A stretch of 64,000 nt of DNA from a virus (taxonomy: Duplodnaviria > Caudoviricetes), in the IMG/VR virus record IMGVR_UViG_2901146262_000001, positions 67,961 to 131,960 of that record, one strand, 5' to 3'. The notes beneath the pieces are model-generated. The model did not search any database, was not told the origin of the DNA, and saw nothing but the letters and a program-made list of their open reading frames with translations. Positions 1-64,000 of this stretch are shown here, one piece after another; position 1 is the stretch's first letter; each line of letters opens with the position of its first letter. The translations under genes and the position numbers were made by a program.

Positions 1-152
1 ATGCGAAAATGGGGTCGCTAGGAGTATCGCCAAGATACATGGAGCTGTATCTAGAGTCAGCAAATAAAATCAAGGATCAAGAAAATATCTACAATAAATC
101 TAATTAAAACAATTATTTTATAAAAAGGTAGGATCAAGGGAGGAGGAATGAA

Positions 153-830
153 TTGATAACAACGGAAATTAAAATGAGAAGGTGCAGAGGATGTGGTGTT
201 ATAAAGCCCTTAGAGTCAAACTACTATGGGCAATGGGTTTATCCTAAGACCAAAAAGAAGTATTTTAATTACCAGGGAAAATGTAAGAAGTGTATTTCAA
301 AACAAAACGTGAAATGGCAAAGAAAAAACATTGAAAAAACAAGAGATTTCAAAAGAGAGTGGGGAAGAAGGAATACCGACATTACTAGATATCACGCTAG
401 AAAACCACAAAGAAAAGAGTATATGAAGGTCTGGAGAAAAGAAAACCCTGATAAAATTAAGCAATATAATTTTTATAGGCAGATGAATAAGCATCATGAT
501 ATAACAGAGCGGGAGTGGAAAAGTTGCAAAGAACATTTTGATAACTCATGTGCTTATTGCGGTATAAGTGATGGGATGGCAAAAGAAAGATATGGAAACT
601 ACTTGCACAAAGATCATGCAGATCACGATGGTTCTAATAACTTAAACAATTGCATTCCAGCTTGTAAATCGTGCAACAGTAGCAAACATAACTTTGTGTT
701 AGAAGACTGGTACTTAGAGAGCGAATCATTTTCTGAAGGAAGGCTAAATAAGATTAACAACTGGCTCAGCAGTGAATATAAAAAGCACATGGAGGGGAAG
801 AGTGTGACAATTAAAGTATCTTTAGATTAA
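153..830 (+). CDS. HNH endonuclease with zinc-binding motifs
   Basis: CAYCG...HKDH...NCIPACKSCNSSK HNH signature; N-terminal CxxC pairs; RBS AGGAGG. Confidence 0.85.
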   Translation: MITTEIKMRRCRGCGVIKPLESNYYGQWVYPKTKKKYFNYQGKCKKCISKQNVKWQRKNIEKTRDFKREWGRRNTDITRYHARKPQRKEYMKVWRKENPDKIKQYNFYRQMNKHHDITEREWKSCKEHFDNSCAYCGISDGMAKERYGNYLHKDHADHDGSNNLNNCIPACKSCNSSKHNFVLEDWYLESESFSEGRLNKINNWLSSEYKKHMEGKSVTIKVSLD

Positions 831-1394
831 ATTGAATCTTTTAAAGGAGAATCTATAATGTATAATATATTAACAGTAAAACAATTGAAAGATATGTTGA
901 GATCTTATCCAGACGATTATAAAATTTTCGTTAATCCAAGAACAGAATTTATTGACGAGGTTTCTCCTAGTGATTTGAAAGTAGAAGATGTAAAACTTTA
1001 TAAAGATGAAGAGTTTGGAAATGTATATGGAATAGACAATAAAGACGGAGAAGGCAAGCCTTTTAAAGCATTGATTATTGAATTATGAAATAGGCAAATT
1101 AAAATGGAACTTTTAATATGAAGCTAACAGGAATGGGAGGTTGTGATTATGCATCAATATCAAGCTAACACAAAGAACAAAAAAATGTTTGAATTGATAG
1201 ATAAGCTGGATGAACACAAAGAGGAAATGGAATATTATGCAATCGGAAGAAGACCAAGCAACCGATTAGACAAGATTGAATCCAATGCAATAGAAATAGA
1301 GAAAATAGCAAGTGAAATCCAAAATCAAGTAAAATCTATGCGTAGAAAGTAAAACGAAATAAATTAGAGATTCTAAGTAAAAGGAGGCAATTGA

Positions 1395-1670
1395 ATGAAG
1401 AATAGACTGTTATTTACAACAATATTGATTTTAATATTTTTAATTGGATGTGGTCAAATTGGTAGTACAAAAGTAAGTGCGGGTTTACCCAGTGGATTTG
1501 AATTAGTAAGTGAAGATGAAATTAATCAGGGAGATGTGTACAAGGCTCGCGAAACAGCCACGGGATGTTATTACATCTTTGGTACTTCAGGTAGTGATTA
1601 TCGTACCACTGTTTCAATTGAGCAGATGACCATCGAAAAAGACGGGGCTAGAATACCTTATTGTGAATAG
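1395..1670 (+). CDS. Small lipoprotein (DUF6440-like)
   Basis: Signal peptide with lipobox LIGC; ETATGCYYI motif. Confidence 0.6.
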   Translation: MKNRLLFTTILILIFLIGCGQIGSTKVSAGLPSGFELVSEDEINQGDVYKARETATGCYYIFGTSGSDYRTTVSIEQMTIEKDGARIPYCE

Positions 1671-2337
1671 AGTTCCGACATAATAAAACATGCATTTCAA
1701 AGGAAGGGGAGAATATTAAAATGAGCAGAAGTAAAGAGACCATACTCGCTGAAATCGAGTATTTGCAAGGGGATGTTGATGAAAAAGAATTGGAGATTAA
1801 GTATTTAAAAGATAAAATAGATAAATTGGTGAATAAGTTGTCTTTAGGCTTGCATAATTAGTGAGTTAAAATAATCAATTTATAAGAATTGAGAGGGGAA
1901 TTGCAATGGATCAAGATAGAGCTAATCAAATTAACGATTGTTTCGTAGATATTGTTGGAAGAAGACCAAGAATGGATGAGAGAGACTTTATCAATGAGCA
2001 TCTACCAAGAGAAACTAAATTAGAAGCTGAGGAATGGGGATGGAGTGACACTGAAGTAGGGATCAAGGTTTTCAAATGGATCAAAGATAACAAGGAATTG
2101 GTTTTATCTAAATAAAAGAATCGTTTGATCGGAGGAGATTATTATGGAAAATAAAAATGACAAGCAGAGAAGCGAATATTTTATCAAGTATATTATCAAT
2201 GGTGAGAAATTTGATTTCAATGATTTTAAAACACAAGAAGATTTTGATAATTATAAGAAGGAGATAGAGGAGTTCAATAAAGAATCGGATACAGACAAAT
2301 AAAAGAGCGATTTGATTATAAAAAAAGGGGTGGTTAT

Positions 2338-2634
2338 GTGATTATGGGAGGAAGTAGAAACTGCGGGAAAACAACTGAACTAATAAAGATTTCCCACGAA
2401 GACCAAAAGTATATTGTATGTTCTGACAGAAGAAGAGTCGAACATGTCTCTCGTTTGGCTCGGCAGATGAATCTGGATATACCTTTCCCAATTGCTGTTG
2501 ATGAACTACCATTAAAAGGTGAATATATTAAAGACGTGTTAGTTGATGATATTGAAGATGTGTTTCTGTCTTTAGTTGGTGTACCGATCTATCAAGCAAC
2601 TTCAAGTATGGGATTGTGGAGGTTGGACAATTGA
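2338..2634 (+). CDS. Small P-loop-containing phage protein
   Basis: GSRNCGKTT Walker-A-like and VLVDD Walker-B-like motifs in 98 aa. Confidence 0.55.
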   Translation: MIMGGSRNCGKTTELIKISHEDQKYIVCSDRRRVEHVSRLARQMNLDIPFPIAVDELPLKGEYIKDVLVDDIEDVFLSLVGVPIYQATSSMGLWRLDN

Positions 2635-3540
2635 GAGTAAAAATAGGTGGCATCTATACAGTTAGCACAGACAAGACAAAGTTTCATCCAATGTTTTATG
2701 ACATTCTAGGAGAAAAAGTTGTTGTTACGGGTGAGTGGTACTTAGGAAAATATCCGGTTGAATTTATAGATAATCCTAATTTGAATACAGTTGCACAAAG
2801 AGTACGTGGAGATTTATTAATGGAGGTAAAATAGAATAGTAGATGAATTAGTCAAATAAGTATAATATTAGATGAATCAATCGAATAAAATTCTTGTTTT
2901 ATACAGGAGGTGATAATATGATTTATCTAATTGTTGATAAGAGAGACGAGCAAATTATTAAAATTAGTGATTATGAAAAATATAATAACAAACTCGAATC
3001 TCTAGGGTCGTATCCAGACTGCAACTATTTTCATATGATGGGCTTGAATGAAGCCGATTGTTCCGAAATGAGATATTTATTGATGGACAGTGGAGAAGCA
3101 ACGTATAAAGATTTTAAGTTTGTTGAAATTAATTAAATACTGGCAACGACCAATATAGGAGATGATTGATATGATTTTAAATGAGTCAGAAAAAGAATTA
3201 CTAAGAAAATTAATTGAAGACGAGAAACACAAATTAAGTAAAAGAGTGGATGCTTTTTGGCAAATGTCTCAAAGAGATGGCGATGACTCAATTTCTGAGC
3301 ACTCCTACGAAAAGAAAAAGAGGGAATCAAATAATACAATCAGTACTTGTAACGATATTTTATCTAAATTGGACTTATAATACTATTCAATAGAAGAGAG
3401 GTGATAGAATTAATCAATTTCATATAACAGAAACGTCAAAATATCGCTGGAGATTTAAAAATAAATTAAAGCATATTTTTTATTGACAATTAAGTGACTT
3501 TATAGTATAGTAATAAATAATAACAAAAGGGGATGGTTAA

Positions 3541-4020
3541 ATGCTGATAGAAGGACAGCAAGTACTGGTAAAATTATTTGGAACAAATAAAGAAAAGTAT
3601 AAGAGTTTAGGATATAGTTTCAATGATGAGGATGATAATTTACTTATAGCAGCTGAACATTTACCAATATCGAGTCAACAAGTATTAAATTTTAAATGTG
3701 ATGAATGCAATGAAATACATACTAAACAGTATCTTGCACATTTTGTTAATGGGTCTGGTGGAAGGCCAAAAAAGGATATATGCGGCAAGTGTAGGGCAAC
3801 AGCAGCAAAACACAGATATCAGAAAATAGAAAGAAAGATTAAAGTGTATGGGTTCACGTTAAAGGAGTGTTATCAAAAGATGGTTATTAGAGAGAAACAG
3901 GGATATGAAGTACTCCACCCAATTCAAAAATCACAAGGGATTATAGATAAGTATGAAGGGTTAGAAAGAACATATTACTTTGTCAATATGGAGTTGACAA
4001 ATTTTTTTAAAGCTAATTAG
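3541..4020 (+). CDS. Zinc-ribbon protein
   Basis: CDEC and CGKC pairs; preceded by TTGACA-17-TATAGT at 3483-3511. Confidence 0.5.
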   Translation: MLIEGQQVLVKLFGTNKEKYKSLGYSFNDEDDNLLIAAEHLPISSQQVLNFKCDECNEIHTKQYLAHFVNGSGGRPKKDICGKCRATAAKHRYQKIERKIKVYGFTLKECYQKMVIREKQGYEVLHPIQKSQGIIDKYEGLERTYYFVNMELTNFFKAN

Positions 4021-4825
4021 GTAACAATATAGTATGTACAATAAGTTAAAATACGGATTTTAATGAAAGGGAGATAAGAATGAGCAATAAAGAGGAAATG
4101 GTATCAGGAGGCAAAATAGAGCTACTCACAGACGTTTGCAGTCTTTTGAATGGTAAGCTTCAAATTATTAATAAAGTCATGCATGACGTAGTCGAAAATG
4201 AGTCAAATTTAAAAAGTGGTCAGAAAAATACAGATTTAATCGATTTGGCAAATGGAACTAACATTATTATCGAAAGTAGAAATGAAATTGACAAAAAGCT
4301 GAATGAATTAAAAGTTAATCATGGAATTAAATTGAGTTAATTGATATAACAGTCGGCTTTAAATATCGCTGACACATATAAGGAGGGAATTTTGATGGAA
4401 GATATATTTGATGATATTGAAAAGAGCTTTACATTATTTAGAGATGTAATCAAGCAGTTTCCAGACAGGCATGGACATAACATTCAAGAAGTCAGCAGAC
4501 TTGACCGTGAGCAGCAAGACTTGCTTCATTTGATAGAGTTTATTCCCATGAATGCTTATCAGGGCTGGAATACAACTCAAAGAATCAAGCACGTCAGACG
4601 GGACAGAAGAAAAGTAAAGGAAGAAACTGAATTACTGGAGCCAATTATTCCATTGCTAAAGAAGTATCGGCAACAATTAACTGAGATGGATAAAGTTATT
4701 GGCGAGATTAGAAAAGTAAAGAAACGCCAAGAGAATAGGCAGTATACATGTAAGGGCGATAAGTCACTACAAGAAAACTTCGACAAGGGTAAATTAGTCA
4801 CAATCTAAGATAAGGGGAGATCATC

Positions 4826-5116
4826 ATGAACAAATATAAAGAAATAGAATCTAAGTTGGTATTTACACATCATGGAGATGAAAGAAAGTTACATCCAAAA
4901 AGGAAAGATATAACTAAGAATCAAATAATAAATACAATCATGAAGGGCACTCTTGGATTTGCCGGATCGAAACGATTTAAGAAGAATTATAAAGGAATAG
5001 AAGTAATTTACAAGAAGGATGGCCAAGGAAATATAATAGTTATAACGTTCTACAAGGTGAAAGCATCGTATTTAGATAATTTATATAGTTTAATGGATAA
5101 TAGCTTGACAATTTAA
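4826..5116 (+). CDS. DUF4258-like small protein (possible RNase/toxin fold)
   Basis: FTHHGDER N-terminal and IIVITFY C-terminal pattern. Confidence 0.45.
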   Translation: MNKYKEIESKLVFTHHGDERKLHPKRKDITKNQIINTIMKGTLGFAGSKRFKKNYKGIEVIYKKDGQGNIIVITFYKVKASYLDNLYSLMDNSLTI

Positions 5117-5133
5117 TTGGGTAACATTATAAT
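5105..5133 (+). promoter_or_regulatory. SigA-type promoter with repeated operator-like motif in the spacer
   Basis: TTGACA-17 bp-TATAAT; contains ATTGGGTAACATTATAAT. Confidence 0.85.
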
Positions 5134-5173
5134 ACATATAGGATGAAGATAATAAAAAGGATGGGGTTAAAAA

Positions 5174-6466
5174 ATGGATGTTAATCAAATGGTAGACAAT
5201 TTACAGAGTCAGGTTAATGCTCTTAACGAAAGTTTGGCTAAGGAGAAGAAGGTGTCTACAGAGTTCGAAAAGAAGTTGCTTTATAAATACTTAGGAAAAG
5301 ATATGGTTAATTATTTCAAGAAATATAAAGCTATCGTTGCAGGCGGGGCAGTAACAAGTATCTTCACTAACAGTGAGATCAATGACATTGACGTATACTT
5401 AAGATCTAAAGAGGATGTAGCAGCATTAATGGAAATCATGTATGACGACTTCTATATTGCAAGTCATACAAAGAAGGCAACTACATTCATTAAGACGGTG
5501 GATGAGCAAGAATTAAAGATTCAATTGATTCATTATAATGTATTTGGTAGTGTGGATGATGTATTTGAAGCATTTGACTTCACAATCTGTATGGGAGCAT
5601 TTGATTTTAAAAATGAACAATTTAGTTTCCATCATAATTTCTTTAAACATAATTCGCAACGAGCATTAAGATTTAATAAAAATACTCATTTTCCTCTTAT
5701 ATCGGTTATTAGAACGAAAAAGTACGAGGAGAGAAATTATACAATCTCAAAGCCAGAGTTATTTAGAGTCATTATGAAATGTATGGATTTAGAGATTAAT
5801 TCATATGAAGAGCTAAAAGATCAGTTGGGAGGTATGTACGGAATTTCTTATGATCTACTATTTCAGGATATTGAGGATAAAGAGTTTAGTTTAGACAAAG
5901 CAATTGATCATATCGAAAATTTACATATGAGTGATGAGTACTTTGAAGCGAATGATCCAGTTGTATTCAATAATGTAGATGAGTTGATTTCAAGTGCAAC
6001 TGGGTTGCCAATTAAATATTTTAAGCAAAATGACAATAAATATGTATTAAGATTCAATGGGAATATCGAGACATTAAGTACGATTAAGGATAATATGATC
6101 GAGGTTGATATTAGTGAAGTATTTCCAGCTGGAACAAAACTTTATAAATATGTCAAAGAAACAGAAGTTGGATTGATCAGCTTTTATGATAAAGACTTCA
6201 AGTACGAATTAGATAGTGATATAGTAGCCAAAGAAAAAGTTGGACTGTTTTTTAACACATATGATAATCGCACAGACTCTACCTATGCTGATGACGGTGG
6301 TGTGCTAATTGAAGTAAGCGTTAATGCTGAAGACTTTGCTGGTGTTACTTCAAACCACTTGAGATTTAAAAAATGCAAAGACGTTAAAGTTATTGAGAGA
6401 CCGAGCAATAATGATAAAAAGGATGAGGGAAAACTAATTAAATCCCTAGGAAACTTAGGAGATTGA
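5174..6466 (+). CDS. Nucleotidyltransferase (Pol-beta superfamily, CCA/poly(A) polymerase-head-like)
   Basis: VAGGAV...DIDVY and FDFT motifs. Confidence 0.7.
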   Translation: MDVNQMVDNLQSQVNALNESLAKEKKVSTEFEKKLLYKYLGKDMVNYFKKYKAIVAGGAVTSIFTNSEINDIDVYLRSKEDVAALMEIMYDDFYIASHTKKATTFIKTVDEQELKIQLIHYNVFGSVDDVFEAFDFTICMGAFDFKNEQFSFHHNFFKHNSQRALRFNKNTHFPLISVIRTKKYEERNYTISKPELFRVIMKCMDLEINSYEELKDQLGGMYGISYDLLFQDIEDKEFSLDKAIDHIENLHMSDEYFEANDPVVFNNVDELISSATGLPIKYFKQNDNKYVLRFNGNIETLSTIKDNMIEVDISEVFPAGTKLYKYVKETEVGLISFYDKDFKYELDSDIVAKEKVGLFFNTYDNRTDSTYADDGGVLIEVSVNAEDFAGVTSNHLRFKKCKDVKVIERPSNNDKKDEGKLIKSLGNLGD

Positions 6467-6537
6467 CTTTTTTTAAGTAAAATTAAGTAGTTTTATAGTA
6501 TAAATTCACCATTTTAAAGAAAGGGAGGATATAGATT

Positions 6538-7116
6538 ATGGCCACATATTTCACATCGGATCAGCATTTTTACCACAGGAACGTTTTAAAGTTTGAGGAT
6601 CGGCCATTCGACTCTGTAGACGAAATGAATCAAGGAATGATTGACGCATGGAATGATACTGTAAGACCAAGCGATACAATTCACCATCTAGGAGACTTCT
6701 GCTTCGGAGGATATGATAAATGGGTATCGATTTTAGATCAGCTTGACGGAAAGATAATATTATATAAAGGTAATCACGATGACTCTAAGACATTGAAAAA
6801 ACTAGTTCAGAATGGGTACTTTGAATATATCCATCATGTGGGCGATTATTTTAAGATTAATGGTTATCAGCTTTGGTTGACCCATTACCCTATGGAGATT
6901 GGAATGAGACCAAGAAAGTTTAGTCTGCACGGACATATCCACAGCACACCAAGCAACATGTTGAATCAAGTAAATCTAGGAGTGGATAGTCCATTGAATT
7001 TTAACAGAAGGTTTGGCCAGCCAATTTCTGAGCATGAACTAGTAGAGTACCTGGATTACATCAACCCACTAGTAGAAAGCGAATTTCAAAAAGAAAGAAG
7101 TGAATGGAATGTTTAA
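6538..7116 (+). CDS. Calcineurin-like metallophosphoesterase
   Basis: FTSDQHF, LGDF, GNHD, THYP, HGHIH motifs. Confidence 0.9.
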   Translation: MATYFTSDQHFYHRNVLKFEDRPFDSVDEMNQGMIDAWNDTVRPSDTIHHLGDFCFGGYDKWVSILDQLDGKIILYKGNHDDSKTLKKLVQNGYFEYIHHVGDYFKINGYQLWLTHYPMEIGMRPRKFSLHGHIHSTPSNMLNQVNLGVDSPLNFNRRFGQPISEHELVEYLDYINPLVESEFQKERSEWNV

Positions 7117-8104
7117 TGAAGAACAGTTACATGACGTAATTGCAGGGTTCATAATAAAAGATTTCAGAGAGCAAGGAATTGCATTCGGAATTGATGATGA
7201 AGGATTTAATTTTGAGACCAGAGAAGATGCAGAGAAGTCTATTAAAAGAGCACAGGAAATGGGATATAATAAATGGTTGTTTAACGGAGAAGAGACTATA
7301 GATATTGTTGATAATAATTAAATTAAAATTTGTCTTTTAATGGAGGGAAGAGAAATGGATAAACGATTTGAAGATGGATGGAACGAAGGATTTAATGAAG
7401 GATTTTTTGAAGCAAGGCAGTTTTATAATAGTGATGAGCAAGTAAAAGAAAGTGATGGAAAACTGGAAGAGAAAGCAGCGAAAGCAGAATATCTTGCTAA
7501 GTTAGAACAAAAAAGAGCTAGTAACATATCTAAAAAGACTCAGCAATATAAGCAGACTTTAGAAGAGATAAAAACCTATATGGAAACCGATGCTGAAATG
7601 TTCTTGACGGATGAAGATAGATTTAAAGGTATACATAATGCATTGACAAAATACTATGAATTACTCAAGGAGGGTGACGCTGAATGATACGAACAAAGAA
7701 GCAAGATCAAGATGTGTCGATGATCAATCAAATTATTAAATTGGAAAAACAAAACCAACGCTACAAACAGGCTTTGGAGGAATTGGAAAAAATAAGATAC
7801 AGCGTAACGTGTACCCCAGAAGAGATTGGTCGAATTGTTGATAAAGCACTCAAGGAAGGTGAAGCTGAATGACTGATGAAAAACAATTTATAGACGATAC
7901 GGGATCTAAATTTAAATACGCATTAGCTTATTTATACTACGGATGGGACGAGGCTGAATATAGCAATGATCTAGATGAATTAGATGAAATTGCCAAGGAA
8001 ATGATTGCAGACAATAGTGGAAAGCCTCTAATAATCGTAAATGCAAATGATGAAATTGTAAGAGAATATACAGAAAGAAAAAGATAGTTGAAGGAGGAAT
8101 AGGG

Positions 8105-8533
8105 ATGAGGGAAATTAGTTTTAGAGCGTGGGATAACGAAAACAACCACATGATTGATATAGCTAGATTCGATTTTGCAGATTATACGGTCTACTCTCAC
8201 CTATTTGCTTGCGAAGGTTATCTGGGCGAGAATTTAAAAATCATGCAATACACAGGTTTAAAAGACAAGCATGGAAAAGAAATTTATGAGGGTGACATTA
8301 TAGAATTTTCCCGTGGTGACGATTGGAGAGAAAACGAACAAAAACAAGGGATTTCTGAAGTGGTTTATTCAGAACAGATAACGGCTTTTGCTTACCATTA
8401 TAAGGCGAAATCTTCATGGGGCACTGCTTATGATGATGTTGTCTGCGCTATAGGAAATATAACTGACCAATGCGGTGATTTAGAAATCATCGGAAACACA
8501 TACGAAAATCCGGAGCTATTGGAGGAATTATAA
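8105..8533 (+). CDS. yopX: YopX family protein
   Basis: MREISFRAWD...MQYTGLKDKHGKEIYEGDII...IIGNTYENPELL. Confidence 0.92.
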   Translation: MREISFRAWDNENNHMIDIARFDFADYTVYSHLFACEGYLGENLKIMQYTGLKDKHGKEIYEGDIIEFSRGDDWRENEQKQGISEVVYSEQITAFAYHYKAKSSWGTAYDDVVCAIGNITDQCGDLEIIGNTYENPELLEEL

Positions 8534-9853
8534 ATGAGTGAACAGATAGATTTAACTGGTGCTTCGGTAAATATTTTCCTAGAAATAGACGGAAAGATAT
8601 ATGCAGTCGCTTATGAAAAGGACAAATACGATGCCATATGCCACATTATTAAAAATGGTGCTGAACACATTATAAAAACTGATAAAACACAATTAGAATT
8701 GGTTGATTTTATAGGAATTGGAGGGTGATAGTAATGACTGAAAAAGTAAAAGTTACACAGAAACAATCCGATTGGTTAGACAAATATAAAAGCGACAAGG
8801 AAATAGATTATGCGATAGATATTCAACCACACAAAAAACGACCAGACAGTCCTATTATTGATTGGTCAGCATCAAAGGTAGCGAGAGCATTGTATGATGG
8901 TTATAAAGTAGAACCGAGGTTTGAAGTTGGGGATTGGGTTGTGCACGACTCATATAGCAAACCTGAGAAAGTAGTTAGGGTTTACCCTGATGTAGTAGAA
9001 ACAGAAACATTAAATGATAGACAAAAACGTTTTCGCCATGCCACTGAATCAGAAATCACAGAAGAAAAAGAGCGTAGATTCTTCGCTGAACATGGGAGAA
9101 GACCGTGGGAACTGAAGGAATTTGACGAATTGAGAAATAAAACGAATGACCATAGATACACGGTTACAGAAGAATTTGATCAATTAGAAGTTACTTTGGA
9201 AGACACTTATTTAGACAGAACGACTTTATTTAAAAGTAAAATTAAAAGTGACTTTTACGTTGTATGCTTCGTGGAATCAAGGTTGGACGTATAGCATGAA
9301 TAAATCGGAGATTGAACGAATTCATCTAATTAAAGAATTAGCCAAGCACGGACTAAAGGCAGAGACATGGGAGTTAAATTATGAGTTGAAAAGAAAGCTG
9401 TCTGCAGCCAGAACAATGGATTTAAAACCAATGGGAGGCAATTAGAATGAGTGAAATTGTAGAATCAAAAACGTATGAAATTGACGAGTTGGAAAAAGTG
9501 GAAGTTGAAACGCGTATTGACAACCCTAATGGCATTGAAACAACGACGATTATTATCTATTTAGAAGATGGATCATTCAGATGTTTCTCACACGAAAGAG
9601 AAATGTAATTCGCAGTGTGATTATTAAAACTTAAGCCAATGGGGTGGTAATCGGATACTGGCATGGCACAATGACCAATGGTATCAAATAATCGATGTCA
9701 ATATGGTTTCAAAATCATTTCTGTTATGCAACTATGATTGGTGGGCTTCTGATATATGGGTGAGATGGGATGATATTGAGGATTTTAAGAAGAATGATAT
9801 AGATTAAAACATGGAATTTATTGCATCGAACAAGATTACAGGAGGTAGTATAA

Positions 9854-10180
9854 ATGTCAAAACTAACAGTTGAAGTAAAAGATATCGGAGAGGTAAGTGA
9901 CGGAAGTCATACATTTAATGAGCTTTACGATCATCGGATGGTTTTGTTTTCTATTATTTGTAACCAAAATAAAGATAAAGCTTGGAAATCTAGATTGCAC
10001 GATGATGGAACAATGTTTGACGATTACTTCATTGTAGGAATCACTACCGACGAGGGGGACTATACATATCATTATCATGTGACATATTGGATGAATTTTG
10101 ATGTTAAAGAATTGAAATGCGCACCAAAATTGGATGGTCATAAACCAGAGGATATATTAAGGCTGTACAGCTTACTTTAG
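9854..10180 (+). CDS. Conserved phage protein (WDGH-type family; motif reads LDGH here)
   Basis: SDGSHTFNELYDHR...WKSRLHDDG...TYHY...APKLDGH. Confidence 0.65.
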   Translation: MSKLTVEVKDIGEVSDGSHTFNELYDHRMVLFSIICNQNKDKAWKSRLHDDGTMFDDYFIVGITTDEGDYTYHYHVTYWMNFDVKELKCAPKLDGHKPEDILRLYSLL

Positions 10181-13100
10181 TATGAATAGATTGTGTTAAA
10201 ACACAACTTTTATTGGAGGTGAATTCTATTCAGGAATATTGGAGTAACTGTTTAATAGAGGCGATGAGAAGATTTGTTTTAAGTCCTGTAAATATTAGAG
10301 TGCATATCACATGTAGGGTAAGAGATGCTCCCAAATATTTATTTAAAAACAAATCCTTTCCTCATATCTACTGGAGAGACAAAAGAGATGGCACTTGTTG
10401 GCATTTTACATATAAGCGAGGACAATCACTTCTAGGTCAGCTTATTCACAAAGGCAGGGTTGAAGAGTTTAGCTTACGTCGGAGAATTGGGTAGTCAATT
10501 AAAAATTAAACTTTAAAGTAAAAAGGAGAATGGAAATGGAAGCTTTGAGTGAACCGTTATTCGAGATCAATCAAGAAAGTAAATATTACAAAACAAAAAA
10601 AGAAATAAAAGACAGCCGACCGAAGATGCATAAAATATTAAAGGAAATAGCAAATGAATTTGAATTTAAGTTAGACGACTTTGCTCGTTATGGAGCAAGA
10701 GGCTTTGGATTTTATCAATATACAGATTCATACGAAAAGTATGAAGACAAATTAACCAAGAATGCTGACAGAAATGGAGTACATACGTTTAAGAAAGCTA
10801 CACAGGAGTATAAGGCTATTAGTCCGAGATTAGTAGAAATTGAGAGGATTGAAAACAAGGTAAACCCTTTTACTCTCCATGATATTTTTGGATTGAACAA
10901 TTTAAAAGCTTCTCAGTGGCTAGGTGATAGATTCTTTGTTGAAGTTAAGTCAGCGGAAGAAACAAAGAAGAAAGTAAGTGATCCTAAAAGGAGCATAGAA
11001 TTTGAGATTGAGCCTGTGAAAGAAATATCTTATAAAGAGTACTTACAGTTACTCATGGACAGAATTGATGATTGAAGAAGGAGGATGAGAGTGGACATTT
11101 TTACAAAGATTGTAAACGAATATTTACTTAAAGATGAAGAAAACAAAGAAGAATTGCTAGAATTCGCAAATGCTGTATCGGGTCAAATTATGAGTTCAGA
11201 AGGTGAAGATAATGAATAACGAACTGAAGCTAAAGCATATCAAAGAAGATGGTTCATTACGCACACCTTATGTAGTGTATCAAGGAGATAAGAAATTAGG
11301 AAGCTTCACAAATCGCATAGCAGCTAATAAGTTTATGAAAATGGTTGATGAGTTACGTAGATATGATGCGTTAGATTAAAAGTGAGCTTTTAACTGGGGA
11401 GGAATAAAAATGAAAGGTTGCATTTATGCAGTATATAACGAGAAGAATAGAGTAATTGGTTTATATGCCAATGAAACATGGGCGAAACGTAAGGCAGATC
11501 GATCAGATAGTTATCGAGTTGAAACATATGTTCATACGGAAAATAGAAAGATGATAGAAATGGCATAATTTATGACGAGAGATGATTAAATGAAGGCTAT
11601 ATTGCTTGAAGATTATAATTCAGGGATAAACGATTACTTCTACAAAAGAGGTCAGGATGTTGATATTACCGAATTAAAGAGCTTTGAAGATAGCTATGCT
11701 GTTTATCGCTATGGTGGATTGGACTGGATACCTAAAAGTATAGTAAAAATTATCGATTAGAGATATGCAGTAAGACGACAGAAACTAGAGGGGAAAGTTA
11801 AATGAAGGTAAAGATAAGATTTTTAATGGAGTTCCCGTATGACAATCAATTTTTTAAACCGCTTGATGAATTCGTATTAACAGTTGAAGATGCTACTGAG
11901 TTGGTAAATGCAGGTATTGCAGTTATAGATTATATATATACTGATTAAGAGGATAAATTTATCAAAAATGATGAGGTGATAACATGAGGTATGCATTTTA
12001 TGGCAGGGTGGAAGAAACACAGTACAATCCACATATGGCAGACTGCTTTGGCACTAAAATCCCCACATTGGGAAAGTGGAATAAACTAATGAAGTGGCAA
12101 GTTTTTTACAGTAAGGATAACGTACATATCGAAATCAATAGTGGAGCTAAGATTGATATAAGCGGTGAGAGTGTTTGCATTGAAAATGTGCAATATGATA
12201 TCGAAGATGATTCTTATAAGTGTTACACAGATAAGATTATATCAAGAAAAGATGGCAATATGACAAGACAACAAGCAGAGCAAAAAGCTGAAGAACTAAG
12301 AAATAGAGGTTTTTTCAAAAAGTTATTTGGCAGATAAAAGGATAGATTTATTAGGGAGTGATAGCTTTGAGTAGTAATATAGAACAGCAACTTCAAGATA
12401 TTGGTTACAAATTAGCTGAAGCTTGGAATTGTGGAGAGATTGAGAGACATGCTCAATTGATGCAAAGAGTTCGCAAATCAGGATTAAACGCAAAGGGCTT
12501 TGATTATGTATTGGATGTATATCAGAAAGCATTAAAATGAATATTTTATATAATTGCAAAGTGTTATTTAGACCAGAATTGATTATTCCAGACAGAGATA
12601 TTATTAAGAACATAAAGTTTAAGGAGGGTTTTAATAATGATGGTGAGTATATTAGGCGGAATAATCCTTATGTGTGCAATCATGACTGTAGGTATGTGGG
12701 TAGCTTATTTGCTGGCGCAACTACCAGATAATTTTGTTGATCATGAAGATTATGATAGAGATTAAACATGAACATGAGGTGATGAAATGGATATTAAAGA
12801 AATAATGGAAATGCAATTTAAAGTATTAGCTGTGACTGATAGCAAGCTTGAAGAAAATAATATGTCTGCAGACAAAGAATTTAAAGAAAGGGTATTTGAT
12901 AATATTCAATATCTTAGACGTATGGAGAAGTGGATAAAATAATTCATTTATGGGGTGAAAACATGCCAAAAATACACAAGGTCACACTTTATCTTACTGA
13001 CTTTGAAGAAATGGATAAAAGAAATATCGAGGTCGTCTTAGAACGTATGGCAGACAGGGAGGATATGAGTTTGCATATCGCAAAGCAAAATGAATCAGAA

Positions 13101-14282
13101 GTATTTGAATGGGACGATAATTTATTCATTAATAAGCGAGACGCAAATGCAGATGATTTTGAAGCGTATATGAAGAAGGGTTAGAGTAATTAACTTATGA
13201 GGAGGAACTATGCTAAAAATTAGACAGTCCTATCATGGCACAGGTGGCAGAGAAGGATACAAATATAAAGTTTACAATGACAAGGGCAAAAAGATTGGAG
13301 AAATTAAAGACTTTCCAATTGATTGTCGGTATGGAGATATAATCAAAATTGGCGATGGTCTATATACTTTGACATCATCTTATGACTCTGATAACCCTAG
13401 ACACGAGAAGTCAGAAGTAATGTTTCATGAATTACAACCATACGATCCTAAACCTAATTTCGACTTAGGTGAGGTGATTTAATGTCATTAAAGATTGGAA
13501 ATAAGGTGCGAAATATACATGATAATACAGAGGGCAAGCTAGTATATTCCACATTCGGTGCAAGTATTACAGGAGCAAAAGTAGATGAGGATGGTAATAG
13601 GATGCGTTTTCAAACTATAGGGCAGCCAATACAAGAATACGAGAAAGATTGGAAAAGAGTATATAAGTTTAAATATAACATGAGGTGAAAACATGAAGAA
13701 ATTAAATGAAAAGAATAAAGATGAACTTCTTAACAATTTGATAAGTAATATTGATCGGTTAATACCTATGGCAAAAAACAATGATGAATATGTTAAATTC
13801 TCAAGAATGCGCTTAGATGTATTAGATGTTTGGCGTGAATCTATAGATAATAAGGTTAGTCAAAAACAGGAGGAAGAACAAATAGATGAACAAGTATTAA
13901 CAACCGGGCAGATGATCGATCAACTTAAAGTTGGAGAAGAGGCAGAGTCACATAGTCACGGATATATCCGAGTAAGAAAAAATCCAGATGGATCAATAAC
14001 ACAAGCGGGCGCTGGGAGAAAGGTGGTATTAGGATCTGGTGTAACAGATTGGGAATGGTCGGTAGTTCCAAACTATGTAACATTTGGTGAAGCAATGATT
14101 GTTTTATCAAGAAAAGGAAGGGTTCGTTTCCATTATAGGGATGAAAATGGTGTTGAAAGAGAAGTACCGATAAAGAACTCGTTTAATGTCAGACATAGTT
14201 TCAGAGAAGATATAAGATGGTTTGATCTTATAAACGGCAAATGGACAATCGAAGAAAATCATCAGAATAAATAATGCACCGT

Positions 14283-14376
14283 AAAAGTTTGTGAAAAGCA
14301 ACATACATAAATCGTTGATTTAATCGTCTTTTAATTTTCAATTCACAATCTTTTTCGAGATAAAATACTGGTTTTA
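14283..14376. repeat. ~95-bp inverted-repeat element, copy 1
   Basis: AAAAGTTTGTGAA-46 nt-TTCACAATCTTTT, followed 5 nt after the T-run by TAAAA-N6-TTTTA. Confidence 0.8.
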
Positions 14377-14390
14377 AATAGGAGGATCAA

Positions 14391-14630
14391 ATGATAAGAG
14401 AAGTTCAGAGGAATTCAGTCTATCGTCATTATAAGGGTAAGTTTTATTACATATTAGAGATATGCTATCATACCGAAACATACGAAACATTAGTTGTATA
14501 CCATGCACTAAATAGTGAAGGTGATACATATGCAAGACCATTAGAGATATTTATATCAGTGGTAGAAGAAGGAGTTAATAATCCAACAGGACAACAATAT
14601 AAATTTGAACTGTTTGAGGATGAAGAATAG
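14391..14630 (+). CDS. DUF1653 family protein
   Basis: YRHYKGKFY...ETLVVYHAL...YARPLEIF. Confidence 0.8.
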   Translation: MIREVQRNSVYRHYKGKFYYILEICYHTETYETLVVYHALNSEGDTYARPLEIFISVVEEGVNNPTGQQYKFELFEDEE

Positions 14631-14633
14631 ACT

Positions 14634-14663
14634 TTGACCTCAGCTATAGATGTATACTATAAT
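14634..14663 (+). promoter_or_regulatory. Probable SigA promoter for prfA-prmC
   Basis: TTGACC-18 bp-TATAAT upstream of RBS GAGGTG and ATG 14694. Confidence 0.5.
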
Positions 14664-14693
14664 TATACTGCTATAAAGGAAGAGGTGGAGACA

Positions 14694-15764
14694 ATGATAG
14701 ATCGATTACAATCATTGGAAGATCGTTATAACAGATTAAATGAAATGCTTAGTGACCCTGAAATTATTGGCGATACAAAGAAGTTACGTGAATACTCCAA
14801 AGAACAATCTGACCTAGAAGATGTCGTAATGACATATCGTGAGTATACAGATGTTTCATCCCAGTTGAAAGATGCAAAAGAAATGCTGGAAGATAGCTTG
14901 GACGATGAAATGTATTCGATGGTAAAGGTTGAAATCGATGAGCTTACAAAGAGTCGGGAAGATTTAGAAGAAAAGATGAGAATTCTTCTACTGCCGAAAG
15001 ATCCAAATGATGATAAGAACGTAATTATGGAGATTCGTGGTGCAGCAGGTGGAGATGAGGCGGCTTTATTTGCTGGTGACTTGTATCGAATGTATTCTAA
15101 GTACGCTGAGAATCAAGGATGGAAGACTGAAATAATGGAAGCTAATAGTACAGGTGTTGGCGGATATAAGGAAATCACTTTTATGATTAGTGGTAAAGGG
15201 GCATATTCAAAATTGAAGTATGAGAATGGCGCACATCGTGTTCAGCGTGTTCCTGAAACAGAGTCCGGGGGAAGAATTCATACATCTACTGCAACGGTAG
15301 CAGTGTTACCGGAAGCAGAAGACATAGAGGTGGACGTTCATGATAAGGATATTCAAGTAGATACGTACCGTGCAAGTGGAGCTGGAGGACAGCATGTAAA
15401 CACAACAGACTCTGCAGTTAGATTGACTCATAAGCCAACAGGTGTAGTTGTTTCTATACAGGATGAAAAGTCTCAGATTAAGAATAAAGAAAAGGCTATG
15501 AAGGTGTTACGTGCTCGGATTTATGACAAGTATCAGCAAGAAGCTCAATCTGAAATTGATCAAAATAGGAAGTCTGCAGTTGGCACTGGAGATCGTTCAG
15601 AGAGAATCAGAACATATAATTTCCCTCAAAGCAGAGTAACTGATCATCGAATTGGTTTGACGTTGCAAAAATTAGATCAGGTATTAGAGGGTAAGCTAGA
15701 TGAATTCATTGACGCATTAATAATTGAAGAACAGGCAGAAAAAATGGAGCAAATAGGTGAATAA
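14694..15764 (+). CDS. prfA: Peptide chain release factor 1 (phage-borne)
   Basis: [20 protein letters not shown] (PxT = RF1 specificity), [18 protein letters not shown]; 356 aa from ATG 14694. Confidence 0.97.
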
Positions 15765-16623
15765 TATGGAACAATTAAAACAATATGAAGTCCTACAATG
15801 GGCTTCTCTCCTTTTAGAGAAACATTATAGAGAGTCAAGAGTTGCAGAAATATTACTTCAGCATTATTTGAATGTATCTAGATCGAAGTTTTATATGATG
15901 ATGCGTGATCCAACCCCTGAAGATATTGTAGCTTTATTTAAAGAAGCTGTTACAAAGCATGCTATATCAGGCATCCCAGTTCAACACATAACAGGAGTGG
16001 AAGAGTTTTATGGTAGAGAATTTAAAGTTAATGAAGATGTACTAATTCCAAGGCCAGAAACAGAAGAGCTTGTGCATCATATAATAGAAGCTGTAGGTGA
16101 TCAGGCTCTGACAATCGTTGATGCTGGCACTGGAAGTGGGATTATAGCAATTACATTGTCGTTAGAATTACTGAATGCGAAGGTGTATGCAACTGACATA
16201 TCTACGGATGCAATAAAAGTTGCTACAGATAATAACGATAATCTTCAATCCAATGTTACTTTTTTAGAAGGAGATTTTTTGCAGCCACTAATTGATGACG
16301 ATATTAAAGTGGATGTTATTATATCTAATCCTCCATATATTGATCAGAGAGAAGCGGATTCTATGTCAGATACAGTGAAAAGCTTTGACCCTAAAATTGC
16401 ATTGTTTGCTGAAGATGATGGTTTGGCAGCTTACAAGAGAATCATCGAACAAGGCAGGCATATTATGAAAGATAATTCAATGATGGCGTTTGAAATTGGC
16501 CATAAACAAAGTAAATCTGTTACTTCATTAATTAAATCGACCTACCCAAATAGTAATACATATACGATTAAAGATATAAATGGTAAGGATAGAATCATAT
16601 CAGTAGAAATTGGAGGTGAGTGA
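15757..16623 (+). CDS. prmC: Release factor glutamine N5-methyltransferase (HemK/PrmC)
   Basis: [36 protein letters not shown]; overlaps prfA as in the Bacillus operon. Confidence 0.95.
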
Positions 16624-16920
16624 ATGCTGGATTTTAAAATTGTTAGCGATTTTGAAGGAACTTTAAAAATGTTAGGTAAGAGTATTGATAATGAAGATGA
16701 TGAGGCTTTGAGTTTGGCAATTATGTTAGAAGGCGAGTTTGGATATATAATACGTGATCAAATCGATACAACGAATGACGATGATAGATTTTTTATTAGT
16801 GCCACGCTGAATACCTTTAACAATTTATTGAATGCAGTTAATGACAGGAAAGTTGCAGATGTGATTGAACGTATCAGAGATGGTATAGTTGACATTATAA
16901 AGGGAGAAGAATTAATGTAA
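16624..16920 (+). CDS. Hypothetical protein
   Basis: RBS GGAGGTGA; abuts prmC. Confidence 0.6.
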   Translation: MLDFKIVSDFEGTLKMLGKSIDNEDDEALSLAIMLEGEFGYIIRDQIDTTNDDDRFFISATLNTFNNLLNAVNDRKVADVIERIRDGIVDIIKGEELM

Positions 16921-16952
16921 TTGAGCAATATTTAAATTCTTTGATTTCATTG

Positions 16953-16981
16953 TTGACATTTTTATTGGGTAGTATTATAAT
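16953..16981 (+). promoter_or_regulatory. SigA-type promoter with operator-like motif
   Basis: TTGACA-17-TATAAT containing ATTGGGTAGTATTATAAT. Confidence 0.85.
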
Positions 16982-17021
16982 ATAAATAGACAAAAAATAA
17001 AAATTAAAGGGAGAGATATTA

Positions 17022-17489
17022 ATGAAATTCGGATTAAGAGAAGTTGTTGACTTGAAAGTATTCAATGAAAGTGATGAGCTTGTTACTGTACTTGACACAA
17101 GCAGGGAGAGTTTCATTCAGTATATTGGAGAAGATGAAAAGGGTGTAGGATATGTCGGTGTTAAAGATGCACTGATCGACTTAAACTTTATCAAATTCAT
17201 CTCAGACGAGAGTAGCGAACTTACAGATTATGAAAAAGCCATTAATAGCAATATGAATACGATTGAGCTAGGTGGTTCTGGCAACAGGAAGTGCAAATTG
17301 GTTGGTAACAGCTATGCAAGATCCAGAGATAGCGGAGGAGATTGCAAATATTTAATTGAAGCTCCTAATGCAGAGGTTATCAATCGACTGTCAATTGAAA
17401 ATAATACATATGATCCATCTGATTTCGATATTCTTTTTAAAGTTAAACCTTATAATGATAAAGGTTCACTGTTTAAAATTCATTTATAA
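17022..17489 (+). CDS. Hypothetical protein resembling a shortened major tail (tube) protein
   Basis: N-terminus MKFGLREVVDL...VLDT and VKDAL motif recall tail-tube proteins of large Firmicutes siphoviruses (from memory). Confidence 0.35.
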   Translation: MKFGLREVVDLKVFNESDELVTVLDTSRESFIQYIGEDEKGVGYVGVKDALIDLNFIKFISDESSELTDYEKAINSNMNTIELGGSGNRKCKLVGNSYARSRDSGGDCKYLIEAPNAEVINRLSIENNTYDPSDFDILFKVKPYNDKGSLFKIHL

Positions 17490-17496
17490 ATAATGC

Positions 17497-17525
17497 TTGA
17501 CTTTATTATTGGGTAACATTATAAT
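17497..17525 (+). promoter_or_regulatory. SigA-type promoter with operator-like motif
   Basis: TTGACT-17-TATAAT containing ATTGGGTAACATTATAAT. Confidence 0.8.
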
Positions 17526-18652
17526 AGATACATAGTCAAAATAAAGAAAAGGAGATGTTGATTAGTGATTATTGAATGCAGAAACAATGATGAGATAGGG
17601 GCAAGGAAATGGAAAATTGCTTAGAGCAGCTATTAGAGGAAATAAGTGTTAGAAAATCTTCTCACATGGAGTGGTGCGACGAATCATATGGAAATAGTAA
17701 TGAACAGAGACTAATAAGAATTAAAATAAAGGAATTAGAAGACATTAGAGATATTGTTATTGATTATTGTCACAAGGAGAGAGAAAAATGACCTATTCTT
17801 TAAAGAATAACACAATAGTAAGAACGGATGACGGAGACGTTATGATTGTTCCTATTGAAGTATGTGGAAATGACCAACAAAAAGAGTTTTTTGCTTTCGG
17901 GGCAATGTATATGAGTAACGAAGGTGATTATCCGTTTGAAATTCAATTTATTGATGAAGATGATAAGGAATTGATAAAACGCCTCAACAATGAAGTTGGA
18001 AGGGTTTTAGAAATAATCGAACCAGTTAGCAACAACTATGGGTTTTAAATACCACTTTTTCTTTTGCAGGTTGGCGTTATAAAATATTAAAAGGAGGAAT
18101 AAAAATGAGCAAAATAATAACAGTAACAGCAAATCAAAACTATGATTTTGATGGCGATGAGATTTATAAAATGGTTAAAGGTCAGGAGTTTAAACTAGAG
18201 AGATTATCAGATCGGGAATGGGAGTTTAGACTAACAGATAAGAATGGCATAACAACATATGTGGGGGATGACTTTTTAGGACAGTTTATGGACTTTAAAA
18301 TGGATGAAATGCCTGAGTCAGTTGCAGTATATCTTTATAATGAAGAGCATAAAGAAGATCATTTAAGAGATGGTACTTTGAGGGTGCTTAAGAGTCCATT
18401 CAAAGAAACACTTGAGTTACATAAAGTATTGCAAGAATTAGAGCAAGGAGAAGGGATTTCTGCTGATTCGATAGATTTAATTTTAAACAATCATAGTGAC
18501 TTGTTACCCTACTTGGATGACGAGGTCAGACTACAAAAGAAGCTTGAAACATTGGTTTTTAAGTCTTGAAGATAAGAAAAGAGATGCAGAGTGGAGAGTA
18601 TAGGCTTGAATGGAATTCTAGATAAAATGCGATATAGAAGAGGTGATAAAAA

Positions 18653-19090
18653 ATGAAAAAAGCAACATTAATAACAATAACATCATTATTAGCAATCGCA
18701 GTACTGTTCCTTGTATCTGTTTATGGATTTGGATTTTTACAGCGAGAAACAGCAGACTTTCGAGGGGAAACGGGTCAAATCGAGGATACAAAAGCTAACA
18801 GTGATTATCGCATAGCTTCATATGACAGCTTTTACGATTCGTGTGCCAGTGTTCAATCCATAGAGAGCAAGATTGTTAATATGCAAGATGAGTTAGAGGA
18901 AACTGATGAAGTGCAGCGTGAAACAGTACTTAAAACGTCAATAACAGCTGCAAAGAATAAAAGGGCGGAACTTATTTCATCATATAATGCAGACGCACGT
19001 AAGGAAGCAACGCAAGGACAATTTAGAGCATCAGACTTACCTTATGAATTAAATGAAAACGAGGAGGAAACAATTTGCGAAGCTTACTAA
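18653..19090 (+). CDS. Membrane-anchored coiled-coil protein
   Basis: N-terminal hydrophobic helix followed by helical domain. Confidence 0.6.
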   Translation: MKKATLITITSLLAIAVLFLVSVYGFGFLQRETADFRGETGQIEDTKANSDYRIASYDSFYDSCASVQSIESKIVNMQDELEETDEVQRETVLKTSITAAKNKRAELISSYNADARKEATQGQFRASDLPYELNENEEETICEAY

Positions 19091-19620
19091 ATAAAGGCAG
19101 TCTAGCCATTTTAATGTTAGTTTTATCGGCAGTTGTATTATCTGCATGTTTGGAAGAAACATCTCAAGACAAAGAAACGGGAATACAACAGAATACTTAT
19201 ACCAAGCTATCAGAAAAGGAACCAGCTAAGGAGATGACTAACCCGAAAACGAGGGAAACTATCAACTTTTTTACAGACACTTGGAATAAGAAAGATCAAT
19301 TAGCCTATGTCTATCTGCAAAACTCTGATGGAGATATGATTGGTTACTATGTGCTAGATGGGCCTCCTGTATCAATGTGTACGTCATTAACTCCGAATTT
19401 TAGGGTAGAAAGTGGTTCAAACGGAAAGGTAGTCACTCCTGCGCCGGGAACAGATGGCGTATATCGTGGCGAAGAGGATTGCAGCAGGTATTATGCAAAA
19501 GATGCTACTAGTGGTGCTTATGTAGAGTTTACTGTAGGTATGGGGATCAATATGTTGCTTTATACTGAGCCATTAACAAATCATCCTAATGTACAAAGCT
19601 TATCACCAGAAGGAGAATGA
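19075..19620 (+). CDS. Lipoprotein
   Basis: Lipobox LSAC; overlaps the previous gene. Confidence 0.7.
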   Translation: MRSLLNKGSLAILMLVLSAVVLSACLEETSQDKETGIQQNTYTKLSEKEPAKEMTNPKTRETINFFTDTWNKKDQLAYVYLQNSDGDMIGYYVLDGPPVSMCTSLTPNFRVESGSNGKVVTPAPGTDGVYRGEEDCSRYYAKDATSGAYVEFTVGMGINMLLYTEPLTNHPNVQSLSPEGE

Positions 19621-20777
19621 TTTACAGTAAAATGTAAGTTTGATTTGAACTATAATCTCAAATAAAAAAAGGAGATGGAATGAATGGAACTGAAAAGATA
19701 TACTCACCGTCACGAGATGGTCATCAGGGAGCAAGTTGGTCTATATGTAGAAAAGGTTGCGGATGGAATTTATTTGATAAAGAAAGACAGATTAGGATCT
19801 AAGAGTGGTCAGTTCATTAACTCTGATACATTATTCAGTAGAATGGGTCATTATAAGAAGATAGCAATAGACGATGAGTCAGGAATTACAGCAATCTTTG
19901 ATAGCTGGGAGTAAACTTTATTGAAAAAAGTATTTTTTTAATCAATATAGGGTAGCAATATAGTATAATGTTTGTTACACTAAAGGAGTTGGTTGGTTGG
20001 CCAAGAGAGATGAAGATAAAGTATTGTACGATTTATTGGCTTACTTTGATAAGAATTATGCAGATGCAAGCATTGAACAAAAGAACATGTATGTCAGAGG
20101 AGTTTCTGATGCACTGTCTTATGTGTACCACGGCAGAATGAAGCCACGCTAAACAATAAAAAGGGGGAATTGAGTTGGACATAAATAAAGGTGACATAAT
20201 CATTGTTAATATGGATCGTTTCGGTGGTGAAGGATTTAAAGAAATGGAAGTTTTTAATCCGACTGGAGATACTGACTATATTGAATATGTAGGAGAGCAT
20301 TTTCTCGCTAAGTCATCATCAGGTGAAACCCATGTGATCAAAGAAGGCGATTATAAGCTTAAGGAAGATGATATTATTGATATTGCTGATAGAGTTAGAG
20401 TTCCAAAGACAAATGGCACTCAAAAGGAATGTTATATCGTAGTTGAAGTTGATAGTACTAATCGGGGTATATGTATATTTGATGATTTTGGCCATAAGAT
20501 TTGGTATCAGAAGCATACCGTCACAAAAGTTGAAAATGATCCAAACAATGAACAGTTACTTGATATGGTAGCATCTCTGTCCTCTGAGTTGATTAAGGTA
20601 AAGAATATAGTGGTTGATTTGGTTAGTAAGCAGCAAGACGTTAACGACAGAATCATGTCTGATTTATTAAATTAACGGGACATCATTAAGGGTGGTGGTT
20701 ATTTTCTGAAGGTTATAGGGTGACATTATAGTATATAAAACAAAAATTAAACTTACAAGAAAAAAGGGAGAGATTTA

Positions 20778-21791
20778 TTGATGACAGAATTACAACCAAC
20801 TTACGGAAACTTTAAACTACGAGGTATTGTACGACAAATTGGATTGCCATTTGCATTTAACAAAGGAACAACAGGCGGAGGACTAGAGTATAGACGATTA
20901 AACTTTATGATTCAAACAAGCAAGAATAACTTTGTTCCAGTTGAGCTATTTGGTATGAAATTTGACGAGATTACAATCACACCTACTGACAAAAAAGATA
21001 AGCAACGTAAGAAAATCACATATAGCGATGATGTATACAAGGATATTGAAGATGGCTGGGAAGTATTTATGGGAACTAATGTAGGAATCGAACAAGATGA
21101 AAAAGGTGGTAACATTAAAAAAGTATTAGCTCCATTCGATGCGATCGAAGAAATTCATAAAGGATTGGAAGATGGAGATTCTGTATTTGTTAATGGAGGA
21201 AAACGATTCAATGAATACAAGGGAGATACGCAGCAGAGTTTTGAAATTCGTTCAATTTACCATACATCTGAACCCATTGACTTTGACGCAGAAGGGTTTG
21301 AAGAACAGTCTACTTTTGACCAAACATTGGTTGTGACTGGAACGGAATTAGATAAGAAAACGAATCGACTGATTGTTAATGCAAATATTATCTATGATAA
21401 AAAAGGGTTATTTGTTCCATTTGAATACTTTATTGATATTACTCGATATAAAAAGTTCGCTTTAAACTTACGTAAATTCAAATTTGGCACACAAATTAAA
21501 GTTTCTGGACTAGTACATAGTACAACAGATATGGAGACTATCACTGAAGAGACGGTTGTTACGGACGAATGGGGAGAGGACTTACATCAGTCTAGCGGTA
21601 ATGACATTATCCGAGACACAAATAAATCACTTGAAATTACCAAAGGATATCCTGAGACTATCGAAGAGAAAAAATACTCTGAAGATGACTTTAAAGCAGA
21701 AGAAGTGGATGAGGCATTTCAAGACAAAGAATTAGACGCTGGCGAGTGGGGAGATTCAGACGATTCGTCTGACGATGATCCATTCAAGTAG
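20778..21791 (+). CDS. Single-stranded DNA-binding protein (YorF-like)
   Basis: Beta-rich OB-like segments, very acidic tail ending DDDPFK, directly upstream of a Sak4-like ATPase. Confidence 0.65.
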   Translation: MMTELQPTYGNFKLRGIVRQIGLPFAFNKGTTGGGLEYRRLNFMIQTSKNNFVPVELFGMKFDEITITPTDKKDKQRKKITYSDDVYKDIEDGWEVFMGTNVGIEQDEKGGNIKKVLAPFDAIEEIHKGLEDGDSVFVNGGKRFNEYKGDTQQSFEIRSIYHTSEPIDFDAEGFEEQSTFDQTLVVTGTELDKKTNRLIVNANIIYDKKGLFVPFEYFIDITRYKKFALNLRKFKFGTQIKVSGLVHSTTDMETITEETVVTDEWGEDLHQSSGNDIIRDTNKSLEITKGYPETIEEKKYSEDDFKAEEVDEAFQDKELDAGEWGDSDDSSDDDPFK

Positions 21792-21844
21792 GAAATAGTC
21801 AGACAACAAATCAAATAAATACATAAAAGGGAGAATGATGATTA

Positions 21845-22789
21845 ATGGCATTTGTTAAACCAGATAAGAAAAAAGAAGGAACTAAGTTTTTATTTTACGG
21901 ATACGCAGGAAGTGGGAAGACTCCAACTGGATTGTCTTTCCCTAACATCGCACTAGTTGACTCGGATTCAGGTACTAACTTCTATGATTTAGATAACGTA
22001 GTAGTTAACTCTAGCACATTATCTTTCAAAGAGCTTAATGATGACTTAGATGAGTTAGAGATGGATGACGAGTTGTTTGAATCAATTGAAACATTTACCG
22101 TAGATTCTTTAACAAGATTCCACAACAACATGATTCACGCTATGAATAAGATCGCTGAGAAACGTGCGGTTAAGAATAGTCGAGATGCAGAGGGTGAAGG
22201 ACTTTCATTTAAAGAGTATGGAAAAATGAAAACTTATTACGGAGAATTCTTTGCTCGTATGCTCAACTTTGCAAAACAAGGGAAACATTTAGTCTTTATT
22301 GCTGAACAAAAGGATCAAAATGAGAATTCTGGTGGTGAAATTAAGAAGATCGGTGTTATGCCGGATGGTCAAAAAAAGATAGAACATGATTTTGATGTTG
22401 TAGTCCGTACATTTAATGATGAGAATGGAAAACCTAAAGGTCTTGTTGAAAAAGATCGTACCGGAACATATAAAATTGGCGAAACAGTAGATAAACCTAA
22501 TTACCAACTATGGAAACCTGCGATGGACAAAGCGTTGAAAGGTAAGCAGCGTAAAAAAGAAGAGATTAAATCCCTTAAGGATGTTGTCAAAGATGAAATC
22601 GAAGTGTTGGACGACGGGGAGTCACTAAAAGAAGAATTACGCAAGGCGGCAGACGCAGTTATTAAATCTGGTAAAACAGATGAATTAAAGGCTAATTTAG
22701 AGGGTGCTGTAGGCACGATTAAATATAAAACGTTGACCGAACTAGAAGACATTAAAAAAGCTCTGGAAGCAGTCAAGTCTATTAAGTAG
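21845..22789 (+). CDS. AAA/Sak4-like ATPase (YorG-like single-strand annealing protein)
   Basis: FYGYAGSGKT Walker A, TVDSLT Walker B, VEKDRT. Confidence 0.8.
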   Translation: MAFVKPDKKKEGTKFLFYGYAGSGKTPTGLSFPNIALVDSDSGTNFYDLDNVVVNSSTLSFKELNDDLDELEMDDELFESIETFTVDSLTRFHNNMIHAMNKIAEKRAVKNSRDAEGEGLSFKEYGKMKTYYGEFFARMLNFAKQGKHLVFIAEQKDQNENSGGEIKKIGVMPDGQKKIEHDFDVVVRTFNDENGKPKGLVEKDRTGTYKIGETVDKPNYQLWKPAMDKALKGKQRKKEEIKSLKDVVKDEIEVLDDGESLKEELRKAADAVIKSGKTDELKANLEGAVGTIKYKTLTELEDIKKALEAVKSIK

Positions 22790-22799
22790 AGGTGCGAAA

Positions 22800-23630
22800 A
22801 TGGGAAGTAACAACAAAAATAATAAATTAAAAGACGCATTTTATTATACAATTGGTACTTTCCTCATCACCTCATTTATTGTTTTTATTGGCTATGGGGG
22901 TGCAGTTATCACAACTGGCTCCCAGAAACCTACATATAAAAGTAGTCCTAGTCAATTCACTAATGATAATATCCGAAAGCGTATGAAGGTGCATGAGGAG
23001 AATAGCTTAGAAGGTAGACTAGGTAGGTACAAAAACTTAGTTTCACAGGCTGACAGCAAAATGTATGAGGACAATTTAAAAGAATTAGTAACAAAGGAAA
23101 AGAAGAGATTGGCCAAGGTTAGAGAAAAGAAGCGTGAAGATGCAGAGGCTAAGGCTAAGAAAGAAGAAGAGAAAAGATTAGCTAAAGAGAAAAAGTTAGC
23201 TGCAGAACAAGAAGATAAAAGAGAGCAACAACTACAATTATTAGCTGAAAAGAAAGAGAAGAGTAAGAAAGAATCTAGGTCTAAGCAGAAACCTAAAGAA
23301 AAAATCAAGAAAAGAAAACCTGTTGAAACCAACACTATGACAATGGAAGCTACTGCATATGTAGCATTTTGTGACACACAGTGCACAGGAACAACTAAGG
23401 AAGGTACAGATGTAAGTGGTACTATTTATCATCCAAGTGGCAATAAGATTATTGCGGTTGATCCCAATGTAATTCCGTTGGGTACAATGGTCGAAATTAA
23501 TGGAGAAAAGTACATTGCGGACGATACTGGTGGGGACATTCAACAAAATAGGATTGATATTCTAGTTAATTCAGAATCAGAAGCTAGGAAATTTGGCAGA
23601 CAGAATGTTGAAGTTAGGATTTTACACTAA
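22800..23630 (+). CDS. Membrane-anchored 3D-domain cell-wall lytic protein (YorM-like)
   Basis: TM helix, charged linker, EATAY...IAVDPNVIPLG...ADDTGGDI...RIDI. Confidence 0.9.
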   Translation: MGSNNKNNKLKDAFYYTIGTFLITSFIVFIGYGGAVITTGSQKPTYKSSPSQFTNDNIRKRMKVHEENSLEGRLGRYKNLVSQADSKMYEDNLKELVTKEKKRLAKVREKKREDAEAKAKKEEEKRLAKEKKLAAEQEDKREQQLQLLAEKKEKSKKESRSKQKPKEKIKKRKPVETNTMTMEATAYVAFCDTQCTGTTKEGTDVSGTIYHPSGNKIIAVDPNVIPLGTMVEINGEKYIADDTGGDIQQNRIDILVNSESEARKFGRQNVEVRILH

Positions 23631-23645
23631 AAGGAGGAAGATAAA

Positions 23646-24173
23646 TTGGGAATTATTTATAAAGGTATGCAATTAGATGACATTTCGATGACTCACAAGG
23701 ATCAAGTTTCAGCAATCGATGCTGTCACTGAAGCTATGAATAGTAGCTACAGTTTGAATGGCCTAAATGAAGAGGCTAGTAAGCAACCGTATAGTTTAGG
23801 AGAATATGCTTCATCAATTACGTCAAAAGCTAAATATCCTCAGAATAAAAGTGATGGAGTAAAATTTGACAATATCCAAACTGATAAGATTAGCTTTGCA
23901 AAGACAAATAAAGATGCACATCAGGCGTTATTAGACGAAATTCATGATACTTACATCAGAAAGAATAGAGACTATGGTAGTAGTTTTTCAGAACAGTATA
24001 AAGAGTATGGACTGCTGTCGCTCATCATTAGGTTAGATGACAAGTTTCGTAGATTAAAACAATTAAACGAAAATGAAGCTTTAGTAAAAGAGAGCGTAGA
24101 GGACACGCTTCTCGATGCAGCAAACTATGCAATTATGGGAGTTATGGAGTTACGTAAACAGAAGGAAAATTAA
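23646..24173 (+). CDS. DUF1599 / nucleotide-modification-associated domain protein
   Basis: KNRDYGSSF...RLDDKFRRL...ESVEDTLLDAANYAIM. Confidence 0.8.
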   Translation: MGIIYKGMQLDDISMTHKDQVSAIDAVTEAMNSSYSLNGLNEEASKQPYSLGEYASSITSKAKYPQNKSDGVKFDNIQTDKISFAKTNKDAHQALLDEIHDTYIRKNRDYGSSFSEQYKEYGLLSLIIRLDDKFRRLKQLNENEALVKESVEDTLLDAANYAIMGVMELRKQKEN

Positions 24174-24669
24174 TAACATAGGGGGAATACATAGCGTGGA
24201 TCATAGCTTAAATATGAAAAAGAAAGCCCTAGTACTTGAAGATGAGGAATTAGCTACAGATTTTTCAGGAAATATTGGAACAATTGTAAGCTATGACAAA
24301 GAAGATGATGAAGGCTACGTTTTTTATAAATTGACATTTACCAAAAAAGGTCTATACGACGAATGGTTCCATGAAAGTGAAGTCCAGTTGATCAATGACT
24401 AGGTGTAGAAACGTAACTGATAACAAAATATATCAGAATGTAGAATCATTAATGGACAAAATGGGAGATAAAGTGAAGTCAGATAAGCATTTGCTAGTAT
24501 TATATTACAAATTTGTCGATAAGATTGATATTGATAAGGATAATATGAGCACAAAACAGTTCTTATCTGATGCTACATCTCCCATTGACATCATTAATGC
24601 AAAGTATATGTACGAAATTAAGGATTATTAGGTAGTATTATATTATAACAACTTAGAAGGTGAACATTT

Positions 24670-25020
24670 TTGAAGTATAAAGTTGGTGATGTCGTAATGA
24701 TTAAAGATATAAATTTGAAAGGATCTATAACAGATGTATATGAGAGAAGGTCAATTAGTATTTTAGGTGACACCAAGACGGTTAAATATAGGGTGCAATG
24801 CAAAGGCCAGCCATTAATGTTGTTTAGAGAAGACCAATTATATAAGGAGAGTGAAGAAGTGAGGGAAATAGATAAAGATGCTGACGTTCCTTTGAAGCTT
24901 GAATTAGAGTTGTTGGATACATTGATTGAAGGTAGTTTGGTCAGAAAGAATAAGAAAGAATTTGAAGAGTATATGGAAATGAAAAGAGAAAAACAAGAAC
25001 GATATGACAGTATGAGTTAA
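24670..25020 (+). CDS. IDEAL-domain-like protein
   Basis: SH3-like N-terminus KYKVGDVV; C-terminal LIEGSLVRKNKKEF. Confidence 0.45.
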   Translation: MKYKVGDVVMIKDINLKGSITDVYERRSISILGDTKTVKYRVQCKGQPLMLFREDQLYKESEEVREIDKDADVPLKLELELLDTLIEGSLVRKNKKEFEEYMEMKREKQERYDSMS

Positions 25021-28000
25021 AGGAGTGACTATATGAAGTGGTTGGATGCGATTCGTGAGTTTGAGATCAGAGTAACCGGAGGATTTGCGTATTACTTTTT
25101 AATATGCGTGACACTTGTAACAGTTGGAGCATTAGGGGAAATTATTGATTTGGTAATTGATTTATTCAAATAAGATGACGATTTTAATTAAAATACTAAT
25201 GATTTAGACTAGGAGGAATTAGAATGAAATTTAATATTGAGGAAACGAAAAACCTATTAAACCATGACAGTCAAAGCATTATCTTTAATGCTGCAGGTAG
25301 GGAGATTATTAAGCTCAGTCCTAATGGGGATATATTCGTAAATGGCAAACTAGTGGAAAACGATAAAGAAGTGGTGGAAGGCATGAGGGAACTGATAACT
25401 AATTCATAGTTAGTATAATCGAGTCTCAATCTAATTTTTGAGGAGTGATGGAAATGAAGGGCGATACTTTTAAAGATAAATATTGGGATGAAAAATTACA
25501 AATATATTGGGCTGGATATAATGGATGTGAGTACATAGCATATAAAGGATCACATCAAATATTTGAATATCCAACATGGGAGTATCCAAGTCCACCATCT
25601 AGGATAATTCAACACAATGAAAGGATCGAGAGTGAAGATGATTTTGAGAGTGCATTAGATAGTAGAGAGTGGTATACAGCACATTATACAAAATCAATTG
25701 ATGAGTCTTTTAACTTAGATTTTACAGGCGACTCTAAATAAAACACAGATTTTACTTGAAGGAAAGATGGTGAGTAAAATATTTAATATAAAATTGCCTA
25801 TTACCTACAATAGCTTCAATCATGAATTTGATATGGAGGTAGGAGAAGTCGAAGGTATGTTGTTTATAACAAAAATTAAAACCAGAAAGCAACGCAACTA
25901 CAGGACACTTAAACAATTCTATAGAGAAGTAAATAACATTAAAGTAAACAAGGTTGACGAGATGCTTGAATCTTTTAGTAGGTCTGAGAAAGACATTTAT
26001 AAGCAGCTTGAAGATGAGGATAACTTAATTGAAAAACTTGGTATTGATAAAACAAAAGTTGCTGAATTTTTCAAGGAGGAATTAATTAAAGAAATCAAAG
26101 AGAAGGTGTTTAGATAGCCAGATACAATTACGGTTTTAATGGGAAAGGATGTGTTAAGGTGTCTGACTCTAATCAATTTGATGATAGAAATAAAGTATTT
26201 TGGCTAGGTGTAAACGGAATGGAGTATATTTCATGGGAAAATTCGCGGCAAATTATTGAATATGACCCATATTATCATCCATTACCTTCAAGTGTTATTC
26301 ATTATCAAAAAAGGATTAATTCAGAAAGCGATATGTATGAAGCTCTAGAAAATGGCGCTTGGTATCAAATTGAAGGACTCAAACTGATAAATCAGTGATT
26401 GTTACTGATGGTTTTAAATAGAAAGGAGTTAGAGAAATGAAAAGCACAAAAGAAGAACGCATTGAAGTGGTAAATAAGCTAATCAAATTCATATCAGAAC
26501 GTGGTCGAAAATTCTTTTACTCAAGCAGCACAGTGAATATGGATAATGTTGATAGCATTGCATTCATGAAATTAATAAATGGTCGTATTTATTTCGTTGA
26601 TGATTACACACGAAGAGAGATTGCTGTAATAAATAATTATCGAGATTGGAACGGATTTAGTCATGGTGGAACACTTAGGGCTTTGATAATAGACTTCGCA
26701 GAATTTATCCGAACTGGTAAATACACTAATGGAAACAATGGTTACGGTGGACTGTACTGCCCCCACTGGGGTCATAGCGACGAGATTCAGCGGGAAATAA
26801 TTGATTATGCAAAAGAGATTGGGTATTTAAAATGACAAAATGAAACCTTAGAAAGAAGGGTATTTGATGGATGAGCTAACTATTTCTGACATTGAAGCGG
26901 AAGTACAAGAACGAATGGAAACGCTGGAAAGACAGGATAGACACGAACGTTTGAATGAATTGCAATTATTTATGGATTGGCTATTATGTGGCGACGATTA
27001 CACGGGTTGATTATATTTCCGATCAAATTTTCGTTTTAAAGAATTTAAAGAGGGAGTAAAAACAGATGAAGACCATTACAGGGAAAGTGAACTTTGTGCT
27101 ACAAGCATATTCTTTTCAAGATTTTCTTCAACATATGGACAGATATAACTGTGAGGTGCTTGATATTAAACGATCATTCACCTCTTATATAGTGACTGTC
27201 AAAGGAACAAATGAAAACTTAAATCACGCGAGATGGTTTTTCAAGCACTGCGGATCTATTATTTAATCATAGCTAAATAGTTTATGTTATAAACTCCCCA
27301 TTTTAATAAGAAAGGAGATTGAGAGTGATGCATAGGATTGTAAACATTCCTTTGAGCAACACTTACGGAAATGTAACTGCAATCAGAGATAGCGACAAGT
27401 TTTTCCTGCTACTAGATGACTACTCAAGTACTGATAGAGTTGAAATTAGTGCAGAGTTGTTTTGGATGATTGAAAGCGAGTTTAATTAAAAGAAGAATTA
27501 TATCCTAAAAGGAGAGATGTTAATGGATGATGCTAAGACAATTACCGTGGTGACTGGAGATGATTGGTCAGGAGTTTATATCGATGGACTGTTAGACAGA
27601 GAGGGTCACTCTATTGATTGCAGCGACATGCTTGAAATTATCGATAGCTACAAGTGCTTTAAGAACGTTGCAGATTATGAGATCGACTTGGAGTATCTAG
27701 AAGATCTAGGGAGTTTACCTTATAAATTCGAAGATATTCCAAAGGAAAAGTTATTTAAATAAAACTCTGTTTTAATAAGGAAAGGATGAGTAAAAGTTGA
27801 ATCAATATGAAGGACTAGAAAGTTTATTCAAACAGATGGAGTCAGAATTGCGTTATTTAAAGCCAGCCGAAAAGCAAAGTGTAAAGAAGTTTATGATATT
27901 CGCCTTTGAACGTGGAGAGAGTTCGACAATCAAAAAGTATTTATAATTAAAATACATATTTTAATGGGAGGTTAAGCAGATGAAAAAAGTAGTAAATGGA

Positions 28001-29570
28001 CTTCTATTTGACACAAGCCAATCGACTCATATCGCAAAATACAAGGATACTATAAAACATAAAAACATGGTAGGAACATTCGATTTAACCACAGAGTACG
28101 ATTTGTATAAGACAAAAAACGACAGATGGTTTGAAGTGGCGCAAAGATTTAATAAACTCAATGTGCTGAATGATGATCAGGTCAAAAAACTTCTTGTAGA
28201 CAATCCCTGCATTTACATGGAGCATTTCACTATAGAGGAAGGATGAATAAACATGCCAAATTATCTAAAGAACATTGACCAAATGGACGAATTAGGGAAT
28301 GCCTTTGAAGAAAGAAAGTCTGTCACAATCAACATTTACGGAAAGAAGATTCAGGTTTATGCATTTACGACATTAGAAGAAATCGAGGAAGAGTATGGCA
28401 CAAATTTAGATATGATTGACATCTTCAGAGCAGACTGGAAAGTAAACGAATGAGACAAGAAATCAAATCTAGACACAGGGGCTGTGATAGATGCGCTCTC
28501 AAATGTGAAAACCCTATAACCATAACTGTATATAGTAAAACAATTCGAGGTCACAAAGACTGCATGCACTATATGAGGAATCAAATAGTTCAAGAATATA
28601 AGATTAAACAAAAACTAGGAGGAAATTAAATGCTTAAATTCGATAACATATCAATTGAATACAATTATGAAACTTTAGAAATGGCTAGAGGTAAAGTTAA
28701 TCCAATCGCAATTGAAGATGAAAGAGATGGCGAGGACACGATTGAATTGACACTGGATCAAGCAAAATGGTTACGAGATAACATCAATTACATAATTAAG
28801 AGATTAGAAGACTAGAGGTGATTAAATATGCACAAGACGTTCAAAGAAGACAAGATTTGGATGCACAGCTCAAAGAAAAAAGGATATAGATGGTGGCTAC
28901 ATTGGGGCAAGACAGCTTGGCATTATGAAGGATATCTCGGCAAGAACGCGAATCACAACACCATTAGTTGCAACTTAGGCGGAGAAGAGAATGATATTCA
29001 AGTTCACTTTGGTATCAAGAGGCTATTCAACTTTTATTTCGGTGTAGAAGACTTCTTTCCGCGTAAATTAATGAGCAAACTATTTGGCTATGATTCTAGA
29101 ATGTATGGAATTAGCCTGTTTGAAGAATACATTAGTATTGAGTTTCACCGAGATGATATGGGATATAGCGAAGGTTGGCGTGGATATCACAAGATGATTG
29201 ATTGGAAAAGTATATTATTCGGTAAGCAGAAATTTGATAAGGAAGAATTAGGTGAATACGGTGTCTATGTAGATATGCCTGAAGGCAAATATCCGGCTAA
29301 AGTCAAGATGTTTAAATCAACATGGACACGTAAAAGATTTATTAAACCAATTGAAATGATTCGAGGAGATATCACTCCTGCTATAGCCATACCAATTCCC
29401 GGTAAAGGTGAGAATGCTCACGACATAGGTGATGATGCTATTTATTCATCAACAATTCCGGCAGATTCGCCTCAAGAAGCAGCGGAAGAACTGGCTGAAA
29501 GTGTAATGGAGACTAGAAGGAAATATGCAAATGAAAGTTGGGTTCCACGGGATGGATTCGAGGTGAACAA

Positions 29571-30227
29571 ATGAAGATATTTTCATTCTTTAAATTCTAC
29601 TATTACGTAATCACAAATAACTCTAAACAATACAGTTTGGCAATGAACTCTCAATCTTTTACCATTATCGCCATGACACCTGTGGTATTAATGACGACCT
29701 CTTTAATCTTAACTGGAATACTTATTTCTTTAGAGGTAATGTTACTCAACTTTTTATTAATACCATTATTTGTGCTAAATTTATTTTTCGTGATGACTGT
29801 AGGTGATGAGGGGCATGTGTTGAAGTGGAAGAAAGAATCTGAGCGCATACAAGCTAGAAGAGATGAGATAGAGCGAGAACTGGAACGTAAAAGAAGAGAG
29901 CAAGAAAGAATCGAACGAGAAAGAGAGCGGTTAAGAAGTCGGAGGGAGCTTGATGAAGAGTTTAACAGATTGTGGCAGGAATATATGGAGGCAAAAGAAC
30001 AATATCAGCGAGACTATCAACAAGGACAGCGCAGGAGTCACTTCAATATAGACAGAAACATGAAAAATGCTATGCATCTACTAGGACTAAACGAGGGATT
30101 CACAAAGAAAGATGTTAAATCTGGCTACAGGAAAATGTCTAAGATACATCATCCAGACGTTGGCGGATTAGAAGAAAACTTTAAACGACTAAATGTAGCC
30201 TATCAATATATAATGGATAGAATTTAA
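29571..30227 (+). CDS. Membrane protein with C-terminal J (DnaJ) domain
   Basis: Two TM helices, coiled coil, LLGL...YRKMSKIHHPDVGG...FKRLNVAY. Confidence 0.88.
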   Translation: MKIFSFFKFYYYVITNNSKQYSLAMNSQSFTIIAMTPVVLMTTSLILTGILISLEVMLLNFLLIPLFVLNLFFVMTVGDEGHVLKWKKESERIQARRDEIERELERKRREQERIERERERLRSRRELDEEFNRLWQEYMEAKEQYQRDYQQGQRRSHFNIDRNMKNAMHLLGLNEGFTKKDVKSGYRKMSKIHHPDVGGLEENFKRLNVAYQYIMDRI

Positions 30228-33200
30228 GGAGGAAATCAGATGAAGTCATTTGATTGTACAGTAGAAAGAATAGATAAGTATATTGTGGAGTTTGACACAG
30301 ATGTAATCAATGAGGAGTGGATGGAAGAGTTTCGAGAGTTTATGTATGATTTTTACACCTTAGAGGAACACGCAGAACATATCGCACAACATAGAGCAAG
30401 ATTCGGTGGAAAGTTTATAGAAGGCTATGGATTTACTTTAGAAAACGGTAAAACACCATATTGGGCAGATGAAGATCGCGTAAATAAATCTATCAACATC
30501 AAGATTATCAGTGACGACAATGAGGCTTATGTCGATATTAAGTAAGGAGTTGAACTAATGAAGGAAGAAATCAAATTTCTAAAAGAATTGCAAGATGAAT
30601 TAAAATATCAAAGTGAATATGACTATGACTCACAGGCATCACCACGTTTCTGGACGATTATGGATTATAGAACCGTACCTACACATCCTGAATACGGAAT
30701 GGAGCGAATGTCCTATTATCACAATGATGGAGACCATACAGAGTTTGAGACAATAGCTGAGTTAAAAGAATATTTGACAGATTATTACTTAGATGATAGT
30801 AAAGATGACTTGCTGGCAAACTTAATAGCAGATCCTGATGCGAGTCTCGATGGATTATGGGAGTATGTAACATATTTCCTTAACGATGATGGGTATTTTG
30901 ATGAATGTCCAGTCAAGGAAGAGGAGTTTATCGCACCAAATACAATGTTTTTAACTAAGGAAGAAGCAAAGAATCATCTTAGAGTTAATCATTATCACTA
31001 TTCGTCCAAAGCACATACATACGCAATGACAGCTTGGAGAGCACCAAAGGTTGCTAAGCTACTAGATATATTAGAGACATTCGATTGGGATTCAGTAGGA
31101 GATGATACGAATGGTATGGGTTAGTATAGTTACTGTTGCGTATTTAATAGTTGGTCTCACTTATGCCCACAAGACAATAAAGGGATTAGAGAAGATAGTT
31201 GACAGCTACGAAGCAGGAGAGGAATTGTCCGAAAGCGAAAATGAACTATTAGATGAACTTAATGATGTCAATAAAATGATCGGAAATTCTGTTCTAATTA
31301 TATCTGTGGGTGCCACGTTTTTCTGGTTACCGATATTTATATTTGATCGATTTAGTAAATAATTTAAGGAGGAGAAGAGATGAAAATATTAACTGACTAT
31401 GACCAATTGGTTGGAAAAACAATAGCATTTGCACATATGGCTCAATTTGCAGATCAAATAACACTTGCTACGACAGATAATGAGGTGTTAATGGCAGATA
31501 TGGAGAGTGTAGACGAGTCTCTTCATGATAAGGAAATTACTGTATATAGTGAAGGAATGGTAATGAACAGGTTAAATTATGAACCCTATCTTAGAAAAAA
31601 GTTGAGTGAAATTGGTGTGTTTGATTTAGAAGCATATAAAGAAGAACGGCAAAAGCAAATGGAAGAAGCTAAACGAAAAAGAGAAGAACAGAAGAAGATA
31701 AATGAAATTAAAGAATTTGAGAGACTTAAGAAAAAATTTGAAGGTTGATTCAGATTCTGACAGAAGAGGAAGAAAGGGATGACAAGAATAGAAAATCAAT
31801 TAGACTATAACGAAATCGTACAATTTATGAAAGAATTTGAGGTCGATTTACTTAACAGATTTGGAGAGTTAATTATTGATGAACCTACAAGTACATATGC
31901 ATGTATCAACAATTGTAAAGATATTGATGAGGTAAAAACACGAGTGGTGTACAATCTTTGTCGTCCCATTGGTAAGGGTTTGGATGCTACGCCAGCAAAA
32001 AGGTTGTTGAACAGGTTAAATAAATATTTTGATACTGACTTAACTAAAGAAGATATGCGTTTAATGTATCAAGAACTATGCTATGTACGTAAGTTAGACG
32101 AATTTAAAAGTTTCATAAAACGAGGATTTCCAATGGATGAATTGATGATTAAACAGGAGGAAATGTAAATGAGTATGCAGCAAGGAGCAAGGACAGTGGA
32201 TGAATTGCTAGATGTAATTAAACCATTGGCTAAAGAAATGATTGAATTCAATGATTGTGGCAATGTTGTCAGAGAGATCGAAATCTATGTAGATAGAGAT
32301 GGAGACTTTGTTATTACAAGCGATTAAAAAGGGAGGTATGAGTATTGTATTTAGATAAGTTTCCGGTAACAACAAAAAGAGATGAATATAGAGTTATATT
32401 AAAAGAGAGAAGAGACTCACTTTTTGGCAAGTTCCTACATGCCGAAGTCTACCTGAGACTACCATCTCGCTTTACAAAGAAGTCAAAGTGGAAAAAGGTA
32501 TCAGGATATGCGCCACTGCATAAAGAAGGATGGTGGAAAGATGAGTTTTATCGTGGTAGATATGTAGAATTGGCAAAGGTAGCAGTTAAAGACTATGAGG
32601 ACTGGCTGATTGAACAGGAAGAGAAATCACGATCTCACGAACAAGGCATAAAAGATTGGAAGAGTTGGGATGGAGATATGCGTTAAAATCAAACATTTAT
32701 TGGAGGTGAGGATAGTGACATTTAAACTGCCAGAATCATATTACATAAGACAAAAAGAAATACATGACAGGAAGTATATCAATTATAAAGGTGATAAGAT
32801 TCATGTCAGTGAGTTTAGGGACAAATCAATTACTTCGGAGATGAAGAGTAGTATGAGAATGAATTCATATGCTCAAAGTGATTTACCTCCTAAACTAACA
32901 GATACAGCATTGATTGAAACTGTGGAATACTATCTAACTCAATGTTCAAGACCGAGAACACCAAGTGTGACATACGATGATGCGATTGTTCACAACTTGG
33001 TTCCAGAGTTAATAAATAGACTTAAGGAATATAAGGAGGTATGAATCGAATGAGTTTAGATGAATTAATTACACAAGGGCAAGATATTGACTCAAATCTA
33101 TATCATTGGTTCGGTAACATGGCTTGGTACGGATGGATAATGTTTGTTGTTTGCGTGATACTTTCCATCCTGATGGTTACTGTTTTCTTCTTTGATATGA

Positions 33201-34151
33201 GCATTGAAACTCTACTTGGTTCTTTAGCAGGTCTCGTTCTAATGGCTATCATTATGTTTATCATTGCATTTTTGGGAACGAAGGTAGAAACCAATCCTGA
33301 ATATACAAAATGGGAAGAAGATGCATTAAACTACATTGAGAACCTACCTCAAGAGAAGTACGAAGTTGTCTATATCAAACTTGATCCAGAGTCAACCACT
33401 GATGTAAGAGGAACATTCTTCTTATTTTCTGGAAGCATTCACTCTAAAATAGAGAAGTCAACGCCTGTAACTATAGCTTATAAGGTTGATGATGAGATAA
33501 GATATGAGACATTTTGGACTAAAACAAACATGAAGTTATCAAAAGATGATAAGCCGTATGTAACATTTAAGAATTTACCCAAAAACTTAGGACATGGAAT
33601 TGACAAAGGCTGGTATAATCCAACGGTACATTTGCCAAGTGATTATGAGTTTATTGATATTAAATAGGGGGTTGATTAGATAAGACAGAGAAAAAACGAA
33701 GAGATAACTAAAGTGGTCAATAGAACAGTTGAAGAGTCAATTGCATGCAACAAGTGCGGCAACAGTATTGTAGCTAATCTTAGAGATGGCGAAGGCAATT
33801 TTAATCAAGACCTCTATCATGGCATTGATCTTCGTTTTGGGTATGGAAGCAACCATGATTTAGAGCATTGGAATTTTGATTTATGCGAAGATTGTTTGGT
33901 CGAATTTGTTAAAACATTCAAGCATGTGCCATCTGGTTTTTACTTAGATACAAGCTACCTAAATGTTGAAGATGAGAGCGAAGAACATCAGAAGTTATTT
34001 GATCACTGGAAGAAAACCGGGGAGTGGAAGAATTGAAGTATAAGACGTATGATGAATTAGTAGATTTGGCAAACATTTTTAACTTGGAATACATAAATGA
34101 GGTTATTAAAAAGAATTATCCAGATAAACCATTAATTGGGGAGGAATGTTA

Positions 34152-34280
34152 ATGTTTGATGACTTTATGATGATATGCCCATATTGCGATGAGATTTATG
34201 AGGATGAGGATGATTTTTTCTATCATATGACGATGTGTGATGAGGTTGATACTTTTGAATTGAATGAGGAGAGATACTAA
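34152..34280 (+). CDS. 42-aa acidic C2HC zinc-finger microprotein
   Basis: CPYC-x12-H-x3-C; RBS GGGGAGG; start and stop overlap both neighbours (TAATG). Confidence 0.6.
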   Translation: MFDDFMMICPYCDEIYEDEDDFFYHMTMCDEVDTFELNEERY

Positions 34281-34538
34281 TGGAGAACTTTCTATATTAT
34301 CTAGCAGAATCTAAATATAGCATGTATTTTTATCTATTCAAACAATCAGCACGAACTTCAGGAGAATGCTTCTCACGTATCAAGGTGGATTCAAAATATA
34401 AGCAATTATTGGACACTATTAATAGATTACCGAATAAAGAGCAGCAAAGATTAAGGGAGATTGAAAGACAATATTTTGAAGATGCACCCTATGTCAATCT
34501 TAAGTAAAATAATACTTTTAACAGATTGACAAATACTA

Positions 34539-34567
34539 TTGACATTTTTATTGAGTAGCATTATAAT
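34539..34567 (+). promoter_or_regulatory. SigA-type promoter with operator-like motif upstream of the replication operon
   Basis: TTGACA-17-TATAAT containing ATTGAGTAGCATTATAAT. Confidence 0.85.
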
Positions 34568-34582
34568 ACATATAAGATCAAA

Positions 34583-35176
34583 TTGAAGGTGGTGGTGAAC
34601 TTGGCAAGGCTTTATAAATGTCCGGAATGCGATGACAAAGACATTGAAGATAATATGGTCATTGATTATATTGGCAAACAAAAGAAGAGATTTCATCCAA
34701 AGTGTCATAAGAGGTTTTTAGCTGAGGCGGAATTTAAGCGGGTTGAGAAGAAGGAAATGGATGAATTGGTTGAGACAATTAAGGATATCCATGATATTAA
34801 ACTTATTCCTAATCAATTTTATTCTTTCCTTCAAGACATTCGTAATGGCAATGAGCTATTTGGCAATGTAGGAACGAAGAAGTCAAAGCAGGGTTATAGT
34901 TATGCTCATATAGCAAAAGCATACGAGAGTAATATTGATCAAATCAATTGGGCAATGAATAACAGGCAGTTTAAGAATGATTTGGTGATGTTAAAATACT
35001 CACTTGCAATTATAAAGAGTAATATCGATCAGGTAAGTAAGCATCTCGAAGAAAAGCAAGAAAGAGAGGATCGGTTTGAGAGATCTGAGGTTGATCAGGA
35101 TATTGGCCACGGTATTAGTGATGACATTAAGTACAAAGAAATTGATGACGAAATGGATATTAGCAAATTTCTGTGA
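34583..35176 (+). CDS. YorH-like replication protein (possible helicase loader/initiator; likely start TTG 34601)
   Basis: N-terminal CPEC...HPKC; directly upstream of the helicase as in SPbeta. Confidence 0.55.
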   Translation: MKVVVNLARLYKCPECDDKDIEDNMVIDYIGKQKKRFHPKCHKRFLAEAEFKRVEKKEMDELVETIKDIHDIKLIPNQFYSFLQDIRNGNELFGNVGTKKSKQGYSYAHIAKAYESNIDQINWAMNNRQFKNDLVMLKYSLAIIKSNIDQVSKHLEEKQEREDRFERSEVDQDIGHGISDDIKYKEIDDEMDISKFL

Positions 35177-35187
35177 GGTGAAGTCAT

Positions 35188-36675
35188 ATTATTAAAGAAT
35201 TTAAAGAACCATCGAGTAAGCATGAACAGCTTTTAGTTGGCTTCATGTGGAATAATCCGCAATTATATAAGCAATTTAAGAACCATAATATTATCAAAGA
35301 GACGTTTACAAGTAATAGATGGTATACGTATTATAAACTCGGAGAAGTCATGTTTAATAATGGTGTTCGAAGTTTTGATGAGGAAACTGTAGTCTCATTC
35401 TTGGACTCTAGGAAAGAAACTAGAAAATCGTGGAGTGACATGTATTATGATAACGGTGGATACGAAACTGTTGGGCTAGTAAGGGATCTATGTCATAACG
35501 AAAAGAAGAATGAAGAGTATCATCTTAGCGAAGTCCAAAAGTATGAAGCGCTACGTAAGTTCTATAATAATGGATTAATTAATGCTGAAAATAAAATGTT
35601 AGTTAAGAACTTATGTGACATGACATTGAAACAAATTCAAACATACTTCAACCATAGATTCAAAGATGCTTTTCAAAACGTAAATCATGGTCAAGTAGAA
35701 GTTGTAGACCTAATCGACAACGACATGTATGAGACTATTGATGAGATGGATAAAGGCACAGCTATGGGAATACCTTTTACTGATTGTCCTAGACTAAATA
35801 AAGTTACAAAAGGATGGCAACGAGGAAACTTAAGTATGGTCGTGATGCCTAGTGGTGTTGGTAAAAGTACGTTCGTTCGTACTATATTTATTATGACTCT
35901 TATAAACCAGAACGCAAAAGGGATTGTGTTTGTGAATGAAGAAGGGGCTAAGAGTTGGAGAATATCTATTCTAGCTGTTATTGCAAATACTGTGCTTAAG
36001 AAGAAGTTGAATAGGGATAAGATATTTGAAGGCAAATATGACGACTACACAAAGGGGACACTTAGAGAAGCAGCTGACTGGCTTATTGCCAACAGGCCAG
36101 ACATGTTAAAGCTTATCATATTGAAGAAGTATCGCTTTGAGGATATTATCAGCTATACAGAATACTATAAAGCTTTAGGCGCTACTCATATGATTATTGA
36201 CACATTCAAGCAAGACGGAGCAGAAACAGACATTGCAAGATGGGAGGCGTTATCTAACAACGCTCAGGAGCTATATGACATGGTTAAAGAAGAAAATCTG
36301 AATATGGGAGCAATAGCTACGCTTCAACTGAAAATTGGTAAAGTTTTTAGATTTCTCAATCATGATTCTGTGGGCAAATCTAAAGAGGTGGTGGAAGTAG
36401 CTGGGGTTACTATGCTAGGTAGATTACTCTTTGCGGACGAGTATGAAGGCAAAAAAAACGACATTAGTCCATTCAATTTCGTTAAGAAAAACGGAAAATG
36501 GGTCAAGGAAAAGTATCGTCTAAACGAAGACAAAGAATATGTTATATTCTATTTTGGAAAGTCTCGATTCGGGAATGTCCAACATCAAATATTGTATGAA
36601 ATTGACTATGCGTACAACACATTGAAAGAGGTAGCTTGGGCACACCATAAGCCAGATGCTCCAGTGGGTTATTAA
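35188..36675 (+). CDS. dnaB: DnaB-like replicative helicase (YorI-like), probable ATT start
   Basis: MPSGVGKST Walker A, IIDTFK Walker B, GKSRFG; RBS GAGGTG 7 nt before ATT 35188. Confidence 0.85.
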   Translation: MIKEFKEPSSKHEQLLVGFMWNNPQLYKQFKNHNIIKETFTSNRWYTYYKLGEVMFNNGVRSFDEETVVSFLDSRKETRKSWSDMYYDNGGYETVGLVRDLCHNEKKNEEYHLSEVQKYEALRKFYNNGLINAENKMLVKNLCDMTLKQIQTYFNHRFKDAFQNVNHGQVEVVDLIDNDMYETIDEMDKGTAMGIPFTDCPRLNKVTKGWQRGNLSMVVMPSGVGKSTFVRTIFIMTLINQNAKGIVFVNEEGAKSWRISILAVIANTVLKKKLNRDKIFEGKYDDYTKGTLREAADWLIANRPDMLKLIILKKYRFEDIISYTEYYKALGATHMIIDTFKQDGAETDIARWEALSNNAQELYDMVKEENLNMGAIATLQLKIGKVFRFLNHDSVGKSKEVVEVAGVTMLGRLLFADEYEGKKNDISPFNFVKKNGKWVKEKYRLNEDKEYVIFYFGKSRFGNVQHQILYEIDYAYNTLKEVAWAHHKPDAPVGY

Positions 36676-36691
36676 TGAATAGCAGGGAAGG

Positions 36692-37756
36692 ATGTCGGTG
36701 AGTGAGTTAAGAGAAATCAAAGAAGAAATATTTAACTGTGGCTATGTTCCCAAACTACTAGAAGATCTTGGTTGTGACTATGTAGAATTAAAGGGGAATA
36801 GGTTTGAAGCTATGCTTCCACCTCAGTTTAACTCGGACAACAAGCGTAGTGTACAGGTTTATAATGATGAGAAGTTAACGTCTGCTGTAAGAAGTAGAAA
36901 TATTAAAGGCGACATATTCACTTTAGTGGCTTATCTTATGACAGAAGAAACTGATGAAGAGTATTTAAATAAGCAGTTGTATAAGACAAAGAGTAAAATC
37001 ATTGATGTTCTAGGTATGCATGAGTTCGCCAATAGGCAGTCTGTCCCGAAAAATGATCCAAATAGTTGGCTCAAACAGATAAAGGCGAAGCAGAATAAAC
37101 GGATTATATTGTCTGAATTGGATCATAATCCAGTATTCCCTGAATCGGTATTAGATGGATTTGTAAGACACCCTCATATTAAGTTTTTAAAAGATGGAAT
37201 AGATGTGCAGGTACAAAAAGAGTTTGATGTGGGATTTGATATTTCGACTGAAAGGGTAACATTCCCTATCAGAAACGTAGACGGGGGTATCGTTGGAGTA
37301 AAGGGCAGAAGAACTAAAAAGGATGATGATTCAAAATATCTTTTCTTGTATCCATTCAAGAAGGCTCAGGAGCTGTTCAATTATCATAGAGCAGTGGAAC
37401 ATGTGAAAGAACAAAATGAACTTCTGATTTTTGAAGGCGAGAAAAGTGTAATGAGGGCATATTCATATGATTACTTTAATTGTATGTCAACTATGGGTGC
37501 TGAAATTACGAGAATACAAGTAGAAATGATATATAGAATTAATCCTAATTTAAAAGTTGTACTTATGCTGGACAAAGACAAGGAAATCGACGACATAAAG
37601 AAAATAGCAAGTGTATTTAAAGAGAGATTTGATAAAGTTTGGGGAATGTTGGATCGAGATGATTTATTAAACGGCAAGGATTCACCTGTAGACTTGGGTA
37701 AGGACACCTTTGATCGACTATACACAAATAATATTTATCCAATCAGACTAAATTAA
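36692..37756 (+). CDS. dnaG: DNA primase (TOPRIM, YorJ-like)
   Basis: RVTFPIRN, GVKGR, LFNY, IFEGEKS, LDKD motifs. Confidence 0.88.
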   Translation: MSVSELREIKEEIFNCGYVPKLLEDLGCDYVELKGNRFEAMLPPQFNSDNKRSVQVYNDEKLTSAVRSRNIKGDIFTLVAYLMTEETDEEYLNKQLYKTKSKIIDVLGMHEFANRQSVPKNDPNSWLKQIKAKQNKRIILSELDHNPVFPESVLDGFVRHPHIKFLKDGIDVQVQKEFDVGFDISTERVTFPIRNVDGGIVGVKGRRTKKDDDSKYLFLYPFKKAQELFNYHRAVEHVKEQNELLIFEGEKSVMRAYSYDYFNCMSTMGAEITRIQVEMIYRINPNLKVVLMLDKDKEIDDIKKIASVFKERFDKVWGMLDRDDLLNGKDSPVDLGKDTFDRLYTNNIYPIRLN

Positions 37757-37816
37757 TGCTTGTATTAAGTAACATTATAGTATATAATAAACATATTGAA
37801 GAAAAGGGAGTAGATT

Positions 37817-38529
37817 ATCATATTAGAATCATACAGATTTTTAACAACATCAGGGTATATGAATGAGGCAGAACTGGAAAGACATGAAGTAGTTGCGTTG
37901 CTAGTGCGTAACGGGGACAAAGTAATTCGTACATATAGAAAACTAAAAGAAGAGTGGGTTGAATTAGTTGACTTTAAGAACCTTATTGATTGATTTGCCA
38001 GAGTACATGAATGAAAACATAAACACACGTTATTTATTACAACAGAAGGTATTTGAATTTGTTGATATGAGACCAATCAAATACATTAAAGACTATAAGG
38101 TGTTATATAGATCAGATAAAAATACAGCTGTACACATTGAGAAATTAATTAAAGATTGGGACTTAGAATACGAGGCATGGATTCCAGTATATGACAGTAA
38201 TAAAGCAAGAGTAGATTGTATTAAATCAATGAGTATCAAAGCAGATGAAGCTTTAATCTTTTATAGCAACAAAAGGAAAGACGAAGATATTGGCAATAAA
38301 ATTATGTTAGATCAATGTGTTAACAGTTTTAATACATACTTGAAAATTTGCAGATTAGATTTAGGAAATAAGATTAATTAAGGAGGTGGAAATTATAAAC
38401 CAACTAGCGCAAGTAGTTGCTTATGCACCAATAATTGCTATGTATCTTATATTTTTATTCTTTCCTGATAGTAAATTGGGGAGCAAATGGGTAGCAAAGA
38501 TTTATCTAAAATTAGAAAATCATTTGTAA
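37817..38529 (+). other. Three small hypothetical genes (37817-37993 with ATC start, 37968-38381, ~38395-38529 with ATA start)
   Basis: Open frames; RBS before the first and third. Confidence 0.5.
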
Positions 38530-38561
38530 GGATTATAAACAATAAAAAGGGAGATATTTAA

Positions 38562-38999
38562 ATGACAAAAACACCTACGCAGAAACAATATGAAGACGCG
38601 CTGGAAGTCGTACAACAGTATGAGAATCGTCAAAAGGATTTGGCTAAATTGAATAACGACTTAGGTTACTGTTTGCAGTAGTTTAATCAGGTTAAATTTG
38701 ATGTAAGTGAAGATAAGAAAGAAGTGACTTTTACTGGTGTAACTAAGGCTGGAAAATTGAAATTAACTAAATCGATTGCTAGATCGGGAGATAAATTCGA
38801 ACCCGTCATTGGCAAGTTGATCTGTGTTAAGAAGGCACTAAATGAGGATGTAGAATATATTGATAAGTTTGTTGAGCGAGTTGAGAACACTGTTTGGGTA
38901 TGCAATTCACATAACACACTCCCAACAGAAGTTCAGACCGATGATATTTGGAATAATATGATTAAAAAAAGTAGAAGAAGAGGTCTGGTTATAGATTAA
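38562..38999 (+). pseudogene. Hypothetical gene with in-frame TAG at 38679-38681 (pseudogene or read-through)
   Basis: Strong RBS and ATG 38562; frame stays open after TAG into the 38724-38999 ORF. Confidence 0.7.
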
Positions 39000-39301
39000 A
39001 AGACATCATTTATTGAAAATAGGGTGATTGAAAATTGATAGTAATTAAAAACACTGATAACTATGTAGAAAAGGAAGCAAATATGTTTGGAGATTGCGAG
39101 GAGACGCTAAAGTTAATGTCAGAAGGTCGTATTTTTAATATCGAATATCACAAAGAAGATGGAAGTTTTCACATCTATGAAAAGTGTGATGAATACTTTG
39201 GTGAAAAGTTAACTTTAAAAATGTGTATTGATTTATCTGAGCTGTTTTCAAAGATTGCAGAGAAAATAGAATAAAAATGAAGATAAATGGAGGTATGTCT
39301 A

Positions 39302-40162
39302 ATGAAAAAGTATTCAAAGATTGTAAGACATGGGAAAAGCAGCACACACTTAACCATCGAAGGCAATCCAGAGATTGTAGTGATGGAGAAGTTTGATGGA
39401 GCCAATGCCAGCTTTAAACTTGAAGATGGCACAGTTAAAAGTTTTAGCAGAAACAAAGAGTTGGATGAAAATGATAACTTGAGAGGGTTTCGTGAATGGG
39501 TGCAAGATAATGTAGAGACGAATAGGATATTGAGTGAATATATCTATTACGGAGAGTGGCTGGTAAGACATAAGTTGGACTATGGAGATAACGAAAGACA
39601 ATTTTATTTATTTGATATCTATGACGAGAGAAGTGAAGAATATCTTCCAATTCATGTCATTAAAGCAGAGTCTAAAAGATTGGGGTTGAATCTTGCCCCA
39701 GTGTTTTACGAAGGAGAATTTCAATCATTAGACCATATTAATTCATTTGTTGGAGAATCTAAATTAGGCGACATTGGAGAAGGTGTGGTGGTTAAGAATT
39801 ACAACTACAAAGATAAGTTTGGTGATCAAGTTTTCACTAAGATCGTATCTGATCAATTTGCAGAAAAAGCTCAGACAAAGAAACAAAAACTTCCACAAAA
39901 CACAAACGAGTTAGATGATTTCGTTGATACATATTTGACCAAACCTAGAGTAGAGAAAATGTTGCATAAGCTTGTCGATGAGGGAATATTAGATGAAGAA
40001 TACGATATTTCAGATACGGGAGTCATTTTAAAGAATAGTGGCAGTAGAATCATAGATGATATTCTTGAGGAAGAATCTGATTCACTAATAAAAATTGTTA
40101 AGAAGAAAATTGGTAAGAAATATCCATCAGTGGTTAAAGAAGTGATTTTAGAAACTAGATAA
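39302..40162 (+). CDS. RNA ligase, Rnl2 family
   Basis: EKFDGANAS (motif I), YGEW, FYLFDI, EGVVVK, TKIVS. Confidence 0.85.
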   Translation: MKKYSKIVRHGKSSTHLTIEGNPEIVVMEKFDGANASFKLEDGTVKSFSRNKELDENDNLRGFREWVQDNVETNRILSEYIYYGEWLVRHKLDYGDNERQFYLFDIYDERSEEYLPIHVIKAESKRLGLNLAPVFYEGEFQSLDHINSFVGESKLGDIGEGVVVKNYNYKDKFGDQVFTKIVSDQFAEKAQTKKQKLPQNTNELDDFVDTYLTKPRVEKMLHKLVDEGILDEEYDISDTGVILKNSGSRIIDDILEEESDSLIKIVKKKIGKKYPSVVKEVILETR

Positions 40163-40242
40163 TTGAGTAATATTATAATACATAGCAATAAAAAGTATGT
40201 TTTATATGTAAATCAATAAGTCTAATAAGGAGGAGAGCAAAT

Positions 40243-40389
40243 TTGAATAAAGAAAGTAAAACAAGAATCGTAAGTATACATGTAGGAGAAGCACTTAAAT
40301 AGATTGAGGAAAGATATGGTGAAGAAATTAAATGCTATGCAGGTGTAAGTGAAGTAGATGGAAAAATGGAAATTAAAATAGAGGATTAA
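40243..40389 (+). pseudogene. 48-codon gene with in-frame TAG at 40300-40302
   Basis: RBS AAGGAGG, TTG start, EALK*IEERYGEE..., ends TAA before the next junction motif. Confidence 0.55.
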
Positions 40390-40405
40390 TAAGAAATATA
40401 ATTTA

Positions 40406-43400
40406 ATGGAGGGGAAGCAAGTGTACTCACTTGGTAAAAACCACGAAAAAATCTGGAAGATATGCGTGGAAGGATTGTCCGCCAATCCAAATGACGAACT
40501 GTTGCTTAATGTATCACAAGTTTTAAGAGACTACGACAAGAAATATGGTATTGGTTATAGAATTACACAAGGAACTATTGATGCAAGCAAAATAAATATA
40601 ATTTAATGGAGGAATCATAAATGAATAATGCAATGATTGCTTATCTTAAAGAATTGAATAAGAGTGTCACTAGATCGGATGAAGTTGTAACGCGATTATA
40701 CTACGGAGACAGTGAGTACGTAGAAGACTTCTCTTATTTTGCAAATGAAGATTATATGTCTAAGGGTTTACTTGAAGCAATCAAAAACAAGACAACATTA
40801 ACAGATAAACAGAGTATGGAATTGCAATATTTTGTTCAGGAAGATGTGATCAGCTAAGTTAAAAGTTCAATTTTAATGGAGAGGAGGCGAACAAACAATG
40901 AAAAATGACATAGTAAGTGCCGTCAACAGATACAAGCGCCAACTAGATAAAGAGTCTAATATTTTGATTATGGGTATGGATAATCCAGAGCTAATACTAA
41001 CTGATGTATTCTTAAGTGAAAGCAAACATCAACCTTATTATAATCACGCAACAAGAGCTATAGATAAAGCTGGAATATCCCACCATCAACTACAAGAAGA
41101 GTTGTTTAATAGAGTAAAGGAGTACTTTACGCAATTTGATCCCGAGGTGGATTTGGAACTGGCTTATAAAAATTCATATCCAGCTAGTGTAACGGTTGAA
41201 TATAGAGGTTATGGACTACTTTATTTTAGCTTTTATTATCACACATATAGGGATATACGAAGATCAAATCAGAATACATATGTTCCTCAAGAGATTGAAA
41301 AAATCCAGTCTCAAATATTAGATAAAGAAGAGAAAATTGAAGAATATAGGCAATTTGAGCAAAACTTTCTGAGAATGTTACACCCTAAAAATTACCGATC
41401 AAATGGTATGAAATTGGCTTGGCTAATAACAAGAGACGCATTTTCAATCTTAAAGCTCGGAAGAAAGAAAGTTAAATCAAACATTGAAAAATACATTAAT
41501 GATCGCAACAATGAAATAGCAAGATTAAAAAATGATATACAAAGAAGCTATAAAGGTCTTGCAGAGTACAACAAGGTTAAGGTTGGTCTAGACGAAAAGT
41601 TCGAGAAATGGTCAGGAAAATTTACTGAATTAGGGTATGAAAAGGAAGAATTATAATAAAATTTAACTTTATTGAAAAGGAGATGAATGATTTGGGGATA
41701 GATACTATGACCTTAGCAAAGACTCTCTTCTCGTGGAATTTGATTGAAGAGGTTAGCAGGGAAGATGACAGATTGAAGGTAAGATGTACTGATGTGGATT
41801 TAGCTGATCCAGATGATGATTATACTGGAATGATTAGATATTTCATTGACAACGATTATATTGAAGCAACAGAGGACAGTTCTATTTATGTAATAACCGA
41901 ATGGTTTTTTAACATAGCCAAAGAATACACCGAAAGAACAAAGTAGAAATGAAACTTCGAATTTATACGAAAAGGATGTAGGAAACTTATGAAGGATCTT
42001 ATGACGGTATTGCTACGCTGGTTTATCCCAATTACTTTGTACTACATAGCTTTTGGGTTGATGGACAATACTGGCTGGGAGTCGTTGCTAATTGGATTGT
42101 TATTTGCAGGCGGTGTGTTGATTAACGTTTTAAGCCACACCAATAAGAATTAAAGTTTCGATTTAAAATGAAAGGAGATCGACGAAAATGACCAAACAAA
42201 CATTTTACACAAGTGAATCAGGAAGAGAGCGCTTTTGTAATGGCGAGGTGTTCCCAGCTTCTGATAACAAAAGGGGCGAATTTACAATTGAGTTTACTGT
42301 TTCGCCAGACGAGGTTGTCGATAGAATGGGAAGTCTCGTAATGATTGATACAGGAAGTCAGGCGGATTTATAGAATGGGGGATAATAGATGGTTATAGCA
42401 GCATGGATACTATTAATTTTATGTATACTGGCGGTTTTAGGTAGCGATCTAAAAACTAACTTTGGTGGAATCCTTGTATTCTTTGGATTGTTAGCACTGA
42501 TATTTCTATCAGCCACAATTATATGGGAAGACTTGCATTCAGTAAAAGAGTTGTGGCAATTGTTCTAGGAGGTGGAGAATATTAAACTGTCAGGCTACAT
42601 ATCTAAATTGCAAAAGATCATAGAGGAGCATGGAGACATAGATTGTGTAGAGTGGATAGATTATGATTATTGGGACGATGCGTCTGAAGGTTGGTTTGAG
42701 CCATACAGCGATGATCCAATAGAGTTTGTGTCTGACTTTGCTTATTCGTACACTGACACGAATGGAAATAAACAATACACGAACGTCAATTCAAGTGGTT
42801 ATATAGATGGACAGCGAGAGACTGTATTTGTAGTAAAAGAACTTTGAATAAATTGATGATTTTATAGAATTGGGTAATTAATATTATAACAATCAAAAAG
42901 GGGGAAATAAAAATGGATGATAACAAAATTGAGCAACTGCAATTGAAAGTTAAAGGGCTTGAGGGTGAAATGGATAACTTATATACATGGATAGACAAGA
43001 CAACAAGTGAGTTAGTGATATTGACTGAAACAGTAGGACAAAAAGCAGATAAATTAGATGTGGGTAGCATTTTTTCAGAAATAGATAAACAACAAGCAAA
43101 AAAGAGGGTTAAAATGACTGAAATAGAAAAAACAAATATATTAAAACAACAAAACATAAACAAAATTGCAGAAGGTGTTTTGGGATATACATGGGATGAA
43201 GATAAAGAAATATGGAAACATTCTACAGGATGGACTAATTTCTTTAATCCATTTGATGCGAACGATGATTGTGAAAAGGTTAAAGAAAAGCTCAGAGAAG
43301 ACGGCTGGCTTATTACCATTCAAGATAAAGTTGATTATTTAGGTGACTATATTTCATCGGGAAAGTTATTTCATAAAAGCTTTAAGACTACAGACACTCA

Positions 43401-45037
43401 TTATACGGAGGCTTTAAATGATCGTTACACAGTATGTTATTTAGCACTAAAAGCATATAAAGTTAAATAATATTATATTAAATATATAAAAGGAGTGAAG
43501 CCATGTATAAGACAAAGACTTTTCCTTACAGCATAAATTATCAACAATGGCTTGAACATATTCAATGTGTCACACCTATTGAAATTGCATCGGTAGTAAA
43601 GTTTGATGACGGAGTATTAGTTACATATAAACAATTAGACTAAAAGCGCTCTTTTAATTAGAAGCGGAGGTGAAAAAATGGAAAAAATGATGTTTCACTG
43701 GGAAGATAACAATGGAAATACGGGCAAATTCAAAGTCTCATCTTTTTCGGTTGAAGATTGCATTAAGACTGCCAATACAGAAGTAGGCAGTAAGGCAGAA
43801 ATAATAGATTATTATTCTATATAAAACATAGTTTATAAAGGAGTCAGTAAAATAATGCCAGAAAAAGAAAATAAGTCACCTTTATTAGAGTTATATGGCG
43901 ATAATGCGTTTGATTTAGCGCTTGAAGAAATCAACAAGTTAAAAAGAAATTCAAACATACCGTTTGACACTGAATACGTAACATTAGGCATATCCTTTAT
44001 AGCACTGAAGGCTAGTGAGATATTTGAAGAAAAGAAATCACGTTGCAGTTTAACAAGTTTAGTAAGTGAAAGCTTTGGCGAAGCAGCAATTTGTACATAC
44101 AATTAAGTTAAAAACCAGAATTTATTGGAAGGAGTGAAGACAATCAGACTATCGTCAGAAAAAAGAGTACTAGAGTATAAATATGATAATGAGACAGAAA
44201 TGGAGTTTCACGAACATGCAATGAAGCAGGAAGGCTGGATGGTTACGTCTAGAAATAATATGTTTAGGGGAAAATATTGGCGACAATATTCACAAGAAGT
44301 GCGACAAGGAGCATTTTTGTAGTTGGATACAAGTATAAGGAGTGAATGAATGTCCTATAGACGACCTATGATGGGTGAGTATGTAAATGTTGTAGACAAT
44401 GAAACTATGCACTCAGTTGGCAAGGGTAAGCTAATTCATTTTACAAGAGAACAGATAGTAATTGTGCATCTGAACAGAGGTTATAAGATGATGTTCGATG
44501 CAAGGGTGAATCATTTTGAAGGATATGAGCCACCTGTCATGTTAATTAAGAAGAAGGAAAATTAGTAAAAAAGGAGGAGATACAATGATAGAGACGATGA
44601 GTTTAACAGGTGGACTTGATATATATTCATTCGGAGAGAGGTATCAGTCAGACAAATCACCCCAAGGAAGAAAGGTGCGCTTTCGAAATAAAGGTGGATG
44701 GGAATCGGATACAGAGTATGCTCACAAGTATCTCATCAATGAGGGTGACATATTAACAGTTGAAGAGATTTATGTAGGTAGAAGTAGCTCTGAAGCAGAA
44801 TTTAAAGAGCATCCGAATATTACATTTAATACAGTGATGTTTGAAGATGTATCTGAAATGCCATTAGGATTTATAAGTGCAAAAATGGATACCACAAATT
44901 ATCGAAAAGGAAAGGTCGAAAATCAGATACAGTTCCAAGATACAACTATTGAAGCCGATGATTTTGGAAGAGTTCTTATCAACGGTAAGCAAGTCCGAGA
45001 TGTGGATGACGCACAGGAAATGTTTAATGAGGAATAG
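40406..45037 (+). other. Cluster of small hypothetical phage genes
   Basis: Co-oriented ORFs with RBS, many separated by TAAAA-N6-TTTTA variants. Confidence 0.7.
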
Positions 45038-45119
45038 ATGATGAGTAAAAATATCAAATTTTATATAGATAGACAATGATATATAGAGGGTAGTGACCAA
45101 TCACTAGAGGAGAATATTA

Positions 45120-46184
45120 ATGAATACATATGAAGGATTAATTAATGATATTGAGGTTATTTTTGACAAGTTGGATGTAAATAAAAATACTGGTAGGGAA
45201 TTCTTAGAGTTGGCTAAGACATTGGAGCTGACATATGGATTATTAAATCAAGTTGATCTTCCTTCACGCTTGGTGCATCAAAACAGGTTGTCGGCAATGA
45301 AGCGCACTTTGAAATGCCAAATAAACGATGTCAACAAAGTAAAGACAAAATTTCTAGAGAAAGGCAACCAGAGACAGTATTATGATATTTTGCTAGGATT
45401 TGAAAAACTGGTGAAGATTAATCAAAATATAGAGACTAGCATAAAACAACAAAGTATTCTGCCGCGATGGGATGAAGTCATAAATCAAAAAGCAGATAAA
45501 AATATAGAGCTTATTGAAAAAACAACTAAAGAGTCCGGTCAAACTATTGGCAATGCGTTAAAAACAATTTACTCAAGAATTAAAACTGTAGACACTGCAG
45601 TGGATGGATTGCTAGAAGTCGGCATTGATGTAAAAGATAAGACTGTTGATCAAATATTGAGTGAGCTTGCTGTCAAATGGAATCAGTTAGATGACGACAT
45701 GAAAAATAAACTGTCAGTTAAGATTGCTGGTCACTATCAGTTGTCAAGGTTCAAAGTTTTACTGGATTCACTAGGTGATGGAGATCGTCAAATTGTTAAC
45801 GGAAAACTGAGTGCAGGTGAAATAATAGTTCCGAAAGAGAGTGTGTGGCAGACTATCAAGTCTGACGAGAATAGTGGCAACCTAGAAGTGTTCATTAATG
45901 GAAAGATGGTTTTATCAATCCATGCCAAGAATTTAGACGCTTTGGGTAATGAAGAGATCAAAATTGATTGGAAGAGCGTTATTAAAACAGCTAAAAAACG
46001 AGAGTTCAAAGACCAACTAGCAGAGATTAACTCCGATTTAGAAAAGCAAAGATACATTCAGAGAAGCTGCAAACTTCACACCAGAGAATACCGTGAATCA
46101 TTGGAAAAAGAAATTGAATTGCTAAAGAAAAAGAAAGAATTGACACAGAAACAACAAGAAGACCTGTTACGAGATAATGAATAA
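45120..46184 (+). CDS. Protein containing tail tape-measure-like segments
   Basis: KESGQTIGNALKTIYSRI...LAVKWNQL...IAGHYQLSRF resembles the TP901-family core of SPbeta YomI (recall). Confidence 0.65.
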   Translation: MNTYEGLINDIEVIFDKLDVNKNTGREFLELAKTLELTYGLLNQVDLPSRLVHQNRLSAMKRTLKCQINDVNKVKTKFLEKGNQRQYYDILLGFEKLVKINQNIETSIKQQSILPRWDEVINQKADKNIELIEKTTKESGQTIGNALKTIYSRIKTVDTAVDGLLEVGIDVKDKTVDQILSELAVKWNQLDDDMKNKLSVKIAGHYQLSRFKVLLDSLGDGDRQIVNGKLSAGEIIVPKESVWQTIKSDENSGNLEVFINGKMVLSIHAKNLDALGNEEIKIDWKSVIKTAKKREFKDQLAEINSDLEKQRYIQRSCKLHTREYRESLEKEIELLKKKKELTQKQQEDLLRDNE

Positions 46185-46208
46185 TTAATATTACATAATC
46201 AATTATCT

Positions 46209-46303
46209 AAAAAGATTGTGAAATACAACACGTCTAAAACACCCATACATCAACATTTTAATTTTAGATTCACAATCTTTTTTCAGATAAAAGTCGAGTT
46301 TTA
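46209..46303. repeat. ~95-bp inverted-repeat element, copy 2
   Basis: Perfect 14-bp inverted repeat AAAAAGATTGTGAA-46 nt-TTCACAATCTTTTT, 5 nt, then TAAAAGTCGAGTTTTA. Confidence 0.85.
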
Positions 46304-46304
46304 A

Positions 46305-46691
46305 TTGGAGGTGGGTAGTATCACATACAATAAAAGGAAAGTGCCTTCATATTGTGACAGCTGTGGCAGCAAGGCACACATATACGATGGAATATGTCTG
46401 GCTTGCGGAGAGATAAGGAATAAAAGGGGCTTCAAAGATCCAAATCATTCGGATACGATTCAAGTAAAGCCTAAACTCGGAAAATCATTGGTGTCAATTG
46501 ATGCTAGCAATCAACTAGTAAAAGCACATTTGAGCGATTTAGGAATCGTCACTACGGATAGCCAAGGACACGCTAAAGGTTTTATAGAAGTTCTGAGTAA
46601 CATACGGAAAGTTTGGGATCAGCTAGATGATTCTGAACAATTTATGTTATTGAACTCAATGGGTCTAATTAACAAGAAATACAAATCTTAA
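46305..46691 (+). CDS. Zinc ribbon fused to a tape-measure-like segment (likely start ATC 46320)
   Basis: CDSC/CLAC; [37 protein letters not shown]. Confidence 0.5.
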
Positions 46692-46711
46692 AACAAAATG
46701 GAGGAACAGCA

Positions 46712-47002
46712 ATGCCTAAATATCGTAAGAAACCAGTGGTAATTGAAGCTATTCAGTATTTACATAATGACAACAGAAAAGAATATGAAAGTTTTGTTGA
46801 TGACGGTTCGCTCATATATGACGAAGACACACTAGATAGAGCATATATTAGAACACTTGAAGGAGATATGAAATTAAGCTACGGAGACTATATCATTAAA
46901 GGGGTGAAGGGTGAATTTTACCCCTGCAAACCGGATATATTCGAATCAACTTATGAAGGAGAATATAGTCAGCTTAATGTGAATGAAAATGGGAAGAATT
47001 AG
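46712..47002 (+). CDS. Conserved phage protein (PGDYG-like family)
   Basis: [13 protein letters not shown]...TLEG...[20 protein letters not shown]. Confidence 0.75.
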
Positions 47003-47008
47003 GAGGGA

Positions 47009-47218
47009 GTGAGTCAAATGAATGAGGAGTCACAGCCAGTTGTCGATATGCTTAATGCAATTGACACTCAAATTAAAGAGGAGCAAGAGTTAAGAAACAA
47101 GGTTCCATCACATAGTGAAGATTATGCCGATTCAATGGAAAGAGAAATGAGCTTGCTAGATGATAAGAAGTCATTGTTTGAATCGTATGAAGATGTACTT
47201 AAGGAGGGTGGCCAATGA
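47009..47218 (+). CDS. Small helical protein resembling a tape-measure repeat
   Basis: Similar to the C-terminus of 45120-46184 (HSEDYADSMEREMSLL vs HTREYRESLEKEIELL). Confidence 0.5.
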   Translation: MSQMNEESQPVVDMLNAIDTQIKEEQELRNKVPSHSEDYADSMEREMSLLDDKKSLFESYEDVLKEGGQ

Positions 47219-47454
47219 TAGTTAGGGATTTGATTGAAGAATTATTGCAGTTTGACATGGAGTCGGATATTGAAATTGAAGTTAAGTCAAATAGTGATGA
47301 AGAAACGTCTGATATTCGTGTTGAGAAGTTTGTTTATGCAGATGAGGTTAAGTTAATTGCCGATTTAGATAGGTATGAATTAGTGGATAAAGATAGATAT
47401 GAAGAGATGGAAGATGGTCTCGAAGAGTTGTATGAAATAAAATCTATACTTTAA
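47215..47454 (+). CDS. Hypothetical acidic protein
   Basis: RBS, coupled start. Confidence 0.6.
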   Translation: MIVRDLIEELLQFDMESDIEIEVKSNSDEETSDIRVEKFVYADEVKLIADLDRYELVDKDRYEEMEDGLEELYEIKSIL

Positions 47455-47455
47455 C

Positions 47456-47484
47456 TTGACATTTTTATTAGGTAGCATTATAAT
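47456..47484 (+). promoter_or_regulatory. SigA-type promoter with operator-like motif upstream of recJ-nrd
   Basis: TTGACA-17-TATAAT containing ATTAGGTAGCATTATAAT. Confidence 0.85.
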
Positions 47485-47513
47485 ACATATAGAGTCAAAA
47501 TAAAGGAGTTGAT

Positions 47514-49100
47514 GTGTTGGATTGGAAGATTAGAGGGCAAACAAAAAGTAAAGCTAACTTTACATCTTACATCGGTGAAGTACGAGGGATTGATAATATT
47601 AATGAACATCTTAACCCTTCCGTATCCAATGTAAATAATCCATTATTGTTGAAGAACTTACGTCAAGCAGTAGAGAGGGTGATGCATAGTATCAGTAATG
47701 GCGATAAGATATACGTCGTTGCTGACCCGTAGTCAGATCCTGATGGTATTACCTCAACTTACATTATGGTGGATTATTTAAGAAAGCATGACTCGGCTGT
47801 TGAGTATATTTTCCATCAAAGAAGTCAGGGGCATGGAGTGGAGTATTCTAATGTGCCAAATGATACAGATTTACTCATCATACTAGATAGTAGCTCTAAC
47901 TCAGTTGAAGCCTGTAAGAAACTATCCGAATCGATGGATATAATAATCATTGACCACCATGAAATTGACGTAGATAATCCACATGTACTACTGGTAAATC
48001 AACAGCAAGAGGGGTGTGATTATCCAAATAAGAATATATCAGCAGTATTATTAGTACATAAATTTGTTGAGTTAATGGACTATAATTTCAACAAGGTTGA
48101 TACAAATTATTATTTAGACTTAGTTGGATTAGGCTTATTGGCAGATTCGATGTCAATGTTGCCTTTGGAAAACAGATGGTATGTAAATCAAGCGCTGAAA
48201 CAGATTAACAATGTAGGCTTATTGGCTTTGATTAAAGCTAAAAGATTGAATGAAAATAAGCTTACCACGTTTGATTTAAACTTTCAGTTAATACCATTAA
48301 TTAACTCAGCAGCACGAATGGATAAATTAGAAGTTGCATTGGAATTATTGTTTGAGAAAGATTTTAAAAAGGCTAGGAAGTTGGCTGGCCAAATGATTGA
48401 TATGAACATAGAAAGAAAAGAAATACTTGAAGAGCTAACAGAGCATTGCTTATACATAATGAAGAATGAGAAGTTTATTATTTGTGTTAGTGATAAGACC
48501 AGCAAAAACTTTAATGGGCTGGTAGCGCAAAAACTTCTTTCTCAGTTTGGCAAACCTGCTATTGTATTGCAGAGCAGTAGTAACTCAGGAAGCTTTCGTT
48601 CTCCTAGTGATATTAATCTAAAGGAGATACTAAACTCTTGCCCATACGTTGAGTATGCAGCAGGTCACGCGCCAGCTGGAGGCACTCAGATACTACCTGA
48701 GAACATGGATAAGTTTATAGAATGGATTAATACTGAATTAGATTACGTAGAATTAGGTAGTAATATAGTATATGACTTAGAAGTTGAAGAGGAAAATGTT
48801 GACTGGGACTTAATAGAAAACATTATGGAATTTGACTTGGTTCATGGGAATGGAAGTCCACCAATAACATTACGTATTAATAATATGATTGTAGATGATC
48901 GAGTGTTATTTCCTAAGTCTCAGGAACACGTGAAAATTATCACTGAAGATATAGATATATTGAAGTTCAGTGATCCAGAATATGCCGAGGAAATTGATAC
49001 ATTTGATATTGTCGATGTAGTAGGCACCGTAAGCAAAAATGAGTTTGGCGGAAATAAGAGAATGAATCTTATGTTAGAAGATTATAAACTACATGAATAG
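47514..49100 (+). CDS. recJ: RecJ-like ssDNA exonuclease (DHH family, YorK-like), interrupted by in-frame TAG at 47730-47732
   Basis: Both ORF-track pieces share one frame; ADP*SDPDGITS, IIDHH, GSFRS, AGHAPAGG motifs. Confidence 0.88.
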
Positions 49101-49108
49101 GGGTAGAT

Positions 49109-50368
49109 TTGGTGGAAAAAGTTAAGATAAAGAAAAGAAACGGGTCTCTCGTTGGCTTTGATATAGATAAAGTCACTCAGGCTATCAAGAATTCGGGAGA
49201 GGAGACGGAAGAATTTGGAGAAAAAGAGTCAGAAAAATTGTCTCAGCAAGTAGTGAATAGATTGGGTGAAATAAATGAACTCACAGTGGAGAATATTCAA
49301 GACCTTGTAGAATCTGTTTTACTTAACTCAAAATATAAGACTACAGCTAAAGCGTATATCATTTATAGAGAGATTAGATCAAGAGAACGTAAGCCAAATA
49401 TTTTTAAACAAAGAGTTAATTTAAAGCCTTATGAATACCCACAGCTAATTGAGTATCAACATGCAATTCAACATTCTTACTGGTTACACTCAGAGTTTAA
49501 CTATACTTCTGATATCCAAGACTTTAAAGTGAACGTGTCAGAGTCAGAGAGGAATGCAATTAAAAACGCAATGCTGGCTATCGCACAGGTAGAAGTGTCT
49601 GTAAAAAACTTTTGGGGTGACTTACATAATCGTATGCCTAAGCCAGAAGTTGGGGCTGTAGGAGCAACATTTAGTGGAAATGAAGTTATTCATCATGATG
49701 CTTATTCTCACCTTCTAGAAATTCTAGGACTAAATGATGAGTTTGAGCGTATTCAAGAGATTCCCGCCTTAGCTAAGCGTGTAAACCATTTAACGCAAGC
49801 AGCTAAATATGCAAAATCGGAAAGTGATAGAGATTTTACAATTTCACTGATTTTATTCTCCTTGTTTATTGAGCATGTATCACTGTTTAGTCAGTTTTTG
49901 ATTATTATGGCATTTAATAAGCACAGAAATATTTTTAAAGGTGTTTCAAACGTAATTGAGGCGACAAGTAAGGAGGAACAGATTCATGGTTTATTTGGAA
50001 TTGAATTAGTAAATATTATTCGTGAAGAAAATCCAGAGTGGTTCGATCAAGATATGTCCAACAAGGTTTACGAAGCTTGTCAAAACTCCTTTGAATCTGA
50101 AATGGAAGTTATCGACTGGATTTATGAGGGCGGAGATTTAGACTTTCTTCCCAAAGAAGTGGTGAAGGAGTTTGTTAAAAATAGGTTGAATAATTCGCTT
50201 AGAGATACTGGATTTGAACCTATATTTGATGTTGATGAAGGCAAATTAGAAGAAACAGAATTTTTCACAGATGAAATATTGGCAACGAAGCATGTTGATT
50301 TCTTTGTTAAAAGAAGCGTCAATTATACAAAACGAGCAAAAAGTTTTGATGCTAGTGACTTGTTTTAA
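49109..50368 (+). CDS. nrdB: Ribonucleotide reductase beta subunit with N-terminal ATP cone
   Basis: IKKRNG...FDIDKV...VENIQDLVE...AKAYIIYR ATP cone; metal ligands in QVEVSVK, EVIH..AY, IEHVSLF, KEEQIH. Confidence 0.93.
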   Translation: MVEKVKIKKRNGSLVGFDIDKVTQAIKNSGEETEEFGEKESEKLSQQVVNRLGEINELTVENIQDLVESVLLNSKYKTTAKAYIIYREIRSRERKPNIFKQRVNLKPYEYPQLIEYQHAIQHSYWLHSEFNYTSDIQDFKVNVSESERNAIKNAMLAIAQVEVSVKNFWGDLHNRMPKPEVGAVGATFSGNEVIHHDAYSHLLEILGLNDEFERIQEIPALAKRVNHLTQAAKYAKSESDRDFTISLILFSLFIEHVSLFSQFLIIMAFNKHRNIFKGVSNVIEATSKEEQIHGLFGIELVNIIREENPEWFDQDMSNKVYEACQNSFESEMEVIDWIYEGGDLDFLPKEVVKEFVKNRLNNSLRDTGFEPIFDVDEGKLEETEFFTDEILATKHVDFFVKRSVNYTKRAKSFDASDLF

Positions 50369-50433
50369 TTGAACCAACAACAAAAACAAAGATATGCGAA
50401 GTTGTATCAGATAAAATAAAGGAGATAAAATAT

Positions 50434-52110
50434 ATGACATTTGAATGGTTAAATAAAGATAGCAGACATTTTTTAAAAAGTGGTTATTTAGAAGAAGGGG
50501 TGTCCCCCGAACAACGTATCCGAGAAATTGCAGATAACGCAGAAAAAATCCTGGGCATCAAGGGGTACGCAGATAAGTTTTATGACTATATGAGCAAGGG
50601 TTACTACTCACTATCATCTCCAGTGTGGGCTAATTTTGGCAATAAACGAGGTCTACCTATCAGTTGTTATAGTGTTGATATACAGGATAATTTCGGAGAT
50701 ATTATGAGAGCTGCAGGTGAGGTAGGAGTAATGAGTAAGCTAGGTGGAGGGACTGGAGGGTTCTTTGGTAAGCTTCGTCCACGTGGTGCTAAAATCAAAG
50801 GTAACGGAGAGTCATCGGGAGCAGTGCATTTTGTAGAATTGTTCGAGTCTCTTATGGATGTAGCGACTCAAGGTTCAGTTCGTCGTGGAGCGTTCTCGCC
50901 ATATTTACCCGTAGACCACCCCGATATCGAAGAGTTTCTAAAGATCGGAACAGAGGGAAATCCAATTCAAAAGTTAACCCATGCTGTAACAGTAACAGAT
51001 GAATGGATGCAACAGATGATTGATGGAGATACTGATAAACGAAAAATTTGGGCGGGAGTTCTACAACGAAGAGTAGAAATGGGCTATCCGTATATTTTCT
51101 TTAAGTCCACTGTAAACAACAATACAGTCGATGTGTATAAGGATAAAGGTTTGGAAATCAATCATTCTAACCTCTGTAACGAAATCACATTGCCAACCAA
51201 TGAAGAGTGGTCGTTTGTGTGTTGCCTATCATCAATGAACGTACTCCACTATGATGAGTGGAAAGATACAGATGCAGTAGAAATATTGACCTACTTCTTA
51301 GATGCCGTTATGGAAGAGTTTATTGTTAAATTAGAAGCAATGCGCGATTCAAATGATGAAGAAGAGCGTCAGGCATTTTATTTCATGAAGAAGGCGTATA
51401 ATTTTGCTAAATCTAACCGTGCATTAGGTCTAGGAATTCTTGGGTATCATTCATATTTGCAATCCAATATGATTCCATTCGAAAGTATTGAGGCGAGTCG
51501 TAAAAATATTGAAATCTTTCGATTGATAAAAGAAAAGTCATATAAAGCTTCAGAAGAATTGGCTGATATATACGGAGAACCCGAGTTGTTAAAGGGTTAT
51601 GGTAGACGTAATAGCACCTTGATGGCAATCGCACCTACGACTAGCTCAGCATTTATTCTAGGACAGGTCAGCCAATCGATAGAACCTTTATTCTCTAACA
51701 GTTACGTTAAAGATTTAGCTAAAACTAAGGTTACTGTACGCAATCAATATTTAAAAGAAGTGTTGGCTAAGTACAAAAAAGATAACCGAGAGACTTGGAG
51801 TAGTATCCGTGATTATGATGGCTCAGTACAGCATTTAGATTTCTTAACTGAGCATGAGAAAAACGTGTTTAAAACGTTCAGTGAGATTGATCAATACGCT
51901 ATCTTAGACCAAGCAGCTATGAGACAACAGTTTGTTGACCAGTCCCAGTCGCTTAACTTAATGATTAATCCAAGTACATCAGCCAAAGAGATTAATAATT
52001 TATATATCTTTGCATGGCAAAATGGAATTAAAACCCTCTATTACCAGCATGGTACAAATGCGGCACAGCAATTCAACAAAGACTTAAATTGTATTATGTG
52101 TGAAGCATAA
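50434..52110 (+). CDS. nrdA: Class I ribonucleotide reductase alpha subunit (short, no ATP cone)
   Basis: LPISC, SNLCNEI, CCLSS, AIAPTTSS, DQSQSLN, KTLYY, C-terminal CIMC. Confidence 0.95.
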   Translation: MTFEWLNKDSRHFLKSGYLEEGVSPEQRIREIADNAEKILGIKGYADKFYDYMSKGYYSLSSPVWANFGNKRGLPISCYSVDIQDNFGDIMRAAGEVGVMSKLGGGTGGFFGKLRPRGAKIKGNGESSGAVHFVELFESLMDVATQGSVRRGAFSPYLPVDHPDIEEFLKIGTEGNPIQKLTHAVTVTDEWMQQMIDGDTDKRKIWAGVLQRRVEMGYPYIFFKSTVNNNTVDVYKDKGLEINHSNLCNEITLPTNEEWSFVCCLSSMNVLHYDEWKDTDAVEILTYFLDAVMEEFIVKLEAMRDSNDEEERQAFYFMKKAYNFAKSNRALGLGILGYHSYLQSNMIPFESIEASRKNIEIFRLIKEKSYKASEELADIYGEPELLKGYGRRNSTLMAIAPTTSSAFILGQVSQSIEPLFSNSYVKDLAKTKVTVRNQYLKEVLAKYKKDNRETWSSIRDYDGSVQHLDFLTEHEKNVFKTFSEIDQYAILDQAAMRQQFVDQSQSLNLMINPSTSAKEINNLYIFAWQNGIKTLYYQHGTNAAQQFNKDLNCIMCEA

Positions 52111-52146
52111 AAGATACCTATATTAAAGATGAAAGGGAGAAATATA

Positions 52147-52377
52147 ATGAACAAACCAATCTTATTTACAAAACGAGGCTGTGTACCTTGTTCAAGCCTG
52201 AAGCGCTTTTTATTAACGGAAACAGAACTGGACTATGAGGAGATAGATGTTGATAAAGAACCTCAAGCATTAGAAGAATATGATATTATGTCTGTGCCCA
52301 CAGTTATCATTGGAGATAAACGTGTTACAGGGTTTTCCCCACATGAGGTTATGCAGTTAATTAACGAAGCTAAATAG
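52147..52377 (+). CDS. nrdH: NrdH/glutaredoxin-like redoxin
   Basis: CVPC active site, SVPT, follows nrdA. Confidence 0.8.
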   Translation: MNKPILFTKRGCVPCSSLKRFLLTETELDYEEIDVDKEPQALEEYDIMSVPTVIIGDKRVTGFSPHEVMQLINEAK

Positions 52378-52447
52378 ACTTACATAAATATTATTATAGT
52401 ACACAATAGGGAGATTAATTTCTCCCCTTTCTACATTACAAAAAGGG

Positions 52448-53077
52448 ATGGATATAAATATGAACAAAATGGATGAAATGATTATTGTAGTACCAAGAAA
52501 GAATTTGTTTGAAGATGAATCATTAGCTTTCCAAGGGGTAAACTCAAGCAAGGAATTGCTATCTAAAGTTGTAGATAAAATAGATGGCAATTTCAGTATT
52601 ATGCGTCGAGGTAATGCTGAAGAGAATGAATCATTTAAGCAGCCAATACCATACGCAGTATTGAGAAAAGGCGACGATGTATTCATTTATGAAAGGCTCC
52701 AAGGTGGAGGAGAGGCTAGACTCCATAACCAGTTATCACTAGGCGTTGGCGGTCATATGAATGGTACAACTGACTATGAATTTAATGACCTACTCTATGA
52801 GAATCTGAATAGAGAATTAGACGAAGAATTATTTATTACTGATCAGCATTTTGACATTAATATTATTGGATTAATTAACGACGATGTTAATGAAGTTGGC
52901 AAGGTTCATATTGGTTTGTTAGCAATAATTGAATTAACTGAAGAAGTGCATGTAGAAGTTAGAGAAATAGATCAGATTAAGGGTGGTTGGATTCCCATTA
53001 AACAATTAAAAGATTCCAAAACATATGACAACCTCGAGTCTTGGTCTCAGTTTGTGGTAGATATTTTAAACAAATAA
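52448..53077 (+). CDS. NUDIX-family phosphoesterase (YmaB-like)
   Basis: KQPIPY, SLGVGGH, RELDEEL, VGKVHIG, LESWSQ. Confidence 0.8.
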   Translation: MDINMNKMDEMIIVVPRKNLFEDESLAFQGVNSSKELLSKVVDKIDGNFSIMRRGNAEENESFKQPIPYAVLRKGDDVFIYERLQGGGEARLHNQLSLGVGGHMNGTTDYEFNDLLYENLNRELDEELFITDQHFDINIIGLINDDVNEVGKVHIGLLAIIELTEEVHVEVREIDQIKGGWIPIKQLKDSKTYDNLESWSQFVVDILNK

Positions 53078-53084
53078 CATCATG

Positions 53085-53118
53085 TAGCATGGACTAAATA
53101 AAGTTCATGCTATTTTTA
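53085..53118 (+). terminator. Intrinsic terminator
   Basis: TAGCATGGACT-loop-AGTTCATGCTA followed by TTTTT. Confidence 0.85.
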
Positions 53119-53127
53119 TAAATAAGC

Positions 53128-53156
53128 TTGACATTTTTATTGGGTGACATTATAAT
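53128..53156 (+). promoter_or_regulatory. SigA-type promoter with operator-like motif
   Basis: TTGACA-17-TATAAT containing ATTGGGTGACATTATAAT. Confidence 0.85.
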
Positions 53157-53198
53157 ATAGTTATAGTCAAAGTTAATTAATGAAGGGAAGAATGAAAG

Positions 53199-54923
53199 AT
53201 GAGAAAAGAAGATCTATTAAGGAAGAATTATAAGCAAGTTGCGTACAAGGGTAGGGGTGAAGATGTAGATACAGTTTATAAAAGATTCGATAATGGCAAT
53301 ATGAGGATCGTACAATACGACAAAGAGATTATAGGGGGAGGATTTAGAGAAGCTTTCCTAAATAAAGATCAGGTCAGCCAGATTTTTATTTAGCATCCAA
53401 TAAAATTACAGTTTTATCTTAAAACCCTCTTCAAGTAGGGTAGTAAAATGGAGTAAACCAAAGAAAATGGGAGGACTAATAATGAGCAATGTAGAATCAT
53501 CAATATACCCAAATAAATTCATTGACTTTTCAGAAGGGTATGAGGTAAGCAATGACAGAGTGAATGAAACTATCAATAGAATCATATCAGATATGACCGT
53601 AGACGAGAAAGTGAATACGATGACGGTGTCAACTGGCAATACAAAAGTCAATGTAACTAGGGATAGGGATATGGACACTTTGATTGTTGAGGTATATAAA
53701 AATTACCAAAGAAAAACTATTCGATTAGACGAATTAAAGGAGGAGGAGGGGTAATAATGAAGGTGTTTAAAATGAATGACATTGATTATGTGGCAGCAAA
53801 GACATCAGAAGAAGCTAAGAAGTTTTATGGAGAATTATGCGACTATACTTATGAAGAAATTCAAGAAGACTTTGAGGGAGAAGCTAGTCTGCAAGAAAAA
53901 ATGAACGTTCTTCTAAGCGAATTATCTGAGGACGATACAGTTAGAGTAGGAGACATACACATGAAACATAGTATGCTTTGGGTTCGCAAGTCATTCGAAT
54001 GGTTTTTAGAAAATGATAGTCATAATAACGAGCCATTTGTAATTTGTTCTATGGAGTAGATTACAAACAATATTTTACTAAAAAAGAGGTGAAACAAATG
54101 GAAGGAATCTTAAAGAAAATTACATATGACAATACTGAATTTGACCTTCATGTAACAGTAAACGACTGTAATCCACTTCTAGTAGATGCTGTCATAAGCA
54201 ATGATGAATACAACTACAATTTCTCAGGAAGCTTCAGTACTGTCAAGGGTTTAAAACAATACATTGTAAAGAATTTAGATGGTCATTTTAATCATCACAA
54301 GCATAGTCGTCAGTATAACGAGTTAATAGATTGGGATGGAAATCTGGATGGTGTTTTATACGATTAATACTATATTTTAGCTAAAATTAAGTAACATTAT
54401 AATACAAGGGGTGTAGTGATGAAAGTAAAAATTAAAGGAAGTATTTATTTAGAGAATGATAGTTTTCAGTATATATTAAAAAAGTATAGTGGCAAGACAG
54501 ATAAGAAAGGTGTTCCAACCTATGAGATACTCGGCTATTTCAGCTCTCTCGAAGCCAGTATTATGAAGATATTCCGTATGAAAATTAGTGAAAGTAAAGC
54601 GAAAGATCTAAAGGAGTTACGCAAAGACATTCAGATTGCTAATGATGAGATCAGAGAGTTGTTAGGTGCAGAATATGAAAAGAAACGACCTTGATGAGCA
54701 AAGACTGAGATTAAAAATAGGAACGATTCTGGTAACAATTGCATGTTTTGTAGCATTAGCTGCGGTTACATTTGGAATTATTTTCTTTAACTTTTGGCTA
54801 TTATCATCTGTCTTTAGCTTAGGCACTGACTACATAAAAGTATTTTGGGTGGCATTATGTTCATTTATTATAGAAGTATTATTTATATTAGGATTTTATA
54901 TTACAAGCAAAAGAGAGGATTGA
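53199..54923 (+). other. Six small hypothetical genes (the last has two TM helices)
   Basis: Co-oriented ORFs, most with RBS. Confidence 0.7.
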
Positions 54924-54929
54924 TTAATA

Positions 54930-55466
54930 ATGATGGAAGAGGAATTTGATGATATTAATACTGATGAAGAAATTGACATTAAAACTCTAGAGGACTGGAA
55001 AGTTGATAAGTACGTAAACCGAGTAAAGAAAAATAATGAAGAGATTAAACGATATAAGGAAATTATGGATAAGCAAGTAGCCGATCTGAAACATCAATTC
55101 AAGCATAAAGAAGAGGCGCTAACTAAGGAGAATGGGTATCTGTTATCCACGTTAGGACAATATGCTAGAACTCATAAATCTCTCCAGTCAACCAAGACAA
55201 TGTTCAAACTACCCATGCTGAATGGTGATGTGGTTATTAAGAAGAGTGTCCCAAAACCTCAAGCACCAAAAGACGACATGGTGGATAAATTTGAAAAAGA
55301 GTTTCCTGAATATGTAGAGAAGGTTGTCACCAAGAAGGTGAAGTGGGCAGATTTCAAGAAGAAACTTATTGTTCAGAGTGATAAGACATACATCAAGGAA
55401 ACCGGGGAGAGTGTGAGTCACCTGATTGACACTGATGCAAATCCAGAAGAAGTAATTATTAAGTAG
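54930..55466 (+). CDS. Mu Gam-like host-nuclease inhibitor
   Basis: Coiled-coil N-half, KLPMLNG, KVKWADFKK pattern. Confidence 0.65.
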   Translation: MMEEEFDDINTDEEIDIKTLEDWKVDKYVNRVKKNNEEIKRYKEIMDKQVADLKHQFKHKEEALTKENGYLLSTLGQYARTHKSLQSTKTMFKLPMLNGDVVIKKSVPKPQAPKDDMVDKFEKEFPEYVEKVVTKKVKWADFKKKLIVQSDKTYIKETGESVSHLIDTDANPEEVIIK

Positions 55467-55478
55467 AGGAGAGGTAAA

Positions 55479-56372
55479 TTGAGTTGTTTTGATTTGCAAT
55501 ATAACAATATTATTAAAGAAATTATGAAAAATGGAGAATGGGATAAGAATTCTAGTGTCAGAACCAAATGGGAAGATGACAGCCCTGCCTACACTAAATC
55601 AATTATTTCTCAAAAGATGAGATTTGATAACTCTGAACTACCAATTTTAACAGCTAAAAAAGTTGGCTGGAAGACTGCAATCAAAGAAATGCTTTGGATA
55701 TGGCAAATGAAATCTAACAAAGTACAGGATTTACGTGATATGGGTGTGAACATATGGAATGAGTGGGAACTTGAGGATGGTACAATTGGAAAATCATACG
55801 GTTACCAATTAGCTAAGAAGAATAGAGAAGTCGGAACTATCACTACTACACTCCGAGGAGGAAATGATGAGGTTGTTTTGTCCTGTCAAGAAGCAGAATA
55901 TGTCGATCAGGTTGATTATCTGCTAGATCAATTGGCAAGTAACCCTACGTCACGTAGACATATGACAAATCTATGGAACCCAGATGAATTAGATGAAATG
56001 TCACTTACTCCATGCGTGTATGAGACTCAATGGTACGTCAGAGGAAATAAATTAGACTTAGAAGTGCGTGCCCGATCAAATGATATGGCACTAGGCAATC
56101 CGTTTAACGTATTTCAATATAATGTACTACAAAGAATGATAGCGCAGATTATAGGATATGAGCTAGGAGAGTACGTCTACAATATTGGAGATTGTCATTT
56201 TTACGAGAAACATATAGATGGTTTGACTGAACAAATCAATCGTGAAACTTTTAAAGCTCCTAAGCTTTGGATTAATCCAGACGTAAAGAGTTTCTATGAT
56301 TTCACTATTGATGATTTCAAATTAATTGATTATCAGCATGGAGATAAGATTGATTTTGAGGTAGCAATTTAA
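55479..56372 (+). CDS. thyA: Thymidylate synthase
   Basis: IWNEW, LTPC, RARSNDMALGNPFNVFQY, GDCHFYEKH. Confidence 0.96.
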   Translation: MSCFDLQYNNIIKEIMKNGEWDKNSSVRTKWEDDSPAYTKSIISQKMRFDNSELPILTAKKVGWKTAIKEMLWIWQMKSNKVQDLRDMGVNIWNEWELEDGTIGKSYGYQLAKKNREVGTITTTLRGGNDEVVLSCQEAEYVDQVDYLLDQLASNPTSRRHMTNLWNPDELDEMSLTPCVYETQWYVRGNKLDLEVRARSNDMALGNPFNVFQYNVLQRMIAQIIGYELGEYVYNIGDCHFYEKHIDGLTEQINRETFKAPKLWINPDVKSFYDFTIDDFKLIDYQHGDKIDFEVAI

Positions 56373-56374
56373 TT

Positions 56375-56878
56375 ATGGAAATATCAATTATAGCTGCTAT
56401 AGGAAAAAATAACGAAATCGGATTAAATAATAAGCTACTTTGGCACATCCCAGAGGATATGAGCTGGTTCAAACTTCAAACAATGGGCAAAACAGTAATT
56501 CTAGGAAAAAATACGCACCTCTCAATAAAAAAGCCTTTAAATGGACGGGTTAACGTGATCTTAACAAGAGACGAGACCTATCGTCCCCAAAAGGGCGTAA
56601 TCGTCTGTAATGGCATCAAAAACGCCTTGTATGAATTTAGACATGAAAAAGAAGTGATGGTATTGGGTGGAAGCGATATATATCGCCAAATGCTCCCATT
56701 TGCCACTAAATTATATTTAACTAAAGTAAATCACGAATTTGAGGCTGATTCATTCTTCCCAGAAATTGATTATGATGAATGGGATGAGTATTATTACAAA
56801 AAAGGTAAAGAAGATAGTAAATACAATTACAGTTTCCATGTATATTCAAGAAAATCATTTGACAGTTTAATTAGGTAA
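56375..56878 (+). CDS. dfrA: Dihydrofolate reductase
   Basis: IGLNNKLLWHIPED, VILGKNT, PLNGRVNVILTR, LGGSDIY, EADSFFP. Confidence 0.95.
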   Translation: MEISIIAAIGKNNEIGLNNKLLWHIPEDMSWFKLQTMGKTVILGKNTHLSIKKPLNGRVNVILTRDETYRPQKGVIVCNGIKNALYEFRHEKEVMVLGGSDIYRQMLPFATKLYLTKVNHEFEADSFFPEIDYDEWDEYYYKKGKEDSKYNYSFHVYSRKSFDSLIR

Positions 56879-56919
56879 CATTATAATATATATATAAGGG
56901 TTGCATTATCGCAGCCCTT
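56859..56919 (+). promoter_or_regulatory. SigA-type promoter with operator-like motif and 5' hairpin before dnaE
   Basis: TTGACA-17-TATAAT (56859-56887); hairpin AAGGGTTGC-ATTATC-GCAGCCCTT (56896-56919). Confidence 0.8.
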
Positions 56920-56939
56920 CAATTTTAAAGAAAGGGGTA

Positions 56940-59900
56940 ATGTACTTGTGCAATGCTTGCGATACAATAGGTAGTCAACCAACTAAATTTGTAAATCTAC
57001 ATGTTCATTCTTGCTATTCATTGTTGGATGGAATGAGTAAGGTTGAAGACATAGTTGAAAAAGTTAAGTCACTGAAGCAATCTAGCTTCGCCATAACGGA
57101 GCATGGAAATGTGTTCTCTGCTGTCAAGGCTCATAAGCTTGCAAAACAACATTCTTTGAAGCATATATATGGGATAGAATTTTATGTAATAGAAGACAGG
57201 TTTGTTAAAGATCCTAAGAGAAAGTTTTATCATCTAACTGTTCTTGCTAAGAATGAAAAGGGCAGGGTAAATATTAACGAGTTGTCATCATTAGGTTACA
57301 TTGAAGGATTCTACTCAAAGCCAAGAGTTGATCATCAGCTACTCAAGGATCATAAGGAAGGTTTAGTTGTACTAAGTGGATGTATGGCCAGTGAATTTCA
57401 GCAATCTTTAGCTGGTGGCAAGATAGGTGATGGAGACATTGAAATAACATCATCAAATATTGAAAAAGCCAAGGGGATAGCAAGATTCTACAGAAGCATA
57501 TTTGGTGAAGATTATTACTTAGAAGTTCAGTCTCACTCAGACTACAGACAACAAAAGTTGAATCGTGCAATTACAGACATATCTAGAGATTTAAATATTC
57601 CAATTGTAGTTACAGCCGACTCTCACTATGCCGATGAAGAAGATTTTGACTTGCACGGCATCTTTATACAGATTGGCCAGAATAGAGAATCAGGAGAAAC
57701 GTATAAAGATGGGCAGTTACAATCCGAGAAAGAAGCAAGGCAATTGTTGAAACCTGCACTGACAGATGAGGAAATTGATGAGGCAGTTAGAAACACATCA
57801 GTGATAGCTGATAAGTGTAATGTTAATTTGCCTTTATCTGCACCTATCATACCTCACATTGAGACACCCAAAGAATTCGAATCTGAAGCAGACTACTTGA
57901 AGCATCTGTGTGTGAAGGGGTGGAACAGGCTTAAAATAAATAAAAAGCCGAATAGGGATGAGTATCAGAAACGACTACTGTTTGAATTTGATGCTATTAC
58001 CAAGATGGGATTTGAGGGGTACTATCTACTGGTTGAAAGTTATGCAAACTCTGTTAAACGAAGAGGAATTGCAAGAGGTAGTGGTGGAGGAAGTCTGGTC
58101 GCATATTTGACCAATATCGTAAACATAGACCCAGTAAAGTATGGCCTTTACTTTGAGCGGTTCATTGACGTAGGAGCTTTAGACTTGTTAGAGCGTGGAG
58201 AGATGACCAGAAATGACTTGAAGATACCGGACTTTGATTTGGACTTTGGCAGAGAAGATAGGGATGTAATCATTGATTTTATCATCAACCGTTACGGGGA
58301 AGATAAGTTTGTTTCATTGGGACAATTTGGATACATATGGGATAAGACTGCGATCAAAGATGTTGGTAAGGTTATGAAGATTCCATTTGGTACAACTAAT
58401 AAAATAACTAAACTACTTGAAGAAGATACAATAGAAGAGGCAATCGAAGATGGGAGACTGAAAGAATACGAAAAAGAATATCCTAAACTATTCGATTACG
58501 CTAAGAAGATAGCTGGCACACCAAAGAGTTTTGGAATACACCCTTCCGGTAAAGCTGTAACAATCAATACTATGACTGACTATACTGCTGTTGGCAAAAA
58601 GGATGAAACCTTACTATTCCAAGGAGATATGCATGATACAGATGATCTGGGTATAGTTAAGATTGACATACTTGGATTAAGAACAATTGATGTAATGCAT
58701 GACACATTAGAATTGATAGGGAAAGATGAAGATTATATAGCTCCACAAAATTTAAACTTTGAAGATGAGAAGGTTTTGCAGGTATTTAGAGATGGGAATA
58801 CAGCCGGAGCCTTCCAATTCGAGAGTAAAGGAATGCAGAACACTCTAAGGAAGATGCAGCCGAATGGATTAGACGATTTAGGAGTAGCAAACGCATTATT
58901 CAGACCCGGAAGCATGAAGTTTATCGATGATTATGTAAGAAGAAAAAATGGAGAAGAGAGTGTCACATATCTTAATGACGATGTGAAACCCATTCTTGAA
59001 GTAACATATGGAATAATTGTATTCCAAGAGCAATTAATTGAGATTGGCAGATTGGCAAACATGAAAAATCCAGACTTATTGCGTCAAGCGACTGGAAAAA
59101 AAGATGCTAAACTGATGGCTAAGGTAAAACCAGAGCTAGTCAAAGGATTGGAAAACAGGGGTTGGGATGATGATAAGATTAATGAGTTATGGGATATAAT
59201 GGTAGAGTTCTCAAAGTACTCATTTAACAAGTCTCATTCCTTTGCATATGCCATGATTGCATATATGACAGCTTTCTTGAAAACTTACCATCCTAAAGAA
59301 TTCTTATGTTCATTATTGAATTCCTATATCGATGGAGGAGGTCAAGACAAATACGATGATATTGAAAAGATATTTAATGAAGCTAAAAGATTAAATGTAA
59401 ATATAAGGCTTCCAATTGGTCTTAGCGAATCTAATGACAGGTGTTATATAAAAGAAAATGATGTAGTCTATGGAATTCATTTAATAAAAGACTTGAATGC
59501 TGAATCAGCTAGAGATTTACATAGTCTATCGGATAATCACTATGACACATTCACAGAATTGCTTATCGACCTAGTTGAACATACCGCAGTAAAAAAGAAT
59601 CATATAAGTCATTTAATTAAATTAGACTTCTTTAAAGAGTATGGAGAGTCAGAGAGACTTCTTGCAATATATAACATGTTCCAAAATGGAAAAATGAAAT
59701 ACTTAAAAACATATGTAGATAAAACAAAAGTAAAACGTAGAGAATTATTGTTGGAATATGAAAAAGAAAATGGTGATATTATTAAATTTCCTACTAATGA
59801 AAAAATAATGTTTCAGAAAGACAAGTTAGGATTTGCTTATACAACACTAGATGTCCCACCATCTCATTGTGTCATTGTAGGAATCAATGATAAATACACT

Positions 59901-60122
59901 CCTATATGTAAGTTCTATCAGATTAAGACAGGTAAAGAAATTTCAGCAAAGATAAAAAAGAAAACTTTTTTCACCAATCAAGGTGAGCTGTGTTCTGTAG
60001 GTGATTACATAGAAATAAGAAATACATTCAAGGACTTCAAATGGCGTAAAGGTGAGAGTGGGTTTTACCAAGACGAGTCAGAACAGGAGCTGTTTGTAAG
60101 TAGTTTACAACACATTAAGTAG
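56940..60122 (+). CDS. dnaE: DNA polymerase III alpha subunit (YorL-like)
   Basis: LHVHSCYSLLDG PHP domain, ARGSGGGSL, PDFDLDF, KIDILGL, YSFNKSH. Confidence 0.96.
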   Translation: MYLCNACDTIGSQPTKFVNLHVHSCYSLLDGMSKVEDIVEKVKSLKQSSFAITEHGNVFSAVKAHKLAKQHSLKHIYGIEFYVIEDRFVKDPKRKFYHLTVLAKNEKGRVNINELSSLGYIEGFYSKPRVDHQLLKDHKEGLVVLSGCMASEFQQSLAGGKIGDGDIEITSSNIEKAKGIARFYRSIFGEDYYLEVQSHSDYRQQKLNRAITDISRDLNIPIVVTADSHYADEEDFDLHGIFIQIGQNRESGETYKDGQLQSEKEARQLLKPALTDEEIDEAVRNTSVIADKCNVNLPLSAPIIPHIETPKEFESEADYLKHLCVKGWNRLKINKKPNRDEYQKRLLFEFDAITKMGFEGYYLLVESYANSVKRRGIARGSGGGSLVAYLTNIVNIDPVKYGLYFERFIDVGALDLLERGEMTRNDLKIPDFDLDFGREDRDVIIDFIINRYGEDKFVSLGQFGYIWDKTAIKDVGKVMKIPFGTTNKITKLLEEDTIEEAIEDGRLKEYEKEYPKLFDYAKKIAGTPKSFGIHPSGKAVTINTMTDYTAVGKKDETLLFQGDMHDTDDLGIVKIDILGLRTIDVMHDTLELIGKDEDYIAPQNLNFEDEKVLQVFRDGNTAGAFQFESKGMQNTLRKMQPNGLDDLGVANALFRPGSMKFIDDYVRRKNGEESVTYLNDDVKPILEVTYGIIVFQEQLIEIGRLANMKNPDLLRQATGKKDAKLMAKVKPELVKGLENRGWDDDKINELWDIMVEFSKYSFNKSHSFAYAMIAYMTAFLKTYHPKEFLCSLLNSYIDGGGQDKYDDIEKIFNEAKRLNVNIRLPIGLSESNDRCYIKENDVVYGIHLIKDLNAESARDLHSLSDNHYDTFTELLIDLVEHTAVKKNHISHLIKLDFFKEYGESERLLAIYNMFQNGKMKYLKTYVDKTKVKRRELLLEYEKENGDIIKFPTNEKIMFQKDKLGFAYTTLDVPPSHCVIVGINDKYTPICKFYQIKTGKEISAKIKKKTFFTNQGELCSVGDYIEIRNTFKDFKWRKGESGFYQDESEQELFVSSLQHIK

Positions 60123-60137
60123 CTTTATAATATAACA

Positions 60138-60246
60138 ACTCAAGCAAAACGGTCTCAGTAGGCTAGTCTAGTCGCTTACTAAGACCTCTGCTCGACTCAT
60201 AAGGTGATAATTCCTGATGTAAGCCCAGTATATGCTTAAATTGGGA
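60138..60246 (+). ncRNA. Candidate structured RNA or leader
   Basis: Three predicted hairpins downstream of TTTACA-16-TATAAT; no Rfam family recognised. Confidence 0.35.
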
Positions 60247-60269
60247 TTTATATACGTATTAAAGAGAGG

Positions 60270-60476
60270 ATGTGTGAAATGAATCAAGTTAAAACAGCTC
60301 TTTTATTATCTTTAACAGTTGCGACATTGGCTGTAGTTAGCATTTTACTGGCAATTGCTACGATCTATGTATCGTCAATTAATATAGGTTTGGGCATCTC
60401 GGCAGTATTTGTATCATTATTTATATTCTTTTACTTATTGACTCTATTTATAGATATTTTTTTTGAAAATAATTAG
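60270..60476 (+). CDS. Small two-TM membrane protein
   Basis: Hydrophobic throughout; RBS GAGAGG. Confidence 0.6.
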   Translation: MCEMNQVKTALLLSLTVATLAVVSILLAIATIYVSSINIGLGISAVFVSLFIFFYLLTLFIDIFFENN

Positions 60477-60509
60477 GTAGTATTATAGTATAATTAGGAG
60501 GTATGTTTA

Positions 60510-61079
60510 TTGGCTAAAAAAATAGATTATGGAAAACTATTTGAGGAAATGTTTCAAAGCAGTAGCGAAAATCAAGGCCTATTCAATTTTAGAGTAAGGG
60601 ATGTTAATAGGATGGCATTAAAACCGGGGTTCACTACCCCAAAAAATAAATATGATTTCATTCTTTACAATCAGCCATTTTTATTTCCATTAGAGCTGAA
60701 GTCAACCAAAGAGAAGTCCTTTAGCTTTAGAGGTGAAAATCCAAAGATTAAGCAACACCAAATTGATGCTCTGACAAAAGACAATAAACACAATGGTGTA
60801 ATTGGCGGATTTATATTCAACTTCAGAGAACCAGAAGAAAGAGCCTTTTTCGTCCACATAGAAGATTTTAATAAATATACGCGAATAGCCGAACAAAAAA
60901 ACAAAGGCGTATATCAAGGTAGGCTAAATGAAAAATCAATTCCATTACATATAGTTGAACAAATTGGGGTTGAGATAAGAAGCATAAAGAAGAGAACACG
61001 CTATACATATTTCATTAAAGAAACATTAGATAGATTAATTGATAAATATGGAGGGGAGGATAAAAATGAACTACAATAG
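60510..61079 (+). CDS. recU: Holliday junction resolvase RecU-like
   Basis: GKLFE, YDF, LELKST, IKQHQI motifs. Confidence 0.8.
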   Translation: MAKKIDYGKLFEEMFQSSSENQGLFNFRVRDVNRMALKPGFTTPKNKYDFILYNQPFLFPLELKSTKEKSFSFRGENPKIKQHQIDALTKDNKHNGVIGGFIFNFREPEERAFFVHIEDFNKYTRIAEQKNKGVYQGRLNEKSIPLHIVEQIGVEIRSIKKRTRYTYFIKETLDRLIDKYGGEDKNELQ

Positions 61080-61203
61080 ACCAATTAAAGGAAGTGTTAA
61101 ACCATCAAATAATACGAGTGAAGAATCAATAAATAAAATCAAAGACATATTAGTTAACTTATCAATTGATTACATAAAAAATAATAGAAATATTACCAAT
61201 TAA
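61066..61203 (+). CDS. 45-aa protein, candidate recombination directionality factor
   Basis: RBS GGAGG; MNYNRPIKGSVKPSNNTSEESINKIKDILVNLSIDYIKNNRNITN; immediately upstream of the integrase. Confidence 0.5.
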   Translation: MNYNRPIKGSVKPSNNTSEESINKIKDILVNLSIDYIKNNRNITN

Positions 61204-61235
61204 TAGACAGGATTCTTCTTGTCTATTTTTCTTTT
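61202..61235 (+). terminator. Intrinsic terminator ending the early operon
   Basis: AATAGACAGGA-loop-TCTTGTCTATT followed by TTTCTTTT. Confidence 0.8.
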
Positions 61236-61247
61236 ATATGCGATAAT
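61219..61247 (+). promoter_or_regulatory. Possible integrase promoter
   Basis: TTGTCT-17-GATAAT with TG extended -10. Confidence 0.4.
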
Positions 61248-61294
61248 ATTAACCAACAACACTAATAAACAATACTATTAAGGAGGATGAATAA

Positions 61295-64000
61295 ATGTCA
61301 GAAGAACAAATATATGGAGTGTATATCCGAGTTTCTACAGATCAGCAATTCTCTCAGGGTGACTCAGTAGAGATGCAGACTAACTTAGCTAAAGAATTTG
61401 TTAAAAAAAACGGTGGAGTAATATATGGCGAACCTTATATAGAAGGTGGAGTCTCTGCCTCAAAGACAAAATTAAAAGACAGAAAGAAATTGATGGAATG
61501 CTTGAATGATGCTAAGACCGGATTGTTTAATAATTTAATAGTTTATAAGAGGGACAGACTGGCACGTAAGACAGAAGATTCATTAGCTATTAGAAGTATG
61601 CTAGAGTCTGCTAATTGCTCCATCCACTTTACTGCATCAGGAGAACAACAGATGGATCTAAATGATCCGTACTCTAAATTGATGGAGAATATACGATCAT
61701 CTTTAGATGAAATAGAATCTGCTCAAATTTCCGTTCGCGTTGGAGATACGATGTTTGATAAAGCTAAAAGAGGAGAGTTCTCTGGTGGTAATGTGACATA
61801 TGGATATCAAAACAATGATGGAATGTTAACTCCTATTGAATCTGAAATTCCCATTATAAAGGAAGTAGAAGACTTATATATGGAAGGATACGGAAAATAT
61901 TCAATAGCGAAATGGCTAGAAGGACAAAGTATCAGAGGGAGAGGAAAGCGTCACTCCAGAGCAACAAAGCTAAAACAACATAAGCGAAGTTCGGAAAAGT
62001 GGACTATAGATAACATAGATGCAATATTATTTAACAAAACTTACTCAGGCTATCTATTGTATAGGAAGAAGAACACAGATGGGGAGTTTGAAACTATCTG
62101 TGTTAAGTCGGATCAGATTGAATCAATTAGAAGTGAAGATACTCAGAATAAGATTGACTTAATACGCAAACAGAGGAATGAATCCAGAATGCCAGCAAGG
62201 AGATATAATACTTCATTCTTATTAACAGGTATTTTGGTATGTGGAGAGTGTGGACAAGAATACGCCTCACGAACCGTTACAAAGAAAAATGGAAAGAGAT
62301 ATTCTTATTATGTATGCAAAGGTAGAAGCGGAAATCACAAAGTTCATACATGTAAAAGTAAAGCATATAAAAGAGAAATATTGGAACAGTTTGTATTAGA
62401 AGAAGCAAAGATGTATTTGAGAAATTTTATTGACTCCAACTCTCACGCTAAGATTAAGGAAGGACTTGAGGAAAAAGACGAGACTTTAAGTTACCAATTA
62501 GATGAAGTAGCTCGACAGTTGTCTAAAGCACAAAAGGATTTTCAGTCAATTAGCAGATTGTTATTAGATTTAGACACAGAAGATGATATGTACGAAATGA
62601 TGAAAGAGATGTATCAGGAGCAGCAAAAAGAAGTTCTACTCAAAATGAACAACTTAAAAAAGTCCAAAGAAAAAATAAAAGATGAGTTAGATGTTCAAGT
62701 TGAGGAAGAGATAAATATTAATGATGTAATAGATCAGCTAAAGGATTTTAATAAAATAATTGAACATGCACCTACTCATACTCAGAAACAGCTATTGGAG
62801 AACTTATTTTCCAAGATTGAAATCGATGGAAAAGGAAATGTATCATACTCCCTAACATTTTCAATAGAAGGCAACAGTGCTACTGTAGGCTTTGGATCAG
62901 TAGGTGAGGTAAAAGACGATGAGGAAAATGGTGTTATGTTTATAGGTGGCGTAGGAGACACGACAACGCTTGTTTTAGCGCCGTTAGTAGCCTCGTTAGG
63001 TGTACCACTGGCGAAAATGAGTGGGCGAGGGCTCGGTCACACAGGTGGGACGATAGATAAGCTGGAATCTGTTCCGGGATTCCATGTAGAAATAACGAAC
63101 GACGAATTCATTGAGCTAGTAAATAAAAATAAAGTAGCCGTAGTAGGTCAATCAGGCAATTTAACACCAGCAGATAAAAAGATCTACAGTTTACGTGATG
63201 TTACAGCAACAGTCAACTCTATTCCATTAATCGCCAGTTCGATTATGAGCAAGAAAATTGCCTCAGGCGCTGATGCGATTGTTTTGGATGTAAAAACAGG
63301 AGCAGGGGCATTTATGAAGGAACTTGGCGATGCTAAAGCTTTAGCAGAAGCAATGGTTTCTATCGGAAATCAAGTAAATCGAAAAACGATGTCGGTGATT
63401 TCTGATATGACGCAGCCACTCGGCCATGCAATTGGGAATGCGTTAGAAATCAAAGAAGCTATAGACACGTTACAGGACAAAGGTCCCGAAGATCTAACCG
63501 AATTATGCTTGACACTGGGAAGCCAGATGGTTGTTCTTGCAGAAAAGGCGGGGAGCATAGAAGAAGCGCGAACAGTATTAAGGGAAAACCTTACAAACGG
63601 AAAAGCGTTTGAGCATTTTAAAACCTTTATCAGGTCCCAGGGTGGCGATGCCAACGTTGTAGATAACCCTGAATTATTGCCGCAAGCAGCTTATCAGGTG
63701 GAGTTACCGGCAATGTCGTCTGGTACCGTAGCAAATATTATTGCTAATGATATGGGTACAGCAGCAATGATGCTAGGCGCAGGTCGGGCCGATAAGGACT
63801 CATCAATAGATCTGGCTGTTGGCATTGTGCTGCATAAAAAAATAGGGGATCCGGTGAAAAAAGGGGAATCCTTATTAACCATTCATGCCAATCGGGAAGC
63901 GATTGAAGAAGTAAAAGAAAAACTATATGAAAGTATTGAGGTTTCCGATTCAGTCGTTCAGGCCCCAACGTTGATATATGATACAATAACAAAGAAATAG
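61295..64000 (+). CDS. Large serine recombinase (aa 1-550) fused in frame to the C-terminal 351 aa of host Pdp
   Basis: YIRVST catalytic Ser, DRLAR, recombinase domain, [12 protein letters not shown] zinc ribbon, coiled coil; no stop before GGVGDTTT. Confidence 0.93.
62920..62970. other. Prophage right attachment junction; crossover near 62943-62947
   Basis: Protein switches from phage-like ENGVMFI to the Pdp motif GGVGD where KHST is expected; sequence becomes more C/G-rich. Confidence 0.8.
62945..64000 (+). pseudogene. pdp: 3' part of host pyrimidine-nucleoside phosphorylase, split by the prophage
   Basis: [52 protein letters not shown]; roughly the first 84 codons are missing. Confidence 0.95.

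Follow-up and report, generated by a model that had tools for sequence, protein, structure and literature searches.

The early arm of a ~135-kb SPbeta-like prophage raises the question of what function is served by a short palindrome, TAAAA-N6-TTTTA, that recurs between its small accessory genes. The initial annotation of the 64,000-nucleotide stretch that constitutes this arm (hereafter the window) listed 17 perfect copies and proposed that they delimit mobile, integron-like cassettes, each composed of an RBS, an ORF and a site. As an alternative, it offered a binding site for a dimeric protein.

Abundance, Spacing and Distribution

All 17 copies were recovered, and two more were found at 22828 and 60290. 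The resulting 19 perfect copies compare with 0.79 expected (SD 0.87, largest 3) from 100 dinucleotide-preserving shuffles of the window. When at most one mismatch is allowed, the total rises to 50 compared with 16.9 expected (largest 25), and it includes every one of the 21 one-mismatch examples named previously. Given this expectation, some one-mismatch copies, those in coding regions above all, may have arisen by chance. The perfect copies and 26 one-mismatch copies are listed in Table 1.

Table 1. Copies of TAAAA-N6-TTTTA in the window and their surroundings
Copy	Position	Strand	Context
Perfect	105..120	.	32 nt before start of HNH-endonuclease gene
Perfect	1100..1115	.	intergenic
Perfect	2886..2901	.	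intergenic; start codon 16 nt downstream
Perfect	4047..4062	.	intergenic
Perfect	7324..7339	.	intergenic
Perfect	10197..10212	.	intergenic
Perfect	11377..11392	.	TAA is upstream stop codon
Perfect	12533..12548	.	intergenic (rough gene calls)
Perfect	14361..14376	.	closes conserved ~95-nt non-coding element
Perfect	22828..22843	.	within first codons of 3D-domain protein ORF; metagenome likeness lost 13 nt before motif
Perfect	25739..25754	.	TAA is upstream stop codon
Perfect	27948..27963	.	metagenome joint at 27940, 8 nt before motif
Perfect	34505..34520	.	TAA is stop codon; -35 of conserved early promoter 19 nt downstream
Perfect	40189..40204	.	promoter-like TATAAT just upstream
Perfect	40860..40875	.	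intergenic
Perfect	43641..43656	.	TAA is upstream stop codon
Perfect	46288..46303	.	closes second copy of ~95-nt non-coding element
Perfect	53401..53416	.	intergenic
Perfect	60290..60305	.	within first codons of small ORF; may be chance
One-mismatch	828..843	.	TAA is stop codon
One-mismatch	1684..1699	.	intergenic
One-mismatch	1867..1882	.	intergenic
One-mismatch	2113..2128	.	TAA is stop codon
One-mismatch	2300..2315	.	TAA is stop codon
One-mismatch	3467..3482	.	adjoins -35 of promoter-like site
One-mismatch	6501..6516	.	intergenic
One-mismatch	9805..9820	.	intergenic
One-mismatch	10500..10515	.	intergenic
One-mismatch	12335..12350	.	TAA is stop codon
One-mismatch	12935..12950	.	intergenic (rough gene calls)
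One-mismatch	19628..19643	.	intergenic
One-mismatch	19925..19940	.	intergenic
One-mismatch	25171..25186	.	TAA is stop codon
One-mismatch	26123..26138	.	intergenic
One-mismatch	27023..27038	.	intergenic
One-mismatch	27290..27305	.	metagenome joint exactly on last base, 27305
One-mismatch	27487..27502	.	TAA is stop codon
One-mismatch	27760..27775	.	metagenome contigs diverge 9 nt to either side
One-mismatch	32684..32699	.	joints 32682 and 32701-32706 (three contigs, runs from two studies)
One-mismatch	38997..39012	.	joint 39015; relative without gene 39035-39274
One-mismatch	42849..42864	.	intergenic
One-mismatch	43822..43837	.	TAA is stop codon
One-mismatch	44109..44124	.	intergenic
One-mismatch	47438..47453	.	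overlaps 3' end of a gene; adjoins -35 of conserved early promoter
One-mismatch	54062..54077	.	intergenic

Only one spacing is favored. When spacers of 0 to 20 nucleotides were scanned in the window, a length of 6 gave 19 copies and any other length gave 0 to 2, and the arms in reversed or direct arrangement occur 0 to 4 times. By a rough calling of genes, 16 of the copies with a 6-bp spacer fall in the 10.2 kb of intergenic DNA (0.22 expected, at most 2 in any of 300 shuffles) and 2 in the 54 kb of coding DNA (0.52 expected). The sequence of the spacer differs in each of the 19 perfect copies, as had been noted for the original set. Among 5-mer inverted repeats, none but this one is enriched in the window at any spacing; the runner-up reaches 4 copies. 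Because the enrichment is limited to TAAAA arms, it suggests sequence-specific recognition and not a generic hairpin. These counts confirm that the enrichment of TAAAA-N6-TTTTA in the window is real.

The same spacing is preferred in two related prophages, G177 (31 copies, with 0 to 2 at other spacings) and G162 (13 copies, with 0 to 3), and in SPbeta itself (34 copies, with 0 to 3). Brevibacillus phage Sundance carries no copies. Across 80 unrelated Firmicute prophage loci the 6-bp spacing is not enriched (24 copies versus a mean of 16 at other spacings). In the remainder of the host genome the motif is not overrepresented either (48 versus 36 to 62), and the prophage forms its sole cluster in the whole genome.

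A Candidate Site for a Symmetric Protein

Conservation reaches beyond the 16-bp core. Each arm spans about 11 bp, which produces an 11-6-11 dyad of ~28 bp. The extension is mirrored in SPbeta, where T occupies position -6 in 25 of 34 copies and A occupies +21 in 32 of 34, and at the spacer edges A is avoided at the first base and T at the last. A fixed gap of 6 bp that is free to vary in sequence, flanked by invariant 5-bp arms and symmetric, degenerate flanks, is the hallmark of a site bound by a dimeric protein. The dyad agrees with the inverted-arm geometry of tyrosine-recombinase core sites to which the initial annotation had appealed, and the symmetry data are explained no less well by its alternative, a dimeric protein that binds DNA.

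We propose that the core is the center of a double-stranded 11-6-11 site, which would be recognized by a symmetric DNA-binding protein that the phage itself encodes, and that in the early arm of SPbeta-like phages such dyads are placed where one small accessory gene meets the next. The primary role would be that of a multi-copy binding site, perhaps operator-, roadblock- or silencer-like, in long operons that are nearly free of terminators. Because all copies share their arms and are probably occupied by protein, the site may secondarily have become a preferred crossover point at which accessory modules, including one with Gad1, are deleted, inserted or replaced. Recombination would then be a consequence of the site. 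We give this proposal as a whole about an even chance of being correct.

Homology Breakpoints at the Motif

Comparison of five Spbetavirus genomes yielded 214 homology breakpoints, of which 86 are no more than 12 bp from a motif (6.0 expected). For the 118 intergenic breakpoints the figure is 62 (12.1 expected), although counts from the different genomes are not mutually independent. Breakpoints occur at 65 of 91 motif-bearing junctions compared to 55 of 294 motif-free junctions, but the former are also accessory junctions, which are variable anyway. Alignment starts peak at core positions -2 to 0 (39 of 68) and alignment ends at +16/+17 (20 of 60). The breakpoints cluster at the outer edges of the core, or in some cases where the left arm ends, and no single point is fixed. 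Six cores adjoin different left modules as well as different right modules. In two clean indels, two motif copies flank the insert and one copy is present at the empty site; one of these inserts carries the annotated anti-defence gene Gad1. Several simple indels have the motif on the right side only, and translocated modules are almost absent from the five regions. Relatives of the window found in metagenomes add 29 joint ends, 5 of which are at motifs (0.75 expected).

The prediction that indels between relatives would break at the motif is thus largely borne out, except that the crossovers map to the core edges instead of the spacer and that roughly half to 60% of breakpoints lie elsewhere, some of them at Shine-Dalgarno sites or within genes. 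Likewise, the reading of the copies as cassette boundaries is partly supported, by the breakpoints, the two-copy/one-copy indels and the metagenome joints, whereas the one-sided indels, the lack of a fixed crossover and the unlike spacers count against it. Overall, the comparisons support the view that the motif marks the boundaries of what appear to be exchangeable accessory-gene modules.

Proteins That Might Act at the Motif

One explanation for these boundaries is that the copies are dedicated core sites of a phage tyrosine recombinase, with a YopP homologue as the candidate, which would excise, insert and reorder RBS-ORF-site units as in integrons. The 11-6-11 geometry is that of Xer/dif-type sites, and both the crossovers in the arms flanking the spacer and the two clean cassette-type indels would fit. 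As originally stated, the window encodes no tyrosine recombinase (0 PF00589 matches), but a search of the rest of the prophage, which the initial annotation had recommended, revealed three genes of this fold. Among the proteins of interest are the YopP homologue (G000:C1:451146-452204, outside the window), which retains R, K, HxxR, H and Y when aligned with XerA/XerC-like structures, and an MrpR homologue (Pfam MrpR_N_CB) encoded ~600 bp upstream of the window. The available text of PMC10516654 describes yopP as a core gene of SPbeta-like phages that is active in lysogeny, and MrpR as an example of this fold binding a repeated palindrome in SPbeta.

Several observations nevertheless make a dedicated recombinase unlikely. 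No two spacers are alike, a degree of mismatch that classical enzymes do not tolerate and that would prevent classical strand exchange. With dozens of directly oriented sites the genome would be at risk, and there is no attI-like acceptor site. The one-sided indels and the near absence of translocated modules also argue against it. Moreover, a YopP-like gene occurs in Sundance, which is devoid of motifs, and the YopP proteins of SPbeta and this prophage share only 24% identity even though the site is invariant.

The last two points weigh on our own proposal as well. The only DNA-binding proteins found in all four motif-bearing phages are YopP-like, MrpR-like and HU-like, and relatives of all three are present in motif-free Sundance. 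In the available text of PMC10516654, ChAP-seq of MrpR in SPbeta yielded ten peaks, all at the SPBRE element, which counts against MrpR at the motif. Our best guess for the binder is a protein of the tyrosine-recombinase fold, for example the YopP homologue, but we name it tentatively and with considerable doubt.

A different possibility is that no dedicated protein is involved and that the motif persists by easing short-homology joining, together with selection for intact genes. Deletion between short direct repeats requires no site-specific enzyme, and some breakpoints coincide with further short stretches of shared sequence, for example Shine-Dalgarno sites. However, the fixed gap, invariant arms and symmetric flanks point to a dimeric site and not to homology-driven joining, and per copy the motif is struck far more often than Shine-Dalgarno sites, which are equally short but far commoner. 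We regard this possibility as improbable.

Position Relative to Genes and Probable Action on DNA

The motif had been placed between the end of one gene and the next RBS, and indeed 43 of the 50 copies with at most one mismatch are intergenic, most of them ending 12 to 33 nt before a start codon and lying immediately 5' of the Shine-Dalgarno sequence. Even in long intergenic regions of the window, the motif mostly stays beside the downstream RBS. The reported use of its TAA as the upstream stop codon holds for 13 of the 50, a count that leaves out two of the cited examples (9805 and 38997) because the gene caller missed short upstream ORFs. Also as reported, the prfA-prmC, helicase-primase, recJ-nrd and thyA-dfrA junctions carry 0 copies. 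Conserved sigmaA promoters number only ~8 in the window, where terminators are not in excess, and the motif lies within operons. In a separate observation, a conserved non-coding element of ~95 nt occurs twice in the window, each copy ending in a perfect motif (14361 and 46288).

Nearness to the Shine-Dalgarno sequence would also suit a role in RNA or as a promoter. At the RNA level, UAAAA-N6-UUUUA could be a translational control or processing signal in polycistronic early mRNAs, either bound by protein or cut by an RNase, and the Shine-Dalgarno sequence lies within the spacer of two late-arm copies. However, the symmetry continues 6 nt past the arms without pairing covariation, which would be meaningless for single-stranded RNA: none of 8 flank pairs covaries over 100 sites, and Watson-Crick pairing at the outer spacer pair is depleted (21 observed versus 32.9 expected). 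Predicted folding energies for 17 copies range from 0 to -4.8 kcal/mol, with two unfolded and two forming some structure other than the motif hairpin. In addition, many SPbeta copies follow terminators, precede promoters or lie at convergent gene ends, far from any RBS. Given the lack of flank covariation and the marginal hairpins, we interpret the motif as a target, in double-stranded DNA, of a symmetric protein that probably acts on DNA and not on RNA, and an RNA element is highly improbable.

Least probable of all is a middle-class promoter before each gene, comparable to T4 late promoters, for an RNA polymerase that the phage modifies or encodes. In its favor, the motif directly precedes the RBS, about half of the copies contain a -10-like TAAAAT, and motif-bearing phages encode the YonO RNA polymerase, for which no counterpart was found in Sundance. 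Against it, the dyad symmetry is unlike that of promoters, and some copies sit at gene ends where no gene follows. In the available text of PMC5467207, YonO initiates transcription of the late operon at a single site upstream of yonK, the early genes being YonO-independent.

Comparison with Known Repeated Elements

Integron cassettes are promoterless ORFs parted by imperfect palindromes, and their arrays vary by gain and loss of an ORF plus its site. Their attC sites are 57 to 141 bp long and are recognized as folded single strands with one crossover point. The motif, by contrast, is 16 to 28 bp, unfolded, and has apparent crossovers at both arms, and it is accompanied by no IntI, attI or Pc. 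The label “integron-like” is not supported: neither an integron integrase nor attI nor an attC-like structure was found. Xer/dif-type sites have 11-bp inverted arms, a 6-bp central region and AT-rich inner arm positions, and the motif shares both this layout and the AT-rich inner arms. However, each replicon has just one dif, whose center is defined, whereas the motif has 30 to 70 sites, unrelated spacers and no excess in the host genome.

T4-type phages carry promoter-early stem-loops (PeSLs), which are reportedly also the subject of a further paper (Comeau et al. 2014, PMC4122927). PeSLs combine a sigma70 promoter with a terminator stem-loop (Arbiol et al. 2010, PMC2839356). As described in the available text, they resemble our motif in being short, conserved, regulatory-looking repeats between small non-essential ORFs in plastic regions, in bounding insertions, deletions and replacements between close relatives, and in the proposed shuffling of modules by copy-to-copy recombination. 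Mini-circles have been shown for PeSLs. Unlike PeSLs, the motif has neither conserved -35/-10 elements nor a stable hairpin and is a 16- to 28-bp dyad with a free 6-bp spacer.

For the primary role that we propose, a plausible model is provided by the stoperators of mycobacteriophages of Cluster A, for example L5, in which >20 repressor-type sites, scattered across the genome, occupy short intergenic spaces in addition to promoter operators (McGinnis et al. 2022, PMC9283540, available text). Stoperators likewise occur in many intergenic copies and may illustrate how such a site functions inside terminator-poor operons, but they are 13-bp, asymmetric, monomer-bound and functional in one orientation only, whereas the motif is palindromic. 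The available account assigns stoperators no part in recombination. Within the same phage family, SPBRE, the operator of MrpR (YopR) in SPbeta, is also a repeated palindrome, bound by a protein of the tyrosine-recombinase fold (Kohm et al. 2023, PMC10516654). Its sequence differs, with TATACATA/ATATGTAT in all nine SPbeta promoter regions that have the shared element, and its roughly ten copies are at promoters, with ChAP-seq peaks nowhere else in the available account. Of the two elements, only TAAAA-N6-TTTTA is conserved in this prophage. Because related phages have exchanged genes exactly at this motif, it may be a joint for gene trading among SPbeta-like phages.

A palindrome of fixed spacing ahead of small early genes

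The palindrome TAAAA-N6-TTTTA occurs 19 times without mismatch in the window, compared to 0.79 copies expected from shuffled sequence, and 50 times if up to one mismatch is allowed (16.9 expected). Its spacing is strict. A scan of spacer lengths (k) from 0 to 20 returned 19 copies at k=6 and only 0-2 at each other length, alternative arrangements of both arms are present in 0-4 copies, and none of the other 5-mer inverted repeats in the window is enriched. Intergenic DNA carries 16 of the k=6 copies where 0.22 are expected, and coding DNA carries 2 (0.52 expected), with one copy that straddles a segment border left out of this tally. The initial annotation had proposed this comparison of intergenic, coding and shuffled DNA, and the enrichment at k=6 that it anticipated is found.

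Most copies with up to one mismatch (43 of 50) are intergenic. The motif usually lies 12-33 nt 5′ of a start codon, immediately ahead of the RBS, and often overlaps the upstream stop codon. A copy precedes 37 of the 127 called genes in the window, including 31 of 82 genes shorter than 120 aa versus 6 of 45 larger genes. The gene calls thus bear out the earlier description of a site between a gene end and the next RBS that frequently includes the stop codon and is missing from core-gene junctions. Likewise, the spacers of all 19 perfect copies differ from one another, as had been claimed.

The window corresponds to G000:C1:470956-534955 of the host genome contig. Composition and strand maps place it in a prophage of ~135 kb (G000:C1 ~404-540 kb) with a minus-strand arm (~404-450 kb) and a plus-strand arm (~452-540 kb); all long ORFs of the window are on the plus strand, and GC and AT skew are strong. 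Pfam matches in the window include RF1, PrmC, an AAA_24 ATPase, a DnaB-like helicase, primase, RecJ, NrdA, a DnaE-type polymerase, an HNH endonuclease, a 3D-domain protein, an RNA ligase, a DnaJ-domain protein and a RecU-like protein. Because of protein likenesses to SPbeta of Bacillus subtilis (late control and SprA) and to Brevibacillus phage Sundance, we regard the element as an SPbeta-like prophage and the window as its early/replication arm. The YonN-like, YomM-like and YonO-like late-control proteins are 67%, 64% and 57% identical to those of SPbeta, the last ORF of the window is 26% identical to the serine integrase SprA, and the DNA polymerase shares 57% identity with its Sundance counterpart and only 24% with SPbeta YorL. 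To judge from these sequences, the ancestry is probably mosaic, with SPbeta-like late-control genes and a Sundance-like polymerase. A peptide chain release factor 1 (PCRF and RF-1 domains) and a PrmC-type methyltransferase are also encoded by the prophage itself (window 14634-16623); called window genes end in TAA (69), TAG (34) or TGA (23).

Distribution among phages and hosts

Across the whole 4.36 Mb genome, the sole cluster of the motif is the plus-strand arm of the prophage, where 22 perfect copies lie. Elsewhere in the genome there are 48 copies at k=6 versus 36-62 at other spacings, and we therefore reject a host transcription-factor regulon. Copies in the minus-strand arm are scattered and mostly coding. 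In two late-arm copies (G000:C1:430618 and SPbeta NC_001884:50182), the Shine-Dalgarno sequence of the downstream minus-strand gene falls within the 6-bp spacer.

Megablast of two window stretches against a phage collection gave no match, a helicase-based search of genome and viral contigs recovered no related loci, and a DNA polymerase search of 60 relatives returned host DnaE only. A family-wide search recovered two prophages of another genus, G177 and G162, whose polymerases are 66-77% identical. These carry 31 and 13 copies, respectively, at k=6 versus 0-3 at other spacings, and SPbeta itself carries 34 versus 0-3. Sundance has neither the motif nor any comparable palindrome. Among 80 unrelated Firmicute prophage loci (1.38 Mb), the motif is not in excess, with 24 copies at k=6 versus 97 summed over six other spacings. 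Two of these control loci are small exceptions with more copies at k=6 than over the six other spacings together, a 9.4 kb MAG Bacillaceae contig (L045; 5 versus 1) and a Chengkuizengella marina locus (L077; 3 versus 0), and both may belong to further motif-bearing phages.

Site anatomy

Sequence logos were built from perfect copies of the prophage's own early arm (n=22, including the 19 in the window), G177 (31), G162 (13) and SPbeta (34). The arms extend symmetrically to ~11 bp, as T-Y-W-R-R-W-TAAAA-N6-TTTTA-W-Y-Y-W-R-A, and the spacer avoids A at its first base and T at its last. Across 100 sites, complementarity in the eight mirrored flank pairs never exceeds what column composition predicts, and the outer spacer pair is poor in pairing (21 observed, 32.9 expected). 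When 17 of the 19 perfect window copies were folded as 28-nt RNAs (two in-ORF copies being left out), energies ranged from 0 to −4.8 kcal/mol; two copies stay unfolded and another two adopt a different structure. Sequence specificity and dyad symmetry, together with the lack of selection for pairing, argue that the motif is the signature of a predicted double-stranded DNA site for a symmetric dimer, rather than an RNA or DNA hairpin. Intrinsic terminators, structured RNAs, generic hairpins and RNase III-type sites were rejected given the absence of covariation, the marginal folds and the enrichment of TAAAA arms only.

Transcription context

A family of sigmaA promoters with nearly the same sequence recurs in the window: TTGACA and TATAAT are separated by a conserved 17-nt spacer, and ACATATA(G)AGTCAAAATAAAG follows. 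Downstream in these promoters is ATACATAT, which has an 8-mer (reverse complement) in common with the core of SPBRE, the operator of the SPbeta repressor MrpR. On this likeness, ATACATAT may be the operator of an MrpR-like repressor whose gene lies a short way upstream of the window. Terminator-like sites, scanned over positions 1-60,000, numbered 5, 4 and 7 versus 5.8, 6.3 and 7.6 expected from shuffled sequence, which is no excess. These 60 kb of the early arm seem to be transcribed as a few very long operons and, because promoters are few and terminators not in excess, most motif copies would lie inside them.

Copies at 3467, 34505 and 47438 abut the −35 element of early promoters, and the copy at 40189 follows a −10 element. 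No conserved −35 or −10 surrounds the motif, and the conserved early promoters form an element of their own. A conserved non-coding element with a distant inverted repeat, AAAAG(T/A)TTGTGAAA ... TTCACAATCT, has two copies in the window and one in G177.

Coordinates of promoters, the non-coding element, recombinase-fold genes, and homology ends that coincide with the motif
Feature	Coordinates	Reference	Remark
Early sigmaA promoters	5105-5133, 16953-16981, 17497-17525, 34539-34567, 47456-47484, 53128-53156, 56859-56887	window	from sequence
Early promoter variants	near 3483, 40147	window	from sequence
Conserved ~95-nt non-coding element	14283-14376, ~46210-46303	window	motif copy at its end
Conserved ~95-nt non-coding element	L018:9783-9877	G177	motif copy at its end
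YomM-like gene	428564-429577	G000:C1	tyrosine-recombinase fold; second catalytic Arg reads Lys
YopP-like gene	451146-452204	G000:C1	tyrosine-recombinase fold; catalytic R, K, HxxR, H, Y kept
MrpR-like gene	469375-470373	G000:C1	Pfam MrpR_N_CB; ends ~600 bp before window
Joint ends at motif, among matches listed	27305 (exactly last base), 27940, 32682, 32701-32706 (three contigs), 39015	window	
Block ends at motif, examples	73669, 76171, 86073/86091, 86899, 87603, 88416, 92392, 92749, 95128, 99496, 115037	SPbeta	

Breakpoints at the motif

When the early arm was compared with G177 and G162 by blastn, all matches were intragenic apart from one 96-nt non-coding element. Because this DNA is too diverged, breakpoints were examined in the motif-sharing SPbeta group, by comparing SPbeta 66-116.5 kb with the matching regions of the Spbetavirus genomes Goe13, phi3T, SPbetaL8 and SPbetaL4. 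Many homology blocks begin or end exactly at the motif in the comparisons with Goe13, phi3T and SPbetaL8. In all-against-all alignments of the five genomes, counting motif copies with up to one mismatch, 86 of 214 unique breakpoints lie within 12 bp of the motif (6.0 expected if uniform), as do 62 of 118 intergenic breakpoints (12.1 expected), and 65 of 91 motif-bearing junctions contain a breakpoint versus 55 of 294 motif-free junctions, although these figures overstate independence because the same events recur across genomes.

The initial annotation had asked whether breakpoints fall within the 6-bp spacer. The association with the motif stands, but the breakpoints are piled at both edges of the 16-bp core: 39 of 68 alignment starts are at core positions −2 to 0, whereas 20 of 60 ends are at +16/+17 and 7 of 60 at +4. 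Of 81 replaced segments, 20 have the motif at both sides, 36 at one side and 25 at neither. When cores are told apart by their spacers, alignments start at the left edge of 17, end at the right edge of 11 and do both at 6; a single core, along with its spacer, can thus be inherited with either neighbor, which is what crossovers within the arms would produce.

Two indels show a clean pattern. An 801-bp segment of SPbeta (87599..88400) has an empty site in SPbetaL4, and a 1805-bp segment of SPbetaL4 (L032:26880..28685) has one in both SPbeta and SPbetaL8. In each case two motif copies are present in the filled form and a single copy in the empty form, where it carries the spacer of the right copy. 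The 1805-bp insert contains an annotated Gad1 anti-defence gene and three small ORFs, and its flanking copies differ in spacer. Gad1 counters the Gabija defence system. Other simple indels have the motif at the right side only. The search for two-copy/one-copy indels used relaxed thresholds, since ungapped alignment or high thresholds miss diverged flanks. A search for translocated modules across the five Spbetavirus regions gave a single off-diagonal match.

The window's own lineage shows similar joints. Near-identical parts of positions 25001-35000 are present in three metagenome DNA runs, and contigs from these were aligned to positions 20001-40000. Of the 29 unique joint ends among the matches listed, 5 are no more than 12 nt from the motif (0.75 expected; binomial P ~8e-4), and other joints are at Shine-Dalgarno sites or within genes.

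Candidate binding proteins and competing readings

The reading we favor, at roughly even confidence, is that the motif is a dyad DNA site predicted to be recognized by a protein; it lies at accessory-gene junctions and would also serve as the preferred crossover point. Its main rival is phage-borne cassette exchange, in which an intact YopP-type or other dedicated enzyme acts on 30-70 sites of 11-6-11 geometry with heterologous spacers, so that accessory genes, including anti-defence genes such as Gad1, are excised, captured and replaced. We consider this unlikely, even though the motif shares the geometry of tyrosine-recombinase core sites, in which a 6-8 bp spacer separates inverted arms of ~11-13 bp. 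Partner sites of such enzymes classically have identical spacers, whereas those in the window all differ.

As the initial annotation stated, tyrosine recombinases are absent from the window (no PF00589 match). The search of the remaining prophage that it suggested revealed three genes of this fold, 0.6-42 kb upstream of the window, none of which heads the array. The YopP-like ORF has an apparently complete catalytic set, making it a candidate enzyme, which would have to bind the motif and cleave at the borders of its spacer. YopP also remains a candidate binder because of the site geometry and because yopP is reported, in the portion of the study available, to be a core gene active in lysogeny (PMC10516654). 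Against YopP, the prophage protein is only 24% identical to that of SPbeta, and a YopP relative is present in motif-free Sundance.

Other proteins were rejected as binders. The YomM-like protein, with its Arg-to-Lys change, has no close homologue in G177 or G162 with that query; a perfect motif copy overlaps the stop codon of its gene (C1:428551). The HU-like YonN is 74% identical to the host's own HU and is thus a generic paralogue, and a YoqL-like HNH endonuclease (window 153-830) was not found in G162 or Sundance. For MrpR, the SPbeta master repressor, the accessible text reports ChAP-seq peaks at SPBRE only (PMC10516654). The YonO RNA polymerase does track the motif, as it was not found in Sundance; according to the part of its description at hand, however, it drives one late promoter only (PMC5467207), which counts against a promoter reading. 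Promoter, RNA-level and protein-free linker readings are less likely.

Comparison with known systems

The integron-like cassette system first proposed is not supported. Integrons place IntI next to attI and Pc, which is not the arrangement here, where the recombinase-fold genes do not head the array. An attC site is an imperfect palindrome of 57-141 bp that folds and has one crossover point; in contrast, the motif has a 16-bp core, arms of at most 11 bp, marginal folds and breakpoints at both edges. Integron arrays vary by whole units of an ORF and a site; here, two indels are of the clean two-copy/one-copy kind and other simple indels are one-sided.

The closest known systems are PeSLs, stoperators and SPBRE/MrpR, and the motif is structurally distinct from each. 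Like the promoter-early stem-loops (PeSLs) of T4-type phages, as far as the consulted section describes them, it marks indel and replacement boundaries between close relatives, but it has neither the strong sigma70-type promoter nor the terminator stem-loop of a PeSL (PMC2839356). Stoperators of Cluster A mycobacteriophages, in the excerpt available, similarly occur in many copies in short intergenic spaces within operons; these are asymmetric sites that follow the direction of transcription and are recognized by the immunity repressor, whereas the motif is palindromic (PMC9283540). SPBRE, whose core we derived from 9 of 10 listed SPbeta promoter regions, is a 15-bp sequence at early promoters that is unrelated to TAAAA-N6-TTTTA and is not conserved in the prophage. 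No description of the motif was found in the literature searched; the 1999 SPbeta genome paper, outside that search, may mention it.

Implications for modular phage evolution

Modular gene exchange among phages is usually ascribed to illegitimate recombination followed by selection. To our knowledge, the PeSLs of T4-type phages are the main documented example of dedicated boundary sequences. The motif is a much simpler element, a 16-bp core whose arms are invariant and whose spacer is free; it coincides with ~40% of the mosaic breakpoints in the SPbeta group and is conserved from Bacillus subtilis phages through prophages of another bacterial family. The modules that it bounds are small early genes, the seat of anti-defence and host-takeover functions, and one insert carries an annotated Gad1. 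Cassette exchange, if true, would give enzymatic form to the "linker" mechanism long postulated for modular phage evolution. Since SPbeta of the laboratory strain B. subtilis 168 carries the motif, its binder, any silencing or insulation of early genes, and whether it drives recombination are directly testable.

Follow-up and report, generated by a model that had tools for sequence, protein, structure and literature searches.

A probable attR junction in host pdp at which a prophage serine integrase gene is split by its own attachment site

The right end of the window (the whole 64,000-nt stretch of viral DNA that was analyzed) very probably carries attR of a prophage of 132.7 kb, a distant relative of Geobacillus virus E3 (GVE3), that was integrated into the host gene pdp by a large serine recombinase, with the integrase gene (int) split at its own attP and the Pdp moiety of the resulting protein carried as a passenger. 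According to two later papers on GVE3, integration into pdp, a 23-bp site and possible chimeric proteins were reported before for that phage (van Zyl et al. 2015, Arch Virol, PMID 26123922). What is new here is a predicted helix-turn-helix (HTH) tail on the integrase, a predicted disordered linker at the core of the attachment site, the recurrence of the arrangement across taxa, and a phage pdp lineage that is old and separate from that of the hosts.

The chimeric reading frame at the right end of the prophage

The junction and the parts of the reading frame that runs through it are as follows.

61295..64000, plus strand: chimeric ORF of 901 aa (attR), running from the prophage-form integrase into the 3' part of host pdp (ORF list; five Pfam domains)
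61295..62884, plus strand: complete large serine recombinase core, approximately residues 1-530, with catalytic domain, recombinase domain, and zinc ribbon with coiled-coil insert (Pfam, PHROG, PDB)
62885..62944, plus strand: phage-side linker codons, approximately residues 531-550, forming the P arm of attP and including the left inverted-repeat arm GTTATGTT (model of a relative; inverted-repeat search)
62945..62967, plus strand: 23-bp core common to attL and attR, coding GGVGDTT(T) (exact repeat at C1:401198-401220)
62968..64000, plus strand: 3' part of host pdp, chimera residues 559-901 and the stop (Pfam PF00591 and PF07831; contigs of X2, X3 and X5, with 0 to 2 differences)

The first stop in this ORF is the last codon of the window. 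Pfam finds Resolvase (PF00239) at residues 9-161 (E 3.1e-27), Recombinase (PF07508) at 183-292 and Zn_ribbon_recom (PF13408) at 309-370, followed by Glycos_transf_3 (PF00591) at 551-771, covering profile positions 11-252 of 253, and PYNP_C (PF07831) at 812-883. The product is Int(1-558) joined in frame to Pdp(94-435), and codon 551, at 62945, is the start of GGVGD. The ORF and the Pfam domains agree with the sequence-only reading that there is no stop before the junction and that translation passes through GGVGD in the same frame to the pdp stop. The 351 Pdp residues counted in that reading are also correct, with the qualification that the first eight (GGVGDTTT) are shared core, present in both forms of the integrase, which leaves 343 that are host only. 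The KHST loop is absent from the Pdp part, as had been noted, and the Pfam matches show that the whole N-terminal helical domain is missing as well. In a pattern scan, a host bidirectional terminator was found right after the pdp stop, just past the window end (C1:534960-534987). Public records call chimeras of approximately 900 aa "thymidine phosphorylase" (P0016 and P0023).

The recombinase part has the features of a large serine recombinase, that is, a catalytic domain with its serine, and a recombinase domain plus a four-Cys zinc ribbon with a coiled coil. R12, V13 and S14, and the four cysteines C316, C319, C341 and C353, are invariant in an alignment of 29 sequences. The protein matches PHROG 95 ("integrase") with E 1.2e-94 and, among PDB sequences, the catalytic domain of TP901-1 integrase and, over residues 245-450, the C-terminal domain of A118 integrase. 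The AlphaFold model of P0001, a full-length relative with 65% identity, has long paired helices over residues 379-466; over residues 519-566 its pLDDT is below 50 and secondary structure is absent. The sequence of this linker stretch differs among relatives. Going by the model, the att core lies among the codons of a linker, predicted to be disordered, that connects the recombinase core to a C-terminal tail.

Upstream of int, the window holds the following.

60510..61079, plus strand: gene for a Holliday junction resolvase (189 aa); E3 has one in the corresponding position upstream of int (PHROG 843, E 3e-26)
61202..61227, plus strand: terminator-like hairpin closing the upstream gene, before int (pattern scan, L008 1408-1433; 11 pairs and then a T run; consensus match only)
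61219..61247, plus strand: promoter-like site for int, TTGTCT, 17 nt, TG-GATAAT (pattern scan, L008 1425-1453; 9/12 plus the extended -10 TG; consensus match only)

The int ATG at 61295 is preceded by an AAGGAGG ribosome-binding site.

The left end and the phage-borne pdp

Outside the window, at a distance of 132.7 kb upstream, is the opposite end of the prophage. An attL frame of 219 aa at that end (C1:400943-401602) fuses Pdp(1-93) in frame to a phage tail of 126 aa, which is the native C-terminus of the integrase (C1:401222-401599). Past the left-end core the phage frame has 126 open codons, and many stops appear when this DNA is read in a shifted frame. That the native C-terminus must lie across attP, at the far end of the prophage, had been deduced from the right end, and this is where it is found; the tail is homologous to the C-terminus of E3's 675-aa integrase and to that of 28 of 33 relatives. 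The 93 Pdp residues in the attL frame hold the whole Glycos_trans_3N helical domain. The N-terminal helical domain of PyNP forms the dimer interface.

The tail stop is followed by a ribosome-binding site and the ATG of a complete phage-borne pdp (431 aa), which starts 18 nt past that stop and sits in the place of the host gene, behind deoB-punA. From punA through pdp' and the tail to the phage pdp, a pattern scan found no terminator-like site. Phage and host pdp are 48% identical, and in the phage gene's own version of the site only 14 of the 23 bases agree with the core. In a pdp tree, four host genes stand apart from five phage genes (support 0.996), and the phage genes are an old lineage, separate from the host genes.

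Reconstruction of attP and attB

The 23-bp core is identical at window positions 62945-62967 and at C1:401198-401220 of the same genome (G000). Elsewhere in the genome, allowing up to four mismatches, there is only one site, which matches at 19 of 23 positions (on C10). Joining the prophage ends in silico yields a 684-aa int and an intact 435-aa pdp, with the int stop followed, after 18 nt, by the start of the 431-aa phage pdp. The proposal that attP lies inside the integrase gene is borne out by this reconstruction from both ends, and free phage E3 has the same layout. It follows at the level of sequence that the integrase has two state-specific forms, as had been proposed, one of 684 aa in the free phage and one of 901 aa in the prophage.

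Independent data provide the unoccupied site. Contigs from three other runs, from three studies (X2, X3 and X5), match the window from exactly 62945 on, and the 30 letters that precede this point are identical to the left flank of the C1:401198 copy, that is, they represent uninterrupted pdp. All three of the non-source runs that cover the junction have this uninterrupted attB, and none covers the int part. One of them (X3) is an RNA run, and it contains only the uninterrupted pdp of a non-lysogen.

In the in-silico attP, the best dyad has 16 of 25 complementary positions and is centered on a GA in the core; the best value anywhere in attB is 12 of 25. The inverted-repeat arms are GTTATGTT and AACATAAC. 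The GA at 62957-62958 is the putative crossover dinucleotide.

Relatives, recurrence and the origin of the junction

The family set comprises 33 homologs found at E<=1e-20, and these include 25 proteins of 657-725 aa with the tail, three longer ones with the tail, three Pdp fusions of approximately 900 aa, and two short sequences. GG[VIL]GD occurs at residues 536-563 in 16 of the 33. The architecture recurs in Siminovitchia, in Paenibacillus and in a Clostridia MAG; a scan of metagenome contigs gave two loci, and among 245 genomes of the same family none has a homolog at E<=1e-40. A relative with a different linker (L018) has no pdp after int. In one protein (P0035), a fragment of an SDF symporter is joined in frame to a tail, making it an attL chimera at a second target.

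An in-frame attR fusion occurs in L010, L011 (identical as a locus to L016), L012 and L017. On the other side, all three of the further genomes in which the end is visible have an in-frame Pdp'-tail and the phage pdp; the IMG/VR proviruses G246 and G247 were left out of this count because they have no match to the pdp N-domain, and the provirus calls probably end earlier. Two loci depart from the pattern. A relative in provirus form (L023), whose att site is putative, has an apparent stop approximately eight codons past the linker. In Paenibacillus pini (L009), the int frame is broken before the junction, which may be a sequencing error; there, a 41-bp identity between phage and host pdp confounds the estimate of core length. 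Whether other pdp-targeting recombinases keep the frame had been posed as a check, and the frame relation is common to all of the pdp-targeting relatives.

These comparisons also bear on whether the junction could have been made by another recombinase of the phage, or be an artefact of assembly, with the run-through a coincidence. The prophage does have ORFs that match the tyrosine integrases GP28 (64.7% identity) and GP148 of E3, and the whole junction is present in one run only, which may be the source of the assembly. However, four other genomes or proviruses have this junction at the same codons of int and of pdp, with the attL side seen in three, and attB reconstructs exactly and is found in three independent runs. 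The linker also tracks the target (GGVGD with pdp downstream, versus another linker without pdp), and the dyad of the in-silico attP would fit the imperfect dyads typical of serine-integrase sites. We consider such an origin very improbable. Both the tyrosine-integrase origin and misassembly, which the sequence-only reading had named as a threat to its own claim, were rejected, given the recurrence elsewhere, the intact attB, the covariation of linker and target, and the attP dyad. We regard the join as a real integration junction because the core repeat is exact, attB occurs in three runs, the fusion recurs in four genomes or proviruses, and the left-end frame is open. From its position and from the covariation of linker and target, we infer that the serine recombinase made the junction.

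The detached tail

The 126-aa tail is predicted to be an XRE-type HTH domain, on the strength of a middling structural match. Its model has pLDDT 87.7, and XRE/Cro-type HTH domains make up nearly all of the structural matches at the top of the ranking (Z 5.0-7.3 over 63-83 aligned residues). A Foldseek search of the PDB returned nothing at E<=0.001, and the tail itself has no significant Pfam or PHROG match. Tails of two relatives have weak Pfam matches, P0012 to HTH_26 (22.9 bits, with a cut-off of 22) and P0026 to HTH_19 (below the cut-off). Among 1.84 billion representatives, only six matched the tail, and two of these are weak and unrelated (P0036 and P0037).

Given such a tail, integration could be a regulatory switch, in which Int-HTH and the tail-less form differ and one or both chimeras are specific to the lysogen. 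For example, Pdp'-HTH might bind DNA under the control of the host nucleoside operon, or the behavior of Int-'Pdp might be set by its Pdp part. Because the tail is conserved, with 28 of 33 relatives keeping it, and is modelled with confidence as an HTH, it would have a function that integration removes from Int. In addition, attP keeps its place in the linker among relatives whose linker sequences differ, and the attL chimera is in frame at two target genes, pdp and the SDF symporter; with the dimer interface that the Pdp helical domain would bring, the chimera would be laid out as a dimeric HTH regulator. In mycobacteriophage BPs, attP reportedly lies in the repressor gene and integration removes a C-terminal degradation tag, and this is, by analogy, a precedent for using an att site inside a gene in such a way. 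The comparison with BPs, made already from the sequence of the right end, holds as a way of working, in that attP is in a coding region and the C-terminus is changed on integration. It does not hold as family membership, as the split gene is the integrase and not a repressor, and what is lost is a 126-aa domain, predicted to fold as an HTH, and not a tag. Against a switch, lysogens have the frame relation by inheritance and did not each arrive at it anew, and the extension past the linker appears to vary among provirus forms. Overall, we think a regulatory switch rather unlikely. It is also unlikely that the arrangement is a programmed shedding of a domain, with attP placed in the disordered linker and the shed HTH re-expressed from the promoter of the target, joined to the N-terminal portion of the target's product (in this case the Pdp helical domain), as a lysogen-specific DNA-binding regulator. 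In that case the free-phage HTH would tune integration or its own expression, and the prophage enzyme would act without the HTH.

Comparison with known systems

The closest known system is GVE3. A review describes integration into pdp with a 23-bp duplicated site and inactivation of host pdp, and places a phage pdp downstream of the resolvase gene with "attP located within the gene" (PMC8303945); possible chimeric proteins at attL and attR are mentioned in another paper (PMC13245101). In the E3 genome (NC_029073), GP56 is a protein of 675 aa with GGVGDTTT at the same place and a homologous tail, and the pdp gene GP55 (432 aa) is next, with a 4-nt overlap. The serine recombinase studied here is 45.7% identical to that of E3 over residues 4-538, and the core is identical at 19 of 23 positions to the same place in E3 int. 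As in E3, pdp is directly downstream of int, lysis genes are convergent, and a Holliday junction resolvase gene lies upstream (RuvC-like GP57 in E3). The features of a GVE3-type int-pdp module are present, namely an int of approximately 680 aa with the core inside its ORF and pdp after it, and a duplication of approximately 23 bp in host pdp. Unlike E3, the element has another host and is a distant phage (34 of 255 mechanical ORFs match E3, in colinear order), and the phage pdp genes are only 52% identical.

The integrases of archaeal SSV1, pTN3 and pT26-2, termed "suicidal," also have the site inside their own gene, which is split by integration. However, those are tyrosine recombinases that are left as inactive halves, and the enzyme described here, a bacterial serine recombinase, falls outside that class. 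Since the cut falls past all catalytic and site-binding domains, the prophage fragment is predicted to be still active. According to a 2021 review, recombinases that interrupt the gene encoding them are found only in archaea (PMC8371274). Other serine integrases with attP inside their own gene were not found in open-access text, and more may be in print.

Prophages with large serine recombinases such as SPbeta SprA interrupt host genes, for example spsM (PMC5499854). Like SPbeta as described there, the element is a Bacillales prophage of approximately 130 kb with a serine integrase gene at one end, inside a host ORF. Unlike in SPbeta, the site is inside int, not beside it, and a phage copy takes over from the interrupted gene, which is not restored by excision. 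Nor is the enzyme close to SprA: among the best 30 of 633 matching phage records, all below 60% identity, only the integrase of E3 exceeds 30%.

A proposed mechanism for the split integrase

In the explanation that we favor, integration with the Pdp moiety as passenger, the phage's own large serine recombinase would integrate into the phosphate-loop codons (GGVGDTTT) of host pdp. Because attP is inside the integrase ORF, integration cuts int in two, giving Int-'Pdp at attR and Pdp'-HTH at attL. Both junctions would be in frame because the core is read in one shared frame by int and pdp, as the result of a single inherited event; by comparison of sequences, this frame relation is probably one trait, passed down through the entire pdp-targeting lineage. 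In its prophage form, the integrase would keep all of the domains for catalysis and site binding and could still excise, together with a directionality factor.

The Pdp extension would be a passenger in this process. As judged from sequence, this is its most likely status, and on balance the evidence disfavors any specific role of the Pdp moiety, with the comparative part of that evidence (L023 and L009) being thin. The consistent effect of integration would be that the HTH tail is lost, its action then being confined to the free phage. At the left end, an in-frame attL would let ribosomes of the host operon reach the start of phage pdp, and this would favor expression of the replacement enzyme. 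The frame is kept at two of two targets (1 in 9 by chance), which hints weakly that the frame could be selected.

Significance

The integrase is a bacterial one that splits itself, of a kind first met in GVE3, and the split spares the core of the enzyme. It offers a simple system for asking what role a detachable C-terminal domain has in a serine integrase. Integrase, attP and replacement gene are together in a compact module, with which the element enters a housekeeping gene at its most conserved codons and makes good its own damage. An attP coded inside a tolerant linker is also a possible design feature for the engineering of serine integrases. If the shedding of the HTH domain should prove to be programmed, then prophage behavior or superinfection would be linked to host metabolism via the nucleoside-catabolism operon, and these phages would provide a counterpart, bacterial and non-suicidal, to the integrases of archaea that split themselves.

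Both prophage ends and reconstruction of attP

The sequence-only reading had described, at attR (the right prophage end), a single 901-aa frame in which the integrase passes into pyrimidine nucleoside phosphorylase (Pdp) at codon 551. This frame was recovered as an uninterrupted ORF at window positions 61295-64000 (+), with residue 551 at 62945 and GGVGD at the join. The large serine recombinase in it is complete, and the KHST loop, already reported as absent, is missing together with the N-terminal helical domain of Pdp.

Features of the chimeric frame at attR (residues refer to the 901-aa frame; domains from Pfam)
Residues 9-161, +: Resolvase
Residues 183-292, +: Recombinase
Residues 309-370, +: Zn_ribbon_recom
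From residue 551, +: Glycos_transf_3 and PYNP_C of pyrimidine nucleoside phosphorylase, from profile position 11 on
Window 61219-61247: promoter-like site of int (consensus match only)

The int transcript would run from the promoter-like site to a host terminator (also a consensus match only) just beyond the window end.

The window corresponds to contig C1:470956-534955 of the genome holding the prophage (G000). The Pdp N-terminal domain was sought across this whole genome, and the missing part was located ~70 kb upstream of the window. There, behind phosphopentomutase and purine nucleoside phosphorylase genes, the left prophage end (attL) carries a 219-aa frame (contig C1:400943-401602) in which residues 1-93 of the host Pdp, with [12 protein letters not shown] at their end, are in frame with 126 more residues. 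These are the native integrase C-terminus that had been expected across attP, at the other prophage end; the open codons of this tail are not due to chance, because its DNA read one base out of frame is full of stops. A 23-bp core is identical at C1:401198-401220 and window 62945-62967, and a whole-genome scan allowing up to four mismatches gave a single further core-like site (19/23), on another contig. This site (G000:C10:99602) reads GGVGKTT and probably matches by chance, through a P-loop-like motif. The two cores enclose an element of 132,679 bp with a G+C content of 34.7% (38.6% for the genome). Rebuilding attP from both ends by a scripted join gave a 684-aa integrase across attP and, as attB, an intact 435-aa pdp. 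The structural interpretation of the chimera (attP inside a split int) is thus confirmed: after integration there are two chimeric frames, and the host operon contains a phage pdp.

The whole junction was found in one public run only, possibly the source of the assembly itself. Three other runs, each from a different study, provide contigs that agree with the window from exactly position 62945 on (0-2 differences) and that carry, left of it, the same letters as the left flank of the attL core. These are strains carrying an uninterrupted pdp, and their attB contigs exclude misassembly of the junction.

The phage-borne pdp and Geobacillus virus E3

The phage pdp starts 18 nt past the tail stop, behind a GGAAAGG motif; no terminator-like site was found between the host operon and this gene, which is the sole intact pdp in the genome. 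It shares just 48% identity with the host gene, and in a small tree four host pdp genes fall together (support 0.996), apart from five phage pdp genes. The phage copy is of old phage ancestry and was not captured recently. In all five phage pdp genes the att position reads GGVGDK.., with a core match of only 14/23 bases, which would spare them from being targets. In one relative (L018), int has a linker without the Pdp motif, and no pdp follows this int.

Among phages, the recombinase matches Geobacillus virus E3 best (45.7% identity, residues 4-538). In its free-phage genome, the gene of the 675-aa integrase GP56 overlaps by 4 nt the next gene, GP55, annotated as "putative pyrimidine nucleoside phosphorylase"; upstream of GP56 is a RuvC-like gene and downstream are convergent lysis genes, the same layout as at both ends of the present prophage. 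GP56 has GGVGDTTT at the same position as here, and its tail can be aligned with the present one. By tblastn, 34 of the prophage's 255 mechanical ORFs match E3 in colinear order; the present phage is a distant relative of E3. In a search of 50,697 phage records, such a pdp gene turned up in one annotated complete phage, E3, and in 21 other records, all of them bacterial records or unannotated contigs. Insertion of E3 at a 23-bp site, with pdp downstream of the resolvase gene, attP "within the gene" and the host pdp inactivated, is described in passages of a later article (van Zyl et al. 2015, via PMC8303945), and a passage of another states that integration "possibly" gives chimeric proteins at attL and attR (PMC13245101). 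The phenomenon is therefore already in print for one phage.

Other E3-like genes are also present. Outside the window, C1:428564-429577 and 451146-452204 encode homologs of the E3 tyrosine integrases GP28 (64.7% identity) and GP148 (28.9%). A DNA polymerase III alpha-like gene (window 56901-60122; 1073 aa) is 26% identical to E3 GP96, and just upstream are thymidylate synthase and dihydrofolate reductase homologs (C1:526434-527833); with pdp, these form a sizeable nucleotide-metabolism set.

Frame conservation in other lysogens

At attR, the recombinase also reads in frame into the 3' part of pdp in a Siminovitchia genome (L010), a Paenibacillaceae genome (L011, the same as IMG/VR provirus L016), a Clostridia MAG (L012) and an E3-like provirus (L017), so other pdp-targeting recombinases do keep the frame. 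Paenibacillus pini (L009) departs from this pattern: its int frame shifts, ending ~130 nt short of the junction. Its junction codons are like those of the other lysogens, and the break is a frameshift or sequencing error rather than out-of-frame integration. At attL, all three further genomes with a visible end have Pdp' (...[12 protein letters not shown]) reading in frame into a tail (frames of 251, 235 and 230 aa), then a full pdp; core length in two of them is 24 bp and 17 bp. Cores of different lineages differ at synonymous positions, and thus each phage matches the DNA of its own host. In P. pini, the phage-borne pdp (L035/L037) and the host pdp 3' part (L009) are exactly identical over 41 bp at the [13 protein letters not shown] codons, a run much longer than ~57% protein identity would predict; this may reflect gene conversion or strong codon constraint.

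Because the int parts share one frame and the pdp parts share one frame, both junctions are in frame together or neither is. The one-in-three chance of an incidental in-frame join, as previously estimated, holds once, for the ancestor of the lineage, and not per lysogen.

Integrase family, linker and shed domain

A database search with residues 1-558 (E≤1e-20) gave 33 homologs, grouped by length and alignment.

Integrase homologs
25 of 33: 657-725 aa, with tail
3 of 33 (P0019, P0030, P0033): longer, with tail and a further zinc-ribbon-like stretch
3 of 33 (P0016, P0018, P0023): ~900-aa fusions to Pdp
2 of 33 (P0022, P0032): short

Two of the ~900-aa chimeras (P0016, P0023) are labelled "thymidine phosphorylase" in public records, a misannotation that conceals prophage junctions. 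In three to four relatives of 767-829 aa (P0019, P0030, P0033; L022 3887-6376), the stretch beyond the tail contains another Zn_ribbon_recom match and ends in a strand-like motif.

GG[VIL]GD occurs at residues 536-563 in 16 of the 33 homologs; the others have different sequence at this spot, with flanking blocks still alignable. In the AlphaFold model of a full-length, 65%-identical homolog (P0001), residues 519-566, between the last zinc-ribbon-domain strands and the well-folded tail, have pLDDT <50 and no secondary structure. Its GGVGDTTT (548-555) falls inside this stretch, so the att core is coded in a predicted flexible linker, which presumably tolerates whatever sequence the target dictates.

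In a model built with 25 relatives (pLDDT 87.7), a long helix of the 126-aa tail leads into a compact helical domain. In an all-against-representatives structural search, nearly all best matches were XRE/Cro-C1-type HTH proteins (Z 5.0-7.3, 63-83 residues aligned); Foldseek returned the same kind of protein, none at E≤0.001. Pfam gave no match on the present tail, and weak HTH_26 and HTH_19 matches in two relatives. With moderate confidence, we interpret the tail as a divergent HTH domain.

Proposed working and implications

We infer that the serine recombinase makes the junction, given linker/target covariation and a dyad in the in-silico attP (best symmetry 16/25, centred on the GA of the Asp codon, 62957-62958). 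The prophage-form integrase keeps all known domains and should thus still excise, given a directionality factor. A functional role for its Pdp moiety, as the sequence-only reading had proposed, seems rather doubtful; the extension is probably a passenger, and a provirus-form relative (L023) seems to stop ~8 codons past its linker. The constant effect of integration would be detachment of the HTH domain. Selection for the frame may plausibly have acted at attL, where ribosomes from the host gene would reach the phage pdp start; out of frame, they would stop early in AT-rich DNA.

Integration as a switch, with more than a passenger role for the chimeras, is kept alive by two observations. The attL chimera, which if expressed at all would be expressed from the nucleoside-catabolism operon, joins a complete Pdp helical domain, the dimer interface of pyrimidine nucleoside phosphorylases, to an HTH domain. 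In addition, a tail search of the representative library returned P0035 (160 aa), whose first 38 residues match the end of the 387-position sodium:dicarboxylate symporter profile (330-367; E 2e-5, which does not reach the curated cut-off) and whose remainder, in frame, resembles the tail of the integrase relative P0006. This protein would seem to be an attL chimera formed at a second target, making two in-frame targets of two (pdp, symporter), weak evidence at 1 in 9 by chance.

A passage in a review of archaeal recombinases treats self-disrupting recombinases as exclusive to archaea (PMC8371274), so bacterial cases seem little known, and our search of open-access text found no study on the functional consequences of such int splitting. 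Beyond what was found reported, the present analysis adds the probable HTH nature of the shed domain, the predicted disordered-linker location of attP, the one frame relation that underlies both chimeras, the occurrence of the arrangement in several Bacillota lineages, and the old phage lineage of the replacement pdp.
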